A stretch of 64,000 nt of DNA from an uncultured virus (IMG/VR IMGVR_UViG_3300042914_003776) (taxonomy: Duplodnaviria > Heunggongvirae > Uroviricota > Caudoviricetes): positions 1 through 64,000 of the IMG/VR virus record IMGVR_UViG_3300042914_003776; one strand, given 5' to 3'. Shown here in pieces: positions 1 through 64,000 of this stretch. A model generated the notes under the pieces. The model saw only the letters and a list, made by a program, of their open reading frames with translations, did not search any database and had not been told where the DNA came from. How positions within the stretch are numbered: position 1 is the first letter of the stretch; each line of letters starts with the position of its first letter. The position numbers and the translations under genes were made by a program.

Positions 1-268
1 ATTTAATATTATTGTCTTCGTCAATGCCATCGATTCTTATATGGCCAGATGCAAACCTATCAAATAAAAGTTTGCTGACTTTTACTAGAACCATTGCTTG
101 AACTACTTTGTGAATATTGTCTACATTAAAATCTGCTGTTGCCCGAACATATTGTAGTATGATTTTGTCTATCTCTTCTTCGGAAAGAGCTACAAAGTTT
201 TTTTCACTTTCATTCCAATGTAATTCGTCCGTGGGAATCAATGCGTATATATCTTTTCTAGTTGTCAT
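1..268 (-). CDS. hypothetical protein (runs off the left edge)
   Basis: Open frame from ATG at 268 (MTTRKDIYAL...) to the window edge, overlapping the upstream stop. Confidence 0.6.
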   Translation of the reverse strand, partial: MTTRKDIYALIPTDELHWNESEKNFVALSEEEIDKIILQYVRATADFNVDNIHKVVQAMVLVKVSKLLFDRFASGHIRIDGIDEDNNIK

Positions 269-518
269 TTTCTTGTTTCTTTAAAAAAGCTTCTCTTCTG
301 GAACTGTATCTGTTTGGATCAGCAAGATTAGTATCTAGCCTTTCCGAATATGTAATATAATACCCATCATCATCTTGACATATTACTTCATTTTTTTGTA
401 GCTCCACATCAAATAAATCTTTGTTAACAACCATTTTCGCATGAGACCCATAAAAGCTAGGAGTGGTAATTGTTCTTCCAGAATCATGAGATTTTCTTGA
501 TACCACTTTTTTATTCAC
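258..518 (-). CDS. hypothetical protein
   Basis: 86 aa ORF, ATGA-coupled to dUTPase. Confidence 0.6.
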   Translation of the reverse strand: MNKKVVSRKSHDSGRTITTPSFYGSHAKMVVNKDLFDVELQKNEVICQDDDGYYITYSERLDTNLADPNRYSSRREAFLKKQENDN

Positions 519-931
519 AGTCCAGTACTCCCAAATCCAGATTCGCCTCTATCAGTCTCTTCTAAAGATTCTACAGTTTCAAATTCATAAGTCAAGTATT
601 CCTGAAATAAAATTTGAGCAACTTTTGCTCCAGATTCTAGATATACATCTTGGTCTCCGGTATTATGCAGGATTACCTTAACTTCTCCTCTGTACGAGCT
701 ATCAATAACGCCCGCCAATACGTCTAGTCCAAAGTCTTTAGCATATCCGGAGCGGGGCCAAATTAGACCAACTACGCCCTCTGGAATCTCTAAAGATACT
801 CCGGTACTTACCGAAACTCTATCAAAAGCCGGAATCAAAACAGTTTCGCATGAAAACAGATCGTGCCCGGCATCGCCTAACTTTGGTGACTTTGGAGTTT
901 TTGCGTTTGGATTTAATAGTTTTACTTTCAT
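515..931 (-). CDS. dut: dUTP diphosphatase (trimeric dUTPase)
   Basis: Motifs AGHDL, PRSG, GVIDSSYRGE, KVAQ, RGESGFGSTG. Confidence 0.97.
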   Translation of the reverse strand: MKVKLLNPNAKTPKSPKLGDAGHDLFSCETVLIPAFDRVSVSTGVSLEIPEGVVGLIWPRSGYAKDFGLDVLAGVIDSSYRGEVKVILHNTGDQDVYLESGAKVAQILFQEYLTYEFETVESLEETDRGESGFGSTGL

Positions 932-1387
932 TTATCTTCCCTTTCTTCCTAAAATACAGCTATCGCATAAATAAGATGTTACCGAACCATCTCCCGCAAT
1001 AACTTTAATTTTGTTATTACAATTTTCGTTTGAACACTTCTTATAAGTCGGTTTATACTTGGGCCTATCCCTTGGTGACAATTTAATTTTTGGCGTTTGG
1101 TCTGCTTTAGACATTGCCTCTGTTTTATCATCAAAGAAAATATTTTTTCTATTTTTAATTTTATTTACCGGCACCTTAACTTTACCATCTACTTTTCTTT
1201 TCATAGTAAAATCGCCAGAATCTTTTGTAGAAGATACTTGTTTTTTAGGTGCCTTTTTTGTTTTTTTACTGACTGGCTCTACAGCTTCAGGCTCTTCCAG
1301 CAATTTATTAGCCAATTCTATCAGCTCTTCATCTTGAGTAGCTAAAGCCTTTTTTAATAGTTGTTTTACAATTTCTGTGTTTTTCAT
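932..1387 (-). CDS. hypothetical protein with C-terminal Cys cluster
   Basis: CSNENC...CDSC possible zinc finger; coupled to neighbours. Confidence 0.55.
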   Translation of the reverse strand: MKNTEIVKQLLKKALATQDEELIELANKLLEEPEAVEPVSKKTKKAPKKQVSSTKDSGDFTMKRKVDGKVKVPVNKIKNRKNIFFDDKTEAMSKADQTPKIKLSPRDRPKYKPTYKKCSNENCNNKIKVIAGDGSVTSYLCDSCILGRKGR

Positions 1388-1848
1388 TGCTTCCTCTTAG
1401 ATAGTTCTAACATAATATCGGACAATCTTTTAATATTTAATGCTTTATTTTCTAAAAGCTGAAATCTTAAAGACGCTTCATTCTTTAAATTATATAATTT
1501 TTCTGCTAATGGATTTTCTCTGATAGCTAGGTTGTACTTCTTTTCATACTTAACATAGTTATCGCCATAATTATCTATTGTTGGTGCCACGATATAGTTT
1601 ATACTATTTGTAGCGTAATCTATAATTGCTTTTAATCTATTTGATTCTTTATTTATATAATCTGCATAGCTACACAAAACAAAAGATGAAGTAATTAAAT
1701 CTTGAGAATTCATTTCTTTAATTTCTTCGTATGATAAGTTTATTACTTCTTCGCACTTATCATGATTAATTCTAGAAATATCTAATTTATTATCAGATAT
1801 CCAAGAATCAATTTTTTGCATAAAATCAATTACATCATCTGGATTCAA
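1384..1848 (-). CDS. helical protein, possibly UvsY-like recombination mediator
   Basis: 154 aa coiled-coil character, near RecA/UvsX; function inferred from context only. Confidence 0.35.
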   Translation of the reverse strand: MNPDDVIDFMQKIDSWISDNKLDISRINHDKCEEVINLSYEEIKEMNSQDLITSSFVLCSYADYINKESNRLKAIIDYATNSINYIVAPTIDNYGDNYVKYEKKYNLAIRENPLAEKLYNLKNEASLRFQLLENKALNIKRLSDIMLELSKRKQ

Positions 1849-2245
1849 TTTGCTGTCTCCATGTGTCTGGTTTATCTTTATGATTTAAAACAATTAGACT
1901 TATTTGATTTTGTTCACACCATCTAATTTTGTCACAATCTCTTTTTTTTGCTTTTAAAAAATTAAACTTCTGTTTGTAGAAAAAGCTGCTATAAGAATAA
2001 TGCTGTTCTCCATGAGCTTCTACCATTAAATTTCTATTTGGTATGTAAAAATCTACAGATAATTCTTTCTTGCCTTTCCAATCTCTGCTACCTATTAATT
2101 CTACTTCTTCCATAATTATATCAAACGGAAAAATTTCTTTTAGTAAAAGTTTTACATTTTGATGCAAGGAAGACTTATTATCTAAGGCACTAGAACCTCT
2201 AGGCTTCCAATCATATTCTTTTCCATCTAATCCTATGATTTTCAT
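1835..2245 (-). CDS. PD-(D/E)XK endonuclease (Vsr/DUF559-like)
   Basis: VDFYIP...MVEAHGEQHY...RDCDKIRWCEQNQISL; ATG 2245 overlaps the recA stop. Confidence 0.75.
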   Translation of the reverse strand: MKIIGLDGKEYDWKPRGSSALDNKSSLHQNVKLLLKEIFPFDIIMEEVELIGSRDWKGKKELSVDFYIPNRNLMVEAHGEQHYSYSSFFYKQKFNFLKAKKRDCDKIRWCEQNQISLIVLNHKDKPDTWRQQIESR

Positions 2246-3330
2246 AACATTAATTTGATTTCTTCCACTAATGCTTCGTATAGTCGTGGATTTTCTTTGA
2301 TAAAGAAATATGTTTTTTCCGCCCCCTGAAACTTGCATTTCTTGAGTGCTTCATCTGGCTCTTTATATGTATTATCAGAATTTAGCTCAATCTCTGGAAA
2401 AATACTTTTCAATAATTCTGGTTTGTTGTAAAGAAAAGAACATGTCATCCAAGCCACAGCCTGAGAAATAAGCCCAGCTTCTTGACCCATGATTAGAATT
2501 TCTTGCACCTTATCAACACCATATCCATAGCGTACCCAGCTTTGGCATTCTGCCCCCGGCGGGCCCATAGAAGAGCACAATACCTTCCAGTTAATCGCCT
2601 GACCGATTTGCTGGTCGTCTTGTAGCCAAGGCTGAATAGACTTAACTTCCATTCGCGTATCTGCCTGATATTGAATCTTAACACCACCATCGGCCATTCT
2701 AGCAGCACCATAGCCGCTTGTATTGGTAATCATGTGAGTAATCAAAATCATTAGAGATTTCTGATTTGGTACAATCTGTCCCATTTTCTTAGTAAAGTCC
2801 GAAAGTATTTTTGGTAAACCGGGCCTTGTCATTCCGTTGATTTCCTGCTCTAAGTCTCTTTGTGGAATTAAAGAAGAGACAGAGTCAATAATACAAACAC
2901 AGCCTTCATTTTCTTTTGCTGAAACTAGTTTGGCAGCTATATCTAAAAACTCTTCTGCACTTAGAGGCTTTTCTTCCGCCCTAATTACAGTTACTTTTGC
3001 TGGATCTAATTCGCTTATTTCAAAGTTCATTTCTTTTAATCGGCCCTCAACATCTAAATATATGATATGACGACCTTCTTTTTGACAATTTGCTGCAATT
3101 TGCATAGCAATTGTAGTTTTTCCAGACTTGCATGCTCCGCTCAACATAACCCAAGAGCCTTCTTTAATACCGCCGCTTAATGCTACGTCGATTACCGGGC
3201 TGACAGAAATAACCTTATAGTCTTTTCTTTTATCAAGTAGCTCTGTACCAGTTCTAATAACATCTCCATACTTTTTTGCAATTTCGGATAGTGTATTGCC
3301 TTCTGTTTTAGATACTTTAGTCTTCGCCAT
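2242..3330 (-). CDS. RecA/UvsX-like recombinase
   Basis: DVALSGGI, Walker A GACKSGKTT, YLDVEG, IIDSVSSL, GGVKIQYQADTRM. Confidence 0.92.
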   Translation of the reverse strand: MAKTKVSKTEGNTLSEIAKKYGDVIRTGTELLDKRKDYKVISVSPVIDVALSGGIKEGSWVMLSGACKSGKTTIAMQIAANCQKEGRHIIYLDVEGRLKEMNFEISELDPAKVTVIRAEEKPLSAEEFLDIAAKLVSAKENEGCVCIIDSVSSLIPQRDLEQEINGMTRPGLPKILSDFTKKMGQIVPNQKSLMILITHMITNTSGYGAARMADGGVKIQYQADTRMEVKSIQPWLQDDQQIGQAINWKVLCSSMGPPGAECQSWVRYGYGVDKVQEILIMGQEAGLISQAVAWMTCSFLYNKPELLKSIFPEIELNSDNTYKEPDEALKKCKFQGAEKTYFFIKENPRLYEALVEEIKLML

Positions 3331-3790
3331 TATTATTCTCCAAATTTTTAAATTTTGCAAACATACTTTTTTTCTTGCTGGCAAAAGATGCTCTCGGTTG
3401 TTGAGAAGTATCTATCTTTTCTTTTGCTTCGACTATACTAACCTTTTCTAGTTCTTCTCTATATGTAAAAGCAAAATCTTCAATCATTTTTTTTACGAAA
3501 TCTAGCGGGTGATAAAAGCCCAAAGAATATATCTTTTTGCCTTTTTCTGAATTAATAAAAGCTATTAAAACTTTATCTCCAAATTCTTCTATAAGTCTAT
3601 GCGCGGCAACGATTTGTGCCTGATATGATTTTTTTTGAGACTTGTTCCAAAATTTAAACGCTAGATTGCCTTTATTATCTTTTTCTGCTTTTCTAAGGCA
3701 CATAACCTCAGCAACATATTGTGCGGCATTACACATCACGCCTGTCGAGGGCGACTTGAATACTTTCTCTAGTTTTTTTTCTTGATCCAT
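3317..3790 (-). CDS. hypothetical protein
   Basis: 157 aa ORF in operon. Confidence 0.6.
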   Translation of the reverse strand: MDQEKKLEKVFKSPSTGVMCNAAQYVAEVMCLRKAEKDNKGNLAFKFWNKSQKKSYQAQIVAAHRLIEEFGDKVLIAFINSEKGKKIYSLGFYHPLDFVKKMIEDFAFTYREELEKVSIVEAKEKIDTSQQPRASFASKKKSMFAKFKNLENNNGED

Positions 3791-4247
3791 TTTTAAAAAT
3801 CATCAACTTTGCATTTTCTGGAGTGATTAGTCTTGTTTGATTGAATGGCTCTATTGAATTTTCCGGCCAACAAAACTTTTTAACATCAATAATATCTTCA
3901 TTATCCCTTAAAACACCAACTATTAACTGTTTGTAAGATGGACCCTGTTCTCCAGTTTCTATCTTAATATCTCTGGATGATCCTCTCAAGATAAAAACAC
4001 CATCTAGACCATCGCTATTTTCAAACATAACTGTGTGAGGAGCACCAAACATGAGTGCCTCAATTTTTATTATAAATTTATTATTGTCTTCGCAGTATTT
4101 TTTGAGTCTGTTATAAGGATGATCGCTAACGGTAGGTCTATCATAATCAGAGTAAACTTTAGTTCCGTCGTCTAAAGTTGCCACCCATAACATTTCTAAA
4201 TTTCTAATTAATGTTTTTACGTAGCTATCTATTTGTGTACAAATCAT
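3729..4247 (-). CDS. hypothetical protein
   Basis: 172 aa ORF in operon. Confidence 0.6.
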   Translation of the reverse strand: MICTQIDSYVKTLIRNLEMLWVATLDDGTKVYSDYDRPTVSDHPYNRLKKYCEDNNKFIIKIEALMFGAPHTVMFENSDGLDGVFILRGSSRDIKIETGEQGPSYKQLIVGVLRDNEDIIDVKKFCWPENSIEPFNQTRLITPENAKLMIFKNGSRKKTRESIQVALDRRDV

Positions 4248-4591
4248 TGTTTATCAGGGTTCATTATAAAAATAAATCTGTTGTCTTTTTTATTTGCCGC
4301 CGGTCTATTTTTTCTTTTTTCGTCAGAAATCATAGACGCAGTAGGTGTCATAATCACTGCTCCATATTTTTTATTTCTAGATAGAGAGCTTGATATTGCA
4401 CTTTCTTCTTTTACTTCTTTTGGTTCTTCTGGCTTTGTTTCTAGTTTTACTTCCGGCACATTAAATTGATCTAAGAATTGTTTAATAGATTCTTCTGTTC
4501 TTCCAGTCTTCTTAGACAAAAACTTTAAAGTTTTATTCTTGTTTTTTAAAAGAAAATCTTTGTCTGTGCTTGACATAGGTCCACGTTTCAT
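4244..4591 (-). CDS. hypothetical protein
   Basis: 115 aa, ATGA-coupled. Confidence 0.55.
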   Translation of the reverse strand: MKRGPMSSTDKDFLLKNKNKTLKFLSKKTGRTEESIKQFLDQFNVPEVKLETKPEEPKEVKEESAISSSLSRNKKYGAVIMTPTASMISDEKRKNRPAANKKDNRFIFIMNPDKQ

Positions 4592-4878
4592 GTTCGTTGC
4601 TCCGTTAATGCTACCCGTTGAGCTTGAATAAAATATAGTTTATTTTTAGTTTTTAGATACTTAAAAAATAAATTAAATGCAGATTCGGAAACGGTTTTTA
4701 GCTTACATAAATCTTTATCGCCCCTTTTCAATAGATATGGGCCATATGGATCATGTATCGCTCCCTTCCAGAATATAATAAAGTAATACGTCTTGTTTTG
4801 CAACTCAATTTTTTTAGCGAGGGCACTATTTTCTTCAACTTCTTGTCCCCCAAGACCATAACAAGTTTCACTCTTCAT
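4588..4878 (-). CDS. hypothetical protein
   Basis: 96 aa ORF in operon. Confidence 0.55.
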   Translation of the reverse strand: MKSETCYGLGGQEVEENSALAKKIELQNKTYYFIIFWKGAIHDPYGPYLLKRGDKDLCKLKTVSESAFNLFFKYLKTKNKLYFIQAQRVALTEQRT

Positions 4879-5080
4879 ATTTTAAACTCTCCAAAACTTT
4901 CTTGATCTTTTCTATGCAATTTTCTTTATTATATCCAGATATATTAAAAATCGCCTTATCTTTTATTCCAAATTTTTCTAACTCTTCATTTGGTAATCTT
5001 TCCGGAATTAGGCTTCCGTCTTCAGATATAGGAAAAACATGTATGTTAAAAGAAATCTGAGCATGATGCGGGCTATTCAA
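4868..5080 (-). CDS. hypothetical protein
   Basis: 70 aa ORF in operon. Confidence 0.5.
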   Translation of the reverse strand: MNSPHHAQISFNIHVFPISEDGSLIPERLPNEELEKFGIKDKAIFNISGYNKENCIEKIKKVLESLKYEE

Positions 5081-5081
5081 A

Positions 5082-5435
5082 TCAATCTCCTTCTACTATC
5101 CATTTTTGCTTTTGTTCTGGTGTCATTTTATTAATTTTACGCATTAAGTCTTTTTTATCTTTTGCTTCTTTAGAAATAATTTTATTATCTTTTCTCATTT
5201 TTTCTTCTAGGCCATATTTGCCTAGCTTTTTAGTATTTGCTTCGGCAAGCTGTCCTATAGTTTTAATTTCTTTGACTGTTGCGTGAATGCTATCTAATGA
5301 ATATTCTCTATTAACTTTTTTGCTTTTACATTGATGACATTTAACTTTTTTCATATTATCATCATACTCTTGAACTCGCCAAAACTCTACAGATATAGAG
5401 TTACACTTTTCACATTTAAAATTATACTCAGGCAT
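5082..5435 (-). CDS. FmdB-family zinc ribbon protein
   Basis: MPEYNFKCEKC...KCHQCKS pattern. Confidence 0.75.
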   Translation of the reverse strand: MPEYNFKCEKCNSISVEFWRVQEYDDNMKKVKCHQCKSKKVNREYSLDSIHATVKEIKTIGQLAEANTKKLGKYGLEEKMRKDNKIISKEAKDKKDLMRKINKMTPEQKQKWIVEGD

Positions 5436-7119
5436 CTTTTAACCTACTTAAAATTTTTGGAATCAAGCCGTTTCTGACAACATCGGTGCCATCTAATTCA
5501 CAAATGGCTACCTTATCTAAATTATGTAATCTAGAAATAAATTTATCTAATCCGCCCTTAGTGTATTCTGGTAAATCACTTTGGTCAGTATCGCCATTGA
5601 TAATAGCTTTTGAGTTCATGCCAATTCTAGTAATAAACATTTTTATTTGTTCAAAAGTGCAATTTTGGGCTTCGTCAAGAATCATAAAAGCATTATGGAA
5701 GTTTCTACCTCGCATGTATTCTAGTGGACAAATTTCTATTATATTGGTTGCTTTGAGATGCATCAAGGCTTCGCCTAGATATTGTTTCATTTCTTCAAGG
5801 ATAGGAATCATGTACGGATTAATTTTTTCTAACATAGTGCCGGGCAAAAAGCCTAAGCCTTTTCCTGACTCAATTACTGGTCTAGTAATAATAACTTTAG
5901 ATACATCATTTCTCATTAACGCTTCGCAGGCTAATCCAGTAGCAATTGCGGTGTTATGCGTTTGAACAAATCCGTCTGTTAAATATAAATGACTATTAGA
6001 ATCTATTAAAATACACTGACATTCTTTTTCTGATATTTTTTCTATTGAATCTATGTATCTTTTTAGAAAATATTTTTCTCTTACTAATAAATTTTCTCTT
6101 TTTCTGCTTAGCTTAAATGGCACTAAGTTATTATTAAATCTTATAAAAACCCTATAGTTTTCTTTAGTTATTATTTTTTCATTATTTTTTGTGTAATGTC
6201 CCATTCTTGCACTAATTTTTGCAAAACCGCCTAAAGATTGAACGATAGTTTGAACATCTAGTGCTAGCTGGTAAGAAGCCGTAGAAAATTCTATTGTACT
6301 GCTTCCACAATATCCATCTGTATCTAGCAAGCCAGACAATATTTCAGTTCTAACCTGTTTAGAGTTATAAATATATTCTTTTGGTATAAATTTATTATAA
6401 GAAAGCTTATTTAAAATACCAAGTCTTTCTAGTTCTGGTTTTAAAACTAAATATCCTCCTGTAATATTATAGTCACAATTATTTTGTTTGGAGAGAGAAC
6501 AAGATATTTCATTTAGTACAGGCGTAAGTAAATCTATCATTTCTTTATCATTTGTGCTAAACCTAAGCATTTGTTGGCTTAATCCGCCGTCACCAATCAA
6601 GCATCCTAGCAAGTATGGATCGATATTAACTTCCTGATGATCAAAATCAACTGCTTCTATAGCGGGCAGATAGTATTTCCTTTTGCCGGATTTTCTTTTA
6701 TAAGAATTAATAATTTTTTCTAAGGGCAATGTTTTTGGAGCTTTCCAATTTTCACTACATAATGTCCATAAATGCTCTTTACAGCATTCTACAGTTTGTC
6801 CATCTGAAAATGTTATTAAATAAACATCTTTTTTGCCTTGCGGAAAAACATTTAGTACTTTAGCTCTTTTACCATCTTCAGTAAGAACATATGAGCCTAT
6901 TTTTACATCGCCCATCGCTATTGGGCCACTAGGAGTCCATATTGTAGAATCAAGCGGCTGCGCCTTGCCGCTACCGGCCGGGCCAATACATAAAGTAACA
7001 TCGTTTTCTACAACGCTTCTAATATAATCAGCCTGATTTTTAGTTTTTGGAACTAAAGTTTTTCTTTCTTGTCTTGGGGGATCTTTCTTTGGCGTATTAT
7101 CTTGTCTCTTTTTTTTCAT
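5428..7119 (-). CDS. phoH: PhoH-family ATPase containing an intein
   Basis: GPAGSGK|intein|TAIA, TRPVIE, LGFLPG, PLEYMRGRNF, ILDEAQN, GDTDQSDL. Confidence 0.95.
   Translation of the reverse strand: MKKKRQDNTPKKDPPRQERKTLVPKTKNQADYIRSVVENDVTLCIGPAGSGKAQPLDSTIWTPSGPIAMGDVKIGSYVLTEDGKRAKVLNVFPQGKKDVYLITFSDGQTVECCKEHLWTLCSENWKAPKTLPLEKIINSYKRKSGKRKYYLPAIEAVDFDHQEVNIDPYLLGCLIGDGGLSQQMLRFSTNDKEMIDLLTPVLNEISCSLSKQNNCDYNITGGYLVLKPELERLGILNKLSYNKFIPKEYIYNSKQVRTEILSGLLDTDGYCGSSTIEFSTASYQLALDVQTIVQSLGGFAKISARMGHYTKNNEKIITKENYRVFIRFNNNLVPFKLSRKRENLLVREKYFLKRYIDSIEKISEKECQCILIDSNSHLYLTDGFVQTHNTAIATGLACEALMRNDVSKVIITRPVIESGKGLGFLPGTMLEKINPYMIPILEEMKQYLGEALMHLKATNIIEICPLEYMRGRNFHNAFMILDEAQNCTFEQIKMFITRIGMNSKAIINGDTDQSDLPEYTKGGLDKFISRLHNLDKVAICELDGTDVVRNGLIPKILSRLKDA
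5953..6963 (-). mobile_element. intein (337 aa) with LAGLIDADG homing endonuclease, class 3 type
   Basis: Starts AQPLDS in the P-loop, ends VQTHN|T; LGCLIGDG and LSGLLDTDG motifs; HLW, CQCILID and THN give the W-C-T triplet. Confidence 0.93.
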
Positions 7120-7129
7120 AAGATATCCC

Positions 7130-8317
7130 TTAATATGATTCAGATGTTTGCGCGAATAACGCCGGATTAAGAGATGCATTACTTGCCTGTATCTGAGTGT
7201 ATGTTAAAAAATCATTATTATTGTTTTGATAACTAATTTCGTACTCTACTATGCTCCCATCCGCACTACCTCCTGTCTGGTTAAAAGAAATCATTTTGTT
7301 TTTATTGCCCAAGTTCCATATGAAAAACTTAGTTTGTCCGCTGGGCAATGGTATGCCAGCAACTATACAAATTCTTTCATTATGATTCGTAATAAAATCG
7401 CTATTGACTGGATCAATATCTACTTGAGGCAATCTCCGGGCCGAAATAGTAAACGAGCATGTTACGCCAACTGGAAGTGCCAGCGTTTTATGCCAATTAA
7501 CCTTATCGCCCTGCTGAATTTGTCCAGTAGTTAAATAATCCATATATTCTAAAGATAAATCAATCTTTATATTTTTTATTCCAAATATTTCTTGTCCATT
7601 AAAAAAATTATTAAAATCGGTCAAAGCTTTTATAGACTCTGGTAATACGCAAAAATGATTGTATACTGATCCTCTTTTTAAAATGATAGGATCGTTAATT
7701 GGATTGTCTATTGTTAAAGAATCTAAATTAAAGCTATTTGATGCTTGTTTAGTTTTAATTTTATTACTTAAAGATATATTTTCTGTAAAGAATCCAGACA
7801 CATCTAGGTTATATGACAAGTTTGTTAGTAAGCACTTAGGCATACTAATGATATCTTGTGCCGTTCCAGAGTTTCCAGACACTTCGCCCAATAAAGATGT
7901 TTCGTCTGTAGCAACAAGAGTTAAATCATACTCTGGTATATTCTTTGCCTTAACATTATTAGCTTGACCGACATCCCATCCATTGATGGAGGAGCCAAAT
8001 ATTTCTGGCTTTAAGAAAAAAGTATTAGCATAAGTTAAAGAATTTCTGGCTGTATTACATAAAAAATTAGACCCAAGTTCTGCCCAAAATATATCCTTAT
8101 TAGACAAAACTCTTTCGATGGTAATCTCATTATTGGGAGGTAATCTTAAACTATCATATAGCTGTGTCTTTCCGACATTAGAAATATTAGCCATTTCCAT
8201 TCCTGTATCTATTCCTATAGACTGTACCCCGGAAAGGAAATAGTTAGTGATTGAGCTATTTTTGCTTATGCTGTTTAAGAATACGGCTAAAGAGCCATAA
8301 AATATTCTATTTGCCAT
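7130..8317 (-). CDS. putative virion structural protein (tail-tube-like)
   Basis: 395 aa, S/N/T/G-rich and beta-prone (SGVQSIG, EITIERVL, NLSYNLDVSG); fold is a guess. Confidence 0.4.
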   Translation of the reverse strand: MANRIFYGSLAVFLNSISKNSSITNYFLSGVQSIGIDTGMEMANISNVGKTQLYDSLRLPPNNEITIERVLSNKDIFWAELGSNFLCNTARNSLTYANTFFLKPEIFGSSINGWDVGQANNVKAKNIPEYDLTLVATDETSLLGEVSGNSGTAQDIISMPKCLLTNLSYNLDVSGFFTENISLSNKIKTKQASNSFNLDSLTIDNPINDPIILKRGSVYNHFCVLPESIKALTDFNNFFNGQEIFGIKNIKIDLSLEYMDYLTTGQIQQGDKVNWHKTLALPVGVTCSFTISARRLPQVDIDPVNSDFITNHNERICIVAGIPLPSGQTKFFIWNLGNKNKMISFNQTGGSADGSIVEYEISYQNNNNDFLTYTQIQASNASLNPALFAQTSESY

Positions 8318-8335
8318 TGTTACTCGCGTGTTCTT

Positions 8336-10543
8336 TTAAAATAGATCGCATTTTCCGCCGCCACAGGCTATTTCTTCCTGAAGTTTTGTATTGTCCTTTT
8401 CCTCTTGTAGGAGAGTATAGTCAACCTCAACATATTCTCTTTGAAGCTCTGTCCACAGCTTATAGTTATACACATCTTTCATGGCATGGGTTAGTTTCTT
8501 GATATCTCCCTCAAAGTATTTGACTGCATATTTATTGCATCTTTTGATCCAGTCTGTTTTTGCCGTACCTCTGCTTCTTGATCCGTTTCCTAGTAATGCT
8601 GAGCATGCTTCCCATAGATTATCTTCCCAGAGTGTTAGTGCTGTTTCGATAAGGCCGCTAACAAATACCACTCCATCGCCGTAATGAGATAGCATCTCGC
8701 TAGGTAGATATATGGTAGTAAAAGGAGCTTGTGGGTAGTCTTTATCGCCGGTCGATGCCAATAGACTAATTCCGCAGAAAAATTCTCTATTTTCATAAAT
8801 AAAATCTTCAACCTGCACCCATTCGCTGGGCTTAATATTGATCGTATTACTCACATTATGATTTAGCCAAGGCTGCGTACATAAATCTTTATTTAATCCA
8901 GACATGACCCAATTCTTTTGTGTTGACTTAACAATTTCTAATAAATTGATAGCACTAGTCTGATTTTTTGTCTTTGATCCATCCGGAACCTCTACACAAA
9001 AACTAATTACATCATCCGTATCATTTGCCGACCAAACCGATCTTTCGCAAGCTCTTGGATTCATTGTACTAAAATATTTATATACATTTTCCATTTTATT
9101 AGCCTGAACTCTTCTGATATATCTTTTGGCATGGTGCGGATGGATGCCGCTAGCAGTACCTAAAACACATGAAGATGAACCTTCTGGTTTAACGCATGTA
9201 GTTCTAGCCGCTGGATTAATATTTATTAGTTTTGATATTTGATTGTTTGTTTCTTTTACTACCTCTGCTCCCTTTTGCTGTACTGTGGGGTCTAGGCAAA
9301 CTTCAGGGTTTTCTAGCCATCCAGTGCCACTAACGCCTAATAGGGCCTCTCTAGCAAAGATTCTCTCTGATACTTCGCCCAAATAAGGAAAGCTTGTGAA
9401 ACCAGCTTGTAAAGTTCCGATTATTGCAGCAGCCTTACATGCCTCATAAAAGTCTTCTTCGGTTTTTACTTTGGCACAATTAATGGTTGATAAATTACAA
9501 CCCTGCCAGCCAGAAATTCCAGTTTTTTCATCCACTGGCCACATGCCAATTTCCACACAGGGATTCACAATTAATTCAGTCGAATCAGACCATACAAAGC
9601 CCGGTTCTCCAAATTCTTTTACGGATTTCATCAATTCTGCAAACTGTTCTTTTGTTGTAGAATCCCGCAATAGCAATGCTGAATTATTGGATCGGCCTCT
9701 TTGCGGATTATCCGTAAACCAATTACCTGTTTTTGCTTTAGCCATTTCTGCGTCATCGGGCGAAAAAACACAAATCGTAGCGGACCTTCTCACGCCACCC
9801 GAGATAACAGCATCAGAAGCATGCATGATAATATCATATGCCTCAATAGGCTTTATTTTTCTTAAATCATCTGAACAAAATTCTGTCCGGCTAATTGAAT
9901 TGTCTAGAATTTTTTTAATATTTTTTAGAGCCTTTTTTAGTGGCTCTGGGCCGGGCGCTTTGCCGACCCCGCCAGCTACGGGCGATCCAGCGGGTCTAAT
10001 TTGCGTGTAATCAAAAGTTACATTATATCCCACATACTCTGCAAAAAGCTCGTCCTGATCAAAATACGAGGCAACTAAGACGCCTACCGCATCTGACCAT
10101 CCTTCGATACTATCCTCGATAACAAATTTCTTATTCTTCTCTGGCGCAACTGAAATAAGGGCCGGAAGTTTATCTATGTGATGTTTCTGTACTGAGAACC
10201 CAGTACCACAACCACACAGCAATAAATACATACATTCTTGAAAGAATCTTAATCGGTCTACATATGAGCTAACACAATTATAAATCCGGGCATGCTTGTT
10301 TAAAATAGGCTCTCCGCCAAATTGGAGCGCTCTTTGGCTTCCTAATACCTTCTTCTTATACATCATATCATACGCCCAGTCTATTTGGTCGTGTAGTTCT
10401 TGAGATGCATTGCTGTACTTCGTATGCATCATGCTTCTGACACGATCATTTGCCTCTTTCCATGTTTCTCTTCTTTTCTTTTCTGGCAAATACCTTGCAT
10501 ATTTTGAAGTAAAGGTATAGTCCTGTAGCGATTTCAAACTCAT
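8336..10543 (-). CDS. nrdJ: ribonucleotide reductase, class II (B12-dependent) type
   Basis: IYNC, GGVRRSA, NPCVEI, GCNL, TTCVKPEG, C-terminal CGGGKC; no NrdB adjacent in the window. Confidence 0.85.
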   Translation of the reverse strand: MSLKSLQDYTFTSKYARYLPEKKRRETWKEANDRVRSMMHTKYSNASQELHDQIDWAYDMMYKKKVLGSQRALQFGGEPILNKHARIYNCVSSYVDRLRFFQECMYLLLCGCGTGFSVQKHHIDKLPALISVAPEKNKKFVIEDSIEGWSDAVGVLVASYFDQDELFAEYVGYNVTFDYTQIRPAGSPVAGGVGKAPGPEPLKKALKNIKKILDNSISRTEFCSDDLRKIKPIEAYDIIMHASDAVISGGVRRSATICVFSPDDAEMAKAKTGNWFTDNPQRGRSNNSALLLRDSTTKEQFAELMKSVKEFGEPGFVWSDSTELIVNPCVEIGMWPVDEKTGISGWQGCNLSTINCAKVKTEEDFYEACKAAAIIGTLQAGFTSFPYLGEVSERIFAREALLGVSGTGWLENPEVCLDPTVQQKGAEVVKETNNQISKLININPAARTTCVKPEGSSSCVLGTASGIHPHHAKRYIRRVQANKMENVYKYFSTMNPRACERSVWSANDTDDVISFCVEVPDGSKTKNQTSAINLLEIVKSTQKNWVMSGLNKDLCTQPWLNHNVSNTINIKPSEWVQVEDFIYENREFFCGISLLASTGDKDYPQAPFTTIYLPSEMLSHYGDGVVFVSGLIETALTLWEDNLWEACSALLGNGSRSRGTAKTDWIKRCNKYAVKYFEGDIKKLTHAMKDVYNYKLWTELQREYVEVDYTLLQEEKDNTKLQEEIACGGGKCDLF

Positions 10544-10567
10544 AGCTGCTCCTATATTTTATTGAAA

Positions 10568-10593
10568 GAAAAAGCGCTCTGACGAGCGCTTTT
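10568..10593 (-). terminator. intrinsic terminator-like hairpin
   Basis: AAAAGCGCTC-TGAC-GAGCGCTTTT inverted repeat with a U-tract on the minus strand. Confidence 0.6.
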
Positions 10594-10786
10594 ATTGAAT
10601 GTTAATTAATTAAATTATTTTTTAATAATCAACTTAACTCGATCATTGATACTAACAGTGATTTCATCTTCTGTTACTTCTATAGTATCAAGAATGAATT
10701 TGATTTTGTCAACATGATCTTTAGAAAATCCCATCATTTGCAAAATTTTATCCATTACTCCGTCCATCATTCCGCCATAATTTTTT

Positions 10787-11086
10787 TCACTCATGTTCTT
10801 TATCCATTTTTTTAATGATATAAGTGACGTTTTGGTTTAAATGGTCCAGTATAGCATTGTTCTTAGCAATGTTAACATGGACAGATTCTAGCTTGGTTTC
10901 AAAAGCATTGATTTTTGTTTCAAGAGACTGTAGTCTAATAGAAACTGAATCATTTACTTTTTGTTCCAGTAGGGACAATTTACTGCTATGATCAATAACT
11001 GTTTTTAGTAACCAAATTGTAAAAGGAATTAATATAATAGCTACAATTTGCAAAATAAAATTTATTATATCCCAGCTCCATATCAT
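10787..11086 (-). CDS. membrane-anchored coiled-coil protein
   Basis: N-terminal TM helix followed by heptads. Confidence 0.55.
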   Translation of the reverse strand: MIWSWDIINFILQIVAIILIPFTIWLLKTVIDHSSKLSLLEQKVNDSVSIRLQSLETKINAFETKLESVHVNIAKNNAILDHLNQNVTYIIKKMDKEHE

Positions 11087-11142
11087 AGTAATACCCCTTC
11101 ATAAAAAGGGGGCGTTTCCGCCCCCAGATTGTGTGATCAATC

Positions 11143-11838
11143 TTACATACCGGTAATCGGTTTGTAATTGAAGAAGTTGCCACCTGCAATGGTCTTAGTT
11201 ACAAAATCAACTTGCATAACGAATTCGCCCGGAACTGCTCTTGTTGGTGTTGCTGCATCATCAACAGCTTTATCCGTTGTATTCTTGTCAGTCAAGTCAA
11301 ACATGTTAACATTGGTTAGGGTTGATGGAGCAGAGCCACCCACCGTATTACGGCTACCGCTGGTGAGCCATAGTCTACGAGACTTGATTTTATTGCCATT
11401 ATCCAAGGTGCCAGTCCATGTGAATAGATTAGCTCTCCATGCTGTCAATAGTCTAGCGCCAAATCCATGAACAAAATCCAAGATTGGCTTTCTTCTTGAT
11501 CCTTGGCTCATGAATAGCAAATTAGTTTTCGCTACGCCAGCTAGGCTAGTAGCAATTCTACTGATTACCCATGTTCTATTTTTTGCTGCATTATAAGCAA
11601 AAGCACCGCCAGACAAGATTTTTCTAGCGTTGTAGGTTCTACCAGTAGCGGTTATTTCTTTTGGACTTGCGTCGTAGCCAAAAAGAGCATTGTCTTCGAG
11701 GGCGTCTACTAGGCTAAAAGCCTTGGTGATAACGGCATTTGTTGTGCCATTACCCAGAATTACACCGCCGTAAGTTTGTTTAACAAATGTAGCATTAGCT
11801 GTGGTCTTTAAATGACCTCTTTTGCCGGGAACTGCCAT
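11143..11838 (-). CDS. putative virion structural protein
   Basis: A/T/G-rich 231 aa, preceded by GTGTATTTATAC motif and GGAG, followed by terminator at 11103-11125. Confidence 0.45.
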   Translation of the reverse strand: MAVPGKRGHLKTTANATFVKQTYGGVILGNGTTNAVITKAFSLVDALEDNALFGYDASPKEITATGRTYNARKILSGGAFAYNAAKNRTWVISRIATSLAGVAKTNLLFMSQGSRRKPILDFVHGFGARLLTAWRANLFTWTGTLDNGNKIKSRRLWLTSGSRNTVGGSAPSTLTNVNMFDLTDKNTTDKAVDDAATPTRAVPGEFVMQVDFVTKTIAGGNFFNYKPITGM

Positions 11839-11919
11839 GATAATATCTCCAAATAGATATTCTATCCTAAATTATCCTAAAAATTTATATCCTGTTATCC
11901 AAGTATAAATACACAAATA

Positions 11920-12384
11920 TTAGGAAGTAATTTGATAGTAGGAGGCTATTTTCTGCTTGATTTTATTTAGCCTATTTTTCATAGATTGTCGGGATATATT
12001 ATTCTTGTCTGCAATTTCTTGCACGGAATAATTATATATGTATTTTTGTTCAAATAGCTCTTTTTCCGGCTGGGTTAGGCAATCTAGCATATCTATGATT
12101 CCTGTATACTGCCTAGAATCAGCCACATCTTTCATTGGCTTAATGGCCTTAATTTTTTGTGATCTAATGTATAAAAGGATTTTAAACTTTAGACAATTAC
12201 CAAGAAAAGTCGTAAACTTCATTTTGCTGGGATGATTGGGATCGTATTTTTCACAAGCTTCCCAAGCAGCCTCTAGTTTAAATGATTTAATTTCATCTTT
12301 ACTAATGAATGCTTTATACCGTTTTGCAATAGAGGTCATTATACTAACACAATCTTCATCTTTCAATACTTCTTCAAATTTCAT
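11920..12384 (-). CDS. sigma-70 family (ECF-like) phage sigma factor
   Basis: AAWEACEKYDP...KFTTFL (region 2); YSVQEIADKNNISRQSMKNRLNKIK (region 4 HTH). Confidence 0.85.
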   Translation of the reverse strand: MKFEEVLKDEDCVSIMTSIAKRYKAFISKDEIKSFKLEAAWEACEKYDPNHPSKMKFTTFLGNCLKFKILLYIRSQKIKAIKPMKDVADSRQYTGIIDMLDCLTQPEKELFEQKYIYNYSVQEIADKNNISRQSMKNRLNKIKQKIASYYQITS

Positions 12385-12386
12385 TT

Positions 12387-13040
12387 TTATTCCTCGTTTT
12401 TACCTTTTAATAAATAGCCGCCATGATCTTTTTTAATTTTCTCGAAAGAAAATGTATTCAATTCAAAATCTTCTAGTGAGTCTGTGTGATAAGAATAAAT
12501 GTTATTATTGGAATCTACAAAAATAGACCAATATTTATTTACATTTATATTTTGTTTAATCTTTTCTACCTCCTCCAAAATATCGTCTGGTAAATTTTCA
12601 ATTAGCTCCTCCTCCTTCGCAGAACACAATAATCTTCCTATCTCGGCTGCAACATGCTTAAAGTTAAACATCTTTCCTACGCCAATACAAAAAGAATATC
12701 TATCCATGATTTTTATAGCAGATATGCCCTCTACATTTACCAAAAGCGAGACTATATCTGTAGTTAGTCTAAAATTAGTGTGGGCTATCCAGCAATCCCA
12801 TCTTTGAGCCGGGCGAAAATAGCTTTCTGGATCATAATTTCCAAAAGGTGTTGTAACAAAAGATGGGTTCATTTGAGGAAAAGCAATTAATTCTTGTTTA
12901 TCTAATGACAAGGAATCGTCGTCTTCGTCAGAAACAAGCTCAATCTTGTTTTTATTTTTGTGTTTTTGACAAAGCTCATCTTCCACAACATTCCAGCTTT
13001 CCCAACTAATCTTATTCATCGCTATCTCCATTGTCATCAA
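12387..13040 (-). CDS. hypothetical protein
   Basis: 217 aa ORF in operon. Confidence 0.6.
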   Translation of the reverse strand: MMTMEIAMNKISWESWNVVEDELCQKHKNKNKIELVSDEDDDSLSLDKQELIAFPQMNPSFVTTPFGNYDPESYFRPAQRWDCWIAHTNFRLTTDIVSLLVNVEGISAIKIMDRYSFCIGVGKMFNFKHVAAEIGRLLCSAKEEELIENLPDDILEEVEKIKQNINVNKYWSIFVDSNNNIYSYHTDSLEDFELNTFSFEKIKKDHGGYLLKGKNEE

Positions 13041-13353
13041 ATAAAGGAGAAATATAATCCCTATTGCCCGGATTAATTTCTGTACTTAATTCTATTACCT
13101 GCATAATCTCACTAATTTTACTTGCATCATCTGGATTATTTTCTATGTATTCTAAATAAGCTGATTGTAAGCTTTGCATGATGATTTGAGTATATTTTAT
13201 TGCCATTAGTAGCTGTGCCAGCGTGACCACATCATCGTCATCCCTCCAGCCGAAGTCGTGCATTACGTTATCATCTTCGTCGATATAAAATAGAGACCAG
13301 CATTTAGTCTTATCGAATCGACGGCTGTCCGAACTTGAAGAAGAGTTCTCCAT
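13012..13353 (-). CDS. hypothetical acidic protein
   Basis: 113 aa ORF. Confidence 0.55.
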   Translation of the reverse strand: MENSSSSSDSRRFDKTKCWSLFYIDEDDNVMHDFGWRDDDDVVTLAQLLMAIKYTQIIMQSLQSAYLEYIENNPDDASKISEIMQVIELSTEINPGNRDYISPLFDDNGDSDE

Positions 13354-13702
13354 AGTATTCCTCTAGTAAAATATTTTTTTCTTGAATTTGGTCCAGTGTA
13401 TATAGTGACCCGTTCTGAATAGAGTCTGACATATACTTTATCGTTGTCAAGTAAGAAATCTCACATTTGTCGTGATCCAAAACCCTAAATCCGCATAGTA
13501 TTTTTGGATAAAAATTAAAATCATATTTTATGTAAGATTCATGAATTTGTCTTAATATATCATATTCATTCTTTTCAAATTTATCTACCGTAATAGATGG
13601 TATCTCATTATCTTTTGTAAAGAATAAATATAAGTACTTTTGATCATTTGCTTTTCTATTTTTATCAATAGCAGCAACTAGGTAAGATATTTTTATTTGC
13701 AT
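13310..13702 (-). CDS. hypothetical protein
   Basis: 130 aa ORF. Confidence 0.55.
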   Translation of the reverse strand: MQIKISYLVAAIDKNRKANDQKYLYLFFTKDNEIPSITVDKFEKNEYDILRQIHESYIKYDFNFYPKILCGFRVLDHDKCEISYLTTIKYMSDSIQNGSLYTLDQIQEKNILLEEYYGELFFKFGQPSIR

Positions 13703-13733
13703 TTTAAATAGGGCCTATTTCTAGGCCCTCAAA

Positions 13734-14204
13734 TTATCGTGATAGATTCCAAGAGAGACCAACTAGGCATTGTTTCAGGCTATCTATTTCATCTTTTGAT
13801 AAAATATGATCCTCGTCACCCATAATGCCCTCTAGAAGTTTTTTCATTTCATCCGATAAACCTGTATACTTACCGGCCAAAGAATCTTTAAATTGTTCTT
13901 TGACAGAATTAGCGTATAAATCTACCAACTGCTGACTTGTTATATTAGCCCCAAGATATTTGTCTAACCTGCTGGCAAACTGATCATTCAGCAGAGATAA
14001 ATATAATCTGTCGTTTTTATCGGTAATTAAAGATGATACCGCTTTGGTTTTTTCAATTATATCATCTGAAGGTTTTTCTTCAACCACGATTGCATTGTTT
14101 TGGCTATTTTTTATAACAGAGCTAAAATTGTTATATATTTTTTCACCAAATAATGCCAGAAATATAATTCCTACACCAATAATAGCTCTATACTGCTGGT
14201 TCAT
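13734..14204 (-). CDS. membrane-anchored protein
   Basis: N-terminal TM helix. Confidence 0.6.
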   Translation of the reverse strand: MNQQYRAIIGVGIIFLALFGEKIYNNFSSVIKNSQNNAIVVEEKPSDDIIEKTKAVSSLITDKNDRLYLSLLNDQFASRLDKYLGANITSQQLVDLYANSVKEQFKDSLAGKYTGLSDEMKKLLEGIMGDEDHILSKDEIDSLKQCLVGLSWNLSR

Positions 14205-14484
14205 CTGGTTTATCCTTTTTTACTAGAAGTGGAAAAATTTCCTCTAGTTTTTTTTCAGCTTCCGATAGATTATTTTGTTTACATATATTTTTTAATTTTT
14301 CCCAACTAGAGACAATATCAGATAAGCTATCTTTTTTAGTACTATTGTCTAGTTCTATTACTTCATCAGAATTAGCCAAATTTTCTTTAACTGTATTTTG
14401 ATTAAGCAATTTCTTAAAATCTATAAAATTGCTTGCGATAAATAAAGCCCCAAGAGCAATCGCTATGATTTGAATCCAAGACAT
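14188..14484 (-). CDS. membrane-anchored protein
   Basis: N-terminal TM helix. Confidence 0.6.
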   Translation of the reverse strand: MSWIQIIAIALGALFIASNFIDFKKLLNQNTVKENLANSDEVIELDNSTKKDSLSDIVSSWEKLKNICKQNNLSEAEKKLEEIFPLLVKKDKPDEPAV

Positions 14485-14491
14485 ATTTCAC

Positions 14492-14668
14492 CTATTCTGT
14501 TTTACGTAAAGAGTCGCCAACGATCCAAGCGGATAGTGTTACCACTGCAAATTCTACTTGTTCTTGTGAAAGTTTGAATCCAAGCCCCTCATTTCCGATG
14601 GCTACAACCAATGCTGCAACAGCAGCCCAAAAACGTCTAGATTGCAATAATTGTTGTGTCTTAATCAT
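14492..14668 (-). CDS. small two-TM holin-like protein (not in ORF track)
   Basis: MIKTQQLLQSRRFWAAVAALVVAIG...FAVVTLSAWIVGDSLRKTE, 58 aa. Confidence 0.6.
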   Translation of the reverse strand: MIKTQQLLQSRRFWAAVAALVVAIGNEGLGFKLSQEQVEFAVVTLSAWIVGDSLRKTE

Positions 14669-14996
14669 TTGTCTTTACCTCTTTAAAAAGTTTATTAGCC
14701 TCGTCAGATGACACATTCCATCTAACAAGCTCTCTGTATAAGTCCGAAGGCTTAATATCCGTGCCCAAACAAGCTTTTCCAACGTGTCTTCTTAATATAA
14801 TTTTTTCAAGCAAATTAGGTTTTTGAAGCGTAGCTACTCTTTCTTCGCTAGAATTTTTGCATTCATAGATTAAGCGAACTACATTTAAAATAAGTCCGGC
14901 AATCATAATCAGTGTTAACGGATCAAAAGAATATCCGTAGTTATTGGTTAGTTTAGCCGATATCTTATTAGCTATAGAATTACTTTTATTTTGCAT
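14661..14996 (-). CDS. membrane protein
   Basis: FDPLTLIMIAGLILNVV TM segment. Confidence 0.55.
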   Translation of the reverse strand: MQNKSNSIANKISAKLTNNYGYSFDPLTLIMIAGLILNVVRLIYECKNSSEERVATLQKPNLLEKIILRRHVGKACLGTDIKPSDLYRELVRWNVSSDEANKLFKEVKTND

Positions 14997-15510
14997 TTTT
15001 TACTATCTCTTTAAAAGATTCCTTAGACATAAAACCCGTATATGTATATTGTTTATTATTTATCCATACTTCAAACCAAGGCGCTATTGTTTGTGATCCA
15101 ACTTCTACTACGCTCCAGCCAGAAGCTTCTACCCAAGGTTTAATTTCATTTTTCCATCTTTGGCAAGGAGCACAGCCGGGCAATGTATAAAAATTAATTA
15201 TTCCGTTTTTTTGTTCGTCGGAATACATTGTTGTTAGCTTAGTACACTTGCAATTTTCCCCACATGGACACGGTGTTCTATGGCCGTCTCCATGAATAAT
15301 ATATTTATTACCCCCACATTCACAATCTTTTTTCTCGTCTGGTAACAAATTTTCTAAAACTTTTTTCTCTGCTGCGTCAATAGATAGGTTTATTTCTATT
15401 TTCTTTTTTTCAATATCTTCCGGCAAGGCGGCGCTTCTGGTTTTTGGTATAAAATTAATTACTGCCGCTAATGCCAAAATTGCAAATATTATTTTATCTT
15501 CATTTTTCAT
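14986..15510 (-). CDS. exported thioredoxin-like protein with Cys-rich linker
   Basis: Signal/TM, CECGG...GDGHRTPCPC, FYTLPGCAPCQRWK. Confidence 0.7.
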   Translation of the reverse strand: MKNEDKIIFAILALAAVINFIPKTRSAALPEDIEKKKIEINLSIDAAEKKVLENLLPDEKKDCECGGNKYIIHGDGHRTPCPCGENCKCTKLTTMYSDEQKNGIINFYTLPGCAPCQRWKNEIKPWVEASGWSVVEVGSQTIAPWFEVWINNKQYTYTGFMSKESFKEIVKNAK

Positions 15511-15511
15511 A

Positions 15512-16432
15512 TTATAATACCTCGTCTAAGGACCATTTGATCTTTTGTGCAGGAAAACCGTCTACGCTACTCAATGCCCAAGTGCTTCCGACTTCTATGA
15601 TATCCTCGGCAACTGATTGTCTCACCCAAAAAGAACCGTCTGGCTGATTAAATCTTTTCGGCCCACTGTTCCAAGGTCCCCAGCTATTTTGTATTAAAAA
15701 TAATGTTTCATTGAAAATTTCTCTGGTATCGTCCATAGCTATCCAAGCCATTGCATGGGCCCAATTACCAGACCTTTGTGCTATTCCATTTTTATCTCTT
15801 TTTTCAGAAAAGCCTAAATTACTGCATGCAAAAATACCATAGCCATTAAATAAGGCATCTCTTGCTTCATCTATGCTCCTGATATTAGATGCGGTTTTTA
15901 CCTGATTTTTCTTTGCTTCTTCTACTAGCGCTCTAGGTGTTCCGGATCGGCCCCAAGAAGCTGCCATTCTACCATTATAAACCGAAAGATCATGAGATCC
16001 ATATTTTTTTCTTAATAAGATGCCACCGTCTTGCGTTAAGAATCTGACCGCTCTTTCGCATGTCATTCCTTGGCCCGTGTGTCCACGAACGCCATAAATG
16101 CCCTCCGTGGCAGAACGAACTATAAAAGACTCTTTATCGCCATTGATAATTTCGGTCGATCTTGTGGTATCTACGGCGTTTCTAGCGGCGTGACTTACAC
16201 AATCCCCGGTGGTCTGTCTTTCATTAAATGCTTTTGGGTCAAATTTTAATAAATTTTTGAATAATAAAGCTGTTTTACCCTTGCCAGAGCCAGCTATGGA
16301 CTGAGCCGCAAGTCCAAAGTAAGGATATTTAGACTCGGCCAATAATCTTTCTTGCCCCTCTTTATCACAAACAGAACCAATAAAACCATTTTTGTATGCG
16401 TTTAAAAGCTGAAGAGGGGTATTAAAGATCAT
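15512..16432 (-). CDS. papain-like (C1) cysteine peptidase
   Basis: QTTGDCVSHA, WAHAM, IQNSWG catalytic motifs. Confidence 0.88.
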   Translation of the reverse strand: MIFNTPLQLLNAYKNGFIGSVCDKEGQERLLAESKYPYFGLAAQSIAGSGKGKTALLFKNLLKFDPKAFNERQTTGDCVSHAARNAVDTTRSTEIINGDKESFIVRSATEGIYGVRGHTGQGMTCERAVRFLTQDGGILLRKKYGSHDLSVYNGRMAASWGRSGTPRALVEEAKKNQVKTASNIRSIDEARDALFNGYGIFACSNLGFSEKRDKNGIAQRSGNWAHAMAWIAMDDTREIFNETLFLIQNSWGPWNSGPKRFNQPDGSFWVRQSVAEDIIEVGSTWALSSVDGFPAQKIKWSLDEVL

Positions 16433-16433
16433 A

Positions 16434-17480
16434 TTAGTCTCCTATTTTATCCAGTATGGATTTCGCGGTATTTTTCCACGTAAATTTTTGAGAGGTATTA
16501 ATGCCGGAATCATTATTTAAAAATCCTGCTGACTGTTTAATCTTGTGAACTTCTTTCATGTGATGTATTACGGCTTCTTTTTGTTTTTCTGTGATCTTAG
16601 CCCATAAGCCTTGACCATGAAACCAAATGCCATCTTGAGCTAATTCTAAGCTATCTATTTCGATTAGCCTAGCATTATTTTTATCACAAAATTCAGTATG
16701 GGCAGAATAATTTGTGGTTATAACTTGCTTTCCGCATGCTAGAACCTCTAATAATTCTAAATTCCAGCCTTCGGCCCTAGCTGGAAACACCCCGCAGTCA
16801 ATTTGTCGCATTATATTATACACATTTTTTTGGGTGGCTTGTCTTGGTATAATCTTGATTTTATTTGATAAATGCGAGCTTTTGCATAAATTAACCCAAG
16901 ATTCTCCCCTATCCATAAGGAAAGGATTATCGCACATAAGCCACAATTCTACGTTATCTTTTTGTGTAAATGCCCTGTTAAAGCATTCTATCAGAATATC
17001 ATGACCCTTACGTTTTTCCCATTTTCCGCAGTTAAAAAAGATAGTTTCTGGCCTAGATATATTATTTAATCCATTAAATATAACATTATCTACGCCCAAA
17101 GGTATTACAGAGGTTGGCACACTAACATGCTGATGAACTATATCTTGAGCCCACTTACTAGTGGTAAAAATATGGTCGCAATGATTTAAGCTGGCGACTT
17201 CTTGCTGGGTAAAATGGGTTAATTCAAAAATGGGAAATCCTACGCGCCTTCCTTTTGTTATCCAAGTTGTTAGTTCGTGCTGGTGCCATATTTTAATTTC
17301 TGTATCTTTACTATTAATTTTTTTATTTATCCAAAATAAACTTTTGATATCCTCTGACAAATCTTTATCTGGGGAGCTTATAGGATACAAGCATACATCT
17401 GTTAGTAAGCTAAGCTCTTTCGAGATATGGTATCCAGTATAGCCATACCCGGTAGTATTTATTGGGGCTTGAATAATCAT
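16434..17480 (-). CDS. glycosyltransferase family 4
   Basis: GKWEKRKGHD, FPARAEGWNLELLEVLACG. Confidence 0.92.
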   Translation of the reverse strand: MIIQAPINTTGYGYTGYHISKELSLLTDVCLYPISSPDKDLSEDIKSLFWINKKINSKDTEIKIWHQHELTTWITKGRRVGFPIFELTHFTQQEVASLNHCDHIFTTSKWAQDIVHQHVSVPTSVIPLGVDNVIFNGLNNISRPETIFFNCGKWEKRKGHDILIECFNRAFTQKDNVELWLMCDNPFLMDRGESWVNLCKSSHLSNKIKIIPRQATQKNVYNIMRQIDCGVFPARAEGWNLELLEVLACGKQVITTNYSAHTEFCDKNNARLIEIDSLELAQDGIWFHGQGLWAKITEKQKEAVIHHMKEVHKIKQSAGFLNNDSGINTSQKFTWKNTAKSILDKIGD

Positions 17481-18292
17481 TTAACTTCCTCTTGTGCTTT
17501 TAAAAATTCTGGTATGTATTTTTTATCTTCTCCAAAAAAATGTACAGCCATGTCTATTTTAGTTTTTAGGACATTTTCGCCATTTTGTTTAATTAAATCA
17601 AAACTAGCCGCGATTTCTATAGGTGGATGTACTATAATTTTTGTTATATTAACAAAAGAATCATAAATACATTCATCGCATATAAATTCATATCTTTGTT
17701 TACCGTATATTTCTTCATGTTTCAGTAATAATTCTTTGATATGATTATCATCCCTTATGTCCAATCTGTAATCTTTGCAAAAGTTTTCTAGGCTATTTCT
17801 TACTCCTTCTGTCATTTTGATTAGTCCTGCGTTTGTATCATAAAGATATAGATCATTTAAATTCATAATCTTTTGTAAAAAATCTGTTTTTCTTTTAACG
17901 TGAAAAAAAGATATCTCATTTTCTCTATTCAATAAGTTATGCATTATGTGACAATCATTTTTCATTAACTCAAATATATTTTTTGATTTATCTAAAATTA
18001 AATCTAAATCTACCCACATAATTTCGTCATAATCTTTTGTAGTTAAAAAACCATAAACACTACATAAAGTCGCGGGGGCCCATATACATGGATAATAATG
18101 TCCATAAGATCTTATCTTGTTGTAAATAGTATTAAATGGGGTAGAGTTGTCGATTACTGATAGATCGCAATTAATGTATTCACAATATCTATCTAAATTA
18201 TTAAGAGATCTTATTTGCCATCTAGACAGTCCTTTAAAATATGGAGTATATCCATTTGAGAAACATCCAGTAATTATAATTCTTTTTGTCAT
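17477..18292 (-). CDS. putative GT-A fold glycosyltransferase
   Basis: IMWVDLD (DxD), NAGLI, late HF motif. Confidence 0.6.
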   Translation of the reverse strand: MTKRIIITGCFSNGYTPYFKGLSRWQIRSLNNLDRYCEYINCDLSVIDNSTPFNTIYNKIRSYGHYYPCIWAPATLCSVYGFLTTKDYDEIMWVDLDLILDKSKNIFELMKNDCHIMHNLLNRENEISFFHVKRKTDFLQKIMNLNDLYLYDTNAGLIKMTEGVRNSLENFCKDYRLDIRDDNHIKELLLKHEEIYGKQRYEFICDECIYDSFVNITKIIVHPPIEIAASFDLIKQNGENVLKTKIDMAVHFFGEDKKYIPEFLKAQEEVK

Positions 18293-19221
18293 AATATATT
18301 CTTTAATTTAGTAATAAAATCATATACAAAGTATTCTCCTGTCAAAAAATACTTATCCATGTTTTTTATATATTCATGTGCTTCTATTATTTTGTTTATA
18401 TTTAATAAATCTTCCGGGCCATTGTAATATAGAGGATAATCATTCCCTAAATATTCAACGGTCGCATCGAGTTTATTGGTTAAAATAGGTGTGTTTCTTA
18501 TCATTGGCTCTATTATACCATTATTAGCCGAAGTAGCCCAAAGGCAAGCATATACTAATGTTTTACTTAGATGTTCGTCATACTGATTATTTTCAAGTCG
18601 GCTAGGGGCATGTACCTCGTAATCTTTTCCGGTAAAACAGCTTAACCTATTCCATATCTTATTGTATTCCTCAACAAAGCCCGGCAGACAATATGTTTCG
18701 TAATTAAGGTTATTATTTTTTATAAAGCTACATATATTGCTAAATTCTTCAAAGTTTCTTAACCAATATCCCAATTGCGAAATAGATGGAGACTTTAAAA
18801 ATTCAAAGGGGCTCCAAGTTTTGTGCACTTTTTCAGTTGGATGCTTTACAGAAAATGTCGGAATTTTAAGTCCCCATATTTTTAACAAATTATTTACATC
18901 TTTTAATAAAGAATTAGATAAGGTTATCAGACATAAACATTTTTCTAAAGATTTATAAAAGTTGGGCTGACTAAATAAAAAATGCAATGAATTTTTTTTA
19001 TCAAACTCGGGCTTATCATGAACTGGCACATGAATAATTCCAATCCAAGGAAAATTATAATAAGAGTTATCCGTTTTCCTGCCCCATATAAACTTTCTTT
19101 CTACAAAATCATCTAAAAATATTCCATTATTAGAATGGAATGGTTTTAAACAATTTATAACATAGCTCCAGCCAGACCTGTGCATGCTAAAGCCTTCGCA
19201 TTTAGATAAGTTTAGTCTCAT
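18289..19221 (-). CDS. putative glycosyltransferase-like protein
   Basis: HRSGW N-terminus, LGYWLRN, SANNGIIE...NTPIL...VEYLGNDYPLY. Confidence 0.55.
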   Translation of the reverse strand: MRLNLSKCEGFSMHRSGWSYVINCLKPFHSNNGIFLDDFVERKFIWGRKTDNSYYNFPWIGIIHVPVHDKPEFDKKNSLHFLFSQPNFYKSLEKCLCLITLSNSLLKDVNNLLKIWGLKIPTFSVKHPTEKVHKTWSPFEFLKSPSISQLGYWLRNFEEFSNICSFIKNNNLNYETYCLPGFVEEYNKIWNRLSCFTGKDYEVHAPSRLENNQYDEHLSKTLVYACLWATSANNGIIEPMIRNTPILTNKLDATVEYLGNDYPLYYNGPEDLLNINKIIEAHEYIKNMDKYFLTGEYFVYDFITKLKNIL

Positions 19222-20027
19222 CCTATCTTTTCGCCTATAAAAGATTCATAACATCCAGCATCATATATCCATTTAAAAAAATTAATTCTTTTTTTGTAAT
19301 CTTCGTCTTTAAATTTACAGCCAAACAAAAGCATGTCTGGATTATCGCTCCATTTTTCTTGATTAAAATAGCCCAAATCATAAAACCATTTTGAAAAAAA
19401 TTTATCATCAAAGTCTGATAGCGGTATGTACTCAAATATATTTAATCTTCTAGACCAAATTAATTGATTATTTTTATTTATTAAAGATGGTGCCATTGCA
19501 GACATTGTTCTTGGCGTTAACACCGGCTTAAATCCACCATTAGAATTATAGTAATAACCATTAAAAATACAGCCATAAATTAGAGGCTGGTGAATTTCAT
19601 CAGTTAGCTCCATTAATGAATTTTTATTCCATTCTCCCCCAATCTTTCTGGCATGATATATGCTAGCTAATTCATTATTAAACTCACTACTTTTTGTATT
19701 GTTGTAAACACACGAATGATCGCCCAAAAACCCATAGGCCGACCTATATAAATTATTCAAAGACATAACTCTTGCTAAATAATCGTCTGGTATAAGATTG
19801 TTTTCGCATAAAAATCCTACCAATAAAGATTTGGTTGAAGATGGAACTTCATTTAAATCTAGTTTTTTAATGTTTATCTTTACCCCAAGCTCCTTAGCCT
19901 GATTTTCAAGAGATTCTGAGCATGGTCTATAGGCAATACCTCGGTCGTCTTTGCTTGATGTAGAAAAAATACCGGGCACTTTTGTTTCATTATTTATTAT
20001 AAAAAAGTCTATCATACTAGCTTCCAA
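19218..20027 (-). CDS. hypothetical protein in glycosylation cluster
   Basis: 269 aa ORF. Confidence 0.55.
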   Translation of the reverse strand: MEASMIDFFIINNETKVPGIFSTSSKDDRGIAYRPCSESLENQAKELGVKINIKKLDLNEVPSSTKSLLVGFLCENNLIPDDYLARVMSLNNLYRSAYGFLGDHSCVYNNTKSSEFNNELASIYHARKIGGEWNKNSLMELTDEIHQPLIYGCIFNGYYYNSNGGFKPVLTPRTMSAMAPSLINKNNQLIWSRRLNIFEYIPLSDFDDKFFSKWFYDLGYFNQEKWSDNPDMLLFGCKFKDEDYKKRINFFKWIYDAGCYESFIGEKIG

Positions 20028-20563
20028 GAGTTTCCATAGTTTTTAATGGTTAAATTTTTGTTTAAAGCAAATTCGTCTACGGCCTGCTTAACGCTTTCCC
20101 ATCCGTAGTCGTGACCAGCAATAGTTCCGCTAACTTTAATCTTTGTAAACCAGATATTTAAGTCTTGCTTTACAGATTCATAGTCGTGGGACGCATCGAT
20201 ATAAACAAAGTCTATTGTTTTATCTTCAAAAAATCCTGCCGAATGCTCTGATGGCTGTGGAATAATATAAAAATAATTATGATATTCTTTTGTATTTTCT
20301 AGAAAAATTTTAAAAAGATTTTTTATGGTTGGATCGTCTTGATGCTCCCAAGAACCTTTAAAGTGATCAACGGCTACAAATTTTATTTTCTTATTATGTT
20401 TTTCAATAATCTCACACATCGCAACGGTACTTCGTCCTTTAAAACATCCAATTTCTACAAATATTGATGAATCATTTGCAGAGGCCACTATTTCTTCATA
20501 AAGATTAACATCGTTATGGTCAAACCAGCCCTCGATTGATTCGTATTTCATATTGTCTCCCAT
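20012..20563 (-). CDS. class I SAM-dependent methyltransferase (Methyltransf_24-like)
   Basis: VEIGCFKGRS, DFVYIDASHDYESVKQD, GHDY. Confidence 0.9.
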   Translation of the reverse strand: MGDNMKYESIEGWFDHNDVNLYEEIVASANDSSIFVEIGCFKGRSTVAMCEIIEKHNKKIKFVAVDHFKGSWEHQDDPTIKNLFKIFLENTKEYHNYFYIIPQPSEHSAGFFEDKTIDFVYIDASHDYESVKQDLNIWFTKIKVSGTIAGHDYGWESVKQAVDEFALNKNLTIKNYGNSWKLV

Positions 20564-20633
20564 ATTTATAAAAATTCCTCCATCATATTATATACAACGG
20601 AGGAATAAAATGTATAGCTATATATAAAAAATA

Positions 20634-21551
20634 CTAATCTTCTACTGGCGCATTAGATCGCCATTGCCTACAGCTCCAGTACCGCGCTTTCCATTTTGGC
20701 CCCGGGCTTGTATCACACTTATGCCTTGCTCTAAACGATTTTCTGCGTTCTGGATCATCTCTCTTAATAGATAAATTTTTATCGCCAAATCTTACAACTA
20801 CAACGTTGCCGCTTTCATTCTTAGTGTATACGGCAAACTTCTTTGGGCCCTTCGGAGTACGGAATGGTTTATTTAAAGTTACTTTACGGCCCTGATATTC
20901 GGCTGAATAAGACTCTTCTGGGCTTTCTGTCTCATCTTCTTCATCGGTTTCTGGCTTGTAATATGAAACAAAGTCAAAGATATTTTGAATGTAGATTTCT
21001 GCCTTGGAAACCATATCAGTTGTCCATTCTTCAAGCTCTATATCCATCATTTCCATTTTTTGCACAACCATCATTAGCTGATCGTGCATCTTTTTGATTT
21101 GCTCCTTGGCCATATCTGAACCAGACTGAGCCTTCTTCCAAGCCTCTGGGTCTGGACGATCTTTGTCGCCCGGCTTAGCTGGCTTGTACTTTTTGCCCAT
21201 TCTTTCTTTTTTCTTACGAATATTTTCCCAAAGACTAGCGACTGATACTTCTTCGGTTTTTTCGCCAAAATCCTCATATTCACTATCTTCCGGAATATAA
21301 AGATTTGCTTCAGTAAGTTCTTCCTCAAACCCCAATTCAATATCTTCTAAATGTTTTTGGCAGCAATGGGCAAAGTCTGCTTTTTCTAAAAGGCTTTCTT
21401 CTGATCCTTCTGCTTTATCTTTATTTCTAAAAGTTGATAGACACATGGCCACTTTTTGCTCATTTGGACGATCTTCATTCGCCAAAAAGGTCATGCACCT
21501 GCTCATATACTCTGGTTCTTTTTCATTTTTTTTAGGGCTTGGTAATGGCAT
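20634..21551 (-). CDS. conserved phage protein, multi-module
   Basis: C-terminal AEYQGRKVTLNKP...RRKSFRARHKC...ARYWSC module familiar from large myovirus proteins. Confidence 0.6.
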   Translation of the reverse strand: MPLPSPKKNEKEPEYMSRCMTFLANEDRPNEQKVAMCLSTFRNKDKAEGSEESLLEKADFAHCCQKHLEDIELGFEEELTEANLYIPEDSEYEDFGEKTEEVSVASLWENIRKKKERMGKKYKPAKPGDKDRPDPEAWKKAQSGSDMAKEQIKKMHDQLMMVVQKMEMMDIELEEWTTDMVSKAEIYIQNIFDFVSYYKPETDEEDETESPEESYSAEYQGRKVTLNKPFRTPKGPKKFAVYTKNESGNVVVVRFGDKNLSIKRDDPERRKSFRARHKCDTSPGPKWKARYWSCRQWRSNAPVED

Positions 21552-21721
21552 ATAAGTCTTCCTCTACATCTAATTCTAAGGGTTTTGTTTGTATAAAATC
21601 ACAATCAGGACATTTAAAAAGAAAAAGCCTACCATCTATAGTATCAAAAATATCATAGATTTTGCAATTGTTTTCTTCTTTATATTGTTTACACACTTCA
21701 CAATAAAAACCATAACACATC

Positions 21722-22156
21722 CTATAGCTCCTTAATACAATCTATTAACATAGCGCCCGGGTCTGTATACTTACTTCTTTTTGCGAGTTTGATGACTACC
21801 TTTTTAGCATCTTCTTTTTTATATTTAATTTTTACTAAACCATCTAAAACATCCTGCATAACTTTTTTATCAGTCAAGAATTGTACTGACTGCTTTTGGA
21901 TCTTTTTAGCTTTTTTCTGTGGCTCTAAGACATTTTTTGTGACCCAAGTTCTGGCTGAGCTATTTCCTTGCATTGCCTGCGAAATCGCTGTCTGCTTGAT
22001 TGATTCGTAGATATCTTGTTCATAGTAAGTATTATCTTCGGCGGTAGAATATAAAGATCTAACTATTTCCATGAAAAAATGAATAAACAAAGGTAGTAAC
22101 ATAAGTAAAACTAATAATACTACAAAGTTGTTATCGTAAGTGTTAGTGTGTTCCAT
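21722..22156 (-). CDS. membrane protein
   Basis: N-terminal TM helix. Confidence 0.55.
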   Translation of the reverse strand: MEHTNTYDNNFVVLLVLLMLLPLFIHFFMEIVRSLYSTAEDNTYYEQDIYESIKQTAISQAMQGNSSARTWVTKNVLEPQKKAKKIQKQSVQFLTDKKVMQDVLDGLVKIKYKKEDAKKVVIKLAKRSKYTDPGAMLIDCIKEL

Positions 22157-22217
22157 ATTACCTCAAAAAATAAGGGGCGATTTCTCACCCCTTATTATAC
22201 TATGTCAAGAAAGAAAG

Positions 22218-22586
22218 TCAAATCTTTTTTAGACGCCTGTTCTTAAAACTACAAGATATAGCATTTACAGATTCGTCTGTATTGGTAGGATCAATTTCAA
22301 ATACGCTAAATAATGCTGAATTTGTCCTACGTTCAATAAGCCGGGCATATCTAGTCCAATCCTTAAATTTGTATTTTACTACAACATCTTCATCAAAATC
22401 ATCATCTAGCTCAATTTCGATAATCTCTCCGATAAGATGTTTTGGATTTTTGATTGGCTTTAAAGGATTCGTAATTTTCTCCGCTTCTTTGCTTAAAAAG
22501 TAAGATTCTCTTTCTAATTTCCGATTCTGAATCCTCTTGGCCCGAATCTTTTTCATTTGGGCTTCTACTCTCTTGGCTCGCTCCAT
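22218..22586 (-). CDS. hypothetical protein
   Basis: 122 aa ORF. Confidence 0.5.
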   Translation of the reverse strand: MERAKRVEAQMKKIRAKRIQNRKLERESYFLSKEAEKITNPLKPIKNPKHLIGEIIEIELDDDFDEDVVVKYKFKDWTRYARLIERRTNSALFSVFEIDPTNTDESVNAISCSFKNRRLKKI

Positions 22587-22829
22587 TATGCCTTGATACT
22601 CCTGCGTTCTAGGGCTCGTCTAGCAAGCCTACGTGCATCCTCAACACCCTTGTCTCGCAACAATCCTCGTACCAATCCTCCGTGTGCAGTATTCTTATAG
22701 ACGGCATAAAGCTGTCTACCACTAACTGCCCCGTTGGCAAATTGCCTAAGAAGATTTACCTGAGTATTGTTGCCAGTCAAATCGTTCCAGTTCATAACAT
22801 ATCCCCTTTCAAAGAAACAAAAAAACACA

Positions 22830-22907
22830 GTATGGCGTGTTGGAATCGAACCAACCTATGAGCGCCTTATAAGAGCGCCGGATGCTACCAGCTTACCTTA
22901 CACCACA
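22830..22907 (-). tRNA. tRNA-Ile(UAU)
   Basis: TGTGGTG/CGCCATA acceptor, GCGCT-CTTATAA-GGCGC anticodon arm, GTTGG-TTCGATT-CCAAC T arm; one extra A before the 3' acceptor strand. Confidence 0.75.
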
Positions 22908-23078
22908 TGTTCTACTTATATTTTAACATCTTCTTGAAGAAAGTCAATACCTTTTCCCAAAAACTTTCAGGTTTTTCTTCTTGTTTTATATTTTTTACAA
23001 AATTATTATATGATGAATGATGTTTCTGAAAGCTCTTTTGGGCTTCCATAAACTGACTATCGCTCATGCCGGAATCTT

Positions 23079-23516
23079 TCATAGTTTAACTAGCTCCGGG
23101 TTTTGAAAAATGTTTCCAACTACAATAAAGCCTTTGTTATTAAAAGTTACGATATTACAGTCGTTATGTCCCCAATAAAGAGCGAGTCCACCAGCTTTCC
23201 ACTTTACTTCACACTGAATCCAATGTACCCTTTCCTCGTTGATACTAAACCCTCCACCGGACTTATATGGATATAAAACAATATCGCCTTCATAAATATC
23301 TTTTCCATCACGATCTTTAAGGCCGGTATATTGCTGAATAACAATGTCTTTCATTTGACAGTTTAAATTACTATGATTTTTTGTTTCTCTGTCATAAATA
23401 TAAACTTCACACCCTTCTCCAAAATCTTTTAAAGAAAGAATCGGGTCTTCTTCGGCCCAAGGGTCTAGCCAGCGGTTTTCTTTTTTGTGCCAGATTCTAA
23501 ATTTAAATTCTCTCAT
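23079..23516 (-). CDS. YopX-family protein
   Basis: MREFKFRIW...QYTGLKDRDGKDIYEGDIV...VVGNIFQNPEL. Confidence 0.92.
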   Translation of the reverse strand: MREFKFRIWHKKENRWLDPWAEEDPILSLKDFGEGCEVYIYDRETKNHSNLNCQMKDIVIQQYTGLKDRDGKDIYEGDIVLYPYKSGGGFSINEERVHWIQCEVKWKAGGLALYWGHNDCNIVTFNNKGFIVVGNIFQNPELVKL

Positions 23517-23796
23517 TTATTATAACCTTTCCTTTGACCCAGTATTTTCCGTCATTATCATAGTACATGATATAAAATATATCATCAGAATCTGGCTTTA
23601 AAGCTATTCTAGTTTTATCTGAAGAACTATTCATTTTTGGATATGCCTTATCTAAAAACTCATACATTTCCATTAATGAATTTATTCCTTGATGGCATCC
23701 ATCATCTTTACTGCGTCGATCAAAAATGCTATATTTATAACCCTGTTTTGCATATTCTTTTGCAATCGTTTCTGTCCAATGTTCATATAATATCAT
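23503..23796 (-). CDS. hypothetical protein
   Basis: 97 aa ORF. Confidence 0.5.
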   Translation of the reverse strand: MILYEHWTETIAKEYAKQGYKYSIFDRRSKDDGCHQGINSLMEMYEFLDKAYPKMNSSSDKTRIALKPDSDDIFYIMYYDNDGKYWVKGKVIINERI

Positions 23797-24118
23797 CTAA
23801 ATCCCAAGCCTCTATAGTCTTTAATATTTTTTTACCCATAGCAATTCCTAGTTTATTGGGCTCAAATCTTGCTATTACAACATGATCTTTTCCAAGTAAA
23901 TGCGGGTCTAATTTTGTTAATTTTTTAACTTCTTTACGGCTTCCTTTTAACAGCATTAATTTTTTGCCATTAAATGTAGTACATCCATAATATTTTGCTA
24001 ATACGAGGCAAAAGTTTTTTAAAGGAGATTCAGTAATAGACTCAATAACAAACTTATATGGATCTGGATTGGGCGACTGAGTATTTGTAGCTGTATCACT
24101 AAATATTTTAATTCCCAT
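23783..24118 (-). CDS. hypothetical protein
   Basis: 111 aa ORF. Confidence 0.55.
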   Translation of the reverse strand: MGIKIFSDTATNTQSPNPDPYKFVIESITESPLKNFCLVLAKYYGCTTFNGKKLMLLKGSRKEVKKLTKLDPHLLGKDHVVIARFEPNKLGIAMGKKILKTIEAWDLDDII

Positions 24119-24119
24119 C

Positions 24120-24818
24120 TTAATATCCCCACGCCTCTAGCGTGTATTTAAATGGATTGCCCTCGATATTCTTAACGCACTCTAGCATTTTAGCAGCAAT
24201 TTCGCGGATTTCAAGTTGTGCCGCCTCATCCATGCGTAATTTTAGAAAATTTTCAAAACACGACATATTAGACATAATGCTTAGGGTTATTTGAGAGTTG
24301 TAAGTTTTAAAATATCTTGCCGACTCTTTGGCTCGCTTGCGACCAAGAACTGGCGTTAAATCTTCAAGGCATTTATGATACAAGCTATTGCCTAAAGCTG
24401 TATAGTCATTTAGTATATCTTCCCAAGTGTCATTTGTATAGTCATAACTAAAATCTCCAGAATATAAAGTATCTGGAAGTGAAGATGGTTTAATACTCCC
24501 CCAATCTTCCGGCAAATAATACTTATCTTCTTTCAACTCTTTATATCTTGCGCTTTCGCCGTTTACATTAAGTAGCCTGTGTTTTACGATATGAATGTGA
24601 CTTGCCACGCAGCAAGTAATATTAAATTCTACTATGCCTCTCTCAAAAGGGGTCTTATGGGGCTTGCCAGTTCCGTTATTCCAAAGTTTATTAACAAGCA
24701 AATCACGAATTTGCCCATCTGTTTTTTTATCAACATCGGCTTGTGTAGAAGTCCATGCTGCTCTAGCTATAGCTCTATCGCCGCCATACCACCCAATTAA
24801 TTCTACGCTATTATTCAT
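24120..24818 (-). CDS. thyX: FAD-dependent thymidylate synthase
   Basis: HKTPFE, KHR...NGESARY, ESARYF, FLKLR...AQLEIREIA. Confidence 0.92.
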   Translation of the reverse strand: MNNSVELIGWYGGDRAIARAAWTSTQADVDKKTDGQIRDLLVNKLWNNGTGKPHKTPFERGIVEFNITCCVASHIHIVKHRLLNVNGESARYKELKEDKYYLPEDWGSIKPSSLPDTLYSGDFSYDYTNDTWEDILNDYTALGNSLYHKCLEDLTPVLGRKRAKESARYFKTYNSQITLSIMSNMSCFENFLKLRMDEAAQLEIREIAAKMLECVKNIEGNPFKYTLEAWGY

Positions 24819-25045
24819 TATCGCTCCATTGTTTTTCTTTTAATACAACAATTATTAAATTTTTGACACACTGATCAAAATCGCCCGTTGGATTTTTCCA
24901 ATTTTCAAGCACATGATTCAAAACTTTTTTATCTAGTTTTTGAGATTCGGCATCTCTATCATATGAGCCCGTATTAGTCATATGTACATCTAAGGCACAG
25001 TCTAATATAGATCGCCCGTCTAAAGCTTTTTCAACCCACTGTGGT

Positions 25046-25516
25046 CTATACATCGTAATACCCATTCAAAAAATAATCTTCTACTTTATTTTTATATAAA
25101 TTTATTTGAATATTAGCTTCATGAAACATTTTTGTAGAAATTACAAACTCGTCATACCATCTTGTCTCTGGGACATAATAGGATACCACTCTTTTTATGC
25201 CAGCCTGAATAATCATACCAGCACAAACAGGACACGGCATAAATGGATAAGTATAAATTGTACAATCTTTCAGAGATTGCTTAGCAAATAATAAACTATT
25301 TCTTTCTGCATGTACAATATATTTGTACTTAATATCTCGGTTATTAAGTTTTTCAGGATCATCTTCAACCCCGCGAGGAAATCCGTTATATCCTAAAGAT
25401 ACAACAGTCCTATCGCTATCTATAATAACAGCCCCGACCTTAGTTGACGGATCTTTTGAGGCAGTTGAGACATATTCTGCCATGCCTAAGAACCATTTGT
25501 CCCACTTATAATCCAT
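25046..25516 (-). CDS. dCMP deaminase
   Basis: SKDPSTKVGAV, GYNG, HAERN, PCPVC. Confidence 0.95.
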   Translation of the reverse strand: MDYKWDKWFLGMAEYVSTASKDPSTKVGAVIIDSDRTVVSLGYNGFPRGVEDDPEKLNNRDIKYKYIVHAERNSLLFAKQSLKDCTIYTYPFMPCPVCAGMIIQAGIKRVVSYYVPETRWYDEFVISTKMFHEANIQINLYKNKVEDYFLNGYYDV

Positions 25517-26172
25517 AGTAAATTTCCATTGCTAATTAAATTTCCAGTCCTGTCTTCAATACATGAACCATTACTAAAAAAAGTATTAATCCCAGCCAAC
25601 TGTAGCATACCAGAATTTAGTACATGTGAAGAGTTATGAATGTGTCCAAATAGGTGTAACTGTGGTCTAATTTGGCCTATTCTTTTTAATAAATTTTTAC
25701 ATCCAGCCCTCTCTAATTCCATATGCATGGTCAAGTCCAATATTCCCATTGGTGGCCCGTGTGTAATTATAATATCTGTATCATCAGGAATCAAGTCCCA
25801 ATATTTATGAATTTTTGCTCTATCTACATTCCATGCCCAGTCTTTTCCAAATGTTGGTGTTTGTGGCGCTCCGTAAAATTTCACGCCATCAATTATAGCT
25901 TCTTGGTTCTCTAAATAAATAATTCCACTCGGTATTTGCTCGGGGAGAATTCTTTTATGAAAAATAGAAACATCATGATTGCCCGGCACCAAAATCTTAT
26001 ATTGAATATTTAGTGCCGAAAACCAATCCAGAAAAGACATAGTTTCATTATAGTTAATGTCTATGTTTCTAGAATTTGAAAAATCGCCCGAATGAACAAC
26101 AGCATCTACCTCATGTGGAATTTTTAACTCCCCATGTTTACAATGCGTATCGCTAATATGCCAAATTTTCAT
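25486..26172 (-). CDS. calcineurin-like metallophosphoesterase
   Basis: SDTH, GDF, GNHD, THGPP, FGHIH. Confidence 0.92.
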   Translation of the reverse strand: MKIWHISDTHCKHGELKIPHEVDAVVHSGDFSNSRNIDINYNETMSFLDWFSALNIQYKILVPGNHDVSIFHKRILPEQIPSGIIYLENQEAIIDGVKFYGAPQTPTFGKDWAWNVDRAKIHKYWDLIPDDTDIIITHGPPMGILDLTMHMELERAGCKNLLKRIGQIRPQLHLFGHIHNSSHVLNSGMLQLAGINTFFSNGSCIEDRTGNLISNGNLLWIISGTNGS

Positions 26173-26822
26173 TTTATAATCTTTTTAATACTAAAAATAT
26201 GACCCATTCTGCCCGGCCATGTAGATACTCTAAACTCTTTTTCTGAATTTGGAAGGACATTTTTTCTTATTTCAAATTTCTTATCTTTAAACCAAGTATT
26301 ACCACCCGATACAACCCCTATAACTTCTTTTTTACTATTTAAAACTGGGGAGCCTGATTCGCCAGATACGAAAAATACATCTGCAAAAATCTCGTTTTCA
26401 TCCATCGCAGAAACTTTGGTTCTTCTTATTCCTCTCGGAGAACATATAAAAATTTCTTCTTCTTCCTGTATTGTTTCTCCTAAAGAAATAGGGCTAATTT
26501 TATTGGGTGTCCATGATTTTAAAATAGCTACATCGGCTTTTTCATCTTTAGACACTAATGTAGAATTTGATACTGGTTGTCCATTTGTATATAATATGCT
26601 GTATGTTGAGCTACCTTCAACAACATGAGCAGCAGTCAATATAAGTGATCTATAGCCCTCGCCCAAAGCATGGGGTGCATCTTCAAGCTTTTTAATTACT
26701 ACCCCAGTTCCTTGCGCAACTCCCCCGCCCGGCATGTTAACACTAATTGTAACAAGAGATTCTTCTTGTGCAATTAAATTAAAAGCAAAAAGACTAAAAA
26801 ATAAAAATAGAATATACTTCAT
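26169..26822 (-). CDS. exported trypsin-like serine protease
   Basis: Signal peptide, LTAAHVV, DVAIL, GESGSP. Confidence 0.88.
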   Translation of the reverse strand: MKYILFLFFSLFAFNLIAQEESLVTISVNMPGGGVAQGTGVVIKKLEDAPHALGEGYRSLILTAAHVVEGSSTYSILYTNGQPVSNSTLVSKDEKADVAILKSWTPNKISPISLGETIQEEEEIFICSPRGIRRTKVSAMDENEIFADVFFVSGESGSPVLNSKKEVIGVVSGGNTWFKDKKFEIRKNVLPNSEKEFRVSTWPGRMGHIFSIKKIIK

Positions 26823-26833
26823 AATACATTTCC

Positions 26834-28096
26834 TTAAATAAGAATATCTTTAATTAATTTTCCATTATCAACAATTTCGATAGGTCTCGGGCCCGGGGCC
26901 AATAATTCTTTTTCTCCAACAATTCCTAATAAATGATACATCGTGTAAGCTAAATCTTCTGGGCTTGTTGGATTCATATCAGGGTCAGATGCAGTAGGAT
27001 CAGAAGAGCCATAAACCATTCCCTGCTTTATTCCGCCACCAGCAAGTAATACGCTAAAAACTTTTGGCCAATGATCGCGTCCAGCATCTTTGTTTACTTT
27101 TGGCGTTCTACCAAATTCGCTGGAGACCATTATCAATGTTTTACCTAGCATACCACGCTCCTCTAAATCTAATAGTAGAGTCGAAATAGCTTTATCTAAA
27201 GGAGGAAGTTGATTATTCATTCCGCCGGAGATGCCTGTGTGCATATCCCAGCCACCATATGTAACAGTCACCATTCTTACGCCAGCTTCAACTAGTCTTC
27301 TAGCTATTAGAAGTCTTTGACCCGCTTCATTTTTGCCATATCTTTCTTTAGTTTGATCATTTTCTAATTCTAGATTAAAAGCATCTCTTGCTTGAGCAGA
27401 ACTAATTAAATTATAAGCCTGTTCATAAAATTTGTCCATAGCCACGATTTTATCTGAATTGTGTTTAGATGAAAATTCTTTATTTAATAAATCAAGAGCC
27501 TCTCTTTTTTTGTTGAATCTATTAACTTCGTCTTGAGAATTTAAATCTAAAACTTTAAAATCCTTGCTTGCAGGATCGGAATTTAAGCTAAATGGCTTAT
27601 AAGAAGAGCTTAGATATCCATTATTAGCAAACTCATTTGGAGTATTTGGTACACAAACATATGGAGGCAAATTGTTTCTTGAGCCATATTCGTGACTAAT
27701 TACACTTCCGAAACTAGGATATGATAAAGCCGGGCTTGGCTTATACCCAGTAAACATATTATGGGTGCCTCGCTCATGAGCGGCTTCGCCGTGAGTCATT
27801 GACCTAATAAGAGTAAATTTGTCAGAAATATTAGCTAGCTGTGGCAATCGGCTTGAGAGTATATCGCCCGTTTTTGTTTTAATAACATTAACATCGCCCC
27901 TGTATTCTATTGGAGCAAATGGCTTAGGGTCAAAAGATTCTTGATGAGCTATTCCGCCCGGCAAAAAGATATGAATTACGCTTTCGGCTTTAGCTGGAAT
28001 AAAATCATATTTTTGTTGCTCTGATTTTAAATATAGTGCCTGAGCTAGATTAATACCGAAAAAACTACCAATCTGTAGAAAATTTCTTCTATACAT
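26834..28096 (-). CDS. DUF1501 domain protein
   Basis: Tat-like RRNFL, GGIAHQESFDPKP, ARRLVEAGVR, GWDMH, SEFGRTPKVN...GRDHWP. Confidence 0.92.
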   Translation of the reverse strand: MYRRNFLQIGSFFGINLAQALYLKSEQQKYDFIPAKAESVIHIFLPGGIAHQESFDPKPFAPIEYRGDVNVIKTKTGDILSSRLPQLANISDKFTLIRSMTHGEAAHERGTHNMFTGYKPSPALSYPSFGSVISHEYGSRNNLPPYVCVPNTPNEFANNGYLSSSYKPFSLNSDPASKDFKVLDLNSQDEVNRFNKKREALDLLNKEFSSKHNSDKIVAMDKFYEQAYNLISSAQARDAFNLELENDQTKERYGKNEAGQRLLIARRLVEAGVRMVTVTYGGWDMHTGISGGMNNQLPPLDKAISTLLLDLEERGMLGKTLIMVSSEFGRTPKVNKDAGRDHWPKVFSVLLAGGGIKQGMVYGSSDPTASDPDMNPTSPEDLAYTMYHLLGIVGEKELLAPGPRPIEIVDNGKLIKDILI

Positions 28097-28182
28097 AAAA
28101 GTCCTAATTAAAAGAGCTGTCTGCGGCTAATTCGCCCTTAATATCTTGGGCAAAACAAACTAATTATACTATAATAAATACA

Positions 28183-29403
28183 CTAATCAACTAATTCTGT
28201 GATTATTTTGCCACTATTTGCTATTTTCATAGGTCTTCCATCATTGGAAGTAAAATTTGTTTCTAGAGAAATATCAAGCGATTTAAGAACTGTCGCCATT
28301 ATATCTTGGGCAGAATAGGGTTCAGTGGCTACCGATGTTCCATCTTCGTTTGTAGAGCCGATTACTTGTCCGCCCTTAACTCCGCCGCCACCAAGCACTA
28401 CGCTCCAAGCTTTTGCATAGTGATCGCGTCCGGCATCGGTGTTAATGTTTGGAGTACGCCCAAACTCGCCCATCCACAAGATTGTGGTGTCTTGATAAAG
28501 ACCACGTTGATTTAAATCTTCTATTAAAGCACTCATGGCCTGATCCATGATTGGTAGCTTTTCTTCTAGTGTATTAAAAATATCCGCATGATTATCCCAG
28601 CCACCAAAATCTACCTCGATAAAAGGAGTACCGACTTCAACCAGACGGCGGGCCATCAAGCATCCTCGCCCAAAAGAATTATCGCCATATCTCTGTTTAA
28701 TTTTTTCTGGCTCTTTATCTATTTTGAATAGATTCATTTGATCGCTGGCAACAACTTTAACGGCACGGCCTAAAGTCTTTGAATGATCTTGAGGAAGAGA
28801 GCCTCTATTTTCTTTTATAAATCCTTTTTCTATAACCTCCAAAGCCCTTAGTCTCTGGATCATCCTTAATTCATCTACATTAAATTTTAAATCTCTAATA
28901 TTTCCATTTGAACCAACTACAAATGGAGAATAGCTAGCTCCTAAAAATCCCGGGCCAATACTGGCTCCTCCAATAGAAACAAATTGCGGTATTTCTAGTG
29001 CTGGATTATTTAACTGATTAGAAATTACAGAGCCATAACTTGGATGCTCCATAGTTGGAGAAGGTGCATATCCAGTATGTAAATAATATCTGCCCCTTGT
29101 ATGGTCGGCTTCTCTGGTGCTCATGCTTCTAACTATGCTTAGATTATGCATCTGTTTTGATAGAAGGGGCAAATGTTCGCAGATTTGAATGCCATCTGCC
29201 GATGTTGAAATAGGTTTAAACTTTCCTCCAGTCGGAGCATTTGGCTTCAAGTCCCATATGTCGATAGTGCTAGGCCCACCATTCATCCAAAGCAAAATAC
29301 ATGATTTATTTTTTTTCTTTATTTCATCCGCTTTTGCAAAAAGTCCAGAACCAACAAAACCAGAAGCCAAAATTAAATTATTTACAAATTCTCTTCTATT
29401 CAT
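28183..29403 (-). CDS. DUF1501 domain protein
   Basis: NRREF, GGPSTIDIWDLKP, ARRLVEVG, GWDNH, GEFGRTPNIN...GRDHY. Confidence 0.92.
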   Translation of the reverse strand: MNRREFVNNLILASGFVGSGLFAKADEIKKKNKSCILLWMNGGPSTIDIWDLKPNAPTGGKFKPISTSADGIQICEHLPLLSKQMHNLSIVRSMSTREADHTRGRYYLHTGYAPSPTMEHPSYGSVISNQLNNPALEIPQFVSIGGASIGPGFLGASYSPFVVGSNGNIRDLKFNVDELRMIQRLRALEVIEKGFIKENRGSLPQDHSKTLGRAVKVVASDQMNLFKIDKEPEKIKQRYGDNSFGRGCLMARRLVEVGTPFIEVDFGGWDNHADIFNTLEEKLPIMDQAMSALIEDLNQRGLYQDTTILWMGEFGRTPNINTDAGRDHYAKAWSVVLGGGGVKGGQVIGSTNEDGTSVATEPYSAQDIMATVLKSLDISLETNFTSNDGRPMKIANSGKIITELVD

Positions 29404-29875
29404 TTTTATTACCCTTGTTTTTTGTAGCATAACCCTTTTCGACCATAACATTTGATACATCGTCTAAAGAGCCATCTCCATCAACATCTTTATAAATATA
29501 TCCTAGTACTCTAGACATATTAACAGAATTTGAAATATTTCCATCAAAAGGCACTCTTACATGCACTTCATCATTTGGTTTTAATATTTTTTGTAAATAT
29601 TCTTTCGATTCTAATCCTCTGGCTTTTTCTTGCTGGTTTTTTGTTTTTATTTCAGGCGCCCAACAATCTACCATTCTTATATTTGCTCGGATTTTAAATT
29701 CTACTGTTACAGTATCTCCATCATAAACAGAAATTATTTTAGCCGGGGCATCAATAAATGTTTCTGTCTTAGAATAAGCTAATGTAAACCTTGTAGCTAC
29801 TACAAATAGCATAAACATAGCGCAATAACTAGAAATAATATTTAAGATTTGAGCAGCTACAAGTTTATATTTCAT
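29396..29875 (-). CDS. thermonuclease (SNase-like)
   Basis: VYDGDT, IRMVDCWAPE, RVLGYIY, MVEKGYA. Confidence 0.88.
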   Translation of the reverse strand: MKYKLVAAQILNIISSYCAMFMLFVVATRFTLAYSKTETFIDAPAKIISVYDGDTVTVEFKIRANIRMVDCWAPEIKTKNQQEKARGLESKEYLQKILKPNDEVHVRVPFDGNISNSVNMSRVLGYIYKDVDGDGSLDDVSNVMVEKGYATKNKGNKNE

Positions 29876-29877
29876 AT

Positions 29878-30858
29878 TTATTCCTCTTGAAAGATATCCG
29901 AGTTTGCCCGGGTCATTAGGGCTATAATATTTTGTCCGCTAGAAGTTTCCGATATAAAATGCACAGAGCCATCACATCTTAGGCTCATTATACCACCATT
30001 ATGAAAACTGTAAAGCTCACTATCGTTTGTACAATTCATGTTGCACTGTCCTACTATAGTAACAGCACCACTAGAAGAAGTGCCATTTTGTACGCCAATT
30101 TCGTTAGAACCATCTAAACTAAATCCATTGTTAATATCGGCCCAGCCCCATCCATCTCCAACAAAAGGCGTATTAAAAACTAAACCAGATTTTGGATTCT
30201 GTGATATTCTACTGCCTCTTCCATAGAAACTTGGTCTTCCGGAGCCCTCTGCCACAATTACTGTTTGGCTTGTTCCATCTAGAATCTGGCTCATTTTAAC
30301 GCCTTGAGGCCCTCTTGCAAGAGCACCAAAGACTTCTCTGGTATTTATTGATGGAAGCCCATTAGACACAAAGAATGAGTTTCTAACAGCATTCACGGAA
30401 CCATAATCGCTATAACCAAAAACCGGCTGACCATAAGTAATTCCTAAAGCAACATATAGGCTTTGAAAAGGAACTTCTCTGGTCGCTGGTGCTGTTGGGC
30501 ACAAATATGTAGGGATAGACTTAGTTGTAATTGGGGTATTTAAAGAATCAAACCAATTTACGCCATGATAATAATTGTTATATGCAGATGTTTGTTCAAT
30601 AAAAGGAAGAACCATTTTTTGCCAAGATTGCTGAAAAACCGGAGGCGAAACACTAATCCGGCTTGGCGGAAATAGTTTATATGTACTTTCGTAATTCAAT
30701 AAAGCTAATCCAATTTGCTTTAAGTTGTTGGAACATTGCATTCTGCGGGCTGCTTCTCTGGCTGCTTGAACTGCCGGAAGCAATAATCCCACTAAAACGC
30801 CAATAATTGCAATAACAACTAGAAGTTCAATCAATGTAAAACCATTCTTTTTTTTCAT
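29878..30858 (-). CDS. DUF1559 protein with prepilin-type N-terminal cleavage/methylation motif
   Basis: [47 protein letters not shown]...SFHNGG...DGSVHF. Confidence 0.95.
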
Positions 30859-31186
30859 TTTTTTTCTCCATATAAAAATAGTAAAGCGATATCTATAATT
30901 ACACTTTACAAATCATATGTTAAGAACTTAACCAAATCTTAACTTACTATCTTTATATGATCTTTAATCCAGTAAACAATGTCTATCACTTGCCAACAAC
31001 CAAGAAATACTAATATGATTAAAATAATGCAAATTAAATTTGCAATACAAAAATTGAAACATTCTTTGTCGGAGCACGATTTCATATAAAAAAATCCAAT
31101 AATAATAAGGATAAAACCAAAGATGCTAAACAGAGAGCATAAGCTACAAGTTGATTTGTATTTAGATTCATGCTATTTTCTTTAAA

Positions 31187-31250
31187 GGGCTGGGCGGGAT
31201 TTTACCCGCGAGTCTAGGCTTGTCACCCTGTCTAATACCGACTTCCAGCC
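31187..31250 (-). ncRNA. degenerate tRNA-like RNA
   Basis: GGCTGG/CCAGCC acceptor-like stem, GCGGG-TAAAAT-CCCGC T-like arm, imperfect anticodon arm. Confidence 0.4.
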
Positions 31251-31253
31251 AAA

Positions 31254-31325
31254 TAGGTCTGCCCAGAATTGAACTGAGACCAAATCCTTAGAAGAGATTT
31301 GTGCTATCCTTTACACCACAGACCC
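31254..31325 (-). tRNA. tRNA-Arg(UCU)
   Basis: GGGTCTG/CAGACCT, loop CTTCTAA, T loop TTCAATT. Confidence 0.9.
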
Positions 31326-31329
31326 GAAG

Positions 31330-31660
31330 TGGAGGTAATGGCATTGAGCCATGTCCAGTATAAAAATCAAAATAAGTATCTACATTGATAGTAACTTGTT
31401 TTTGCACAAATTACAAAGCTACCAGAATTATCTGGGTCAAGTTAATTATAACTATTGATTCCTTATTGTCAAGTAGAATCACACTTTATCCGATTATCGG
31501 AGTCATCACAATTTGGTAAAAAGGTTTGTGCAACCCCCGCTGCTAAGCAGCTAAAGCGAAAGTTTCGCCAGTTATCATATTAATCGATTTTTAAACTAGC
31601 CACTCGATTAACTAGTCAATGCAACCTAAATCTATTTTACCTGTCGATACTTTTACCCCC
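31330..31660 (-). ncRNA. ssrA: tmRNA
   Basis: 5' GGGGGTA...TCGAC, 3' GGAC-T arm-TACCTCCA with G3:U pair; tag frame after ATAACT: GGC GAA ACT TTC GCT TTA GCT GCT TAG (GETFALAA*). Confidence 0.93.
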
Positions 31661-31753
31661 ATATTCTTCCGACTAAAACTATCGCTAGCATACCAATAAA
31701 GTATACAAATATCATTGATTCAATAATAAAACAAAATACTGATAAAAGTCTAT

Positions 31754-32257
31754 TCATGTTATACACCAATTTGGAGGATTTCTTTTTGTCCACTGAAACA
31801 TGTTCTTGCCATTTTTATCGGTCTTCTTGTCTGATAAATAATAGGCCCGGTATGCTGCGACTGCATCTTTATGCTTGTACTGTTCTGGCATAGCCTGAGC
31901 AAAAGGAGTTAGTTCATCACTAACCACTGGAGCATTATTAAAACACCAAACTAAAAAAGAATAACAAAAATGATCTTTATCAAATCTAAACTTGCGTTCG
32001 TTGTATAAAGAAAAAGTATGAAGTAAAAGCCATTCGAAATTTTTGGCTGACTCTAAAACCCATTTAGAGCAAGGATGATGTAGATAAGAATGTTTGCGAG
32101 GGGTGCCATTTGCAGTTAAAGGCGCTTCTTTTAATTTATCTAGCGAGAAGCGATTAGCAAGCATTTGGCACCCTTCGACAACCATTTTGTTAACATGAAT
32201 ATCTATGAGAGACTGTGCCGCAACTTCTGGATCATAATCTACAACAAAGATGTTCAT
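31754..32257 (-). CDS. pyrimidine-dimer DNA glycosylase family protein
   Basis: MNIF...DIHVNKMVVEGCQML...HHPCSKW...QAMPEQYK...AYRAYY. Confidence 0.8.
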   Translation of the reverse strand: MNIFVVDYDPEVAAQSLIDIHVNKMVVEGCQMLANRFSLDKLKEAPLTANGTPRKHSYLHHPCSKWVLESAKNFEWLLLHTFSLYNERKFRFDKDHFCYSFLVWCFNNAPVVSDELTPFAQAMPEQYKHKDAVAAYRAYYLSDKKTDKNGKNMFQWTKRNPPNWCIT

Positions 32258-32295
32258 ATTTTATTCCTTATTCTGCATTATCGCAATAACAATAA

Positions 32296-33177
<882 letters not shown>

Positions 33178-33229
33178 AAATTTAAACTACAAACACCACG
33201 AATACATTATAACAATACTACTAGAGATA

Positions 33230-35146
33230 TCAAGATGCAAACTGAATATATTTTGCTAATTCTGAAATTATTTTATCAGAACAGCAACTACCATCATTAA
33301 CAAATGTCAACAATGGATACTTTTCTAGAATTTTTTCTTCTAAAGTATCAATAGGATTTGTCGTAACAGTGACATTTGTATCATACAATTCAATAAACTT
33401 AATAGCATCTTTATTAACAGTTTTGCATAGCTCAACACTTTTAACAAAATCTTTAAACTCTGTAAAAGCATCAGGTAATACATTAGCAAGCCTACAGATT
33501 AGCCCGCTTCTTTCAGAAGAATTTTGGTCTCGTATAGGGTTTGCTTTCTTCAAATCTTCAATCATGCTTTTTAGATACTGATCAAGGCTAATCCAGCTTT
33601 TGTCGTTCAAGAATTCTTTTGAGTGTGCGAACTTAGATTTTATTCCAAATAGTTCAGTACCACTCATAAAGCTACTTGTCATTAATTTTCTTAATCTATA
33701 AAAATTATTGTTAAATTGTCCACTGCTAACAATATCATTATTAAAAATTTCTACATAAATCTTTTGTTTAGCAGGAATACTTGTTGCACTGCATTCAATC
33801 CAAGCTGTTTTTTTGATTGAAGAGTTATTATATCTATAAACATATCCTTTCTTTACAGTCGCAGTAGTATTACTGCGTTCTACTTTTGGTAAAGATGATG
33901 GATCACTAATAAACTGTGGCTCAATTCCTGCCTCCTTGATCTGATCTTCTGTAAAAACAGCAACTCTAGAATTAGTATCACGAACAAGATTTTTAATACG
34001 AGCAGAACAACCTTTAACATATTTAAATAGTTGCGAGTTTAAATTCAGGTGTGATGTATTAGTAGTCTGATAACTAGATACACGACCTCTCGACGACTCA
34101 TAAATTGTAAAAGAAGTCTTTGTATTCTTGAGAGAATATTTATCAGAAAGTTTGTCAATATAGGCATGACCAAACATGTACCTAATACAATAGCCCTTTA
34201 GAATATTTTGTAATGCTAAAGCCTTCTCAAAATTTGTTGTTTTTGATTCAATGATATCTTCTACGTAAGATTTCATATTGTTTTTAATTAGTGCAATTTT
34301 TTCTTTAAGAGCGGCAATAGTCTTCTTGTCCATAGACAAATTTTCTCGCCCGGGATCAAAACTAAGCTCTCCAATATTAAAGTAAAGATTAAAATCAATA
34401 TCTAATCCTTCGCAATACTGGTGAGGAATAGTGTATGCAACATTTCCCATGACTGCATGCTGATAACCACTAATGAAGTTTGCTTTAAACTCCGGCGTAT
34501 CAATAGTATATTTCTTTTTATTATTTAATTTTTCTACTACGCTTGGAATATTGATATTAGGTAGTTTATTAAAAAAAGAATAAACATATTCCGCTTCTTC
34601 GCGGAAACTATCTATAGAGTTATTCTCAACATCTACGCTAATATTTAATCCGTTTGGTTCGTCCGTAGCTACTTCAGAAAGTAGGGCGATCTGAGGCTCA
34701 CCATCTTCAGACTTATAGCAGCTATAGCTACGCTTAAAACCATTGTGATAGCTAACAACAGTAAAACTATCAACTAAGCAAAAAGGAGATTTAGACCCAA
34801 GACCTAATGCTCCAATATAATCATTGGAATTAGTCTTTGTGCTATAGAAATATGTAGTAAATACTTCTCTGATATCTTGGTCAGACAGACCGATACCATA
34901 ATCACGCACCGAGAACCAAGGTTCAATATGGGTAGGAAGATGAACATCGAATAGAGCATCATTGCCCGCTGCAATATGTGCATCGTGTGCGTTGCAGCTA
35001 ATCTCACGAATAACGGCCCGGATTTTATGGGTATAAATATTTGAACTAAGAATTTCGAAAGCCTTAGAGCTTGCCTGAATTTTAAAACCGCTGTTCTTGA
35101 TAGAACCAGACACAATAACATCGCTCTTTGAATCGCCAATAATCAT
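33230..35146 (-). CDS. rIIA-like protein (GHKL ATPase N-domain)
   Basis: AFEILSSNIY, REISCNAHDAH, RDYGIGL, STK, IGALGLGSKSPF; adjacent to rIIB. Confidence 0.88.
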   Translation of the reverse strand: MIIGDSKSDVIVSGSIKNSGFKIQASSKAFEILSSNIYTHKIRAVIREISCNAHDAHIAAGNDALFDVHLPTHIEPWFSVRDYGIGLSDQDIREVFTTYFYSTKTNSNDYIGALGLGSKSPFCLVDSFTVVSYHNGFKRSYSCYKSEDGEPQIALLSEVATDEPNGLNISVDVENNSIDSFREEAEYVYSFFNKLPNINIPSVVEKLNNKKKYTIDTPEFKANFISGYQHAVMGNVAYTIPHQYCEGLDIDFNLYFNIGELSFDPGRENLSMDKKTIAALKEKIALIKNNMKSYVEDIIESKTTNFEKALALQNILKGYCIRYMFGHAYIDKLSDKYSLKNTKTSFTIYESSRGRVSSYQTTNTSHLNLNSQLFKYVKGCSARIKNLVRDTNSRVAVFTEDQIKEAGIEPQFISDPSSLPKVERSNTTATVKKGYVYRYNNSSIKKTAWIECSATSIPAKQKIYVEIFNNDIVSSGQFNNNFYRLRKLMTSSFMSGTELFGIKSKFAHSKEFLNDKSWISLDQYLKSMIEDLKKANPIRDQNSSERSGLICRLANVLPDAFTEFKDFVKSVELCKTVNKDAIKFIELYDTNVTVTTNPIDTLEEKILEKYPLLTFVNDGSCCSDKIISELAKYIQFAS

Positions 35147-35194
35147 TTCTTTTACCTCAATAAGTCAAAAGTAAATACAACAACAATAGTATAA

Positions 35195-35707
35195 CTAGAA
35201 AGTTTCAGAAGTCAAGATGTCAAAAGCTTGTAAAAATTCTTCTTTTGCGTTTTTTGAAAAAAATAACTTTTCAGAAGATTTTGTTCCCCACAAAACTTTT
35301 TTCTCAACTTTGAGAATCTTTCTGTCGTACTTCTTGATTATAGCATTATGTACTTGGAAGTCAAGGTTAAATTTTTTTTCTATTACAGAATTCATTCTAG
35401 ATTCTATATCCAAGTATTCTTTCAGGTGTTTTTTTAGAGGAGATACAATATCACCTAAATAAGCCTCGCTAGCATCATGCATTAACAGTGCAAACAATAC
35501 ATCCCTGCCCGATATTCCATCAAACATAGCCATTTGAACCATGCCCAAGCTATGCTCTGCCACGCTATAGTCTTGCGGTGACTGAGCCCCAAAACGAGAA
35601 ACTCTACTTAATCCATGAGCAATAGTTTGAATAGAAATCATTTCTTCAACAGGATTAATCAAATCAATTTTACTACCATCGCACAAAGTAATACAGCTTT
35701 CGTTCAT
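35195..35707 (-). CDS. HD-domain phosphohydrolase (YfbR-like nucleotidase)
   Basis: IAHGLS..RF, YSVAEHS, LMHDASEAYLGDIVSPLK. Confidence 0.88.
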   Translation of the reverse strand: MNESCITLCDGSKIDLINPVEEMISIQTIAHGLSRVSRFGAQSPQDYSVAEHSLGMVQMAMFDGISGRDVLFALLMHDASEAYLGDIVSPLKKHLKEYLDIESRMNSVIEKKFNLDFQVHNAIIKKYDRKILKVEKKVLWGTKSSEKLFFSKNAKEEFLQAFDILTSETF

Positions 35708-36765
35708 TTTGCACCTAAATATTCATGAGAGTAACAAGTTCTAACGGCATCTATTTCTTTTCTTTTATCTTCTTTTCTAATTTTATCACCTTTTGGAATA
35801 TATAAATAATCCTTTCTGGCTCGGCCATTTTTGCTAGTAGCTTTCCATAGTGGCGATCTATTTCTATACTCGCCCATTCTGGGGTGCGCGGTTTTAGAAA
35901 AATATCTATGTCCGCTATCAGTAAAAAGCTTTGCTATAAAATCAGAAAATCTAACGCCTATACCAAGCCCCTGATAATCTGGCAATACTACTGTTCTATG
36001 TTCTCTCCAAGCATTTTTAACCGTACCACTAGGATAAGCTAAAGCAGAACCAAAAGCAATAGGTTTAGTGTCATATAATCCCAAAAAACACCGGGCAGAT
36101 TTATTTATTTTATCGTCTAAATAATGATGGTGCCTAAAAACTTCCCACCACTCGGTTGTGCAAGAGTAGATTTCGAGTTGTATTTCTGGTCTACTCCGAA
36201 GAGACCTCCTTGAAGTCAAAACTCCTGTTTGTGTGTCAAAAATCCAGTCTGGTTGTAGCCATTCAATAATATCGTAATGACAGGTAGAAAAAACTACACC
36301 TGAAATATTATTTTGTCTAATATATCTTTGTGTGGCATGACAACTACTTTTGGCCACAGTACGATCAATAACACTGGTAAATTCATCTATTGATACATTG
36401 CTATCTAAAATTCTAGCAAGTCTTGCCCGGAATTGTTCTCCATTACTTAATACGTGAAAGGGTCTGCACCATGAAGGAACACTATTTAAACCAACAGCAG
36501 ACAGTTTTTGTTGCTCTACTTGGCTAACAATAGCAAGTTCCGGATTCCAATCGGGATCATTTGTGATGCCATAATAATGTTTTAATAGAGAGGTTTTACC
36601 GCTTCCGCTTGACCCTACAATGAGACCTATTGCCCAAGAATTATCTCTTTTAGGAGCATTAAAATCTGGCAGTTCAAATACGCTATTGCCGTTAAAATTA
36701 TAATCAAATGGTTGAATAGCATTTATTAAATTTTCGTCTAGTTTAACAGAGGTATATAGTTTCAT
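35704..36765 (-). CDS. ABC-type ATPase fused to a GNAT acetyltransferase
   Basis: GSSGSGKT, LSNGEQFRA, IDEFTS; C-terminal HHYL...RTVVLPDYQGLGIG. Confidence 0.85.
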   Translation of the reverse strand: MKLYTSVKLDENLINAIQPFDYNFNGNSVFELPDFNAPKRDNSWAIGLIVGSSGSGKTSLLKHYYGITNDPDWNPELAIVSQVEQQKLSAVGLNSVPSWCRPFHVLSNGEQFRARLARILDSNVSIDEFTSVIDRTVAKSSCHATQRYIRQNNISGVVFSTCHYDIIEWLQPDWIFDTQTGVLTSRRSLRSRPEIQLEIYSCTTEWWEVFRHHHYLDDKINKSARCFLGLYDTKPIAFGSALAYPSGTVKNAWREHRTVVLPDYQGLGIGVRFSDFIAKLFTDSGHRYFSKTAHPRMGEYRNRSPLWKATSKNGRARKDYLYIPKGDKIRKEDKRKEIDAVRTCYSHEYLGAK

Positions 36766-36887
36766 GATTATGTTTCGTCAAAAATTCCAACCAAAGATAT
36801 TCCCAGATTTGATTTCTGGTTTCTGTTCTTATTTGCCCCATGATTTTTGTAGAGACCTGTTTTCTATTTTGATAGCCTACTTGACTT

Positions 36888-37067
36888 CTAACTGTTTTCA
36901 TTTTCGTCTTTAAACTGATCCCAGACTTGGTCCCCGACTTGGTCCCCGACTTGGCTCCAGACTTGGTTCCTGACTTGGCTCTCGACTTGGTTACTGACTT
37001 GGTTCCAGACTTGTTTCGTGGTTTGGTTCCAGACTTGGCTCCTGACTTGGATCTTAACAGTTTTCAT
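36888..37067 (-). CDS. QVxx-repeat mini-protein
   Basis: MKTVKIQVRSQVWNQ...QVWDQFKDENENS. Confidence 0.7.
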   Translation of the reverse strand: MKTVKIQVRSQVWNQTTKQVWNQVSNQVESQVRNQVWSQVGDQVGDQVWDQFKDENENS

Positions 37068-37150
37068 TTCTTGCTCCTGACTTGGTTCCCGACTTGGTCC
37101 CAGACTTGGTCCCCGACTTGGCACCTGATTTCATATTGAATCGGCTTCAT
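37064..37150 (-). CDS. QVxx-repeat mini-protein (28 aa)
   Basis: [32 protein letters not shown]-coupled to the next gene. Confidence 0.5.
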   Translation of the reverse strand: MKPIQYEIRCQVGDQVWDQVGNQVRSKK

Positions 37151-37164
37151 TATACACCCGCATA

Positions 37165-37209
37165 AAAAAAGGTACAGTATATTTTACTATACTGTACCTA
37201 ATTTGTCAA
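37165..37209 (-). promoter_or_regulatory. palindrome/terminator overlapping a sigma70-type promoter
   Basis: GGTACAGTATA-N6-TATACTGTACC plus U-tract; TTGACA-N17-TAAAAT overlaps it. Confidence 0.55.
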
Positions 37210-37223
37210 GTAGTAATTAAAAA

Positions 37224-37688
37224 TTAGTCGCGGGCTCGGCGTTCTCGCTCTAGTTCCTTATCATACTCACGCTGATAGGTGCATTCGATGATAAACCCAG
37301 CAGGAACAGTAACGTCTCCATGAGTTGGGTGTAGTACCGTTGTTTCAGAATTACAAACCAGTACTGGACCCTTCAAGGACTCTTCATTCCAAACTGGTGG
37401 TAAATAAACATCTACACCATTTAAAGATTTAAGACAGTGCTTTGCTCCCTCGGTATTACCAACAACAAGCTGGCGATTAACCTCGGAAAGCTTTTCTACT
37501 TTCTTGTAATCCTTTGGAACAGATGCGACAACAGTTAGTGCCAAGTCGCCCTGCCAGATACGATCACGCACAGTTGATGCCTCAGTAAAACGCACTGGGG
37601 TACCGGGCTTAACTGCTTCTTCGTTGTTAAGAACACGCTTCACAAAACTCTGGATTTCTTCAATTGCATTAATAATTGCATTAATCAT
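37224..37688 (-). CDS. conserved partner of DUF6745-like proteins
   Basis: WQGDL, GNTEGAKH, HPTHGDVTVPAG, QREYD...RARD. Confidence 0.7.
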   Translation of the reverse strand: MINAIINAIEEIQSFVKRVLNNEEAVKPGTPVRFTEASTVRDRIWQGDLALTVVASVPKDYKKVEKLSEVNRQLVVGNTEGAKHCLKSLNGVDVYLPPVWNEESLKGPVLVCNSETTVLHPTHGDVTVPAGFIIECTYQREYDKELERERRARD

Positions 37689-37700
37689 AATAACCTCTTA

Positions 37701-38591
37701 CTAAGTACGAGCCAAAACATTAAACTTTTCACCACCACCTAGCCAAACTTGAGCGTCTTCACATGTTTCAATGCTATCAGGAACGCCCAGAACAAACATT
37801 CTACCCGTTGGACAAGTTACAACAAGCCGATTGCCATAGTTTTCAGTATTATACAGTGCCTCTTTAGTATTTTCAATATCGTTATGACGATAATCTAAAC
37901 ATTTTGCACCGGATTCCTGTAGATATCTCGCCCAACCAAAACGATTAATCATAATGGCCCGGGCTTCATTATTGTTGGTAGCATTAATTTCCTCTACCGT
38001 CAACGTCTCTGGAGCCATAACAGTCTTTTCATTTAGTCTTACACCATCAATAGCCCAAACCTTGTATCCATCACGATATGCAACGGCTGGACCATTTTCA
38101 TTATGTAAACGAAATTGATCGTCTAAGTGAATCTCTGAATGCTTGTGCTGAAAAATAACACAGGTATCATAAGGAGCCCACCAGCCAACATTCTTGGCAA
38201 TACCAATTAGTCCTTCTAGCTTGCGGCATTCTTCAACACCTAGCTCATTAAGAACATAATCATAATATCCTAGCCAGCCAGCTTCATGACTACCAAAAGT
38301 TTGATTATTTAATTCATCATAAACAGCAGAGCGATATCTCTCAGTATCCGACTCATTGACTTCTCCCTTGAGTTTAACCGCTAGCTTTGCAGCAGCAATC
38401 GGACTATCGGCTAAATAAAAGTTTTCTGGACAAACTAAACCAGCAGCTTCGTATGCAAGCCGGGCATACTTCTTGGCTTCTTCTAGGTTACACTCTCCGC
38501 AGTCAAGGCCAATATCGATCCACTTCTGCCGATACTTTGGCAACAATGCTTCTTGTTCTGGCGTTAGCTTGTCGATAGTCTTCTTACTCAT
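37701..38591 (-). CDS. DUF6745-like protein lacking the internal repeat tract
   Basis: LTPEQEALLPKYRQKWIDIGL, DSP, GSHEAGWLGYYDY, GWWAPY, RLHNENGPAVAYRDG, VTCPTGR. Confidence 0.78.
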   Translation of the reverse strand: MSKKTIDKLTPEQEALLPKYRQKWIDIGLDCGECNLEEAKKYARLAYEAAGLVCPENFYLADSPIAAAKLAVKLKGEVNESDTERYRSAVYDELNNQTFGSHEAGWLGYYDYVLNELGVEECRKLEGLIGIAKNVGWWAPYDTCVIFQHKHSEIHLDDQFRLHNENGPAVAYRDGYKVWAIDGVRLNEKTVMAPETLTVEEINATNNNEARAIMINRFGWARYLQESGAKCLDYRHNDIENTKEALYNTENYGNRLVVTCPTGRMFVLGVPDSIETCEDAQVWLGGGEKFNVLART

Positions 38592-38654
38592 AAAACAAAT
38601 CCTCTCAATAAAGTCTCAAAAAAAACATAACCAACTACATGCTCATTATACAAT

Positions 38655-39098
38655 CTATTTATCGACTGTCAACCTCTTTTTTACAAATTCTTTCACTAAG
38701 ATAGAAAAAGATTCTTCAAAAACAATATTGCCCGGTATTCTGGTGCAGGCAAACATCTCGGCCATTTCTTCATTGGTATAATGACTAAGATTCTTTCCAG
38801 TTCCGCTATAAGCAATTAAAAATTCTTTATCCTTGTGCTGTTCTGCGTAAAAATAAAGGTCTTTAATCTGACGCATTATTTCTGCTCTAGACACACTAGG
38901 ATGCTTTTCTGCATTTAAATCTTTAGTGCAAATAGCATACGATTGACCTTGAGGCCCCCTGCCCTGATTCCATTTAGCTCCAAAAAACTTGAAGGCATAA
39001 GCAGCAGCACCAGCCCCATGAAAACCATCTACATTTGAACCAAAAACAAATACTTGATTCTTGTCTAGCTTTTCTATTATTCCAGTATATGTTTTCAT
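38655..39098 (-). CDS. A1S_2505-like phage protein (macro-like)
   Basis: VFVFGSNVDGFHGAGAA...GPQGQSYAICTK. Confidence 0.75.
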   Translation of the reverse strand: MKTYTGIIEKLDKNQVFVFGSNVDGFHGAGAAAYAFKFFGAKWNQGRGPQGQSYAICTKDLNAEKHPSVSRAEIMRQIKDLYFYAEQHKDKEFLIAYSGTGKNLSHYTNEEMAEMFACTRIPGNIVFEESFSILVKEFVKKRLTVDK

Positions 39099-39172
39099 TT
39101 TTACCTCAAAAAACAGGGGCCTTTCAGCCCCTATTTAACATCGATGTAACTTTTGTCTACTCCACCAAAAAG

Positions 39173-39244
39173 AGGCCGATGGGGAACTCGAATCCCCTTA
39201 ACTTATTTACGAAATAAGCGTTTTACCATATAAACTAAAAGGCC
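39173..39244 (-). tRNA. tRNA-Thr(CGU)
   Basis: Loop TTCGTAA, T arm GGGGA-TTCGAGT-TCCCC; acceptor mismatches. Confidence 0.75.
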
Positions 39245-39248
39245 AAGT

Positions 39249-39273
39249 TGGAGCGGGCGGAATCGAACCACCT
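39249..39273 (-). pseudogene. tRNA 3' remnant (T arm and acceptor strand only)
   Basis: GGTGG-TTCGATT-CCGCC-CGCTCCA with no 5' half upstream. Confidence 0.6.
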
Positions 39274-39327
39274 ACCACTATTATAACAAGTATCTAGATA
39301 ATTGTCAAGCTGATTATTTATTTTTAG

Positions 39328-39398
39328 TGCGAGTAGTCAGAATCGAACTGACGCATTTTCGTTGGCAACGAAATATACTACCATTATATTATACCCGC
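39328..39398 (-). tRNA. tRNA-Gly(GCC)
   Basis: GCGGGTA/TACTCGC, loop TTGCCAA. Confidence 0.92.
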
Positions 39399-39411
39399 AT
39401 GTTTTGTTAAG

Positions 39412-39484
39412 TCCTCTCGTCCGGCACTGCCCCGGATTCCCCAATTTAAAAGATTGGTGATAATCTAGTTACATCTCCGAGAGG
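39412..39484 (-). tRNA. tRNA-Lys(UUU), atypical T loop
   Basis: CCTCTCG/CGAGAGG, CCAAT-CTTTTAA-ATTGG, T loop GGCAGTG. Confidence 0.8.
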
Positions 39485-39493
39485 TTATTTAAA

Positions 39494-39564
39494 TTATCCC
39501 GCCTAGATTCGAACTAGGGCCGTCATAGTCAAAGTATGAAGTGCTACCTTTACACTACGGGATA
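39494..39564 (-). tRNA. tRNA-Gln(UUG)
   Basis: TATCCCG/CGGGATA, loop CTTTGAC. Confidence 0.92.
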
Positions 39565-39565
39565 A

Positions 39566-39637
39566 TAGTCCCGCAGAGACTTCAACTCTGACAGGCATGG
39601 TAAGAGCATGCTATGCTAGCCGTTACATTACGGAACG
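39566..39637 (-). tRNA. tRNA-Lys(CUU)
   Basis: GCATG-CTCTTAC-CATGC, T loop TTGAAGT, 1:72 mismatch. Confidence 0.8.
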
Positions 39638-39639
39638 AA

Positions 39640-39861
39640 TTAATCACCATCATTAGTTGCCGGATAAAATACCATATTTCTATTTTTACATACTGGGCAT
39701 TTTTCTACAGATTTTTGTAAATATGGCGTAGAACCTTGAATATCGCTCATTTCATATTCTTCGGCCCTAGCTTCTGTTCCACAAATATGACATGTACCAT
39801 ACCATACTCTCTGGGGTAGTCTTTTACCCTTTTTGATGATTTCCATCTCATTATATCTCAA
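39640..39861 (-). CDS. small zinc-ribbon protein
   Basis: CHIC...CPVC. Confidence 0.6.
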   Translation of the reverse strand: MRYNEMEIIKKGKRLPQRVWYGTCHICGTEARAEEYEMSDIQGSTPYLQKSVEKCPVCKNRNMVFYPATNDGD

Positions 39862-39880
39862 TAAAAAAGAAAGTCAAGCT

Positions 39881-40393
39881 CTATTTTATTTTTCTTCTTT
39901 TAATATTATGAGCTTTTTGAGCACATATTTTATTACAATATTTTTTATCTACCCTAACAGAGCACTCGAAATCGTTGTGACAAATTTCGCATTGTTTTAG
40001 ATGTGTTTTAATTTCTACATTTTTAACATTAGAATCTTCTTCAAAATGAAGTTCTCTATGACAATTAGAACATAATAAATCACATTTATCAAGTTCAATT
40101 TTTGTTTTTTCCCAAGACCTAGTTAGTCCTTTTTTACTTAATCCAAACTCTTTATCAGAAGACTCCCTATGATGAAAATCTAATGCGGCAGAACATTTAT
40201 CATAGCCACATTTTTGACACTTTCCGCCTTTATATTCTAAGGCTAATTGTTTTAATTTTAATCTTCTTCGATGAACAGCGTTGGTGCGACATTTTTTACA
40301 TTTTCTTCTTTCTTTAGGAGTTCCAAAATTTTCTAAAGCAAATTCTGTTTCCCCATGTTGCTTACAAGTCCATATTATTGTTTTTTCTGGCAT
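39881..40393 (-). CDS. HNH endonuclease (free-standing, inside tRNA array)
   Basis: GGKCQKCGY...ALDFHH...KCDLLCSNCHRELH; AGGAG RBS before ATG 40393. Confidence 0.9.
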   Translation of the reverse strand: MPEKTIIWTCKQHGETEFALENFGTPKERRKCKKCRTNAVHRRRLKLKQLALEYKGGKCQKCGYDKCSAALDFHHRESSDKEFGLSKKGLTRSWEKTKIELDKCDLLCSNCHRELHFEEDSNVKNVEIKTHLKQCEICHNDFECSVRVDKKYCNKICAQKAHNIKRRKIK

Positions 40394-40459
40394 ATATAAT
40401 CTCCTATACCTATATATACACAAAATGTATAGGTAGTAAGATTATTTTTATTTTACTAG

Positions 40460-40549
40460 CTCCGAAGTCAGGATTCGAACCTGAATACCGTTCGAGACGG
40501 GTTACACAAAATTAACAGTTTTGCCGCTTTCCAATTAGCGTACCTCGGA
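40460..40549 (-). tRNA. tRNA-Asn(GUU) with long variable arm
   Basis: TCCGAGG/CTTCGGA, CAAAA-CTGTTAA-TTTTG, 22-nt variable region containing CCGT-CTCGA-ACGG. Confidence 0.85.
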
Positions 40550-40580
40550 ATGTTTGGCTAACGTTGATCAGCCGATACAA

Positions 40581-40649
40581 TGCCTACAATTGGAATCGAA
40601 CCAATCAATCCAGACTTATGAAATCTAGTTCTGCTCCAACAGCATAGGC
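40581..40649 (-). tRNA. tRNA-Met/Ile2(CAU), shortened D region
   Basis: GCCTATG/TGTAGGC, loop TTCATAA. Confidence 0.75.
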
Positions 40650-40654
40650 GTAAG

Positions 40655-40726
40655 TTGTGGATCATGGTATTGCACCACACTCATTCGCGGCTTATGAGGC
40701 CGGAAGGATCACTTGATCTATCCACA
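40655..40726 (-). tRNA. tRNA-Met(CAU), atypical
   Basis: TGTGGAT/ATCCACA, CGGC-CTCATAA-GCCG, T loop TGCAATA. Confidence 0.75.
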
Positions 40727-40731
40727 ATAAA

Positions 40732-40802
40732 AGCCCCCAGCAAGAATCGGACTTGCTTTTCTAAATTACCAATTTAGTGTTCTACCATTGAACTATAGGG
40801 GC
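40732..40802 (-). tRNA. tRNA-Thr(GGU)
   Basis: GCCCCTA/TGGGGGC, loop TTGGTAA. Confidence 0.9.
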
Positions 40803-40805
40803 AAG

Positions 40806-40876
40806 CATGGGCGGACAGAGTCGAACTGTCGCTTACGATTTTGGAGATCGTTGTGCTACCGTAACACTTCGCCCAT
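40806..40876 (-). tRNA. tRNA-Trp(CCA)
   Basis: ATGGGCG/CGCCCAT, loop CTCCAAA. Confidence 0.92.
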
Positions 40877-40907
40877 GTATTGTATCATTCTTTTACTCAT
40901 TGTCAAG

Positions 40908-40979
40908 TGCGTCTGCCCGGAATCGAACCGAGAACTTAAAGTTGGAAGCTTTTTATTTTACCGTTGAAACTACAGACGC
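40908..40979 (-). tRNA. tRNA-Gly(UCC)
   Basis: GCGTCTG/CAGACGC, loop CTTCCAA. Confidence 0.9.
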
Positions 40980-41138
40980 TTAGGTTTGTCTTTGTAACTT
41001 GCTCTAGCCAGCTTCGCTAGGCCGGATTGATGCCGTTTTCACTGTCGAATATTATATTCCATAGGGGCTCTCTTTTCACTGCCCGAAAGATATATTATTC
41101 ATTTAAGTCACTTTTATTTATCCAGAAAGACAAACAAA

Positions 41139-41210
41139 TGGGCAATAATGGAATCGAACCATTTTCCTCTAATTGTAAGTTAGAAATTTTAGCCATTAAA
41201 CTAATCGCCC
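41139..41210 (-). tRNA. tRNA-Val(UAC)
   Basis: GGGCGAT/ATTGCCC, loop CTTACAA. Confidence 0.9.
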
Positions 41211-41241
41211 TATATAAGTCGCCACTAGGAATGGACGACAA

Positions 41242-41313
41242 TGGATCGCTAGAGAATCGAACTCTACCAGATTGCTTGCAAAGCAGTCTCGCCCCCTTGG
41301 AACATGGCAACCC
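41242..41313 (-). tRNA. tRNA-Ala(UGC)
   Basis: GGGTTGC/GCGATCC with G3:U70, loop TTTGCAA. Confidence 0.88.
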
Positions 41314-41482
41314 TTATTTTGCAGTCTCTCCCGCTGTGTTCCGTTCGGCATCACCCGTTGACCCTCTCTTACAACCCCCATTCGGGAATAATAGTCCTTG
41401 AGGCACTTCATAACAACTTCACGGTCTTTTGCTTAAACTGAATATTTTCAGCATTTACCGATAGCATGTTTCGCATAAGCAG

Positions 41483-41555
41483 TGACGCGCACCGAAATCG
41501 AATCGGTGTAATATGGATTGAAAGTCCATACTGGGAAACCAACACCCTGCGCGCC
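41483..41555 (-). tRNA. tRNA-Glu(UUC)
   Basis: GGCGCGC/GCGCGTC, loop CTTTCAA. Confidence 0.88.
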
Positions 41556-41592
41556 ATATTTTTATTGTAACAGATGATTTTAAGTTGTCAAG

Positions 41593-41612
41593 CGGAAGGT
41601 ACACGATTCGAA
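41593..41612 (-). pseudogene. truncated tRNA 3' end (Ser-like acceptor)
   Basis: TTCGAAT-CGTGT-ACCTTCC-G, cut off at the start of the plus-strand endonuclease cassette. Confidence 0.6.
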
Positions 41613-41658
41613 ATTAATATTTTTGTGTATATTATATTATACCAACAGGAGATATAAT

Positions 41659-42267
41659 ATGATATTTAAATGTACTTTATGCAATAAAGATTTTGAAAGA
41701 AGCAAAAGAAATGCTTATATGAGCATTAAAAAAAATTGCAAGCCGTTTTGTTCAAAAACATGTTTTAACTCTTTTCAAACAACAAAACAACAAGTTTTGT
41801 GTAAAAATTGCAACAAAGCTTTTTATAAATTATTAAATCAAATCAAACAATCAAAAAATCATTTTTGTTCTAGGTCTTGTTCTGTTACTTATAATAATAA
41901 AAATAAGACAAAAGGAAACAGACGATCTAAACTAGAACAATATATTGAATTAAAACTTTCTGAAATATATCCAAATCTTCAAATATTATACAATAATAAA
42001 GAAGCTATAAAATCTGAATTAGATATCTATATACCATCTTTAAAATTAGCTTTTGAATTAAATGGAATTTTTCATTATGAACCAATTTTTGGTGAAGATA
42101 AATTATCTAACATTCAAAATAACGATAATCGCAAATTTCAAGCTTGTTTAGAACAAAATATAGAACTTTGTATTATCGACACTTCTTCACAAAAATATTT
42201 TAAAGAATCTTCTTCGGAAAAATTTTTAAAAATTATATGTGAAATTATCAACAAAAAAAATAATTAA
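41659..42267 (+). CDS. zinc-finger plus PD-(D/E)XK putative homing endonuclease
   Basis: Repeated CxxC...FCSxxC modules, ELDIYIPSLKLAFELNGIFHY; AGGAG RBS; only clear plus-strand gene. Confidence 0.85.
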   Translation: MIFKCTLCNKDFERSKRNAYMSIKKNCKPFCSKTCFNSFQTTKQQVLCKNCNKAFYKLLNQIKQSKNHFCSRSCSVTYNNKNKTKGNRRSKLEQYIELKLSEIYPNLQILYNNKEAIKSELDIYIPSLKLAFELNGIFHYEPIFGEDKLSNIQNNDNRKFQACLEQNIELCIIDTSSQKYFKESSSEKFLKIICEIINKKNN

Positions 42268-42268
42268 G

Positions 42269-42350
42269 CGGAGAGTTGAGATACCGCCCCCCATGCTTTC
42301 GCACCAACAGTTTTCAAGACTGTGTCCACAACTTTGTGAATTAACTCTCC
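42269..42350 (-). tRNA. tRNA-Ser(UGA), atypical T loop
   Basis: GGAGAGT/ACTCTCC, ACAGT-CTTGAAA-ACTGT, variable arm, T loop GGCGGTA. Confidence 0.82.
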
Positions 42351-42411
42351 ATTTGCTACGGACGCCCGAAGACGCCCGTGTTACTCACTGTACACTTGGT
42401 ACATGAGCTAG

Positions 42412-42500
42412 CGGAGAATAATGGAATCAAACCATTACCGGGTTTTAAACCGGACGAATTTAGCAAATTCGCGTAGCAAATCAGTATCTACCTATTCTCC
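42412..42500 (-). tRNA. tRNA-Ser(GCU)
   Basis: GGAGAAT/ATTCTCC, loop TTGCTAA, long variable arm. Confidence 0.88.
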
Positions 42501-42504
42501 AAAG

Positions 42505-42577
42505 CGACTCATAGGGTAATCGAAACCCTGCTTCAAGATCGACAATCTTGCGTCCTGCCCGTCTGGACCAATGAGCC
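42505..42577 (-). tRNA. tRNA-Asp(GUC)
   Basis: GGCTCAT/ATGAGTC, loop TTGTCGA. Confidence 0.9.
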
Positions 42578-42582
42578 AAATA

Positions 42583-42650
42583 AGAGGAAGAAGGGAGTCG
42601 AACCCTTTTAGCTTGTTTTGCAGACAAGCGCCCCACCTTGGGACAACCTC
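42583..42650 (-). tRNA. tRNA-Cys(GCA)
   Basis: Loop CTGCAAA, U73, short D arm, acceptor mismatches. Confidence 0.8.
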
Positions 42651-42653
42651 AAG

Positions 42654-42729
42654 CACCCCACACAGGAATCGAACCCATTCTTACTAGTCCGTAGCTAGTC
42701 GTGCGAAAATTCCACTACACCAGTGAGGC
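42654..42729 (-). tRNA. tRNA-Arg(ACG)
   Basis: GCCTCAC/GTGGGGT, loop CTACGGA. Confidence 0.88.
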
Positions 42730-42903
42730 ATATTCTTTTATTAACTCGGCCAATCTCTCGGCCTCTTCTTTTGTTAAAAGTATTCTAACCTGCTCTTCAT
42801 TATTTGTCAACTGTAAAAGTATTCCATACGAATTTTTATTTACACCAACAAAATGACCAGATTCTAATTTTTTGCTAAACATTTTATAATCCTATATAAA
42901 CAG

Positions 42904-42977
42904 TAGTCCCAGTCGGAGTCGAACCGACAAACACTTCGTCCTAAGCGAAGCCGCTTTTCCAGTTTGCGTACAGGACT
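42904..42977 (-). tRNA. tRNA-Leu(UAG) lacking the long variable arm
   Basis: AGTCCTG/TGGGACT, CTTCG-CTTAGGA-CGAAG, variable loop only TGTTT. Confidence 0.85.
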
Positions 42978-43084
42978 ATTTTTGGCCATGCTTAATGATT
43001 TTTGCTGATGGTCATTATACCTTGCTGACGCATTAATACAAGTCGAACAAAATATTTTTTCGCAGCTTTTTGTCCCAAGCCAAG

Positions 43085-43156
43085 CCGGTATTAATGGTAT
43101 CGCACCACTCTCTTATGCTCTTCAGGCATACGCTAATCTATCTCAGCTAAATACCG
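43085..43156 (-). tRNA. tRNA-Phe(GAA)
   Basis: CGGTATT/AATACCG, loop CTGAAGA, T loop TGCGATA. Confidence 0.82.
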
Positions 43157-43161
43157 ATAAA

Positions 43162-43236
43162 GGTGGAATGGAAAGAATTGAACTTTCGTAAGTTTTGTTC
43201 ACAGCAAAACCCCCAAACCAACATGGGACAGTCCAC
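43162..43236 (-). tRNA. tRNA-His(GUG)
   Basis: Loop CTGTGAA, T arm GAAAG-TTCAATT-CTTTC. Confidence 0.82.
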
Positions 43237-43242
43237 ATAAAA

Positions 43243-43315
43243 TCTCACACGGCAGAATCGAACTGCATCCTCGATACCCCAAATATCGCGTACAAACCAT
43301 TATACGTCATGCGAG
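43243..43315 (-). tRNA. tRNA-Pro(UGG)
   Basis: CTCGCAT/GTGTGAG, loop TTTGGGG. Confidence 0.85.
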
Positions 43316-43352
43316 TTAAAAAATACACAACCAAATTGTAAAAGATCGAAAG

Positions 43353-43425
43353 TAGTGCGTGACAGAGTTGAACTGCCGTCTCTTGTGTATCAGACAAGGA
43401 TACTAAACCGTTGTACTAACGCACT
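43353..43425 (-). tRNA. tRNA-Ile(GAU)
   Basis: AGTGCGT/ACGCACT, loop CTGATAC. Confidence 0.9.
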
Positions 43426-43474
43426 GTTGGTATTCATAGTATACACCAAAAAAGACTTTTGTCAATGATATTTT

Positions 43475-43705
43475 TCAATTTTCTTCTGGGCCCGAACAAA
43501 ATCCAAGCACAGTTCCGCCCTCGCCATCAAAAATAAGCCCGGCATAATCTGCTTCCGGATTGCTTTTTTGTATATCTTTATAACAAAAAGCCTCTAACTG
43601 ATACCAAAAATCCTCGGCATCTTTTTCTTTTAGCCCAAGCTTCAGCATTTTTGCAAGCACGAAACCTTTTGGTGTTATTTTATATACTACATTTTCTTCG
43701 TCCAT
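43475..43705 (-). CDS. hypothetical protein
   Basis: 76 aa ORF. Confidence 0.55.
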   Translation of the reverse strand: MDEENVVYKITPKGFVLAKMLKLGLKEKDAEDFWYQLEAFCYKDIQKSNPEADYAGLIFDGEGGTVLGFCSGPEEN

Positions 43706-43707
43706 TT

Positions 43708-43926
43708 TTATTCCTTGCTTAAAATAAAGTATTTAATATAATCGGCCGGGTCATACTGGTCATATCCGAAACATTTGACTTGTATCTCTTCAAATATAAC
43801 AGATACTTTTGAAATGTCAACATCTTCGCCCCATTTTTCTTGGGCAAAAATAATTAAATCATTTATGTTTTGCACTAAATATTCTTCGATATGAATTTTG
43901 TTATCGGTATCTTTTGGTAGTCGCAT
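43708..43926 (-). CDS. hypothetical protein
   Basis: 72 aa ORF. Confidence 0.55.
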   Translation of the reverse strand: MRLPKDTDNKIHIEEYLVQNINDLIIFAQEKWGEDVDISKVSVIFEEIQVKCFGYDQYDPADYIKYFILSKE

Positions 43927-44534
43927 AGTCTATCTCTGTTTTTTCAAATCATTGAAATAAATATATCTGAGAATTCTGTAAAAAATAGTACCCGATGCAT
44001 TACCGCAAACACCAACCCAAGTCTTGTCTATAGCTTTAATACCTATTTTTTTTCTAATTGCTGACTCAATTGTTGCACGAGTATTTAATTTATATATAAC
44101 TGATTTCATTTTCTTTTATCCAACTTTGTATTTGCGATTTAACCCAACCAATCTGGCTCATGGTTTTATCAATTCGTATATCAACATCGCCATTAATATT
44201 ATCCCAAGTTGCTTCGCAAGCCTGTTTGTCAACTTCATTTCTGATTTCGTATATTACTGATGTCATCTTTTATGTAGTCTTTAAATCTATAAAATAGTAA
44301 AGATGGGAAACTTATTTTTTTTATAAAAAGGCTCCAGATAGGATATGATATGTGGCGATGAACGTCAATACCCTGTACGACCTCTCTTTGGAGCTTTTCT
44401 CTAAGTTTCATTGTTCTTAGTCTTTAAAAAATCGTGAATAGCAATAAATGGCAATCTAAACATTATACGGCCATCATAGTCGATAGTCATCCCAAATTCC
44501 CAAACAATTTTTTCTAATTTAAAATTAACAGTTT

Positions 44535-44717
44535 TCATTTTTTGCTTACAACCTGACTCCTAATTCGATCTATGGCTTGTATCCAGACTTGGCTCCAGAC
44601 TTGGTCCCCGACTTGGCTCCAGATTTGGCTCCTGACTTGGATCAAGATTTGGTCCCCGACTTGGCTCCTGACTTGGTTCAAGATTTGGTTCCTGACTTGA
44701 TTTTTGACAATTTTCAT
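44535..44717 (-). CDS. QVxx-repeat mini-protein
   Basis: [16 protein letters not shown]...VVSKK. Confidence 0.75.
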
Positions 44718-44920
44718 TTTTCGTCCCAGACTTGCTCGCAGATTTGGTTCCTGACTTGGTTCCAGACTTGGTTCACGACTTGGTATCCGACTTGGCTCCC
44801 GACTTGGTTCCCGACTTGGTCCCAGACTTGGCTCCAGACTTGGTCCCCGACTTGGCTCCAGATTTGGCTCCTGACTTGGATCAAGACTTGGTCCATGATT
44901 TGATTCTTAGTTGTTTTCAT
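44714..44920 (-). CDS. QVxx-repeat mini-protein
   Basis: [12 protein letters not shown]...[10 protein letters not shown]. Confidence 0.75.
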
Positions 44921-45075
44921 TTCTTGCTCACGATTTGGCTCCCGACTTGGCTCCAGACTTGGCTCCTGACTTGGTTCAAGATTTGGTCCCCGACTTGGCT
45001 CCAGACTTGGCTCCAGACTTGGTATCCGACTTGGCTCACGACTTGGGCCCTGACTTGATTTTTGACAATTTTCAT
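44917..45075 (-). CDS. QVxx-repeat mini-protein (52 aa)
   Basis: [20 protein letters not shown]...QIVSKK. Confidence 0.72.
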
Positions 45076-45302
45076 TTTTCGTCCCAGACTTGCTCCCAGA
45101 TTTGGTTCCTGACTTGGTTCCAGACTTGGTTCACGACTTGGTATCCGACTTGGCTCACGACTTGGGCCCTGATTTGATTCCAGACTTGGTTACTGATTTG
45201 GTTCCTGACTTGGCTCACGACTTGGCTCACGACTTGGTTACTGACTTGGTTCCAGACTTGATTCATAGCTCGATGCCTGACTTGACTGCTGACAGCTTTC
45301 AT
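45072..45302 (-). CDS. QVxx-repeat mini-protein
   Basis: [19 protein letters not shown]...[10 protein letters not shown]. Confidence 0.75.
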
Positions 45303-45481
45303 TTTTCGTCCCAGACTTGGCTCCTGACTTGGAACCTGACTTGGCTCCTGACTTGGTCCCAGACTTGGCTCCTGACTTGGTCCCAGACTTGGTTCCCGAC
45401 TTGGTTCCAGACTTGGTTCCCGACTTGGTTCCTGACTTTGCTCAAGGCTTGGCTCCAGACTTGGTAAATAAGTGATTTCAT
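45299..45481 (-). CDS. QVxx-repeat mini-protein
   Basis: [16 protein letters not shown]...[14 protein letters not shown]. Confidence 0.75.
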
Positions 45482-45648
45482 TTTTCGTGCCTGACTTGCT
45501 TCCAGACTTGGTTCCCGACTTGGTTACTGACTTGGTTCAAGAATTGGTTCCCGACTTGGATCATGACTTGGTATCCGACTTGGCTCACGACTTGGGCCCT
45601 GACTTGATTCATAGCTCGATGCCTGACTTGACTGCTGACAGCTTTCAT
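45478..45648 (-). CDS. QVxx-repeat mini-protein (56 aa)
   Basis: [19 protein letters not shown]...[10 protein letters not shown]. Confidence 0.72.
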
Positions 45649-45851
45649 TTTTCGTCCCAGACTTGGCTCCTGACTTGGAACCTGACTTGGCTCCTGACTT
45701 GGTCCCAGACTTGGCTCCTGACTTGGTTCCCGACTTGGTTCCAGACTTGGTTCCTGAGTTGGTTCAAGAATTGGTTCCCGACTTGGATCATGACTTGGTA
45801 TCCGACTTGGCTCACGACTTGGGCCCTGACTTGATTGTTGACAGCTTTCAT
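45645..45851 (-). CDS. QVxx-repeat mini-protein
   Basis: [15 protein letters not shown]...[14 protein letters not shown]. Confidence 0.75.
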
Positions 45852-46054
45852 TTTTCGTCCCAGACTTGGCTCCTGACTTGGAACCTGACTTGGCTCCTGA
45901 CTTGGTCCCAGACTTGGCTCCTGACTTGGAACCTGACTTGGCTCCTGACTTGGTCCCAGACTTGGCTCCTGACTTGGTCCCAGACTTGGTTCCAGACTTG
46001 GTTCCCGACTTGGTTCCAGACTTGGTTCCTGACTTGATTGTTGACAGCTTTCAT
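45848..46054 (-). CDS. QVxx-repeat mini-protein
   Basis: [15 protein letters not shown]...[14 protein letters not shown]. Confidence 0.75.
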
Positions 46055-46233
46055 TTTTCGTCCTTGACTTGCTCCCAGATTTGGTTCCTGACTTGGTTCC
46101 AGACTTGGTTCACGACTTGGTATCCGACTTGGCTCACGACTTGGGCCCTGATTTGATTCCAGACTTGATTCCATAGCTGATCCAAGACTTGACTCTCGAC
46201 TTGGTTCCTGACTTGGTTATTAACTGGTTTCAT
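46051..46233 (-). CDS. QVxx-repeat mini-protein
   Basis: [15 protein letters not shown]...[10 protein letters not shown]. Confidence 0.75.
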
Positions 46234-46400
46234 TTTTCCTCCAAGATTTGGTCCCTGACTTGATCCTTGACATGGTTCCTGACTTGGTTCCTGACTTGGC
46301 TCCAGACTTGGTCCCCGACTTGGTTCCTGACTTGGCTCCAGACTTGACTATTGACTTTGTCCCTGACTTGCTCCCAGACTTGCTTTTTAACTGTCTTCAT
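46230..46400 (-). CDS. QVxx-repeat mini-protein
   Basis: [11 protein letters not shown]...QILEEK. Confidence 0.75.
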
Positions 46401-46952
46401 TTCCCAACTCTTCAATAAACTTCTCGTACTCAAGCCAAAACTGTTCTATCGCCCACTCTTTAGGCCCGGCGTAAACTTTTAGCAGTCTATATGGCACCTT
46501 AGAGAAAACGCTATATCTTGTTAATCCGTCTTCAAATCTTATGCCTATTTTTGCATCATCTCTTATAAAAAACAAGTCGTTTTCAAATATTTTTAACATT
46601 TTCTTCTACATCACTTTTTAGGCAGCGTAGTATTCTAATACTAAAAGGTCTGGTAACAGCAAAGGTTACATCTAATACTTTTACTTTATAATTACCAAGA
46701 TATTTATAATAAATTGTCTTAGTATTGGTTTCTCTCAGAATATCGATAGATTTCATCACATATATCTCTATAAATCTCAAATTTAAACTCGGAATTGTGG
46801 GTAATCCACTTACCAACGAAGCCGAAGGAAGTAAAAATCAAATTGATCGACGAAATCAAATTGATAAAAAACTCATTTGATGTTTTATTCATCTGTCTAG
46901 ATATTCTTTGTGTGACTGGGTTCATTTAAAGCCTGTGTCCTACGCATAAAAC

Positions 46953-47291
46953 TCATTCATCGCCAAATTCTTTTTTTAATTCTAAATAAAGTTTTTTTCT
47001 TTCTTTCTCTTGTACTTTTTTATATTTCTCTTTAACGACTCTGTCTCGCTCTTCTCGCTTAATCCTCGCCCAATATTCTTTATCTGTTTCTAATCGTTTT
47101 TTAATAAGATAAAAACTAAGAGATTCGTAATCTTTTTCTATGTTGATAGATATCGCACCATCGTCCTTATATTTTTGAAGACGTTCAATAATATCATCAA
47201 TATTGCCATCAAAATCTCCATAATCCAAGTTAGTATATACTGAAATTTCTTTTCTTAAATAATCAGGAATTGATTCTAGTTTCTTAGTCAT
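46953..47291 (-). CDS. hypothetical protein
   Basis: 112 aa; RLETDKEY...YLELKKEF. Confidence 0.6.
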   Translation of the reverse strand: MTKKLESIPDYLRKEISVYTNLDYGDFDGNIDDIIERLQKYKDDGAISINIEKDYESLSFYLIKKRLETDKEYWARIKREERDRVVKEKYKKVQEKERKKLYLELKKEFGDE

Positions 47292-47427
47292 GATTTAGTT
47301 CCTTCTTTAGATTTAGCAAGTTTTATTAGGTCTTTATTTTCTTGAATTAATGCCACTCTTTCTTGAGCATTAGCTTTTCCGCGAGCCTCAATAGCGTCTA
47401 ATAGCATATTAGAGTTCATTTTTCTTC

Positions 47428-48018
47428 CTAGTCAATTGTAGATGGCATATTTTGTAAAATGTTCATTACATCATTTTTTAATTCTTCATTTACTTCTCTG
47501 CCGGTTAAGTATGCAACATAATCAAGACCAAGCTCAAACAGGCCCGGGCTACATGCTGCTGCTCCAAAAACTTGTTGAACTACATTAAATAATTCATATT
47601 CTTTTTTATCCATTATGTAATCTTTTTCTTTGTTAGCTAGTATTTTAACTTCCTCTTTAAGCTTGTCAACCTCTTCCCATGCTTTATTTCGTTGTTCGAT
47701 ACTGATTTTATAAAAAGAATCCCGCATGGATAATCTATTTACAATCATCTCTACAAGCTCAACTGTTCGTGGAATATGCCACTCATCGCCCTCTACCTCA
47801 TGTTTCGGTAAGACCGTAAGAGCTAGCTTTTTAATTGCCTCATCTTCTTCGCACCAGTCCTTGTTGGCTAGCCTGATATCATTCTCTAGTTTTAAAATAG
47901 TCTCATGCTGCCGGGCCGCCTTGTTGGTTAATTCCTCAATTTTACGCATCATCAACTTGACACGCTCATCTTCGTGATTCTTGGCAAATTCCTTCATTTC
48001 AGATATACCAAATAACAT
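47428..48018 (-). CDS. hypothetical coiled-coil protein
   Basis: 196 aa with GAGG RBS. Confidence 0.6.
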   Translation of the reverse strand: MLFGISEMKEFAKNHEDERVKLMMRKIEELTNKAARQHETILKLENDIRLANKDWCEEDEAIKKLALTVLPKHEVEGDEWHIPRTVELVEMIVNRLSMRDSFYKISIEQRNKAWEEVDKLKEEVKILANKEKDYIMDKKEYELFNVVQQVFGAAACSPGLFELGLDYVAYLTGREVNEELKNDVMNILQNMPSTID

Positions 48019-48054
48019 TATTTACCTCTTTAATAAAGCTAATTTTCGTCAAAA

Positions 48055-48155
48055 TGGAAAAGGCTGGATTCGAACCAACATCAGGCCCCGACTTAGGGGC
48101 GAGCCTACCTTTGTCTCTTATTCTGTATATACAGCGTCTTTATCATCACTTTTCC
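48055..48155 (-). ncRNA. tRNA-like RNA with non-canonical core
   Basis: GGAAAAG/CTTTTCC-A acceptor and GTTGG-TTCGAAT-CCAGC T arm; no standard D or anticodon arm. Confidence 0.6.
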
Positions 48156-48157
48156 AG

Positions 48158-48240
48158 TGCAACCAACTGGATTCGAACCAGTATTCAAGTGCGTCCTGCT
48201 TTTGCTCCGCTCTTGCTATTACCAATTATAGGATAGTTGC
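48158..48240 (-). ncRNA. tRNA-like RNA with extended anticodon-position arm
   Basis: GCAACTA/TGGTTGC, D arm CTAT-AATTGGTA-ATAG, T arm ACTGG-TTCGAAT-CCAGT, 30-nt arm CAAGAGCG...CGCACTTG. Confidence 0.7.
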
Positions 48241-48245
48241 ATCAA

Positions 48246-48371
48246 TGGGTCGGGCAGGAATTGCACCTGCTTGCGCTTCGGTCAGTCCGTTGGAGTCGAA
48301 CCAACGCCATTTGGTCTTGCCTTGCGGGAGCCCTAACTGACTCTGCGTGTCACTGTCCACGCCGCCGATCC
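48246..48371 (-). ncRNA. tRNA-like RNA with a nested second acceptor/T-arm module
   Basis: Outer GGATCGG/CCGACCC plus GCAGG-TGCAATT-CCTGC; inner GTCAGT...GTTGG-TTCGACT-CCAAC-GGACTGAC at 48281-48341. Confidence 0.65.
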
Positions 48372-49076
48372 TTATATATTATATACTATTGATCTTTATT
48401 TTCAAGCAAAATACTGTAAAATTCTTCTACCATAATATGTATTCTGTATAACTTTGAGCTTGTGCATTTTTTATTGTTAACTTTATAAGATATAATTCCC
48501 ACATTAATTCCCAAATAGCACCATTATGTGCTTTTAAAAAATAATCAACTTTTATGTTATTTATGTCTTCTATTTTTTCCCTAAATGATATCAAGATGGT
48601 CACTCCAGCCCGAATAAAACCAACAATTAAAGTTTATTTTATCTTCTATATAATCTGACAGACCCCTCTTCTTAGTAAAGATCATGTCGGGCATTAATTT
48701 AAAATGGCTAATTTTTTTCATATTTTAACTACTACAGATAATAACAAAACAGTAATGTGGTATAAAAAATCATTTCTATAATATAGCCCGGGAAATTTAG
48801 GCTTGCCCATGAATGATCTGGGTCTGGATATGTTGTTATAAGGTCACGAACTGATTTCATTTTTTTTGTTTCTTTTTTATTACCCACCGTATCTCAAATA
48901 ACAAATCATCGATCCATTTTATATATAAAGAAAATGTATGCGGTCTGTAATTTCATAGCGAATAAAATTAGGAATCCGTAAATACCAGTCTATATAAGTA
49001 TATGTAAATATGTGCGTTTTGTCAAATATTTTTTCGTTTATTAAATCATAAGTTTTTTGAATTTTTTTTAAAGGCT

Positions 49077-49235
49077 TCATTTTTCTGCTCCGTGTTCATC
49101 CCAGACTTGTCTCACGACTTGGTTACTGACTTGGTTCCAGACTTGGCTTTCGACTTGGCTCCCGACTTGGCTCCTGACTTGGTTCCTGACTTGGCTCCAG
49201 ACTTGCTCCCCGACTTGATTGTTGACAGCTTTCAT
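49077..49235 (-). CDS. QVxx-repeat mini-protein (52 aa)
   Basis: [15 protein letters not shown]...[10 protein letters not shown]. Confidence 0.72.
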
Positions 49236-49438
49236 TTTTCGTTCCAGAATTGGTTCCCGACTTGGATCATGACTTGGTTCAAGACTTGGTTCCTGACTTG
49301 GCTCCAGACTTGGCTCCTGACTTGGTTACTGACTTGGTCCCCGACTTGGTTACTGACTTGGTTCCCGACTTGGTTCCTGACTTGGTTCCTGACTTTGCTC
49401 AAGGCTTGGCTCCAGACTTGGTAAATAAGTGATTTCAT
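49232..49438 (-). CDS. QVxx-repeat mini-protein
   Basis: [16 protein letters not shown]...[14 protein letters not shown]. Confidence 0.75.
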
Positions 49439-49509
49439 TTTTCGTGCCTGACCTGCTTCCAGACTTGGCTCCAGACTTGGTTCCTGACTTGATTGTTGAC
49501 AGCTTTCAT
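49435..49509 (-). CDS. QVxx-repeat mini-protein (24 aa)
   Basis: [24 protein letters not shown]. Confidence 0.65.
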   Translation of the reverse strand: MKAVNNQVRNQVWSQVWKQVRHEK

Positions 49510-49625
49510 TTATCACTCCAGAATTGGTTCCCGACTTGGATCATGACTTGGTTCCTGACTTGGCTCCAGACTTGATTACTGACTTTCCAGACTTGGTTAC
49601 TGACTTGACTGCTAAGAGCTTTCAT
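49506..49625 (-). CDS. QVxx-repeat mini-protein (39 aa)
   Basis: MKALSSQVSNQVWKVSNQV...QFWSDK. Confidence 0.65.
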   Translation of the reverse strand: MKALSSQVSNQVWKVSNQVWSQVRNQVMIQVGNQFWSDK

Positions 49626-49810
49626 TTTTTATTCTTATATTGGTGCAAGACTTGGATATATGCTTCCGTCCAGACTTGGTGCCGAAGTGTGTAGGTTTGA
49701 TTTATATGATTGTACATTTTGCTCCAGATTCGGACACTTATTCGTTCACCAATTTTGTAATTAGTTAATTTTATAATTTTGTACTGTAGTTCAGTTATAA
49801 CATTTTTCAT
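49622..49810 (-). CDS. diverged member of the mini-gene family
   Basis: MKNV start, residual RHQVWTEAYIQV, same ATGA coupling. Confidence 0.55.
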   Translation of the reverse strand: MKNVITELQYKIIKLTNYKIGERISVRIWSKMYNHINQTYTLRHQVWTEAYIQVLHQYKNKK

Positions 49811-50073
49811 TTATTATCCCCATAATATTCTTCTATAAAACCCAAGTTTTCTTCTATAAAACGCAAAATAATATATCCCGGCATATCGTGTGATACATGC
49901 CAACGGGTTTCCCAATAGCTTTTTAGTATTAATTGACGGATTTCTTTAGCTATTTTCATTGTTTAAAATAAGCCTTATTTTACTTATTGGATGACAAATT
50001 TTACGAATTTTTTGAAATATAACAAGATTAATTGACGGGACATATAATTGTATAAGTTTATTTTTTAGAGGTT

Positions 50074-50280
50074 TCATTTTTCGTTCCTGCTTTGTTCCCA
50101 AGCTTGGCTCCAGACTTGGCTCCTGACTTGGCTCCCGACTTGGATCATGACTTGGTTCAAGACTTGGTTCCTGACTTGGCTCCAGACTTGGCTCCTGACT
50201 TGGTCCCCGACTTGGTTACTGACTTGGCTCCCGACTTGGCTCCAGACTTGCTCCCCGACTTGATTGTTGACAGCTTTCAT
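50074..50280 (-). CDS. QVxx-repeat mini-protein
   Basis: [15 protein letters not shown]...[10 protein letters not shown]. Confidence 0.75.
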
Positions 50281-50396
50281 TTTTCGTTCCAGAATTGGTT
50301 CCCGACTTGGATCATGACTTGGCTCCCGACTTGGTTCCAGACTTGGTCCACTTGGTTCATGACTTGGTTCACGATTTGACTCTTAACTGATTTCAT
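50277..50396 (-). CDS. QVxx-repeat mini-protein (39 aa)
   Basis: [22 protein letters not shown]...QFWNEK. Confidence 0.68.
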
Positions 50397-51521
50397 TAGC
50401 TCTAAAACTTATCTCTATAAAATGTATATCAGTATTATATAGCTTTCTACAGCCGGATTGCCGGTAAAAAGAGGAAAAAAGTCTATATTTTGGCCCGGGC
50501 ATTATGTCCATATTGTACATTCTAAAATGTTCAGATAAACTCTTCATAAACATGCTCTTTTAATAAATCGTATCCAAGCGGAGGGTGTGTAACAATTATT
50601 CCTGCCTTTATTTCTGTTGATTCGGGTATAAAGTTCCTAAATAAAAAACTATTTCTGCCCAAAGAAACGGCACAATAATATGTTATTAATTCTGTAACAG
50701 GATTCATATTTCATCCCTTAATATAAATTTTAATAATATACTAAAATCAGTCCTGTAATATAGTAGATCATGTATTTTACGAAATTCACAATAACTTCTT
50801 CCAGTTGACACTTCTCTAATTGATATCGTGGTGCTGAATTTACAAGATTTCATATATTATATTCCAATTGATTATATCTATTTTAGGATAAAAAATTTGA
50901 TTTATATTATCCCTTAAATGCTCTCTAGAGGTTTTATTGTAGGTTTTTGCCCATATCCCATATATTATCCTATCCTGCACGATAACTCTAACACTATTCA
51001 TTATTTGACCTGTTCTTTTATCATCTTTCTTAAAGTAAATAATATATCATCAAGCCACACTACATAAGACACACAACAAATATCTATTTTTTGTTTATAA
51101 TTTAATTTTGGAAATATTTTTTCTTTTAATGTTCTAATTTTTTCTCCCTTTTTCTTTAAAACAGGGCCCGGCTTTCTAGGTTTTCTTTCGTAAAAACTTC
51201 CGTATCTTATGCCATAGATTCTGTAGATTATATATCTATTGTAGTACAGATAGTATCAAAAGGCAAGCTCAATAGAGAAAGAAAGATGAGTTGTTTTTAG
51301 GCTATATAAGATAGCTTATGATTTGACGTAAGTCCTTTAGTACCAATACTATATAATAAAACAGTAATATAGAATATAGTATATAAGAATGAAGTATATA
51401 ATAGAGAGTAATAGAAAAGAATATAGAAGGAAATAAAGAACAAAGAACAACAGTGAAGAATAATATTTATGATAAATTTAAACGTCCTCGGTCGGCAGCA
51501 AGTCGCCTGCCAAAATGGCAG

Positions 51522-51589
51522 TGTATCAAAAGCGGACACTTTGTATCATAAGCGAACACTTTGTATCAAAAACGGACACTTTTTATCAA
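51522..51589. repeat. iteron-like 20-bp direct repeats (about 3.5 copies)
   Basis: TGTATCAAAAGCGGACACTT / TGTATCATAAGCGAACACTT / TGTATCAAAAACGGACACTT / TTTATCAA. Confidence 0.85.
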
Positions 51590-51994
51590 TCCTTTTATCA
51601 TTTCACGTATCATCATTGCTTCCCAAGTGATTTCATTAGATGTTTTTTTACTTATTTTTTCCATTCTGGATTCGTATAGGAATTTTTCTATGGATATGTC
51701 TTTTATGCGTACTATATTCATTCTTATTATATCTCTCTATTAGCGTTTTATATCTTGTTTTATGATTCTAAGGATATCTATACTATAATTTGCAGATGTA
51801 CGTATTTTCCACCCTATTTCATTAAAAGGGGAGAATAGATTATAGTAAAAGGGGCGTATTTTATGGGATAGTATCTTCACGTATAGCTCTCCATAGAGTA
51901 TTCACCATTCTACCATATACATTTTTAATAACAATATCTTCTATTGATAAGTTAAATAAAGAAGTATTTACCTTAAAGTGAAGTATTACATTCT

Positions 51995-52276
51995 TCATAT
52001 GTTTACTACTAGATCGGGCTCTAGATTACAATTACCGGTATATACTCTTACTACGTTCTTTTTTAATTTAAAGAAGTAGGAGTCAATTCTAGTCTTATCC
52101 GGGCCTTCTTCCGGGCATGGAACTAAATGATAAATAAACACCCGCCCCCTCTGGATGCCATTACTATTCCATCCTTCATAGAGTGTTACTTTCTCTATGT
52201 ATATTTTAGATGGTTTATTATATTTCCTGTATATAGCATTTAATAGACTGGTCTGTTGTTCTTTAGTCATAGGCAC
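51995..52276 (-). CDS. hypothetical protein
   Basis: 93 aa ORF. Confidence 0.55.
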   Translation of the reverse strand: MPMTKEQQTSLLNAIYRKYNKPSKIYIEKVTLYEGWNSNGIQRGRVFIYHLVPCPEEGPDKTRIDSYFFKLKKNVVRVYTGNCNLEPDLVVNI

Positions 52277-52539
52277 TCCAATATGATTTTAATAATCTCG
52301 GCGTAAATTTTAACTTCTTCCGGGGTACACTCAACACCATTCTCTGCCAGCGTGTTTCTCCATTGTATCAAATCTTGCTTCTGAAGTAAAGATATGCGGG
52401 CTGCATATAATAAGAAATTATCGTCATTTTCTATGTTATTTTTTATCTTTTGGGCCATTTCGTAGCCCTTTTTTAATTGTTTATCGCTTGTTTTAGGAAA
52501 AATCTTTAAAATTCTTTGTTCAAAATGCTCAAAATTCAT
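52267..52539 (-). CDS. hypothetical protein
   Basis: 90 aa with GAGG RBS and upstream TTGACT/TATAAT promoter. Confidence 0.6.
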   Translation of the reverse strand: MNFEHFEQRILKIFPKTSDKQLKKGYEMAQKIKNNIENDDNFLLYAARISLLQKQDLIQWRNTLAENGVECTPEEVKIYAEIIKIILECL

Positions 52540-52803
52540 TATTTTATACCTCTTAGGAGCAATTATAAGCCCAAAACAACAAAAGTCAAGCCTATTTTTT
52601 CAAAAAAGGCCCAAATTTTGCTTATAACGCATTTTTTTAAAATATGACTCAGGAGCCTTGACAACCATAAAAAGTGCGTTAGAATTGAAATATGAAAGTC
52701 AACTGACTGCTCCGTATGGGTCCGCTCTTAATACTAGGAGTTTAACAATTCTGTTTTTTATATAAAGAGAAATTCAACTGACTAATCAGGAATGGGGCGC
52801 TCT

Positions 52804-53073
52804 TTATACTAGGGCCTTAACATCGCCAATAACTATGTCTATTTTTTCCTTTATTTCAGAAATGACATCTTGTTTAGATCGTCCTTCTGTAAAAACGAAA
52901 ATACAAAATACGCCCCGGGCCCTAAGCTGTCTCTCTATTTCGTCATATTGGTCCTTAGAGCAATCACACAGCATATATAAGTTTACCATGTTCTGCTCGA
53001 AAAGTCCACTGAAAATTCTGGACCACATTGGCTTATTTTTTATATAAATATCATAATCAACAATAACGTTCAT
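52804..53073 (-). CDS. hypothetical protein
   Basis: 89 aa ORF. Confidence 0.55.
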   Translation of the reverse strand: MNVIVDYDIYIKNKPMWSRIFSGLFEQNMVNLYMLCDCSKDQYDEIERQLRARGVFCIFVFTEGRSKQDVISEIKEKIDIVIGDVKALV

Positions 53074-53169
53074 TAGAGCACTGCACCCCCCTTCTACAAT
53101 ATAGTAACCGAAATGGGGGCCGTTTTTAACGTTTTTCTGTTGTCTTTTCCTCTTCTTGTGTATATTATA

Positions 53170-53610
53170 TATTGATCGAAGGTCTTTCTAGACTGTATTA
53201 CCTCTGATTAAAATAAAGGCCGTGGACAAGTGGGCTGACGGGAGTCGCCGGTGCTTGTTGGGTTTCCGGTCTTCCCTTATGTATTACGGAATAGAGGAAC
53301 AATAACTATTTATTGTAAAGTTCAGGCCAGTTGGGTAGCCAGACCCGACAGTAACCGCCATCCAAAGTTCAAGGATGGAGCCCGGTGGAACATGTCTCCT
53401 CGCAAGAATGCCGTTGATAGAAGTATTAGTTCCAAATAAACCCTAGCTCTGCTGCGGAGCAACTAGGTGGTTCATGCCCCTTACGGGGTCTCACTAATAC
53501 GATATCAGAACTTGAATCTATAAGACTTTCAATGGGGTTTGTAAAAATACATAGTAATACCTATATAATACATATATAGATATATACTAAGTATCTGATA
53601 CATGAACCTA
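53170..53610. ncRNA. candidate structured non-coding RNA
   Basis: No convincing ORF; several hairpins and long-range complementary pairs; GTGTATATTATA motif at 53158 suggests plus-strand transcription. Confidence 0.4.
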
Positions 53611-53642
53611 AAAACCGGCGGTGTGACCAAAGCTAAAATTTA

Positions 53643-53882
53643 TCATAAATTTACTCTTGGAAACTGAGGTTCGTCGGATTCAAACAGGTGCACCCGGGCC
53701 CATCTCTTGTTGTTAGGAGCCCCATTCTGATAGTCTCCAGCGTCGTTCTTATAAGCTCTACTCCTATAGAACGTAATACTCCCATCGGCCCTGTCATGCC
53801 TTCTCTGATAGACGTAATCACCTATAAGCATGTAAGATACCTCAACCATCTGACCACCATTTTCCGGGGGCGTAATAAACAT
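53643..53882 (-). CDS. hypothetical protein
   Basis: 79 aa with AAGGA RBS. Confidence 0.55.
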   Translation of the reverse strand: MFITPPENGGQMVEVSYMLIGDYVYQRRHDRADGSITFYRSRAYKNDAGDYQNGAPNNKRWARVHLFESDEPQFPRVNL

Positions 53883-53997
53883 ATGTTTTTCCTTTATATA
53901 AAAATGAAATTTAGCTGACTGCTCTCGATAGGTCTGCCCTTAGTAGTAGGGGCTTAACATCCCGTAGATAAAAAAAGGAGAAATGAATCTCCTAAAA

Positions 53998-54068
53998 ATC
54001 CCCCATGCGGAATCGAACCACAATTTCGAAGGTACAAGCTTCGCGTAATACCATTATACCATAAGGGA
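53998..54068 (-). tRNA. tRNA-Thr(UGU)
   Basis: TCCCTTA/TGGGGGA, CGAAG-CTTGTAC-CTTCG, own promoter at 54077-54104. Confidence 0.88.
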
Positions 54069-54550
54069 GTGTATGTATTATACACCAGAAAACCGAAAAG
54101 TCAACTGACTGCTCTAAATAGGTCCGCCCTTATTAATAGGGAAATAACACCCCCTACAAGAGGGGGCGTTTTCAGCTCATGCACCTACGATAAAATTCAT
54201 ATATCTAGGCCGGGCGATCTGTATATTCGAAATATTTTCATACTTCTCAGACAGTTCTTCCCTGCATGCTATTTCATCAACACGGGGGTCATTCTTAACC
54301 CATTCTATGATATCATAAGTAATACCAATAGCTCCAGCCCGTCGTCCGTTAAAAACTACTTCTGTCATTTTATACCCTCTATTGAGTTTCGAATGCGCCC
54401 TGAATTTCTTCAAGGCGCTCTACACGTTCACTAATTTCCTGAAAGAACTTCCTGTCCTGCTGGTAACTATACCATGACATGGCAAAAAGCACAATACATA
54501 AAGCAAGAAATAAGTAAGAAAGACACGACATTATTTGTTCAAACTTCATT

Positions 54551-55105
54551 TTATCCTACTCGCTTTCCACACGGCGAACCGTCGAGCCATTCGCATACGC
54601 CCAAAAATTCTTTCGCAATCCACCCGTTAATAACCATGTTGTTTCTGTCACGACTCAGTTCTAATAGATCTAATATCGTGACCTGACGCTCACGTTGCTT
54701 CTCGTCCTTCTGCCGATACCACCTGCCTCTCAACTCATCTCGGTCTTCCCACGTATACGGCACATACTGCGGAGCGATGCGGCGACGATAGGCAAACCCC
54801 ACGCCTTGCTTTTTGTCGCTCCGAAAGTTAATAGATTTTTCCCATCGGTTGCCGTTTAAGAATTGATCACCTTCCTCTACATCTTCGTCAGGATGCAGCA
54901 ATCGCCAGCCTTCTCCGAGGTCTGGTTCGTCCTTACATTTGCTGCATGGACTGTCTTTCCATTCGCTGATGATTTCCGAGTGATATCTAGACAACATAAC
55001 CCCACTCGCCAAACCCCATACTGTATTACGATTATCTATAGCAACTACTTCGAAAGCATAATCACAGTTTTTTACTTTGTAATTCTGTCCAACTTCAACT
55101 TTCAT
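54551..55105 (-). CDS. hypothetical protein
   Basis: GWRLLHPDEDVEEGDQF...YRRRI...YVPYTW...WLDGSPCG; start after promoter 55149-55177. Confidence 0.6.
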   Translation of the reverse strand: MKVEVGQNYKVKNCDYAFEVVAIDNRNTVWGLASGVMLSRYHSEIISEWKDSPCSKCKDEPDLGEGWRLLHPDEDVEEGDQFLNGNRWEKSINFRSDKKQGVGFAYRRRIAPQYVPYTWEDRDELRGRWYRQKDEKQRERQVTILDLLELSRDRNNMVINGWIAKEFLGVCEWLDGSPCGKRVG

Positions 55106-55148
55106 CCTATACCCCATATCTAAATAGAAAAAAATCTTTAACACACCA

Positions 55149-55177
55149 ATTATAAATATATATCGTATAAAAGTCAA
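55149..55177 (-). promoter_or_regulatory. sigma70-type early promoter
   Basis: TTGACT-N17-TATAAT. Confidence 0.8.
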
Positions 55178-55227
55178 TAGAACATTAGAAGAAAGGGGAA
55201 GAAAGTTATGTACCACCCATAACTACA

Positions 55228-55275
55228 CCCCCCAACAGAGGGGACCCGGCCGGCCCGGCCCCCCCATTCGGGGGA
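55228..55275. repeat. GC-rich twin-hairpin element, copy 1
   Basis: CCCCCC-N-GAGGGG + CCCGGCCGGCCCGG + CCCCCC-N4-GGGGG. Confidence 0.9.
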
Positions 55276-55384
55276 GCCCCTCTCGGGGCTCCTCCTTTTG
55301 GGCTACCGTTCATTTCTGCCAGCTAGTACACCGATGATAAACAAAACAGCAATGAACAAAAATACATGTACACTGCCATCTTGA

Positions 55385-56332
55385 CTATACAGCATTGGCA
55401 TACTCCATAGCTAGCTCCAAGGCAGTATCGTTAGTTTGACCGTTAGGCCCAAACCAGAGCGAACTCATGCGGTTATTAGAGTTACGTGAAGCATCATAGT
55501 TAAGGTACTGATTAACGCTGTTATATGCAGCCCACCAAGTACCGGAAGCGGTCTTCTGATAGTCATGATCGATCAAGTCGATAATGTTGTTCATCGTATT
55601 TTTGGTACGGGTGGACAAATCGGCTTCTTCGACGCGATCCTTACCCAAAACAGCCTTGACGTACTTGCGAACGTCCGATTGGTTGAACATGCGAGAAGCC
55701 AAGAATCGGAACTGTTCGGCAGTCGCCTCAAATTCGGCATCGATATTGTTCATGACTTCATGCAACTTATCGAGAGCCATCTTGCTCGACTTGGTATGTC
55801 GAACGCGAACCAACTTGGAGGCATTAGACCCATGAGCCATTGCCAACGTATTGGCACATACGATACGGATAGGCGTATAGCCTACACGAATCGCCAACGT
55901 ACCATCGTGCGAATTGGACAGCATTAGGTACTTTAGCACCTCGTCGCCTGCAACGATTTCCGAAGGGGCTCGGTTGATCTTAGCCATCACCCAAATACGC
56001 TTTCCCTCATCGAGAGAACCGGCGGTTTCTAGGGCAACTTCGCCCGTTTCGATAAACGGGTTAAACCAACTGAAGGCGTCACGATTCTGGAGCGGTTGGT
56101 ATCGTGGGCCGACCACACCAAGAATCTTTGTAACGTCACCGACTTGACGACAAACCGCATTGGCTGGGGCATCGAGACCCGTCTTAGTTACAAGCGGGAG
56201 CAACGAAACGTCCCAATCAAGCCCGGCTAGCTTGATGCCTTCTTCGATGGTTGGCGGGCCGTCGAGAATCTCGCCCAAACCGTGCCAAGGGGTTTCCGTA
56301 ACGCTGAACATGTTTTCAATCATAGCTGGCAT
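55385..56332 (-). CDS. DUF932-family phage/plasmid protein
   Basis: PWHGLG, AGLDWDV, YQPLQN, ETAGSLDEGKRIW, NSHDG, TPIRIVCANTL, RHT, WAAYNSV. Confidence 0.9.
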   Translation of the reverse strand: MPAMIENMFSVTETPWHGLGEILDGPPTIEEGIKLAGLDWDVSLLPLVTKTGLDAPANAVCRQVGDVTKILGVVGPRYQPLQNRDAFSWFNPFIETGEVALETAGSLDEGKRIWVMAKINRAPSEIVAGDEVLKYLMLSNSHDGTLAIRVGYTPIRIVCANTLAMAHGSNASKLVRVRHTKSSKMALDKLHEVMNNIDAEFEATAEQFRFLASRMFNQSDVRKYVKAVLGKDRVEEADLSTRTKNTMNNIIDLIDHDYQKTASGTWWAAYNSVNQYLNYDASRNSNNRMSSLWFGPNGQTNDTALELAMEYANAV

Positions 56333-56396
56333 AAAGCACCTCTCAAAACAAAAAATAAACTCAACACTCAAATTATAAGGTAAACACAAACAAAAG

Positions 56397-56666
56397 TCAA
56401 TCGAATTCTTCGGAATCTTCTTCGGAATCTTCCGCGAACATCTTATCCCAGCAGGCACCACAAATACCACTGAGAAGCATTTCCCGTTGATCCGCTGGGA
56501 TGTACCATAGGGCGTTTTGAATCAACACGCCACAGTCTTTCCACAGATCGTAGTCTTCCGACATGATTTCGAACTTGACATTCGTACCGCATTGGATACA
56601 ATTACGTGAAATGTCCATTTTGGGTAGTCTAATCATTGCTTTCTCCTTTGTCCTTTCATTGTACAA
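56397..56666 (-). CDS. small zinc-binding protein
   Basis: CIQC...LIQNA...REMLLSGICGACWD. Confidence 0.65.
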   Translation of the reverse strand: MYNERTKEKAMIRLPKMDISRNCIQCGTNVKFEIMSEDYDLWKDCGVLIQNALWYIPADQREMLLSGICGACWDKMFAEDSEEDSEEFD

Positions 56667-56737
56667 TAAATATCGGCAAAGTCAAGGGGCGGGCTTTAAA
56701 AAAAGAAAAAATATTTTATGACCCCCCAGAAGAAGAT

Positions 56738-56785
56738 CCCCCAAAAGAGGGGGCCGGGCCGGCCGGGCCCACCCCAAAGTAGGGT
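56738..56785. repeat. GC-rich twin-hairpin element, copy 2 (core inverted)
   Basis: Core reads CCGGGCCGGCCGGG, the reverse complement of the other copies. Confidence 0.88.
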
Positions 56786-56849
56786 AAAAAATTTTATAAA
56801 AAAAACCTACGATCTCGCTTCACAGCGATACCGTAGGTCACACAAAGGA

Positions 56850-57122
56850 TCAGAAGAAACGACCCAGAAACTTCGGTAATTTCAAATACCATGCCATTCT
56901 ATCGGAATAGTATTTGCGATAACCTTTACGTTCTCTAAGAGTAACTAATTTAGTTCCTCTGAAGAACTCTGGATCATCTTGCCGGTACTTGCTATGCAAG
57001 TTAAGCCGGGCGTATTGTTGCTTAGTTAACTGTTGAATGTCCTCAATCTTACCAACCCTGAAGCTACCACCGTTTACTGGTTGACAATACCAGCACAAGA
57101 TTACATCGTCTTTTTGTACCAT
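56850..57122 (-). CDS. hypothetical protein
   Basis: 90 aa with AGGAG RBS and promoter 57143-57170. Confidence 0.6.
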   Translation of the reverse strand: MVQKDDVILCWYCQPVNGGSFRVGKIEDIQQLTKQQYARLNLHSKYRQDDPEFFRGTKLVTLRERKGYRKYYSDRMAWYLKLPKFLGRFF

Positions 57123-57142
57123 AACTTTCTCCTTATGTCACT

Positions 57143-57170
57143 ATTATACATTATCGGCAAAAGATGTCAA
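57143..57170 (-). promoter_or_regulatory. sigma70-type early promoter
   Basis: TTGACA-TCTTTTGCCGATAATG-TATAAT. Confidence 0.85.
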
Positions 57171-57654
57171 GTACTTTTAGAAAAATCCATGCTAGAAATT
57201 ACCCCAATTAGAATTAAAACAATTAAAAAAATAAATGAAATCATATGAAATCTTTCTTTAGTCTCAATACTTCATAAGTAAGCCCGGTCACCCCTTTAAT
57301 TCTTTGGGGTACGCAAATATTTAATTCTTTTGTTCTTAATGCACCAAACCACCCCTTGTAATATAAAACGACGTTGAGAGTCCAGCCGTCCGGCACGAAA
57401 AATCGCAACCTATCCTTGTTGATATGGTTAACATTATCATAGCGCACAACATAGTCGGAGTCAAGACCTACGGCACGATATGTAACGGGTTTCCATAGCC
57501 ACGATTTGGGCAAATTAACTAAAACCTCATGATGAGATCCCTGCTTTCTAATTAAGACATACGAAAAAAACAATGAACTAAACCACATTTTATTTATCCT
57601 TTATATAAAAAAAGGGGCCCCATTTCTGAGACCCCCCTACTCTGTCGATTTTGC

Positions 57655-57957
57655 TTATTCTTTGTTGTAGACTTTAACGACTTCTACAGCCAAGCCTGAA
57701 ACGGCCTGTGGTGCTTCTAGATCGCCAAGATTAAACTGCAAGCTTGCAGAGGCGTCCTGAGTACCGTCTGTTACGGTATGAACAACGACGTAGTCAGTCT
57801 TTTGTGAAAGTCCTTCTAGAACTACACTATCAACTGCGGCGTCTAGCGTGACTTCAGATACAACACCGCCATCAACGGTCTTGAGCACAACCACCTGAGA
57901 AACAACATCTTGCGAAACCGACAAAACCCAACTTACTTTTACATCTGCTACCATCAT
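57655..57957 (-). CDS. Ig/fibronectin-III-like small protein
   Basis: VKVSW...LEGLSQKTDYVV...APQAVSGL beta-sandwich pattern; AGGAG RBS. Confidence 0.55.
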   Translation of the reverse strand: MMVADVKVSWVLSVSQDVVSQVVVLKTVDGGVVSEVTLDAAVDSVVLEGLSQKTDYVVVHTVTDGTQDASASLQFNLGDLEAPQAVSGLAVEVVKVYNKE

Positions 57958-58205
57958 AGATAAATCTCCTTAAAATAAAAAAGTGAAAGCCTACTATATA
58001 ATACCCAAAAACCGGGCACTATAATATTATTTTATAATAAAGATTCCACTTCGGAAAGAGTTAATAGCAGACTCATGGTGTCGTTCATTACATTAGCGTG
58101 CCATTCCCCACGTAACTTAACGAAACGGGTACAAGTGTACTCCGAGTTACCCGAACCTTCGGTGAAAACAACAATTTTACTACCAATGCCAAAAAGTTTC
58201 ATAAA

Positions 58206-58487
58206 CTATTCTCCTGAACCCTGTAATAAGTTTGACTCTTCTATTGTATCGTCTTGATCTTCTTTGTCAAGCTCGTCAATAAAATTTTCTATAGCATAAT
58301 CAAAAGTTGGTCCGATAGAAGGATACATACTATAAACGTTGTCGTCAACCAACGATCCCCCAGCCTTCCATCGTTCATATTCTTCGGGCGCATAATCTTT
58401 AATAAACTGCTTAATAGACTTATAATCACGCATAAAGTTATTAAACATATCCTGCATTTCATCTGGATCTAAACCTAAGTAGCTCAT
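58206..58487 (-). CDS. hypothetical acidic protein
   Basis: 93 aa, promoter 58518-58546. Confidence 0.6.
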   Translation of the reverse strand: MSYLGLDPDEMQDMFNNFMRDYKSIKQFIKDYAPEEYERWKAGGSLVDDNVYSMYPSIGPTFDYAIENFIDELDKEDQDDTIEESNLLQGSGE

Positions 58488-58728
58488 ACTATATCCTTTA
58501 TTAAAGTATTTACCTTAATTATACACTAGGGGCCGACTATTGTCAAGAGCAAAAACTAAAATCCTACTGACTATTTTCCGTCACGGTCGCCCCTATTATT
58601 AGGGGGATAACAGCCCCAGAAATAGGTTCTTGAAAAACACAACCGTAATAACAAAAAAAGAAACATAAGTCCAGATAATAGAAATAATCTGAATAATTAA
58701 GCTGACTGCTCTCATATTGTCCTCCAGT

Positions 58729-58756
58729 ATTATACTATATCGGCCTTTACTGTCAA
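58729..58756 (-). promoter_or_regulatory. sigma70-type early promoter
   Basis: TTGACA-GTAAAGGCCGATATAG-TATAAT. Confidence 0.85.
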
Positions 58757-58787
58757 TAGCTTGAGAATATTTTTTCTTTATTTTAAG

Positions 58788-58836
58788 CCCCACTTTAGAG
58801 GGGGCCCGGCCGGCCCGGTCCCCCCTTTCGGGGGGA
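58788..58836. repeat. GC-rich twin-hairpin element, copy 3
   Basis: Same architecture as copy 1. Confidence 0.9.
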
Positions 58837-59190
58837 TCTTGGTGGCATACATAAAAAAAGGGGCCCTCCGTCGAGAGCCCCTAAGTTATAGTTATATGTT
58901 TGGCTTGTAGCTTACCGCAGTATCTACAATTTTTAAACTCTTGCGAGTGCCAGATTCTTAATCACTCACCACTATTTTTTCTCTTTCAAGTGGGTCAAGG
59001 TGGGCGAATTATTAGGTTTATCCCGAAACCGGATGTTTAAAGTTGTCCCAAAACCGGCCTTTTTACCTCACCGAGAGGCGTTTTAGGTTGTCGCTAACCG
59101 GATGCCTCGCCATCGGCCCAAATGGCATTTACTTTTTAACGTGACAAAGGCTAACGACACGGATGGTTAAGCCATCAGCTTTCCGGAAGT

Positions 59191-59230
59191 TGCTAGTGCT
59201 GGAATCGAACCAACATACAACCATTCTAGC
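59191..59230 (-). ncRNA. tRNA minihelix-like element
   Basis: GCTAG...GTTGG-TTCGATT-CCAGC-ACTAGC-A, no D or anticodon arm. Confidence 0.45.
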
Positions 59231-59435
59231 AAACGGCTATTCGCTGCATTACCACGTTGCCAACGTCTCCCATTTTTGCTTCATATGCAAATAGGATGCT
59301 GGGATTTTGCACCCTTGTTTTAACGAGAAGAAGGGCCCTTTTTCTAATTCTCCGACCAGCTCTAGACTGGATTGGCAGCTTCTCTTCCTCTCTTTTTATT
59401 ATACCACTATCTTTATCGTTGTCAAGTACAAACTA

Positions 59436-59672
59436 TCAAAATCCTACGAATTCCATCTCAAGATCAATAGAAGCCAGTCTAGCTATTGAACCATTTTTAA
59501 GTTTAGCTGTTACTTCACCGGTTGAGTCACAAATGGATTGAATTTCAGCATCTTCTAAATCTTGTTCCGTATACGATACATCTTCCAATTCAGCATCATC
59601 AATCCATGCGGTTCCATCATTGCAGTAATAGTCAGCCCTGATTGAATACTTCCAGCCGTTGATTGGTTTCAT
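59436..59672 (-). CDS. hypothetical acidic protein
   Basis: 78 aa ORF. Confidence 0.55.
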   Translation of the reverse strand: MKPINGWKYSIRADYYCNDGTAWIDDAELEDVSYTEQDLEDAEIQSICDSTGEVTAKLKNGSIARLASIDLEMEFVGF

Positions 59673-59682
59673 TGTTAGCCCT

Positions 59683-59898
59683 TTATGGATCTTCGTTTTC
59701 TAGCGTTTCAGTATCGTAATCTTCTAGCTCTAAATTAAGAGCCTTTGCGATGATTTCACAGTCCCAAGCCATCATATCGAAACCCTCTAGACCCTCATCC
59801 GTGCTATAATCCCAAACTCCGTCAAGAGCGTCATAGCATGAATTTCGTAGGCGCTGTAATGCGTCTTTGACTTCTTTCAATTTTTCTGTGTCAATCAT
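59683..59898 (-). CDS. hypothetical acidic protein
   Basis: MIDTEKLKEV...; the longer track start overlaps the tRNA-like RNA. Confidence 0.55.
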   Translation of the reverse strand: MIDTEKLKEVKDALQRLRNSCYDALDGVWDYSTDEGLEGFDMMAWDCEIIAKALNLELEDYDTETLENEDP

Positions 59899-59924
59899 AA
59901 TATACCTTTCTAAAGTAAAAAAGC

Positions 59925-60106
59925 GGGGAATGGTTGGATTCGAACCAACATAAAGGCTTGATGATTGCCCCAAGACTTTTTAGATATTTTCTCTCGCGTC
60001 CATCACTGGGATTCATCACTTCCACATTTCCGACGCGATACCTTTTTTCTAAAAATTCTTGACCGTAGGTTTAATGCTACGTGCTTTGCCGTTAAGCTAC
60101 ATCCCC
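59925..60106 (-). ncRNA. giant tRNA-like RNA (about 180 nt) with a large rod-shaped insert
   Basis: GGGGATG/CATTCCC acceptor, D arm GCTT-AACGGCA-AAGC, T arm GTTGG-TTCGAAT-CCAAC; own promoter at 60120-60147. Confidence 0.75.
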
Positions 60107-60127
60107 GTGTTGTTCTTCTATTATACA

Positions 60128-60718
60128 TTATCGACTGTCGTTGTCAATAGTATTAGAATATTTTTTCCAAATTTCTAAATCTAGTTCAGCCGGGCTTTTG
60201 TGAGCTTGGTCACAGTAATCTAAAAAGATTCGTTCCAATTCAGCGTATTTCTTGTTGGTCGGAGTGCTTTTGGGCGCGTCGTGTCCCTGTTCTCTTAACC
60301 ATCGTAAAATATGGGTGTCTAGCACTGCATGCCTAGCATTACGTTGCGAGTGCACCACAAAAAATGAAGCGGTCTTTCTTCCTACTCCATAAACTTGTTC
60401 AAGATCATCGGCCTTAACACACGACAAAGAATCTTTTAGCTTAACAATTTCGCTGAATGCCCGGGTAATTCTTTTATATTGACCCAATTTATGAATTTGT
60501 GTTACTCGCAAAAGGGCCGAGTCGGATATCTTGTTAAGATGAATAATCCACTCAAATGGGGTCATTGTGCCCATCTGACAAGGGGTAAACAAAAAGCTTT
60601 CAAGCTTTCTTGCGGTTTGACGAGCGTTCTTGCCTGCAACCAAAATAGAAAACAAGGCGAATTCTTCTAACTCAAACTGACTACGATCAAATTTTGTAAT
60701 TTGCTCTGGAATAATCAT
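60128..60718 (-). CDS. HhH-GPD DNA glycosylase (8-oxoG glycosylase-like)
   Basis: GVGRKTASFFV, AVLDTHILRWL, YAELE, ELDLEIW. Confidence 0.85.
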   Translation of the reverse strand: MIIPEQITKFDRSQFELEEFALFSILVAGKNARQTARKLESFLFTPCQMGTMTPFEWIIHLNKISDSALLRVTQIHKLGQYKRITRAFSEIVKLKDSLSCVKADDLEQVYGVGRKTASFFVVHSQRNARHAVLDTHILRWLREQGHDAPKSTPTNKKYAELERIFLDYCDQAHKSPAELDLEIWKKYSNTIDNDSR

Positions 60719-60972
60719 CCTTTTGGCTCCTTATGTAAGTATTATACTATACAAACTAAGAATGTCAATAGCTAGAATTTATTTCAAAAGAAATTTCGTA
60801 CTTATCAGATTCCGGCTGGGCCTTTACTGTAACCCTGTTCACCTGAGTAGTAGCACAACCTGTACACAATACAACCAAGATCAAAACTAGATATTTCATA
60901 TTCTTAACTCCTTATACCATATATATCGGCAAGGCGTCAAGAGAACATGAGATAAAAAAGAAAAAAGATATA

Positions 60973-61021
60973 CCCCCCGAAAGAGGGGGCCCGGCCGGCC
61001 CGGCTCCCCCCGTTAGAGGGG
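60973..61021. repeat. GC-rich twin-hairpin element, copy 4
   Basis: Same architecture as copy 1. Confidence 0.9.
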
Positions 61022-61236
61022 TAGCACTTTGGGGGTATTAGTCTTCTAAATTAAAACCAAGAACTTCAGCGATTACTTGACACTTTTCTATCATGCATTC
61101 AGAATGACCAAGCAAATCATCGAGACTGTCACCTGTTTCAAAATCAATTGGTTCGATACCACCTTCGTTAACAATTTTATTGAAAGAGCTGTACATCTCC
61201 TGCACTAAATTTTTAACTTCATTTAACTGAGCCGCT

Positions 61237-61623
61237 TTAACAAAAAACTCCATCGCACTGTCCTCTCAACTTAGATTTACAACCTTCCATTCCTAACCAC
61301 ACAACATCTGCATTATACACGGCTTTTTCGTTGTTGTCAACAAAAGAGCAGTATTTATAAGGATTATATTTAATGGGGCGATTCCAAATACCTTCAAACG
61401 AAGGTGTCCTAATCTCCAAGCGTTCTGCAACAACGTAAGCATGAACATTCTTACGCTGATCTTTTAGGACACGTTTCCGGCCCTTCTGCGAGACCCTAAA
61501 TTCTACGTTATAGGCGATTATATTTGTATGGTGGCCGACCACCTTGCCCCGGTGCTTAACAGAGTAGCAATCTCTATGCAAGTTCCAATAAACGTAATAG
61601 CGGGCTTTACTCATGGCTTTCAC
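61237..61623 (-). CDS. conserved phage hypothetical protein
   Basis: VYWNLH...GRKRVLKDQRKNVHAYV...YNPYK. Confidence 0.65.
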   Translation of the reverse strand: MKAMSKARYYVYWNLHRDCYSVKHRGKVVGHHTNIIAYNVEFRVSQKGRKRVLKDQRKNVHAYVVAERLEIRTPSFEGIWNRPIKYNPYKYCSFVDNNEKAVYNADVVWLGMEGCKSKLRGQCDGVFC

Positions 61624-61815
61624 TTATAATAAACCAAATAAATCTCGTCTGCGTCCATTTTATACCCTGACTTATCGCCTGTCAAGAGGTCATTTACTGG
61701 AAAAAACTCATCGCCAAAAGAAAAGTTTTCGTCAGCCGCAAGAACTTCTACTTCTTGTCTTAGTTGCTCGGGTGAAAGCCTCTTAAGCTTTTCTAATAAT
61801 TCTTTATAGGTCATG

Positions 61816-62205
61816 TCATTTCTTTTCTCCAATTAGATATACAACTTTACCATTCTCAGAATCATCAAGTTCAACATTGAAGTGTAAACTGTATTCTTTT
61901 TCATACCTTGCTTTAAGTTTTTGAAGTGCCTCAATGGCTTCATCAATACTATTACACTCAAAAATATCCCAAAGATCTATGTGTTTAATCAGCCTATCTT
62001 CCATTACTTTCTCCTTACGAGGCTTTCGCCCCGCTCCTTCGCGTTTTCCGCCGTGGGTCATGTACAATCTCCGCCTTTCGTCTACTGAACGAGTTATCAC
62101 CGCTATGATGCTGTTGCCCTCGCATGAGTCACAAATTGAAGTGTTGTGTGAATACAACAATGAACCGCATTTCCTACAATTTTTCATATTCGACACTCGC
62201 TGCAT
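61816..62205 (-). CDS. hypothetical protein with HGGKREGAGRKP motif
   Basis: CxxC N-terminus, basic GGxRxGAGRKP motif. Confidence 0.5.
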   Translation of the reverse strand: MQRVSNMKNCRKCGSLLYSHNTSICDSCEGNSIIAVITRSVDERRRLYMTHGGKREGAGRKPRKEKVMEDRLIKHIDLWDIFECNSIDEAIEALQKLKARYEKEYSLHFNVELDDSENGKVVYLIGEKK

Positions 62206-62587
62206 TCTCTTGGCTCTGATAATTCAACAATGTGCCACTCTGTATCGTCGTCCTCGCAATAAAGCAGGGCCGAATCGTGGTCAATAAATGGGCCAACAAA
62301 ACTTAATCCGTCTACAAAATTACCATAAACAATTACAAACATATTATTTTCCCTTTCTCAAAGCCCTTACAGTAAGTCTTAAACTAATCATTGCTAGCTC
62401 TGGACTTGGCCCTTGACCGTGACAATTAGCAAACTCGCCACCTAATAAAGTAGCAACATATAAACCGTTCCAGTGACTAAATTGAATGTGTGCCTTGATA
62501 TCCATTGCTTTCTCCTTTACGATGATTATACACTATACATCGTCACTGTCAAGGCCCGGAGTTTAATAAAAGATATATTTTTCTTTA

Positions 62588-62637
62588 CCCCCACAAAAGA
62601 GGGGGCCCGGCCGGCCCGGCGCCCCCCGTTAGAGGGG
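62588..62637. repeat. GC-rich twin-hairpin element, copy 5
   Basis: Same architecture as copy 1. Confidence 0.9.
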
Positions 62638-62648
62638 CTACCTTTTAG

Positions 62649-62855
62649 CTAGTTCTTGGCAACGATCTTTTTGAGGCTCAGCGTTCGATAGCCACCGTTT
62701 GCACAATCGACGGTGATATACTTGCCATTAGGGCCGATACCCCTCTTTTCAACTACTCCACTGATAGAACGCAAGATATTGCGATTACCATGCAAAGGAT
62801 AAAAAACATCGACCACGCTACCAACTTTAGCACCGATAGCCTTAAAAGAAACCAT
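62649..62855 (-). CDS. small SH3/WYL-like beta protein
   Basis: VFYP...RSISGVVEK...YITV...GYRTLSLKKI. Confidence 0.45.
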   Translation of the reverse strand: MVSFKAIGAKVGSVVDVFYPLHGNRNILRSISGVVEKRGIGPNGKYITVDCANGGYRTLSLKKIVAKN

Positions 62856-63205
62856 ATAAAATCCTTAAAAATAATAAATTTTAAACAAAGGATGCGACAG
62901 CTACATCTCTGCAACTGTCGCACCCCCACACAAAGAAAAACTACGCTTCTTTAGTCGCAAACTTTTCAGCCTGATCTTTTCGGTAACGCTCTTGACGCTC
63001 AACAAGGGCTTTAATTAGAGAGTCTAGGCCAGACGCTCCAACCTTAACGGAAACCTCGTTATTCTCGCTGTCACGAAATTCGATTGAATCGTAATTCCAA
63101 CCAATATAGGTCGTAGAAGCATCAAACGAAACCGACTGTTTAACCTTGAGCATTTTAGCTCTCCTAACAAAGAAATGAAACTTACACTCTAATTATACCG
63201 GGCGA

Positions 63206-63475
63206 TCAATGATTGTCAAATTTCAGACCGTTAATTTCAAAATACTTTTCGCAATCATTCTTGGAGTCAATCAAGCTCTTTCCGGTGCGTTCCTTATAAA
63301 GTTTAACACACGCAAGCTTACCACGATGCTGACCCTCATACTGTTCTTCAACAGTCAAATAAATAGAATGAGCGGTCACTTCACAAAGCTTAATAATTAA
63401 CTTTGCTACGTGAGAATCCAAGAAAGGGGCAGACTTTGCCGCATTCAATAAATGTCGGATGGCTTCAGTATTCAT
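63206..63475 (-). CDS. protein with ribosomal L7/L12 C-terminal-like motif
   Basis: KLACVKLYKERTGKSLIDSKNDCE resembles KIxxIKxxRxxTGxxLKEAKxxVE. Confidence 0.55.
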   Translation of the reverse strand: MNTEAIRHLLNAAKSAPFLDSHVAKLIIKLCEVTAHSIYLTVEEQYEGQHRGKLACVKLYKERTGKSLIDSKNDCEKYFEINGLKFDNH

Positions 63476-63494
63476 TCGTTTTCTCCTTTTCCTT

Positions 63495-63522
63495 ATTATA
63501 CATTATCGACAGAGGTTGTCAA
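63495..63522 (-). promoter_or_regulatory. sigma70-type early promoter
   Basis: TTGACA-ACCTCTGTCGATAATG-TATAAT. Confidence 0.85.
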
Positions 63523-64000
63523 GTTCTTTAGTAAAAATCTTACAAGTTCTTTCGGCCCGGCTTGCCCTAATTAATAGGGGGAAAACTAATCTTTTCCAAA
63601 ATAATCTATGCTATCGTTATTGTGCGTTAACCCCTGCTTGGTCAATTCTCCAACAACATCGATAATCCCTTGATCTCGGTAAAGTCTTACCAAATAATCC
63701 ATACAAAATTGCTTCCATTCGTCAACACTTATTTCCCCGGATAGAAACAATCTTCGAACGTCGTCATAACTTGACCTATCATTCCATTTCATTTCAATTC
63801 CCCTTTGTGCTAATAATCGTACTGACCGTGATCCCAGTCATCGCCGCCCATGTAATCCTGCCATTCCGTATATTCGTCCGGCTGGCCGTCGTCGTAGTTC
63901 TCGTTGGCTTCCTCGTCGCCCCAAAACTGGGCCATTTCCTCGGCGGTCAACTCTGGGCCATTGAATTCATCGCACTGAGACTTTTCAAAACTAGACATTT

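Follow-up and report, generated by a model that had tools for sequence, protein, structure and literature searches.

The hexamer GCCCGG, counted together with its complement CCGGGC, recurs throughout the DNA of a large uncultured lake virus with planctomycete bacteria as likely hosts, in an excess that is independent of protein, reading frame, strand and region. It occurs 73 times in the window (the whole stretch of DNA analyzed, 64,000 nt of the phage), 9 times inside five twin-hairpin cassettes and 64 times elsewhere; the complete genome (G001, 158 kb) has 196 copies, or ~1.2 per kb. Its presence on both strands, in all frames, in non-coding DNA, in the cassette cores and in sister lineages supports an iterated double-strand signal. 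Virulent phages are known to purge short words. This phage loses many restriction sites, yet gains GCCCGG at a quarter of the permitted places, an excess not seen in its likely hosts. As to function, we tentatively favor a Chi-like signal, weakly selected or self-promoting, for the phage's own recombination or end processing.

The sequence-only reading on which we build had reported more than 40 copies outside the repeats, an understatement of the actual number, against a zero-order expectation of ~3, which we recompute as 4.5–4.8; all 11 positions that it had named for the hexamer lie within 0–3 bases of a real site. With the 12-nt QV repeats masked, the pair ranks first among the hexamer pairs of the window under Markov models of orders 1–3 (73 observed versus 7.4, 14.2, and 26.7 expected), but no longer at order 4, and G000 holds 162 copies (85 + 77) where an order 1 model predicts 21. 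A codon-preserving null had been proposed as the decisive comparison, with Pro-Gly or Ala-Arg codon pairs as the possible source of an artefact. The excess survives 200 within-gene synonymous shuffles of 98 ORFs (122 versus 16.5, maximum 27), and a codon-pair artefact is ruled out, as Pro-Gly (83 versus 100 expected) and Ala-Arg (125 versus 109) are not over-used. Indeed, all six reading frames are used, with counts of 16/19/19 and 32/19/17 versus null means of 1.5–4.6. The excess is ~10-fold over the plain codon null; forbidding CCWGG lifts that null from 14 to 38, leaving a 4-fold excess (154 versus 38, maximum 48), and 154 of the 657 protein-permitted positions are occupied. The preference is graded, from GCCCGGC (57 versus 6.2) through other GCCCGGN (~3×) to CCCCGG (~2×). 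The best 7-mer, GCCCGGC, is a near-palindrome, although the hexamer itself is not palindromic, and GCCGGG is not enriched outside the sites (27 versus 21).

Occupancy is even across nine regions (17–30%, p = 0.45), and orientations in the complete phage are random (101:95; neighboring pairs FF47/RR45/RF45/FR42). Sense and antisense sites are equally frequent in both gene arms, and KOPS or another polar replication signal is rejected for lack of strand polarity in the phage. No short-range regularity of spacing was seen against a permitted-position null, under which early hints of it (short gaps, 0.02 versus 0.16 in 0–52 kb; CV 0.63, p 0.02 in the early region) disappeared.

Table 1. Positions of the features discussed, numbered along the window unless G000 is named.
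Feature	Position	Strand	Remarks
Dispersed sites, GCCCGG (+, n = 40) and CCGGGC (−, n = 33)	865..63560	both	Preferred form GCCCGGC; continue over the whole 158-kb phage
RecA homologue	2242..3384	−	Member of the recombination set that could use the word
Two DUF1501 genes and a DUF1559 prepilin-type gene	26834..30858	−	Planctomycete-host markers; best genome matches Pirellula/Pirellulaceae, 67–71%
Twin-hairpin cassette 1	55228..55276	.	One full site, core CCCGGCCGGCCCGG; upstream of minus-strand sigma70-type promoter
Twin-hairpin cassette 2	56737..56785	.	Two sites; opposite orientation to the other cassettes
Twin-hairpin cassette 3	58788..58836	.	Two sites
Twin-hairpin cassette 4	60973..61021	.	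Two sites; then T-run and promoter on the minus strand
Twin-hairpin cassette 5	62589..62637	.	Two sites
Sigma70-type early promoter	62525..62559	−	GCCCGG site abuts the −35 box (62554)
Sigma70-type early promoter	63192..63220	−	GCCCGG site inside the −35/−10 spacer (63198)
Two further cassettes	G000 64.1 and 65.1 kb		Palindromic variant at G000 68.0 kb

The hexamer had also been described as the core of the twin-hairpin elements, which holds for all five cassettes of the window (Table 1). Their 14-base core is a tandem GCCCGGC situated upstream of early promoters; it is unchanged in 7/7 cassettes, while stems and loops vary, and one variant has one half of the core flipped. Six of the 32 sigma70-type promoters contain or adjoin a site. 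Among 479 loci, a set that does not include the early region of the sister phage, no other record carries the core, and exact matches in two other viral-contig records are unrelated chance occurrences. In distant kin the inverted repeat is another one, and its GC-only patch varies. The PeSL cassettes of T4-type phages are promoter/stem-loop repeats between small early genes. The present cassettes resemble them in their place between small early genes and in combining a repeated stem-loop with a strong sigma70 promoter, but differ in that a genome-wide word, in tandem, makes up their core.

Sister phages with ~80% nucleotide identity share the excess, with much turnover of individual sites. In the sister G307 (59 GCCCGG versus 6.9), 24 of the 75 and 64 sites, respectively, are in common, where independence predicts 14.4. 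Inside sites, both transitions (67 versus 112) and transversions (86 versus 121) are reduced, and gains arise from transition and transversion neighbors alike. In-place conservation is 34.5% for GCCCGG, 34% for other CCSGG hexamers, and 14% for other all-GC hexamers. The excess was not found in distant kin, nor in 15 other viral loci with DUF1501; no alternative genetic code was needed for this phage. The complete distant relative G308 fills only 19 of 604 permitted positions, and 18 distant loci free of CCWGG hold 36 copies versus 48 under the CCWGG-forbidding codon null. Another distant relative, L376, instead favors the pentamer GCCCG (38 versus 10.2, in six frames). Across this family of phages of planctomycetes, each lineage may carry its own identity word (GCCCGG in the present clade, GCCCG in L376, and perhaps a word of the GCGC type in others), which phage enzymes would read in a host-independent, methylation-free system of a Chi-like or self-marking kind.

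In planctomycete host-type genomes, stand-ins that may differ from the actual host, GCCCGG is at or below expectation. None of the planctomycete loci long enough to test (63/80) exceeds a ratio of 1.45×, and 17 loci from 14 high-ratio genomes range over 0–1.7×; where some of the 301 Planctomycetota genomes show a high ratio of GCCCGG to the control word, the cause is avoidance of GGCC in that control.

The suggested search for a CCGG-type methyltransferase came back empty. Pfam scans of 137 + 42 phage proteins yielded no DNA methyltransferase, and the complete genome has neither a C5 nor an N4/N6 enzyme (PF00145 and PF01555 without match). Since, in addition, CCGG and CCSGG outside GCCCGG are at the null level, a methylation link on the phage side appears unsupported from the sequence. 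A rule that spares words only after G is likewise ruled out: outside the sites, CCGG (216 versus 229) and GGCC (240 versus 237) are unremarkable, and 8/36 CCCGGG lack an overlapping site. Besides RecA, the phage encodes SSB, a PD-(D/E)XK exonuclease of 333 aa, DnaB, DnaG, and DnaE outside the window, and no phage protein matches a Gam-type or end-protector family. No tested gene follows the enrichment in its occurrence. The exonuclease and primase of L376 are no closer to those of the phage than are those of unenriched kin. A 165-aa nuclease adjoining the exonuclease was considered as the reader, being shared with L376 at 66%; it was rejected, as it also occurs in lineages without the excess, and it has no sequence match in the PDB.

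Of the readings offered from the sequence alone (HIP1- or Chi-like, methylation-linked, or a binding site), the iterated signal is supported; HIP1 fails, and phage-side methylation and, in the host-type genomes tested, a host Chi lack support. A reader encoded by the phage is the likeliest of these options. In the Chi-like model that we tentatively prefer, a protein would read GCCCGG, best as GCCCGGC, half of the near-palindrome GCC-S-GGC, on double-stranded phage DNA, and the end-processing nuclease or RecA-loading step of the phage recombination set would stop or engage there. DNA ends arising anywhere, and from either side, would reach a site within 1–2 kb, site-bearing alleles would prevail in crosses, and weak additive selection or self-promoting gene conversion could hold the word at its observed density. 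The presence of RecA, SSB, and an exonuclease supports such a role, although, to our knowledge, the known Chi readers are host RecBCD or AddAB enzymes and none is a phage enzyme. Against it count the lack of any tested gene that follows the enrichment, an in-place conservation no higher than for other CCSGG words, and a degree of sharing with the sister that a repair ratchet would also produce.

A less likely account has a sequence-specific phage DNA-binding protein coat or mark the phage chromosome (self versus host, organization, or early-promoter control), with the cassettes as strong tandem sites. It would suit the invariant core, the flipped half, which is expected for GCC-S-GGC half-sites, the graded word preference, the promoter-associated sites, and a site density ~4 times that of Pirellulaceae-type genomes, but not the irregular spacing or the restriction of the core to this phage among the 479 loci, and the lineage-restricted phage genes include no candidate protein.

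Somewhat less probable again is a neutral ratchet, in which methylation-directed or very-short-patch repair makes and keeps GCCCGG; the accessible part of one paper presents such a model for cyanobacterial HIPs (PMC4390886). The absence of amino-acid cost, spacing, and position-specific conservation is in keeping with it, as are the near-palindromic preferred form and the drainage of W-CCCGG (17 versus 32 and 17 versus 35). However, the phage has no methyltransferase, its match to Vsr is below the cut-off in a protein that also fits HNH/homing endonuclease families, and GCCGGG is not enriched. If the system were the host's, its own DNA should be enriched as well, yet host-type genomes are at 0.6× or near 1×. 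The T/A transition neighbors are not depleted as a product of very-short-patch repair should be, with 129 versus 121 for five of them, the sixth, GCCTGG, being unjudgeable because all CCWGG is absent.

We consider it improbable that the phage DnaG primes preferentially at the hexamer (GCCC as template, with G/GG as the cryptic part), a word rare in AT-rich DNA and therefore selected at Okazaki-fragment density. The phage does carry its own DnaG, DnaB, and DnaE, one GCCCGG occurs per ~1.6 kb per strand, and the S-CCC-GG gradation together with GCCCG in L376 matches T7-type primer logic, but strand asymmetry is absent from both arms, spacing is uneven, tandem fixation in the cassettes is unexplained, and the L376 primase is only 38% identical. 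Similarly doubtful is a true Chi read by an AddAB-type enzyme of the host; an AT-rich phage would have to accumulate such a word, whereas a GC-rich host could do without enrichment. Phages offer a precedent (PMC3784561, in its accessible part), and one Pirellulaceae-type genome has an AddAB-like gene pair; however, RecC was found in none of five tested and that AddA-like protein in only 7/81 family genomes (incomplete assemblies). In 400 kb of the host-type genome G312, GCCCGG is depleted (120 versus 197.5) and unpolarized (69:51 versus 102:96), whereas a KOPS-like word is polarized there; pooled over 23 loci, GCCCGG shows no consistent sign, and the positive control is silent too. Finally, a by-product of restriction-site avoidance, with CCWGG, GGWCC, and GCWGC replaced by S-centered forms, accords with the loss of CCWGG (0 versus ~131 in G000) and with GGACC at 51/87 and GGCCC at 206/92, but is very improbable and largely refuted, as the CCWGG-forbidding null and the distant CCWGG-free loci rule out CCWGG compensation as the sole cause, and the occupancy in G308 likewise speaks against it.

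Our literature search, with subscription journals mostly outside its coverage, returned nothing on GCCCGG as a phage motif, planctomycete phage words, or primase-site excess. Among described systems, the accessible part of a report on cyanophage S-B43 (PMC12783734) describes a GpC-linked cytosine modification sparing sites after G, a comparable G-before-C context rule on words containing CC; in our phage, however, GCCWGG is missing as well, other occurrences of CCSGG stay at the null level, and GCCCGG lies far above any null. HIP1 and the alternate HIPs of cyanobacteria, as far as the accessible text goes (PMC4390886, PMC5861425), are palindromes found in cellular chromosomes, accompanied by a cognate methyltransferase and reported to be periodic. 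GCCCGG shares with them a GC-rich composition, roughly 1,000 copies per Mb, a strong frame-independent excess, no peptide or RNA role, and other words in other lineages, but it is asymmetric, viral, methylase-free, irregularly spaced at the tested scales, and not in excess in host-type genomes, and we therefore do not count it as HIP1. For phages that have a recombinase and lack a RecBCD inhibitor, an excess of Chi has been documented, again in the accessible part of the study (Bobay, Touchon and Rocha 2013, PMC3784561), the word being the host's own Chi, with a median O/E of 2.5–3.1. GCCCGG is likewise a short, GC-rich, non-palindromic word in a phage with a recombinase and no recognizable inhibitor, yet it is a new word with an O/E of 4–10, and the host-type genomes tested, which lack the excess and show no clear polarity, do not support membership as a host Chi. 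Known word gains copy a host signal (Chi) or accompany a methylase (HIP1). If confirmed, a word tied neither to the host nor to a methylase would suggest that phages recombine, replicate, or recognize themselves with the help of a sequence-reading step not yet described, and the small number of candidate enzymes in a genome of 158 kb would make the function of iterated words directly testable.

GCCCGG (CCGGGC on the other strand) is over-represented in the window, as the sequence-only reading had proposed: it occurs 73 times, with 64 sites outside the cassettes, the GC-rich twin-hairpin elements of the early region. The zero-order expectation is 4.5-4.8, not about 3 as first estimated, and the excess over it stands. 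The window covers the initial 64 kb of a virus record that is 117,750 bp long; with the missing 40.6 kb taken from an identical, complete record of 158,520 bp with end repeats, the whole circle holds 196 sites, divided 101:95 between the strands in random order of orientation. The excess is real and not an artefact. It outlasts the codon-preserving null under which it might have disappeared, since within-gene synonymous shuffling of 98 ORFs leaves 16.5 sites (maximum 27 in 200 shuffles) versus 122 observed, and the ORF sites fall in all six frames. Altogether 154 of 657 protein-permitted positions are filled, among them 41 of the 83 Pro-Gly pairs; occupancy is even across nine regions (p = 0.45), and the phage proteins over-use neither Pro-Gly nor Ala-Arg pairs. 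No regular spacing was detected against a permitted-position null. Non-coding DNA has 25 sites versus about 1, mostly in cassettes and promoters. TCGCCC (78 vs 26) and GCCGTA (70 vs 31) are secondary words enriched genome-wide.

The preference is graded. GCCCGGC is the best variant (57 vs 6.2), other GCCCGGN words are raised about 3-fold, CCCCGG about 2-fold and GCCC elsewhere than in sites 1.5-fold; GCCGGG outside sites is barely raised, CCGG and GGCC show no departure from the null there, and A-CCCGG and T-CCCGG are halved.

Sister lineages at 81-84% nucleotide identity have the excess in common (16 vs 1.3 and 6 vs 0.8), and 25 overlapping loci of the clade contain 364 sites versus 37.7. The 80-kb record of the sister phage G307 has 59 versus 6.9, or versus 19.7 with a stricter null. 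In a 67-kb codon alignment of the sister phages, whose four-fold sites are identical at 0.43 versus 0.30 at random, there are 75 and 64 sites with 24 in common; of the 203 places permitted by both proteins 53 and 45 are filled, 24 shared versus 14.4 if independent, so that about half of the sites arose or vanished independently at a maintained density. Conservation in place does not exceed that of other CCSGG words in this alignment (34.5% vs 34%). Among other family members, 301 loci, many redundant and 247 without CCWGG, hold 487 sites versus 268 with a plain null, and 18 of them 36 versus 48 with the strict null. G308, a distant relative with a complete genome, has sites at 19 of its 604 permitted places; in the distant phage L376 the favoured word is GCCCG in place of GCCCGG (38 vs 10.2, six frames). 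GCGC is bimodal among family loci L346-L425, near zero or 1.5-3-fold enriched by lineage (L383 2.97).

At synonymous positions the excess is 4- to 10-fold and comes without amino-acid cost, polarity or spacing. This argues for a weak, additive, position-free force, which, if selection at all, would have a scaled strength of about 1.4-2.3 per site. Since this force hits all substitution types and is absent from host-type chromosomes, a phage-side reader fits better than host repair. The analysis demonstrates the excess, the form of the word and its occurrence among lineages, whereas a reader and a function are inferred. We tentatively rank first a Chi-like use of GCCCGG in the phage's own recombination or end processing, because it would account for site turnover, the use of both orientations, the variants between lineages and the tandem copies at module borders, and because phages without inhibitor show a Chi excess (PMC3784561). 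This large tailed phage encodes its own DnaE, DnaG, DnaB, SSB, RecA and exonuclease, and two sigma-like proteins.

A rather less probable reading is that a protein coating the phage DNA, or a regulatory protein, binds GCCCGG. The word does form the cassette core, as had been noted: in all seven cassettes the stems vary around an invariant 14-base core with two GCCCGG-type sites, nine bases apart, and one of the cassettes is inverted. Sigma70-type early promoters follow directly downstream of the cassettes; a GCCCGG site falls within or next to the -35/-10 region in 6 of the 32 promoters of this type. In distant kin, cassettes at equivalent places combine a different inverted repeat with a variable patch of G and C only, in which GCCCGG is present in some cases; in G308 such cassettes, common to several kin, stand ahead of early promoters, and CCGCGA (L431-L438, 65 vs 24) is densest in the early region. 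No obvious DNA binder was found among the clade-restricted genes. A methylation-linked site was not borne out on the phage side, as neither the complete phage nor G307 yielded a DNA methyltransferase; a weak Vsr match is a homing-endonuclease-like protein. The model of a 165-aa nuclease (pLDDT 86) folds like NhoI/Eco15I (BisI/NhoI type) and DpnI (Foldseek E 1e-5, TM 0.46; Z 8.8, rmsd 4.8, 130 aligned), which are modification-dependent enzymes according to PMC11347163, and the protein may cut host DNA in a methylcytosine-dependent way. Its presence does not track GCCCGG among lineages, and it was rejected as the reader. CCWGG is lacking in 29 of 29 loci with this gene versus 38 of 50 without (redundant loci).

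Coordinates of features in the window, the longer phage record (G000) and individual loci
Feature	Location	Remarks
Seven cassettes	55-65 kb	
Variant cassette	68 kb	one half flipped
Early sigma70-type promoters	window 52-64 kb and beyond	conserved spacer word precedes -10 box; also in G308
22 tRNA genes	window:22830-54068	most clustered at 39-43 kb
12-nt unit arrays	window:36845-37144, 44500-46450, 49050-50400	many small QV-W/R-D/N repeat proteins; DUF6745 gene nearby
ABC-ATPase-GNAT fusion	window:35704-36765 (minus)	possible nucleic-acid modifier
165-aa nuclease	L085:16491-16985 (minus)	adjoins exonuclease gene
HNH/GIY-YIG/DUF559 endonuclease genes	L085:11959-12843; G000 39.9, 69.5, 70.6 kb	four genes, 2.8 kb in sum, without GCCCGG
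GCCCG in L376	L376:1-9379	42 over both strands in 9.4 kb; no GCGC

Slightly less plausible again is a HIP-type repair ratchet (compare PMC4390886); the five testable transition neighbours of GCCCGG show no drain (129 vs 121), and inside sites there are fewer transitions as well as fewer transversions. That GCCCGG is a priming site seems unlikely; the sites show no bias toward the sense strand in either gene arm.

It is just as unlikely that GCCCGG is the host's Chi. The DUF1501 and DUF1559 genes, whose best genome matches are Pirellula/Pirellulaceae (67-71%), point by sequence to a planctomycete host. Among 63 planctomycete loci, stand-ins that may not represent the phage's host, none exceeds 1.45-fold, and site density in five Pirellulaceae-type genomes is 0.2-0.3 per kb, under the reversed control. 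High ratios in some of 301 planctomycete genomes were discarded as host enrichment because they are due to GGCC avoidance. Over 400 kb of one contig of the Pirellulaceae-type genome G312, GCCCGG (120 vs 197.5) lacks polarity, while a word that we take to be KOPS-like is polarised there: AGGGCA/GGGCA (L442-L461) favours the G-rich strand (90 vs 31) and is a candidate FtsK-orienting word of Pirellulaceae. A search of five host-type genomes yielded no RecC, and an AddA-like protein was detected in 7 of 81 incomplete genomes.

A by-product of restriction avoidance is very improbable: the absence of CCWGG from the whole phage (0 vs ~131) pushes Pro-Gly and similar pairs toward CCSGG, yet a codon null forbidding CCWGG gives 38 +/- 5 sites in 135 ORFs (maximum 48, 40 samples) versus the 154 observed. 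CAGCTG, CTGCAG, CCATGG, AGGCCT and many other palindromic hexamers are also absent or nearly so.

The description of GCCCGG as a HIP1- or Chi-like iterated signal holds in part: the word lies outside HIP1 and, as far as tested in host-type genomes, outside Chi, and it resembles both in pattern.

Follow-up and report, generated by a model that had tools for sequence, protein, structure and literature searches.

In the genome of an uncultured lake phage (about 158 kb, host probably a planctomycete), 18 mini-genes encode peptides with a QV-x-x repeat. Why does a phage carry so many variants of one short repeat, and what do their products act on? These questions were examined in a window comprising the first 64,000 nucleotides of the IMG/VR record IMGVR_UViG_3300042914_003776 and in further viral records.

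Mini-gene array

The mini-genes were found in groups of ten (44535-46400), four (49077-49625), two (50074-50396) and two (36888-37150), with products of 24-76 aa. A former interpretation of the letters alone (the sequence-only reading) had reported the same lengths and ten, six and two genes. These counts were borne out, except that its six genes at 49077-50396 form two groups around three non-QV coupled ORFs (49622-50077). All mini-genes lie on the minus strand, which had not been stated before. The 4-nt ATGA overlap, also described formerly, was present at all 14 junctions between QV mini-genes.

46230-46400, minus strand, QVxx mini-gene 1 of the main array, 56 aa; 14-nt overlap of its start with the upstream ORF 46387-46599
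46051-46233, minus strand, mini-gene 2, main array, 60 aa; peptide used for docking on DUF6745
45848-46054, minus strand, mini-gene 3, main array, 68 aa
45645-45851, minus strand, mini-gene 4, main array, 68 aa
45478-45648, minus strand, mini-gene 5, main array, 56 aa
45299-45481, minus strand, mini-gene 6, main array, 60 aa
45072-45302, minus strand, mini-gene 7, main array, 76 aa
44917-45075, minus strand, mini-gene 8, main array, 52 aa
44714-44920, minus strand, mini-gene 9, main array, 68 aa
44535-44717, minus strand, mini-gene 10, main array, 60 aa
50277-50396, minus strand, QVxx mini-gene, 39 aa; one 3-nt deletion
50074-50280, minus strand, QVxx mini-gene, 68 aa
49506-49625, minus strand, QVxx mini-gene, 39 aa; one 3-nt deletion
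49435-49509, minus strand, QVxx mini-gene, 24 aa
49232-49438, minus strand, QVxx mini-gene, 68 aa
49077-49235, minus strand, QVxx mini-gene, 52 aa
37064-37150, minus strand, QVxx mini-gene, 28 aa; immediately follows the DUF6745 partner gene
36888-37067, minus strand, QVxx mini-gene, 59 aa
48919-51001, minus strand, uninterrupted series of 14 overlapping micro-ORFs (24-68 aa), six of them QV genes; each junction overlaps by 4-17 nt

The repeat pattern exceeds chance. In the complete record, CARGT-N4-RRN-CARGT gave 116 matches on one strand and none on the other, the reversed control 0 and 1. Free mini-genes were detected in at least 35 unrelated viral contigs, and 4,231 representative proteins matched the mini-protein repeat profile at E <= 0.001. 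Nine scanned mini-proteins matched neither PF20530 nor any other family above its cut-off.

At least three degenerate members (36743-36901, 49622-49810 and 44090-44266) are located at the array edges, the last with a head like that of its ortholog in the relative L278. Near-consensus sigma70 promoters are found along the genome arm bearing the mini-genes; at a loose setting, 47 consensus matches were counted, versus 36.5 +/- 7.2 in shuffles.

44090-44266, minus strand, degenerate member, 58 aa; E 0.0028 with the mini-gene profile (881 small ORFs searched)
43930-44109, minus strand, possible degenerate member, 59 aa; head of the family type, hydrophobic pattern with period 4 at p 0.03 (uncorrected), no significant profile score
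49622-49810, minus strand, degenerate member, 62 aa; profile E 4e-5, period-4 p 0.008
36743-36901, minus strand, degenerate member, 52 aa; profile E 2e-8
50840-51001, minus strand, candidate degenerate member; period-4 p 0.002, profile E 0.79
37181-37209, minus strand, sigma70-like promoter TTGACA-N17-TAAAAT ahead of the small cluster (consensus match only); retained in L278, with the -10 box inside the loop of a terminator-like hairpin (37171-37198)
52562-52589, minus strand, sigma70-like promoter preceding the micro-ORF chain at 51.0-48.9 kb (consensus match only)
starting at 49025, 48405 and 47669, minus strand, further sigma70-like promoters upstream of the main array (consensus matches only)

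Coding and diversification

The QV frame is kept open. Counted by repeat unit, independently of ORF calls, stops in this frame occurred in 0 of 118 units of the window and 1 of 998 units of other arrays, and in the other five frames in 1-42 and 9-811 units, respectively. Off-frame unit spacing was detected in none of 103 window and 624 fused cases. The sequence-only reading had pointed out that length steps keep the frame. This is correct, but steps of 12 nt do so automatically and thus give no evidence of selection on their own.

Amino acid variation is concentrated at the third and fourth positions of the unit. In the window, piS was 0.141 and piN was 0.025 for Q, 0.13 for V, 0.457 for x3 and 0.388 for x4; the base entropy of the 12-bp unit peaked at bases 7, 8, 10 and 11 (1.58, 0.96, 0.92 and 1.37). 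The piN of x3 and x4 exceeded piS in 26 of 27 mini-gene arrays and in all 24 fused tracts, some of these groups being near-identical phages and the unit pairs not being independent. With silent sites taken from codons 3-4 only, the excess was smaller (window ratio 1.55; above 1 in 21 of 27 groups). Between the mini-gene 37064-37150 and its positional ortholog in the 94%-identical relative L278, 18 nonsynonymous and 1 synonymous differences were counted over 28 codons, compared with 8 and 38 for the partner gene and 16 and 59 for DUF6745. Q and V codons differ only silently between genomes. The lack of stops, the near-fixed Q and V and the excess of amino acid over silent change at x-x indicate protein-level selection on the tracts. 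Judged from these patterns, the mini-genes are very probably coding and diversifying.

Mosaics and recombination

Heads and tails are reused, as the sequence-only reading had noticed: the head MKSLIY.. occurs in two mini-genes, each with another tail, the head MKAVSS.. twice, one 14-residue tail three times and one 11-residue piece three times. Exact common blocks of at least 36 nt were found in 28 pairs (mean 4.2, maximum 13, in 200 unit shuffles), the longest with 127 nt (mean 48). Eight of the 28 blocks cross a junction; hence the exchanged unit is often a tail, the junction and the head of the next gene.

These mosaics appear compatible with ordinary recombination; a RecA-like gene is located 40 kb from the array. 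The tyrosine integrase PF00589 was absent from all five searched records, the complete one included (control 14/14), and the reverse transcriptase PF00078 likewise from five including the complete G001 (control positive 3/14). A Pfam scan of the flanking ORFs gave no recombinase family. The long contig pieces listed from four other lake studies differed at 0-2 positions and contained no convincing rearrangement. Thus, of the proposed recombination-driven cassette, the diversified repertoire of translated peptides made by recombination is retained, as indicated by block sharing, open frames and the L278 comparison. The dedicated or active shuffling is not, and the check for shuffling in the population, suggested at that time, gave nothing in its favour.

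Two candidate mechanisms were rejected for the records searched. A diversity-generating retroelement (DGR) does not fit the missing reverse transcriptase, the lack of an all-adenine template unit in the 117-kb record G000 and the invariant CAA adenines (CAA kept in 113 of 118 units). A shufflon or integron cassette does not fit the lack of PF00589 and of a Pfam recombinase among the flanking ORFs.

The array could also be a selfish or neutral minisatellite growing by slippage, with ORFs as tolerated by-products that pass ribosomes along the operon. Slippage by 12 bp keeps the frame without selection, and rare codons are fixed: GTC accounts for 9% of the Val codons genome-wide and for 102 of 102 in the array, which implies strong homogenisation. 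Neutral homogenisation is, however, not expected to leave nonsynonymous above silent diversity or exclusively silent Q and V differences; stops are missing, yet CAA and TGG would need only one step to become stops, and the same codons do show amino acid changes. We consider this explanation very unlikely. Even less probable, and largely refuted, are readings of the repeat as a functional nucleic acid (DNA or RNA: binding sites, origin or structured RNA), as a DGR target or as an assembly artefact. In their favour, codon positions 1-2 vary and position 3 is fixed (NNG, NNC), and C is rare at the variable bases, both of which resemble DGR output; also, the complete record is opened at a 127-bp repeat inside the array, which leaves the number of copies of one 346-bp block unproven. 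Beside the findings against a DGR given above, an RNA fold z of +0.62, the sharing of the design by dozens of unrelated contigs and the identity of two records of the same phage over 18,019 + 1,046 + 832 + 665 bases argue against them.

Relation to DUF6745

A DUF6745 gene is located 550 bp upstream of the small mini-gene cluster, a link absent from the sequence-only reading.

37701-38591, minus strand, DUF6745 protein and proposed docking core, 296 aa, without internal repeat tract; PF20530 E 5.3e-29, 101 bits (cut-off 27)
37224-37688, minus strand, DUF6745 partner gene, 154 aa; motif pattern QGD..H..H..QREY read from sequences

The predicted structure of the DUF6745 protein has a pLDDT of 94.8, and alignment with tract-bearing forms confirmed that the tract is absent. 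No Pfam or PHROG match was obtained for the partner gene; partner-like genes adjoin DUF6745 in most loci seen. The remaining 16 of the 18 mini-genes are 6-12 kb away, with a tRNA cluster in between.

In 30 viral loci the QV-x-x repeat lies in frame inside DUF6745, and 145 of 150 best matches of the mini-protein profile carry DUF6745 body sequence. In cis, the fused tract is predicted with a pLDDT below 50. Of 41 mini-gene records, 18 have an identifiable DUF6745; these amount to 15 distinct proteins, none of which contains a repeat. The 23 other records, without DUF6745, are mostly fragments of 2-40% completeness. Among the mini-gene records at least 90% complete, four of five possess tract-less DUF6745, compared with 0 of 15 unrelated repeat-bearing records (two misfiled fused forms left out). 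Two of 39 fused-form records match the mini-gene start pattern, both inside the DUF6745 gene. Many DUF6745 proteins are without any tract. The relatives L279 and L280 (67-68% identity) have a tract-less DUF6745 and no mini-genes within 16.5 and 11.9 kb, respectively, and the loci L134, L135, L144 and L147 none within 1.5 kb. The mini-genes are best explained as the internal tract of DUF6745, split off and multiplied.

Mini-protein 2, modelled in complex with the tract-less DUF6745, scored 0.65, the best of three controls 0.01. Of 157 solved pairs 116 attained the docking mark, and of 215 mismatched pairs 2, a calibration that holds only roughly for one of 18 peptides with self-made alignments. 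The runs agreed in at least 65% of contacts, with a partner pLDDT of at least 63. Contacts were made by Q in 13, V in 13, x3 in 10 and x4 in 3 of 13 units. In the model, binding occurs via the short head and the Q/V face, the fourth position being mostly off the core; owing to its 10 contacts, x3 is not simply a free outward face. Taken from this model, the mini-protein probably binds DUF6745 in trans. With tracts detached and one of them modelled as docking on a repeat-less DUF6745, one core may take many interchangeable inserts. The tract-less cores and the docking model favour the "interchangeable subunits" among the formerly suggested functions.

Proposed explanation

The best overall explanation, with a probability of roughly 50%, is that detached tract genes are loaded on one DUF6745 core in a conflict with the host. 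The mini-genes would be early genes, translated as coupled chains, and slippage by 12-bp units together with general homologous recombination or gene conversion would produce the mosaics. The core and its small partner protein could be loaded with any of about 18-21 inserts, so that a mixed surface population would face a host target that changes, an anti-phage defence protein being the likeliest candidate. A further-reaching, tentative and rather doubtful generalisation is a plug-in variable surface in large lytic phages, in which core and partner take about 20 recombining, positively selected peptides in trans. The fixed head and Q/V face would attach to the core, with the target set by the variable residues; each infection would thereby bring with it a set of variants prepared for diverse host defence proteins, and neither reverse transcriptase nor site-specific recombinase would be needed. 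In this reading, ageing edge copies may drift into new small genes.

The peptides could instead be made and diversified independently of DUF6745, as tract-derived decoys, inhibitors or sponges of host proteins. Most of the genes are distant from DUF6745, within long chains of other micro-ORFs, degenerate members without the Q/V pattern retain open frames of 52-62 aa, and one record (G024, 92% complete) has repeat genes and no match to the DUF6745 body. Furthermore, the mycobacteriophage Tweety gp54 is a case of such tracts working with other flanking domains. Against independence stand the tract-less DUF6745 of near-complete mini-gene records and the conservation of exactly the parts modelled on DUF6745, Q/V face and head; we regard it as fairly unlikely. 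Less credible still is a structural or solubility accessory of DUF6745 (spacer, oligomer or condensate seed, chaperone-like coat) without any race with the host; the associated idea that the mixture of W/R/G and N/D/S is selected for physical reasons, e.g. avoiding aggregation, is equally hard to credit. The order of x3 and x4 is random and their composition even from N to C (|z| <= 1.7, lags 1-6, 105 proteins), a small set of residues is found again and again in unrelated phages, and tract lengths cluster at 50-79 aa (81 of 105), all in favour of an accessory. It needs, however, no 18 different genes, close relatives differ almost only nonsynonymously, and DUF6745 proteins often manage without a tract.

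Loading of detached tracts on the DUF6745 core, if true, would mean that a protein surface can be varied in trans, by exchange of peptide inserts. Most small early genes of large phages lack an explanation; for one widespread set there is now a candidate partner, a binding model open to testing and a clear selection signature. The finding is also a handle on DUF6745, a family without literature or solved fold relative.

Comparison with known systems

DGRs, shufflons and silent-cassette antigenic variation rely on a variant library for a single protein segment, with change at set positions. The mini-genes resemble them in being such a library with amino acid change at set positions. Unlike in DGRs and shufflons, reverse transcriptase, template repeat and tyrosine recombinase are all missing from the searched records; unlike in silent-cassette systems, each copy has its own start and stop and none resembles a silent donor.

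Tract-bearing DUF6745 proteins (PF20530; phrog_31813), e.g. gp38 of prophage prophiGD102-1 with QL-x-x and those of L002, L005, L013 and L065 with QV-x-x, share the repeat Q-V/L-x-x with x3 mostly W/R/G and x4 D/N/S, and the 12-bp unit with bases 1-6, 9 and 12 near-fixed. In contrast to these, the tracts are present here as at least 18 separate genes, each with a head and tail of its own and joined by coupled junctions, and the core is tract-less. Core and partner adjoin in a cultured phage, too, as the tract-less gp174 and gp175 of the Microcystis phage Ma-LMM01; gp174 has no QV tract, and no small repeat gene was found among 13 annotated features in 8.6 kb. In the literature searched, no paper described the split mini-gene/DUF6745 arrangement or named DUF6745. 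The former statement that no such system is described thus holds for the split arrangement, but the type of repeat and its mutation pattern have been published for Tweety gp54.

This protein (Che8 gp57, PMC gp51), a tunable counter-defence against Phrann gp29/gp30, is the closest studied one. Its 12-bp unit varies at bases 7, 8, 10 and 11, a pattern that the authors of PMC2884959 ascribe to selection for variation; we recomputed entropies of 1.14, 0.47, 0.73 and 0.87 for these bases. Both systems have the 12-bp unit with the first two residues and the third codon positions fixed. Tweety gp54 is a single protein in which unique N- and C-terminal regions flank AA-x-x, whereas the QV-x-x mini-genes are free-standing. 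It was rejected as a DUF6745 homologue (profile probability 0.1%), and a role of the mini-genes in counter-defence or another host conflict, for which the odds seem balanced, is therefore an analogy. The repeat number of gp54 varies, and mutants escaping from Phrann gp29/gp30 were altered in repeat number within this one protein (PMC9262239). Tweety tunes one gene by mutation; the present phage would hold many settings simultaneously. If tract and core are freely mixable, it becomes testable how tetrapeptide tracts of the Tweety type tune counter-defence.

Organization of the mini-gene arrays

The following elements of the phage are referred to by name:
37224-37688, minus strand, open reading frame (ORF) of 154 aa (partner)
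37701-38591, minus strand, DUF6745 protein without repeat tract (core)
44535-46400, minus strand, main array of mini-genes with Q-V-x3-x4 repeats (QV genes)

A library of about 18 coupled mini-genes, assembled from reused heads and tails, had been proposed by the sequence-only reading. The 18 QV genes could be confirmed on the minus strand in groups of 10, 4, 2 and 2, coding for 24-76 aa each. Coupling by ATGA was found at every junction between QV genes (4-nt overlap, 14/14), and 15 of the 18 gene lengths are separated by whole 12-nt units. The reuse of pieces was also borne out: QV genes have 28 exact blocks in common, each 36 nt or longer, compared with a mean of 4.2 (maximum 13) after the units were redealt. 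Eight of these blocks cross a gene junction, and the tail of a gene usually foretells the head of the next one. This pattern is as expected of crossovers within the repeat bodies, whereby tail, junction and next head travel as one.

Among 881 small ORFs, the family profile also matched ORFs at the array edges, 36743-36901 (E 2e-8), 49622-49810 (E 4e-5) and 44090-44266 (E 0.003). The six QV genes at 49-50 kb are part of a run of 14 micro-ORFs, each overlapping the next. In 105 mini-proteins of other phages (median length 62 aa) the order of the residues at x3 and x4 was random, with no positional code. No signal of RNA structure was obtained for the repeat (fold z +0.62). Nine mini-proteins gave no match above cut-off in Pfam and weak matches only in PHROGs, NCBIfam and PADLOC. 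The search of the ESM Atlas yielded 30 matches, all of them unnamed viral clusters, with a recognition score below the bar.

Relation of the repeats to DUF6745 proteins

Immediately upstream of the two-gene cluster lie the DUF6745 gene (PF20530, E 5e-29) and its partner. The mini-protein profile matched 4,231 representatives (E <= 0.001), and DUF6745 proteins make up 145 of its 150 best matches. In fused forms, which hold the tetrapeptide tract inside the DUF6745 protein, the tract is inserted between the conserved SP hinge and the G-x-H-x-A-x-W motif; the DUF6745 of the present phage has about 38 ordinary residues at this site. At least 129 stretches of IMG/VR matched the DNA pattern. Among the matches listed, at least 30 loci carry the tract within a DUF6745 ORF and at least 41 carry free mini-genes (counted without the own record and four doubtful loci, some contigs having several loci); the remaining matches are unrelated or cut repeats.

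The search covered 41 of 42 mini-gene records; DUF6745 was found in 18 of them and in four of the five near-complete ones, including the present phage. The 15 distinct DUF6745 proteins from these 18 records are all without repeat. The start pattern of mini-genes, which is blind to heads not starting with ATGAA, occurred in 2 of 39 fused-form records, both times within the DUF6745 gene. In a small control set with unrelated repeats, covering 17 of 34 records, DUF6745 was present in 2/17, both of them fused forms. Two cases count against an either/or pattern. The relatives L279 and L280 possess a tract-less core and no mini-gene within the DNA searched, and the virus record G024 (92% complete, terminating within a tract) has repeat genes yet no core match.

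For bacterial and archaeal genomes, at least 120 pattern loci were listed, comprising three fused DUF6745, one spurious mini-gene call and 116 other repeats. Cultured phages with arrays were not detected by tblastn, a search weakened by the low-complexity filter; the sole blastn match, Gordonia phage Lilbeanie, was spurious, and the same filter weakens that search. Apart from the IMG/VR record of this phage itself, the close relatives found were three partial metagenome contigs, none spanning the main array. The detached-tract arrays are part of a widespread module, undescribed in the literature covered.

DUF6745 tracts of the SV-x-x and QL-x-x type, with unchanged variable positions, were observed in the proteins P0054, P0072, P0076, P0089 and P0096 and at locus L277. 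Near-complete mini-gene carriers have genomes of 80-197 kb, and the fused-form carriers listed as at least 90% complete 38-75 kb. Judging by these sizes, the split form may be tied to large genomes.

Selection on the repeat units

Repeat units were chosen through flanking DNA anchors, independent of ORFs. The own IMG/VR loci (L106-108, L130) and the doubtful calls L039, L057, L076 and L097 were excluded from the counts, and groups of less than 12 units additionally from the diversity comparison. Stops in the QV frame amounted to 0/118 in the window, 1/998 in other arrays and 1/639 in fused tracts, and stops in the other five frames to 1-42, 9-811 and 0-326, respectively. Off-frame spacings amounted to 0/103, 14/862 and 0/624 in the same three sets; 8 of the 14 in other arrays, those printed, are gene junctions.

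The codons for Q and V are nearly fixed within a genome, including GTC, which is rare (9% of the Val codons of the whole genome). Their silent differences between genomes (CAA/CAG; GTC/GTT/GTG/GTA) place the constraint on the protein. Nonsynonymous diversity in the window was 0.457 at x3 and 0.388 at x4, compared with a silent diversity of 0.141 for all codons and 0.272 for codons 3-4. An excess at x3/x4 was determined for 26/27 mini-gene groups and 24/24 fused tracts, or 21/27 and 22/24 with the stricter silent measure; as units share descent, these ratios are descriptive and carry no test statistics. The first mini-gene was compared ungapped with its positional ortholog behind the same promoter in L278, the relative with 94% DUF6745 identity, whose contig stops inside the gene; 18 nonsynonymous and 1 silent codon differences of 28 were counted. 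Core and partner differ mainly silently from the same relative. Judged from these sequence patterns, the mini-genes are protein-coding and positively diversified.

Predicted structure and docking

The model of DUF6745 is confident (pLDDT 94.8). No match in the PDB was obtained at E <= 0.001, which is no proof of a new fold; the best VIA Z was 4.8, for the C-terminal sheet only, and the search of BFVD gave nothing but DUF6745-like proteins. The tract in a fused form was predicted as largely helical with pLDDT <50.

For the predicted complex of DUF6745 with the mini-protein 46051-46233 a score of 0.65 was calculated, and 0.01 for the best of three controls. The docking mark is reached by 116/157 solved complexes and 2/215 mismatched pairs. 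Docking runs concur in at least 65% of contacts, with a partner pLDDT of at least 63. No similar complex came up in PDB searches, and therefore the predictor is unlikely to have reproduced one that it had learned. In the best-defined modelled contacts, the first eight residues of the peptide (1-8, its head) rest on positions 46-52, 96 and 139-142 of the core, and position 96 lies where fused forms insert their tract. All Q and all V contact the core in the model; of the 13 units, 10 do so with x3 and 3 with x4. This pattern matches the selection for Q/V and x4, and less well for x3. The modelling supports a putative binding of the mini-protein to DUF6745 in trans.

Genome setting

The window comprises bases 1-64000 of a virus record of 117,750 bp. 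A complete (100%) record in IMG/VR, 158,520 bp long with direct terminal repeats, shows 0 differences to the window over 18,019 + 1,046 + 832 + 665 bases, spanning all QV genes, whereby both assemblies may share one sample. Runs with this stretch come from metagenomes of lakes and freshwater; no RNA data set is listed among them, which argues neither for nor against expression. A planctomycete host is probable, because the genes of the phage include one for a DUF1559 prepilin-type protein and two for DUF1501 proteins, families typical of planctomycetes. These genes lie with SNase-like and trypsin-like proteins in a host-type region (26834-30858, minus strand); a prepilin-type gene is also present in L279.

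The phage possesses rIIA, rIIB and a RecA-like gene. About 35 near-consensus sigma70 promoters were located in one orientation between 22 and 71 kb, and therefore the arrays probably belong to the early arm of the genome. At 52.5-71 kb (minus strand) more than 20 near-perfect TTGACA-N16/17-TATAAT promoters follow in succession, many of them bearing a spacer motif like CGATA, and one or two small ORFs lie behind each. At 37164-37209 (minus strand) a promoter-like site, conserved in L278, has its -10 box in a hairpin loop; the 10-bp hairpin resembles a terminator, with seven T behind it. Behind the small mini-gene cluster, the stretch 32296-36765 (minus strand) codes for rIIB, rIIA, an HD-type phosphatase and a fusion of ABC-ATPase and GNAT; the last degenerate mini-gene runs 23 nt into the start of the ATPase/GNAT gene.

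In the window 22 tRNA genes were found with ARAGORN; a further Rfam tRNA (43085-43156, minus strand, 46.6 bits) is absent from that list. The otherwise non-coding stretch 48054-48360 (minus strand) contains three tRNA T-loop-like motifs, called neither by ARAGORN nor by Rfam at gathering score; contigs from other organisms align here and omit about 72 bases (48271-48345). Possibly these are degenerate or intron-bearing tRNA genes. The tRNA cluster includes two Cys-rich, endonuclease-looking ORFs (39881-40423, minus strand; 41623-42267, plus strand), with zf-FCS as the only match, for one of them. The PhoH gene (5428-7179, minus strand) has a LAGLIDADG insert, probably an intein. In three relatives a TROVE/vWA (Ro60-like) gene lies just upstream of an A1S_2505-family gene and DUF6745 (L278:756-2141, L279:5562-6950, L280:7488-8876); it is absent from the equivalent place in the window (about 39100-39170).

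Proposed mechanism and comparison with known systems

The coupled peptides are most likely plug-in inserts of one DUF6745 core, as suggested by sequence and model. They would be made early and translated as coupled chains, giving back in trans what fused forms hold in cis; with inserts supplied in trans, the phage could deploy many variants simultaneously. Their diversity may stem from point changes retained at x-x, slippage and general recombination. Concerning dedicated machinery, neither a reverse transcriptase nor a tyrosine recombinase was found in the five records (0/5 each), and no template unit of a diversity-generating retroelement was found in the record of the phage.

Active shuffling in populations, as implied by the idea of a recombination-driven cassette, was not recovered. 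Contigs from four other lake studies have the same sequence without convincing rearrangement, as seen in Logan contigs from 4 of 24 listed runs, which break at repeats and lose rare variants. Three within-array joints, each from a single low-depth contig whose shorter side measures 33-53 letters, fit repeat mis-placement; the four variant letters seen at 50192-50207 are the misplaced 36.9 kb cluster. Two loose ends with QV-type units, absent from the present genome, occurred in 2-3 runs and probably belong to other phages. Given the same sequence in the other studies, array turnover appears to act between lineages and not as a switch.

On account of the selection pattern and of mycobacteriophage Tweety gp54, we infer a counter-defence role by analogy. 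The boldest reading, one DUF6745 core loaded in trans with many interchangeable diversified peptides against host defences, is tentative, with a probability of about 0.3.

The system had been regarded as unlike any described one. This holds for the DUF6745 split array, since searches on DUF6745/PF20530, Ma-LMM01 gp174 and tetrapeptide-repeat small genes gave no description in the literature covered, most subscription journals lying outside it. It does not hold for the 12-bp variation pattern, which is in print for gp54. Bases 1-6, 9 and 12 of the gp54 unit are described as invariant and 7, 8, 10 and 11 variable (PMC2884959); the variable positions were confirmed by recomputing from the Tweety genome. 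Escape mutants against Phrann gp29/gp30 alter the repeat number of gp54, as stated in a review (PMC9262239). Gp54 is not a DUF6745 protein, and the mini-gene system resembles it by analogy, outside its family. The detached-tract system is a further variation on the tetrapeptide-tract theme.

Follow-up and report, generated by a model that had tools for sequence, protein, structure and literature searches.

RNA1 of phage T5 (AY543070 30501-30644), annotated in that record as 'tRNA-like stable RNA with unknown functions', keeps the acceptor stem, D arm and T arm of a tRNA, and a long structured arm replaces the anticodon arm. It heads a row of three RNAs that abut one another and do not decode, the others being RNAI and RNAIII, close to tRNA genes of the phage. 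A tRNA-like module within a larger RNA is also described for the bacterial Y RNAs YrlA and YrlB, with D, T and acceptor-like stems, and in one species YrlA is cut internally by RNase P and receives a CCA end (Chen et al. 2014, PMC4201824). GOLLD is a phage non-coding RNA encoded near tRNA clusters, and is reported to be able to hold a tRNA in a linker (bioRxiv 10.1101/2024.12.08.627333), while the allo-tRNAs are irregular, partly untranslated tRNA-like RNAs that occur in polycistrons (Mukai et al., PMC5389517). The 126-nt RNA reported here shares features with each of these. Judged from its sequence it is a non-decoding tRNA-like phage RNA, a kind that is already known; the surprising part is the recurrence and covariation of a nested arrangement, in which one tRNA-like unit sits inside another, among its relatives.

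The element lies on the minus strand of the window, a 64,000-nt stretch with which a virus record of 117,750 bp begins. The window matches a complete-rated IMG/VR contig of 158,520 bp with terminal repeats (G001) at 100% identity across the 8 kb tested. ARAGORN detected 22 tRNAs in the window, every one on the minus strand and the majority within 39172-43425, and neither ARAGORN (default settings) nor Rfam at gathering thresholds gave a call at 48246-48371. Two DUF1501 genes and one DUF1559 prepilin-type gene at 26834-30858 (minus strand), a pairing that we take to be typical of planctomycetes, suggest a planctomycete host. Long runs of short, overlapping ORFs with Q/V/W/S/N-rich repeats flank the locus on either side (44535-46433 and 49077-50280, both minus strand). 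The features of the element, its promoter and the two RNA units that follow it are listed below in the order of transcription, all on the minus strand; the evidence is given in brackets.

48378..48405 (-): sigma-70-type promoter, 11/12 consensus, 16-nt spacer (match and position)
48246..48371 (-): whole element, an anticodon-less tRNA-shaped RNA of a variable-insert family, 126 nt (sequence, fold, family model)
48365..48371 (-): outer acceptor, 5' strand, pairing with 48253-48247 (pair probability 0.88-1.0 in the isolated RNA)
48345..48362 (-): family D arm, with a 4-bp stem and a 10-nt loop lacking the canonical GG (exact 19-mer in 92 viral stretches)
48335..48341 (-): inner stem, 5' strand, at the anticodon-arm position of the outer frame (probability 0.35)
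48313..48332 (-): irregular hairpin with a GNRA-capped tip, at the inner D-arm position (fold)
48288..48306 (-): inner T arm, 6 bp, with a canonical T-loop (sequence, fold)
48281..48287 (-): inner stem, 3' strand, directly abutting the inner T arm (pairs with 48341-48335)
48271..48280 (-): 10-nt linker at the variable-arm position, last base A (an A precedes the T arm in 103/104 family inserts among the matches listed)
48254..48270 (-): outer family T arm, with G at position 55 (sequence)
48246..48253 (-): outer acceptor, 3' strand, and discriminator A (48246) (CCA not encoded)
48158..48240 (-): operon unit 2, tRNA-like; D and T arms canonical, a further arm extended and without a 7-nt anticodon loop (Rfam tRNA 38.3 bits; fold)
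48055..48155 (-): operon unit 3, tRNA-like, with an acceptor and T arm, an expanded D region and no normal anticodon loop (Rfam tRNA 25 bits, below cut-off; fold)

The outer acceptor, D-like arm, outer T arm, second stem and inner T arm named in the original prediction are thus all present, on the minus strand. The second stem, given there as GTCAGT/ACTGAC, was drawn one pair short, and comprises 7 bp including one G-U. The outer acceptor spans seven positions, but an A.C mismatch at pair 3 leaves 6/7 paired. Compensatory variants of the family D arm are present in relatives. An encoded CCA is missing at the 3' end, as it is in almost all of this phage's tRNAs among those listed. Canonical tRNAs carry U8, A14, G18-G19 and U55 at the elbow; the outer frame has C8, no D-loop GG and G55, and the inner unit has a canonical T loop and no canonical D arm. 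A GG in the 48313-48332 hairpin, paired in the nested model, could act as the D-loop GG of the inner unit. The plus strand can be folded into a nested form as well, a reading that was ruled out because both T-loops, the promoter and all of the tRNAs lie on the minus strand.

T5 RNA1 differs from the element in having an ordinary Leu-type D loop, a canonical T loop and no inner T arm, and in a search with the model of the element's family (see below) only the T arm of RNA1 scores, at 8.3 bits. YrlA is described as circularly permuted relative to tRNA and as adjoining a Ro60/TROVE gene (PMC4201824), whereas the element follows the normal order of a tRNA. Identity with a Y RNA was rejected on inspection by eye, which found neither the T-acceptor-D permutation nor the 5' GNCGAAN0-1G motif, and on the absence of any Rfam Y RNA match. 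TROVE and RtcB genes are both lacking in the complete phage genome (G001). GOLLD RNAs are often >800 nt and form nanocages (bioRxiv 10.1101/2024.12.08.627333), whereas the element is a 126-nt tRNA-shaped carrier with a cargo that has no anticodon; no Rfam model for GOLLD or ROOL matched in the window. Allo-tRNAs and tRNA-Sec keep their anticodon arms and are described with 8/4, 9/3 or 8/5 branches (PMC5389517), in contrast to the 7/5 (outer) and 7/6 (inner) branches of the element, where an anticodon arm (5-bp stem, 7-nt loop) is found in neither unit. The tRNA-Sec model (RF01852) gave 17.5 bits against a cut-off of 47, as a partial match to the inner unit only. A tmRNA was rejected on the coding-strand A3.C70 in place of G3.U70, the 74-nt length of the insert and the lack of an ARAGORN call at default settings, and a canonical tRNA (RF00005) on the missing anticodon stem and 7-nt loop and on the elbow residues. 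A candidate permuted (two-piece) tmRNA, with the tag GETFALAA, was flagged elsewhere in the window by ARAGORN at a relaxed threshold (31329-31660, minus strand).

The promoter is assigned by its 11/12 match and its position and not by rarity, such sites numbering 2 in the 800-nt region against 2.7 in shuffles. Counted seven bases from the end of the -10 box, +1 would fall on 48371, where the RNA itself begins; with the predicted start there the RNA would have no leader, and its outer 5' end would not need RNase P. The element heads an operon of three RNAs, with gaps of 5 and 2 nt to units 2 and 3; unit 2 (48240-48158) received no default ARAGORN call. Three of the four contigs compared from run X1 are at least 95% alike. 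No contig of that run covers 48198-48368, and in one (depth 11) position 48163 is joined to 48397 through 42 other letters. A close relative thus appears to be without this unit and most of unit 2, keeping only unit 3, although this is read from one contig and could reflect either gain or loss.

The 19-nt D arm occurs exactly in 92 viral stretches representing 81 distinct contexts; in most of them there follow, in this order, an unrelated insert, a G55 T arm and a strand able to pair back to the 5' end. From two scans that were not selected for an inner T-loop (at least 211 loci; duplicates and parser misfits dropped), 104 distinct inserts in 95 clusters were obtained among the matches listed, ranging from 30 to 254 nt. 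All 7 inner acceptor pairs are kept in 93/104 members among the matches listed, and position 8 is C in 102/104, again among the matches listed. The acceptor reaches at least 8 pairs in 80/104 among the matches listed (loci L001-L092 and L188-L306), giving an 8/5 branch as in bacterial tRNA-Sec. The long stem of tRNA-Sec is described as weakening EF-Tu binding (PMC7609411), and by analogy the long family acceptor may keep these RNAs from EF-Tu. The sequence ACCA follows the acceptor in 13/104 members among the matches listed, compared with 0-2 in control windows. A covariance model made from four other members picks out the element as the best match in the window (37.1 bits, E about 1e-8). Comparison of the loci establishes family membership, the conserved frame, the unrelated inserts and the enrichment of CCA at family 3' ends, and the element almost certainly belongs to a widespread family of anticodon-less, tRNA-shaped phage RNAs with variable inserts. 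The family was not found in Rfam, a search with 20 family loci matching ordinary neighbouring tRNAs only. The literature text searched held no account of the family or of a tRNA nested in a tRNA-like frame, and the D-arm motif was absent from it; the frame may be among the 10,006 viral RNA candidates in the supplement of PMC10690425, or in that of PMC5389517.

The helices of the element are confirmed as real. Chance is a very poor explanation of the inner T arm, since only 4/200,000 shuffles of the 74-nt insert produced a T arm of 5 bp. A 7-bp helix joining the start of the insert to the strand that abuts the T arm was seen in 325/100,000 shuffles, by a test defined post hoc; when any partner position was allowed, the duplex energy of the inner stem gave p = 0.13. 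Helices of 7 bp at the base of the insert are present in 20/95 family inserts among the matches listed, against 21 in shuffles, and the folding energy of the whole RNA is ordinary (z = -0.44). The minimum-energy fold keeps the outer frame but contains neither the inner stem nor the inner T arm. In models that leave out tertiary contacts and processing, the inner stem has a probability of 0.35 and the inner T arm 0.46; a competing 5-bp hairpin at about 48343-48328 (probability 0.61) replaces both, and the nested fold lies 1.5 kcal/mol above the minimum. Applied to the transcript before its three units are separated, the same models give the inner helices probabilities of 0.11-0.15 and the outer acceptor and outer T arm 0.01. 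Of the double-elbow RNA that had been proposed, a tRNA-shaped frame holding a second T arm and an abutting stem is supported, an arrangement that recurs above chance; its nested fold is not the minimum. The original prediction included neither the membership of the frame in a large family, nor the three-RNA operon headed by the element, nor the competing fold.

That recurrence was measured across the family. In the unselected sample, an inner T-loop hairpin of at least 3 bp is found in 4/95 clusters among the matches listed (the element, L026, L104 and L121), or about 4% of family inserts, while the same test on shuffles gave a mean of 0.04 and a maximum of 1 in 1000 shuffles, a null that omits tRNA genes as ready donors of T arms. 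Targeted scans added further cases. The viral scan returned 55 stretches (43 distinct rows). Of these, 8 were family frames that hold an inner T-loop, counting that of the same phage, and the remainder were judged by eye to be coding DNA, tRNA genes lying side by side, or two other frames. The metagenome scan returned 25 stretches (21 distinct) with 10 family frames, an additional scan gave one further nested member (L316), and a GTDB scan for nested forms gave 2 matches, neither within a family frame. The nested total after the targeted scans is 17 rows in 14 clusters, found with patterns that forced 1-2 of the inner T stem pairs. Nesting in unrelated family members, well above chance, is thus supported by the sequences compared. 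Two other loci (L110 and L125) have inner T arms within tRNA-like frames that, by eye, lack the family D arm, and the family model gives them no score at E <= 0.01.

The nested relatives differ from the element in where the inner unit sits and in how complete it is. In most of them 8-13 nt separate the end of the inner unit from the outer T arm, which places the unit at the variable-arm position, whereas in the element it occupies the anticodon-arm position. In five relatives (L154, L157, L165, L179 and L187) the inner tRNA is near-whole and its D arm canonical. Parts that resemble D arms and anticodon arms, and that can be traced to tRNA genes, are found among the inner units of relatives; in L187 the inner unit can be aligned to tRNA-Phe genes of phages (75% over 68 nt, E = 0.04). 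On inspection by eye, the nested relatives whose inner tRNA is near-whole have bulged inner acceptor stems of only 5-6 bp. The duplex energy of the stem beside the inner T arm reached p <= 0.05 in 0/14 cluster representatives (combined p = 0.08); L181, which is not a cluster representative, gave p = 0.003. A more permissive test for an adjacent helix was non-discriminating, with 3/17 rows at p <= 0.05. The family frame L154:253-452(+) has, by eye, a loop of 7 nt resembling that of Ile(GAU) at the anticodon position, and its inner tRNA contains a long insert of its own.

Covariation was found in a sub-group of four loci, which share the following feature.

L157:278-454, L165:181-353, L179:181-353, L187:181-352 (+): AGUA/GAA hairpin and near-whole inner tRNA

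The inner tRNA of these four has no usable anticodon, and the hairpin common to all of them is sarcin-ricin/loop E-like. In their alignment 16/42 pairs show changes on both sides, a value as high as this being reached in 0/500 shuffles, although the structure was drawn from the same four sequences, two of them near-identical, so that the count leans in its favour. Pairs of the hairpin, of the inner T stem and of the inner arm that resembles an anticodon arm are among those changed, and in slid controls of the alignment pairing falls to 32-45%. The inner tRNA of the sub-group lies at the variable-arm position and its insert differs from that of the element. A scan for further AGUA/GAA members yielded 4 matches, one already known and three due to chance. 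Homolog covariation, which the original prediction had put forward as a check, is thus present in the sub-group, while the element's own insert, having no homologue outside the same phage, yields none. Such a homologue was found neither by way of the neighbouring protein, nor by blastn against cultured phages, with a three-part pattern, or by blastn against the loci collected.

The source of the element's insert was also considered. The 17-mer of the inner T arm shares 16/17 bases with phage T arms at 22855 and 59949. An origin from unit 3 or from the phage tRNA-Leu(UAG) was rejected, the likeness being carried by the T arm, and outside the T arm the best resemblance, to unit 3, is not significant (2307/5000 shuffles score as well).

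The interpretation preferred here, and held tentatively, is that the element is a stable, non-decoding RNA in which the inner module stays in place, its second, canonical T-loop making it a two-site ligand or bait for host proteins. The frame would be a chassis, with the acceptor, the D arm and the G55 T arm providing tRNA-like ends and stability. The adjacent promoter would start transcription on G1, the tRNA-processing enzymes of the host would trim the 3' end and add CCA, and the lack of an anticodon loop would keep the RNA out of decoding. The insert, a T arm and its abutting stem, may have been acquired from a tRNA-like gene; left uncut, it would present a canonical T-loop beside the remodelled outer T-loop. 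The targets of such a bait would be proteins that read the elbow or the acceptor end, whether processing, modifying or surveillance proteins, or defence toxins that act there. The original prediction had also offered a decoy for tRNA-targeting defence nucleases. The nuclease AriB is described as recognising the anticodon stem-loop (PMC11464382), which is missing in the element, so that a decoy for anticodon nucleases is weak, and a bait for elbow- or 3'-end-binding proteins fits better.

The insert could instead be a neutral or decaying passenger, a T-arm piece of a neighbouring tRNA-like gene that recombined into a tolerant frame and is now drifting or being lost. We consider this the main rival, though less likely than not, and several observations suit it: the insert is known from one phage only and its unit is absent in a close relative, the nested fold is not favoured, and the acceptor mismatch is rare in a family where, among the matches listed, 93/104 members keep all 7 inner pairs. 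The near-identity of the inner T arm to others in the genome (16/17 bases) would be expected of such a piece, and phage tRNA clusters are an abundant donor pool that alone would lift T arms above the shuffle expectation. Decay is harder to reconcile with a frame whose D and T arms and promoter are intact and with an inner T arm that is perfect and abuts a 7-bp stem (325/100,000). Nor does a passenger account well for nested inserts that covary in another sub-group, and beyond the T arm the insert resembles none of this phage's tRNAs significantly.

An improbable alternative is that the cargo has a job unrelated to tRNA mimicry, in which the inner T-loop serves as a general motif of tertiary folding or represents one of the two states of a switch. 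T-loops occur outside tRNA according to a review, and a stem-plus-T-arm module is found again in the window at 59214, in a long intergenic stretch. The two near-equal folds (1.5 kcal/mol apart), and the ability of the 5' end of the RNA to pair with the inner T-arm strand in a longer transcript, would fit a switch. The inner units of relatives, however, trace to tRNA genes, and there is no sign that both folds are conserved.

Similarly improbable in our view is that the frame is a precursor from which RNase P, by cutting 5' of the inner stem, and a second cut would free an anticodon-less mini-tRNA of about 62 nt. In its favour, the stem-plus-T-arm stack is what RNase P is described as measuring (PMC4919913), a canonical T-loop is present in the inner unit and not in the outer frame, YrlA of M. 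smegmatis is reported to be cut by RNase P at an internal site and to acquire CCA, which is tied to its 7-bp acceptor stem (PMC4201824), and several relatives hold near-whole inner tRNAs. Against it, the stack here is 13 bp (7+6) with no CCA and a C as the base after the stem, the 3' cut would have to be made inside a folded RNA, and the inner stem has a probability of 0.35. Precise excision is also hard to square with how short and bulged the inner acceptor stems are in the nested relatives with near-whole inner tRNAs. The release by RNase P that was originally suggested is therefore unlikely for the element.

Under the tentatively preferred reading, as a stable ligand or bait, the element belongs with the stable anticodon-less RNAs of phage tRNA clusters, and a large, uncatalogued family makes their job testable, as the frame and cargo of its members can be swapped or mutated independently. 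The sub-group L157, L165, L179 and L187 is a better first target than the singleton element. A broader proposal is that phages have built tRNA-in-tRNA RNAs repeatedly, with a remodelled tRNA frame serving as a natural expression scaffold for a second, canonical elbow (in the covarying sub-group a near-whole tRNA and the AGUA/GAA hairpin), either as multivalent decoys against host toxins and surveillance proteins aimed at tRNA or rRNA or as RNAs opened by RNase P, the element being a working example with both elbows formed; this is possible, though on the unlikely side. Engineered tRNA scaffolds exist, and if both elbows form, the element would be their natural counterpart and a candidate for RNA-based counter-defence.

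Three further loci were observed in the course of the comparisons. A TROVE gene is present in 1/11 records with an inner T arm and in 0/50 non-nested records among the matches listed (50 of 77). The sole case among the records searched is a TROVE/Ro60 gene (G002:C1:18021-18635) about 3.5 kb from the nested family RNA L104, in a complete 43-kb phage. Within the window, a long, hairpin-rich intergenic stretch, without an Rfam match at the gathering threshold, runs downstream of a promoter-like site at about 59400-58960 (minus strand), and includes the module at 59214. Close to it is a 182-nt tRNA-Leu(UAA)-like gene (59925-60106, minus strand) that carries a structured insertion of about 100 nt past the anticodon arm and has a promoter-like site of its own.
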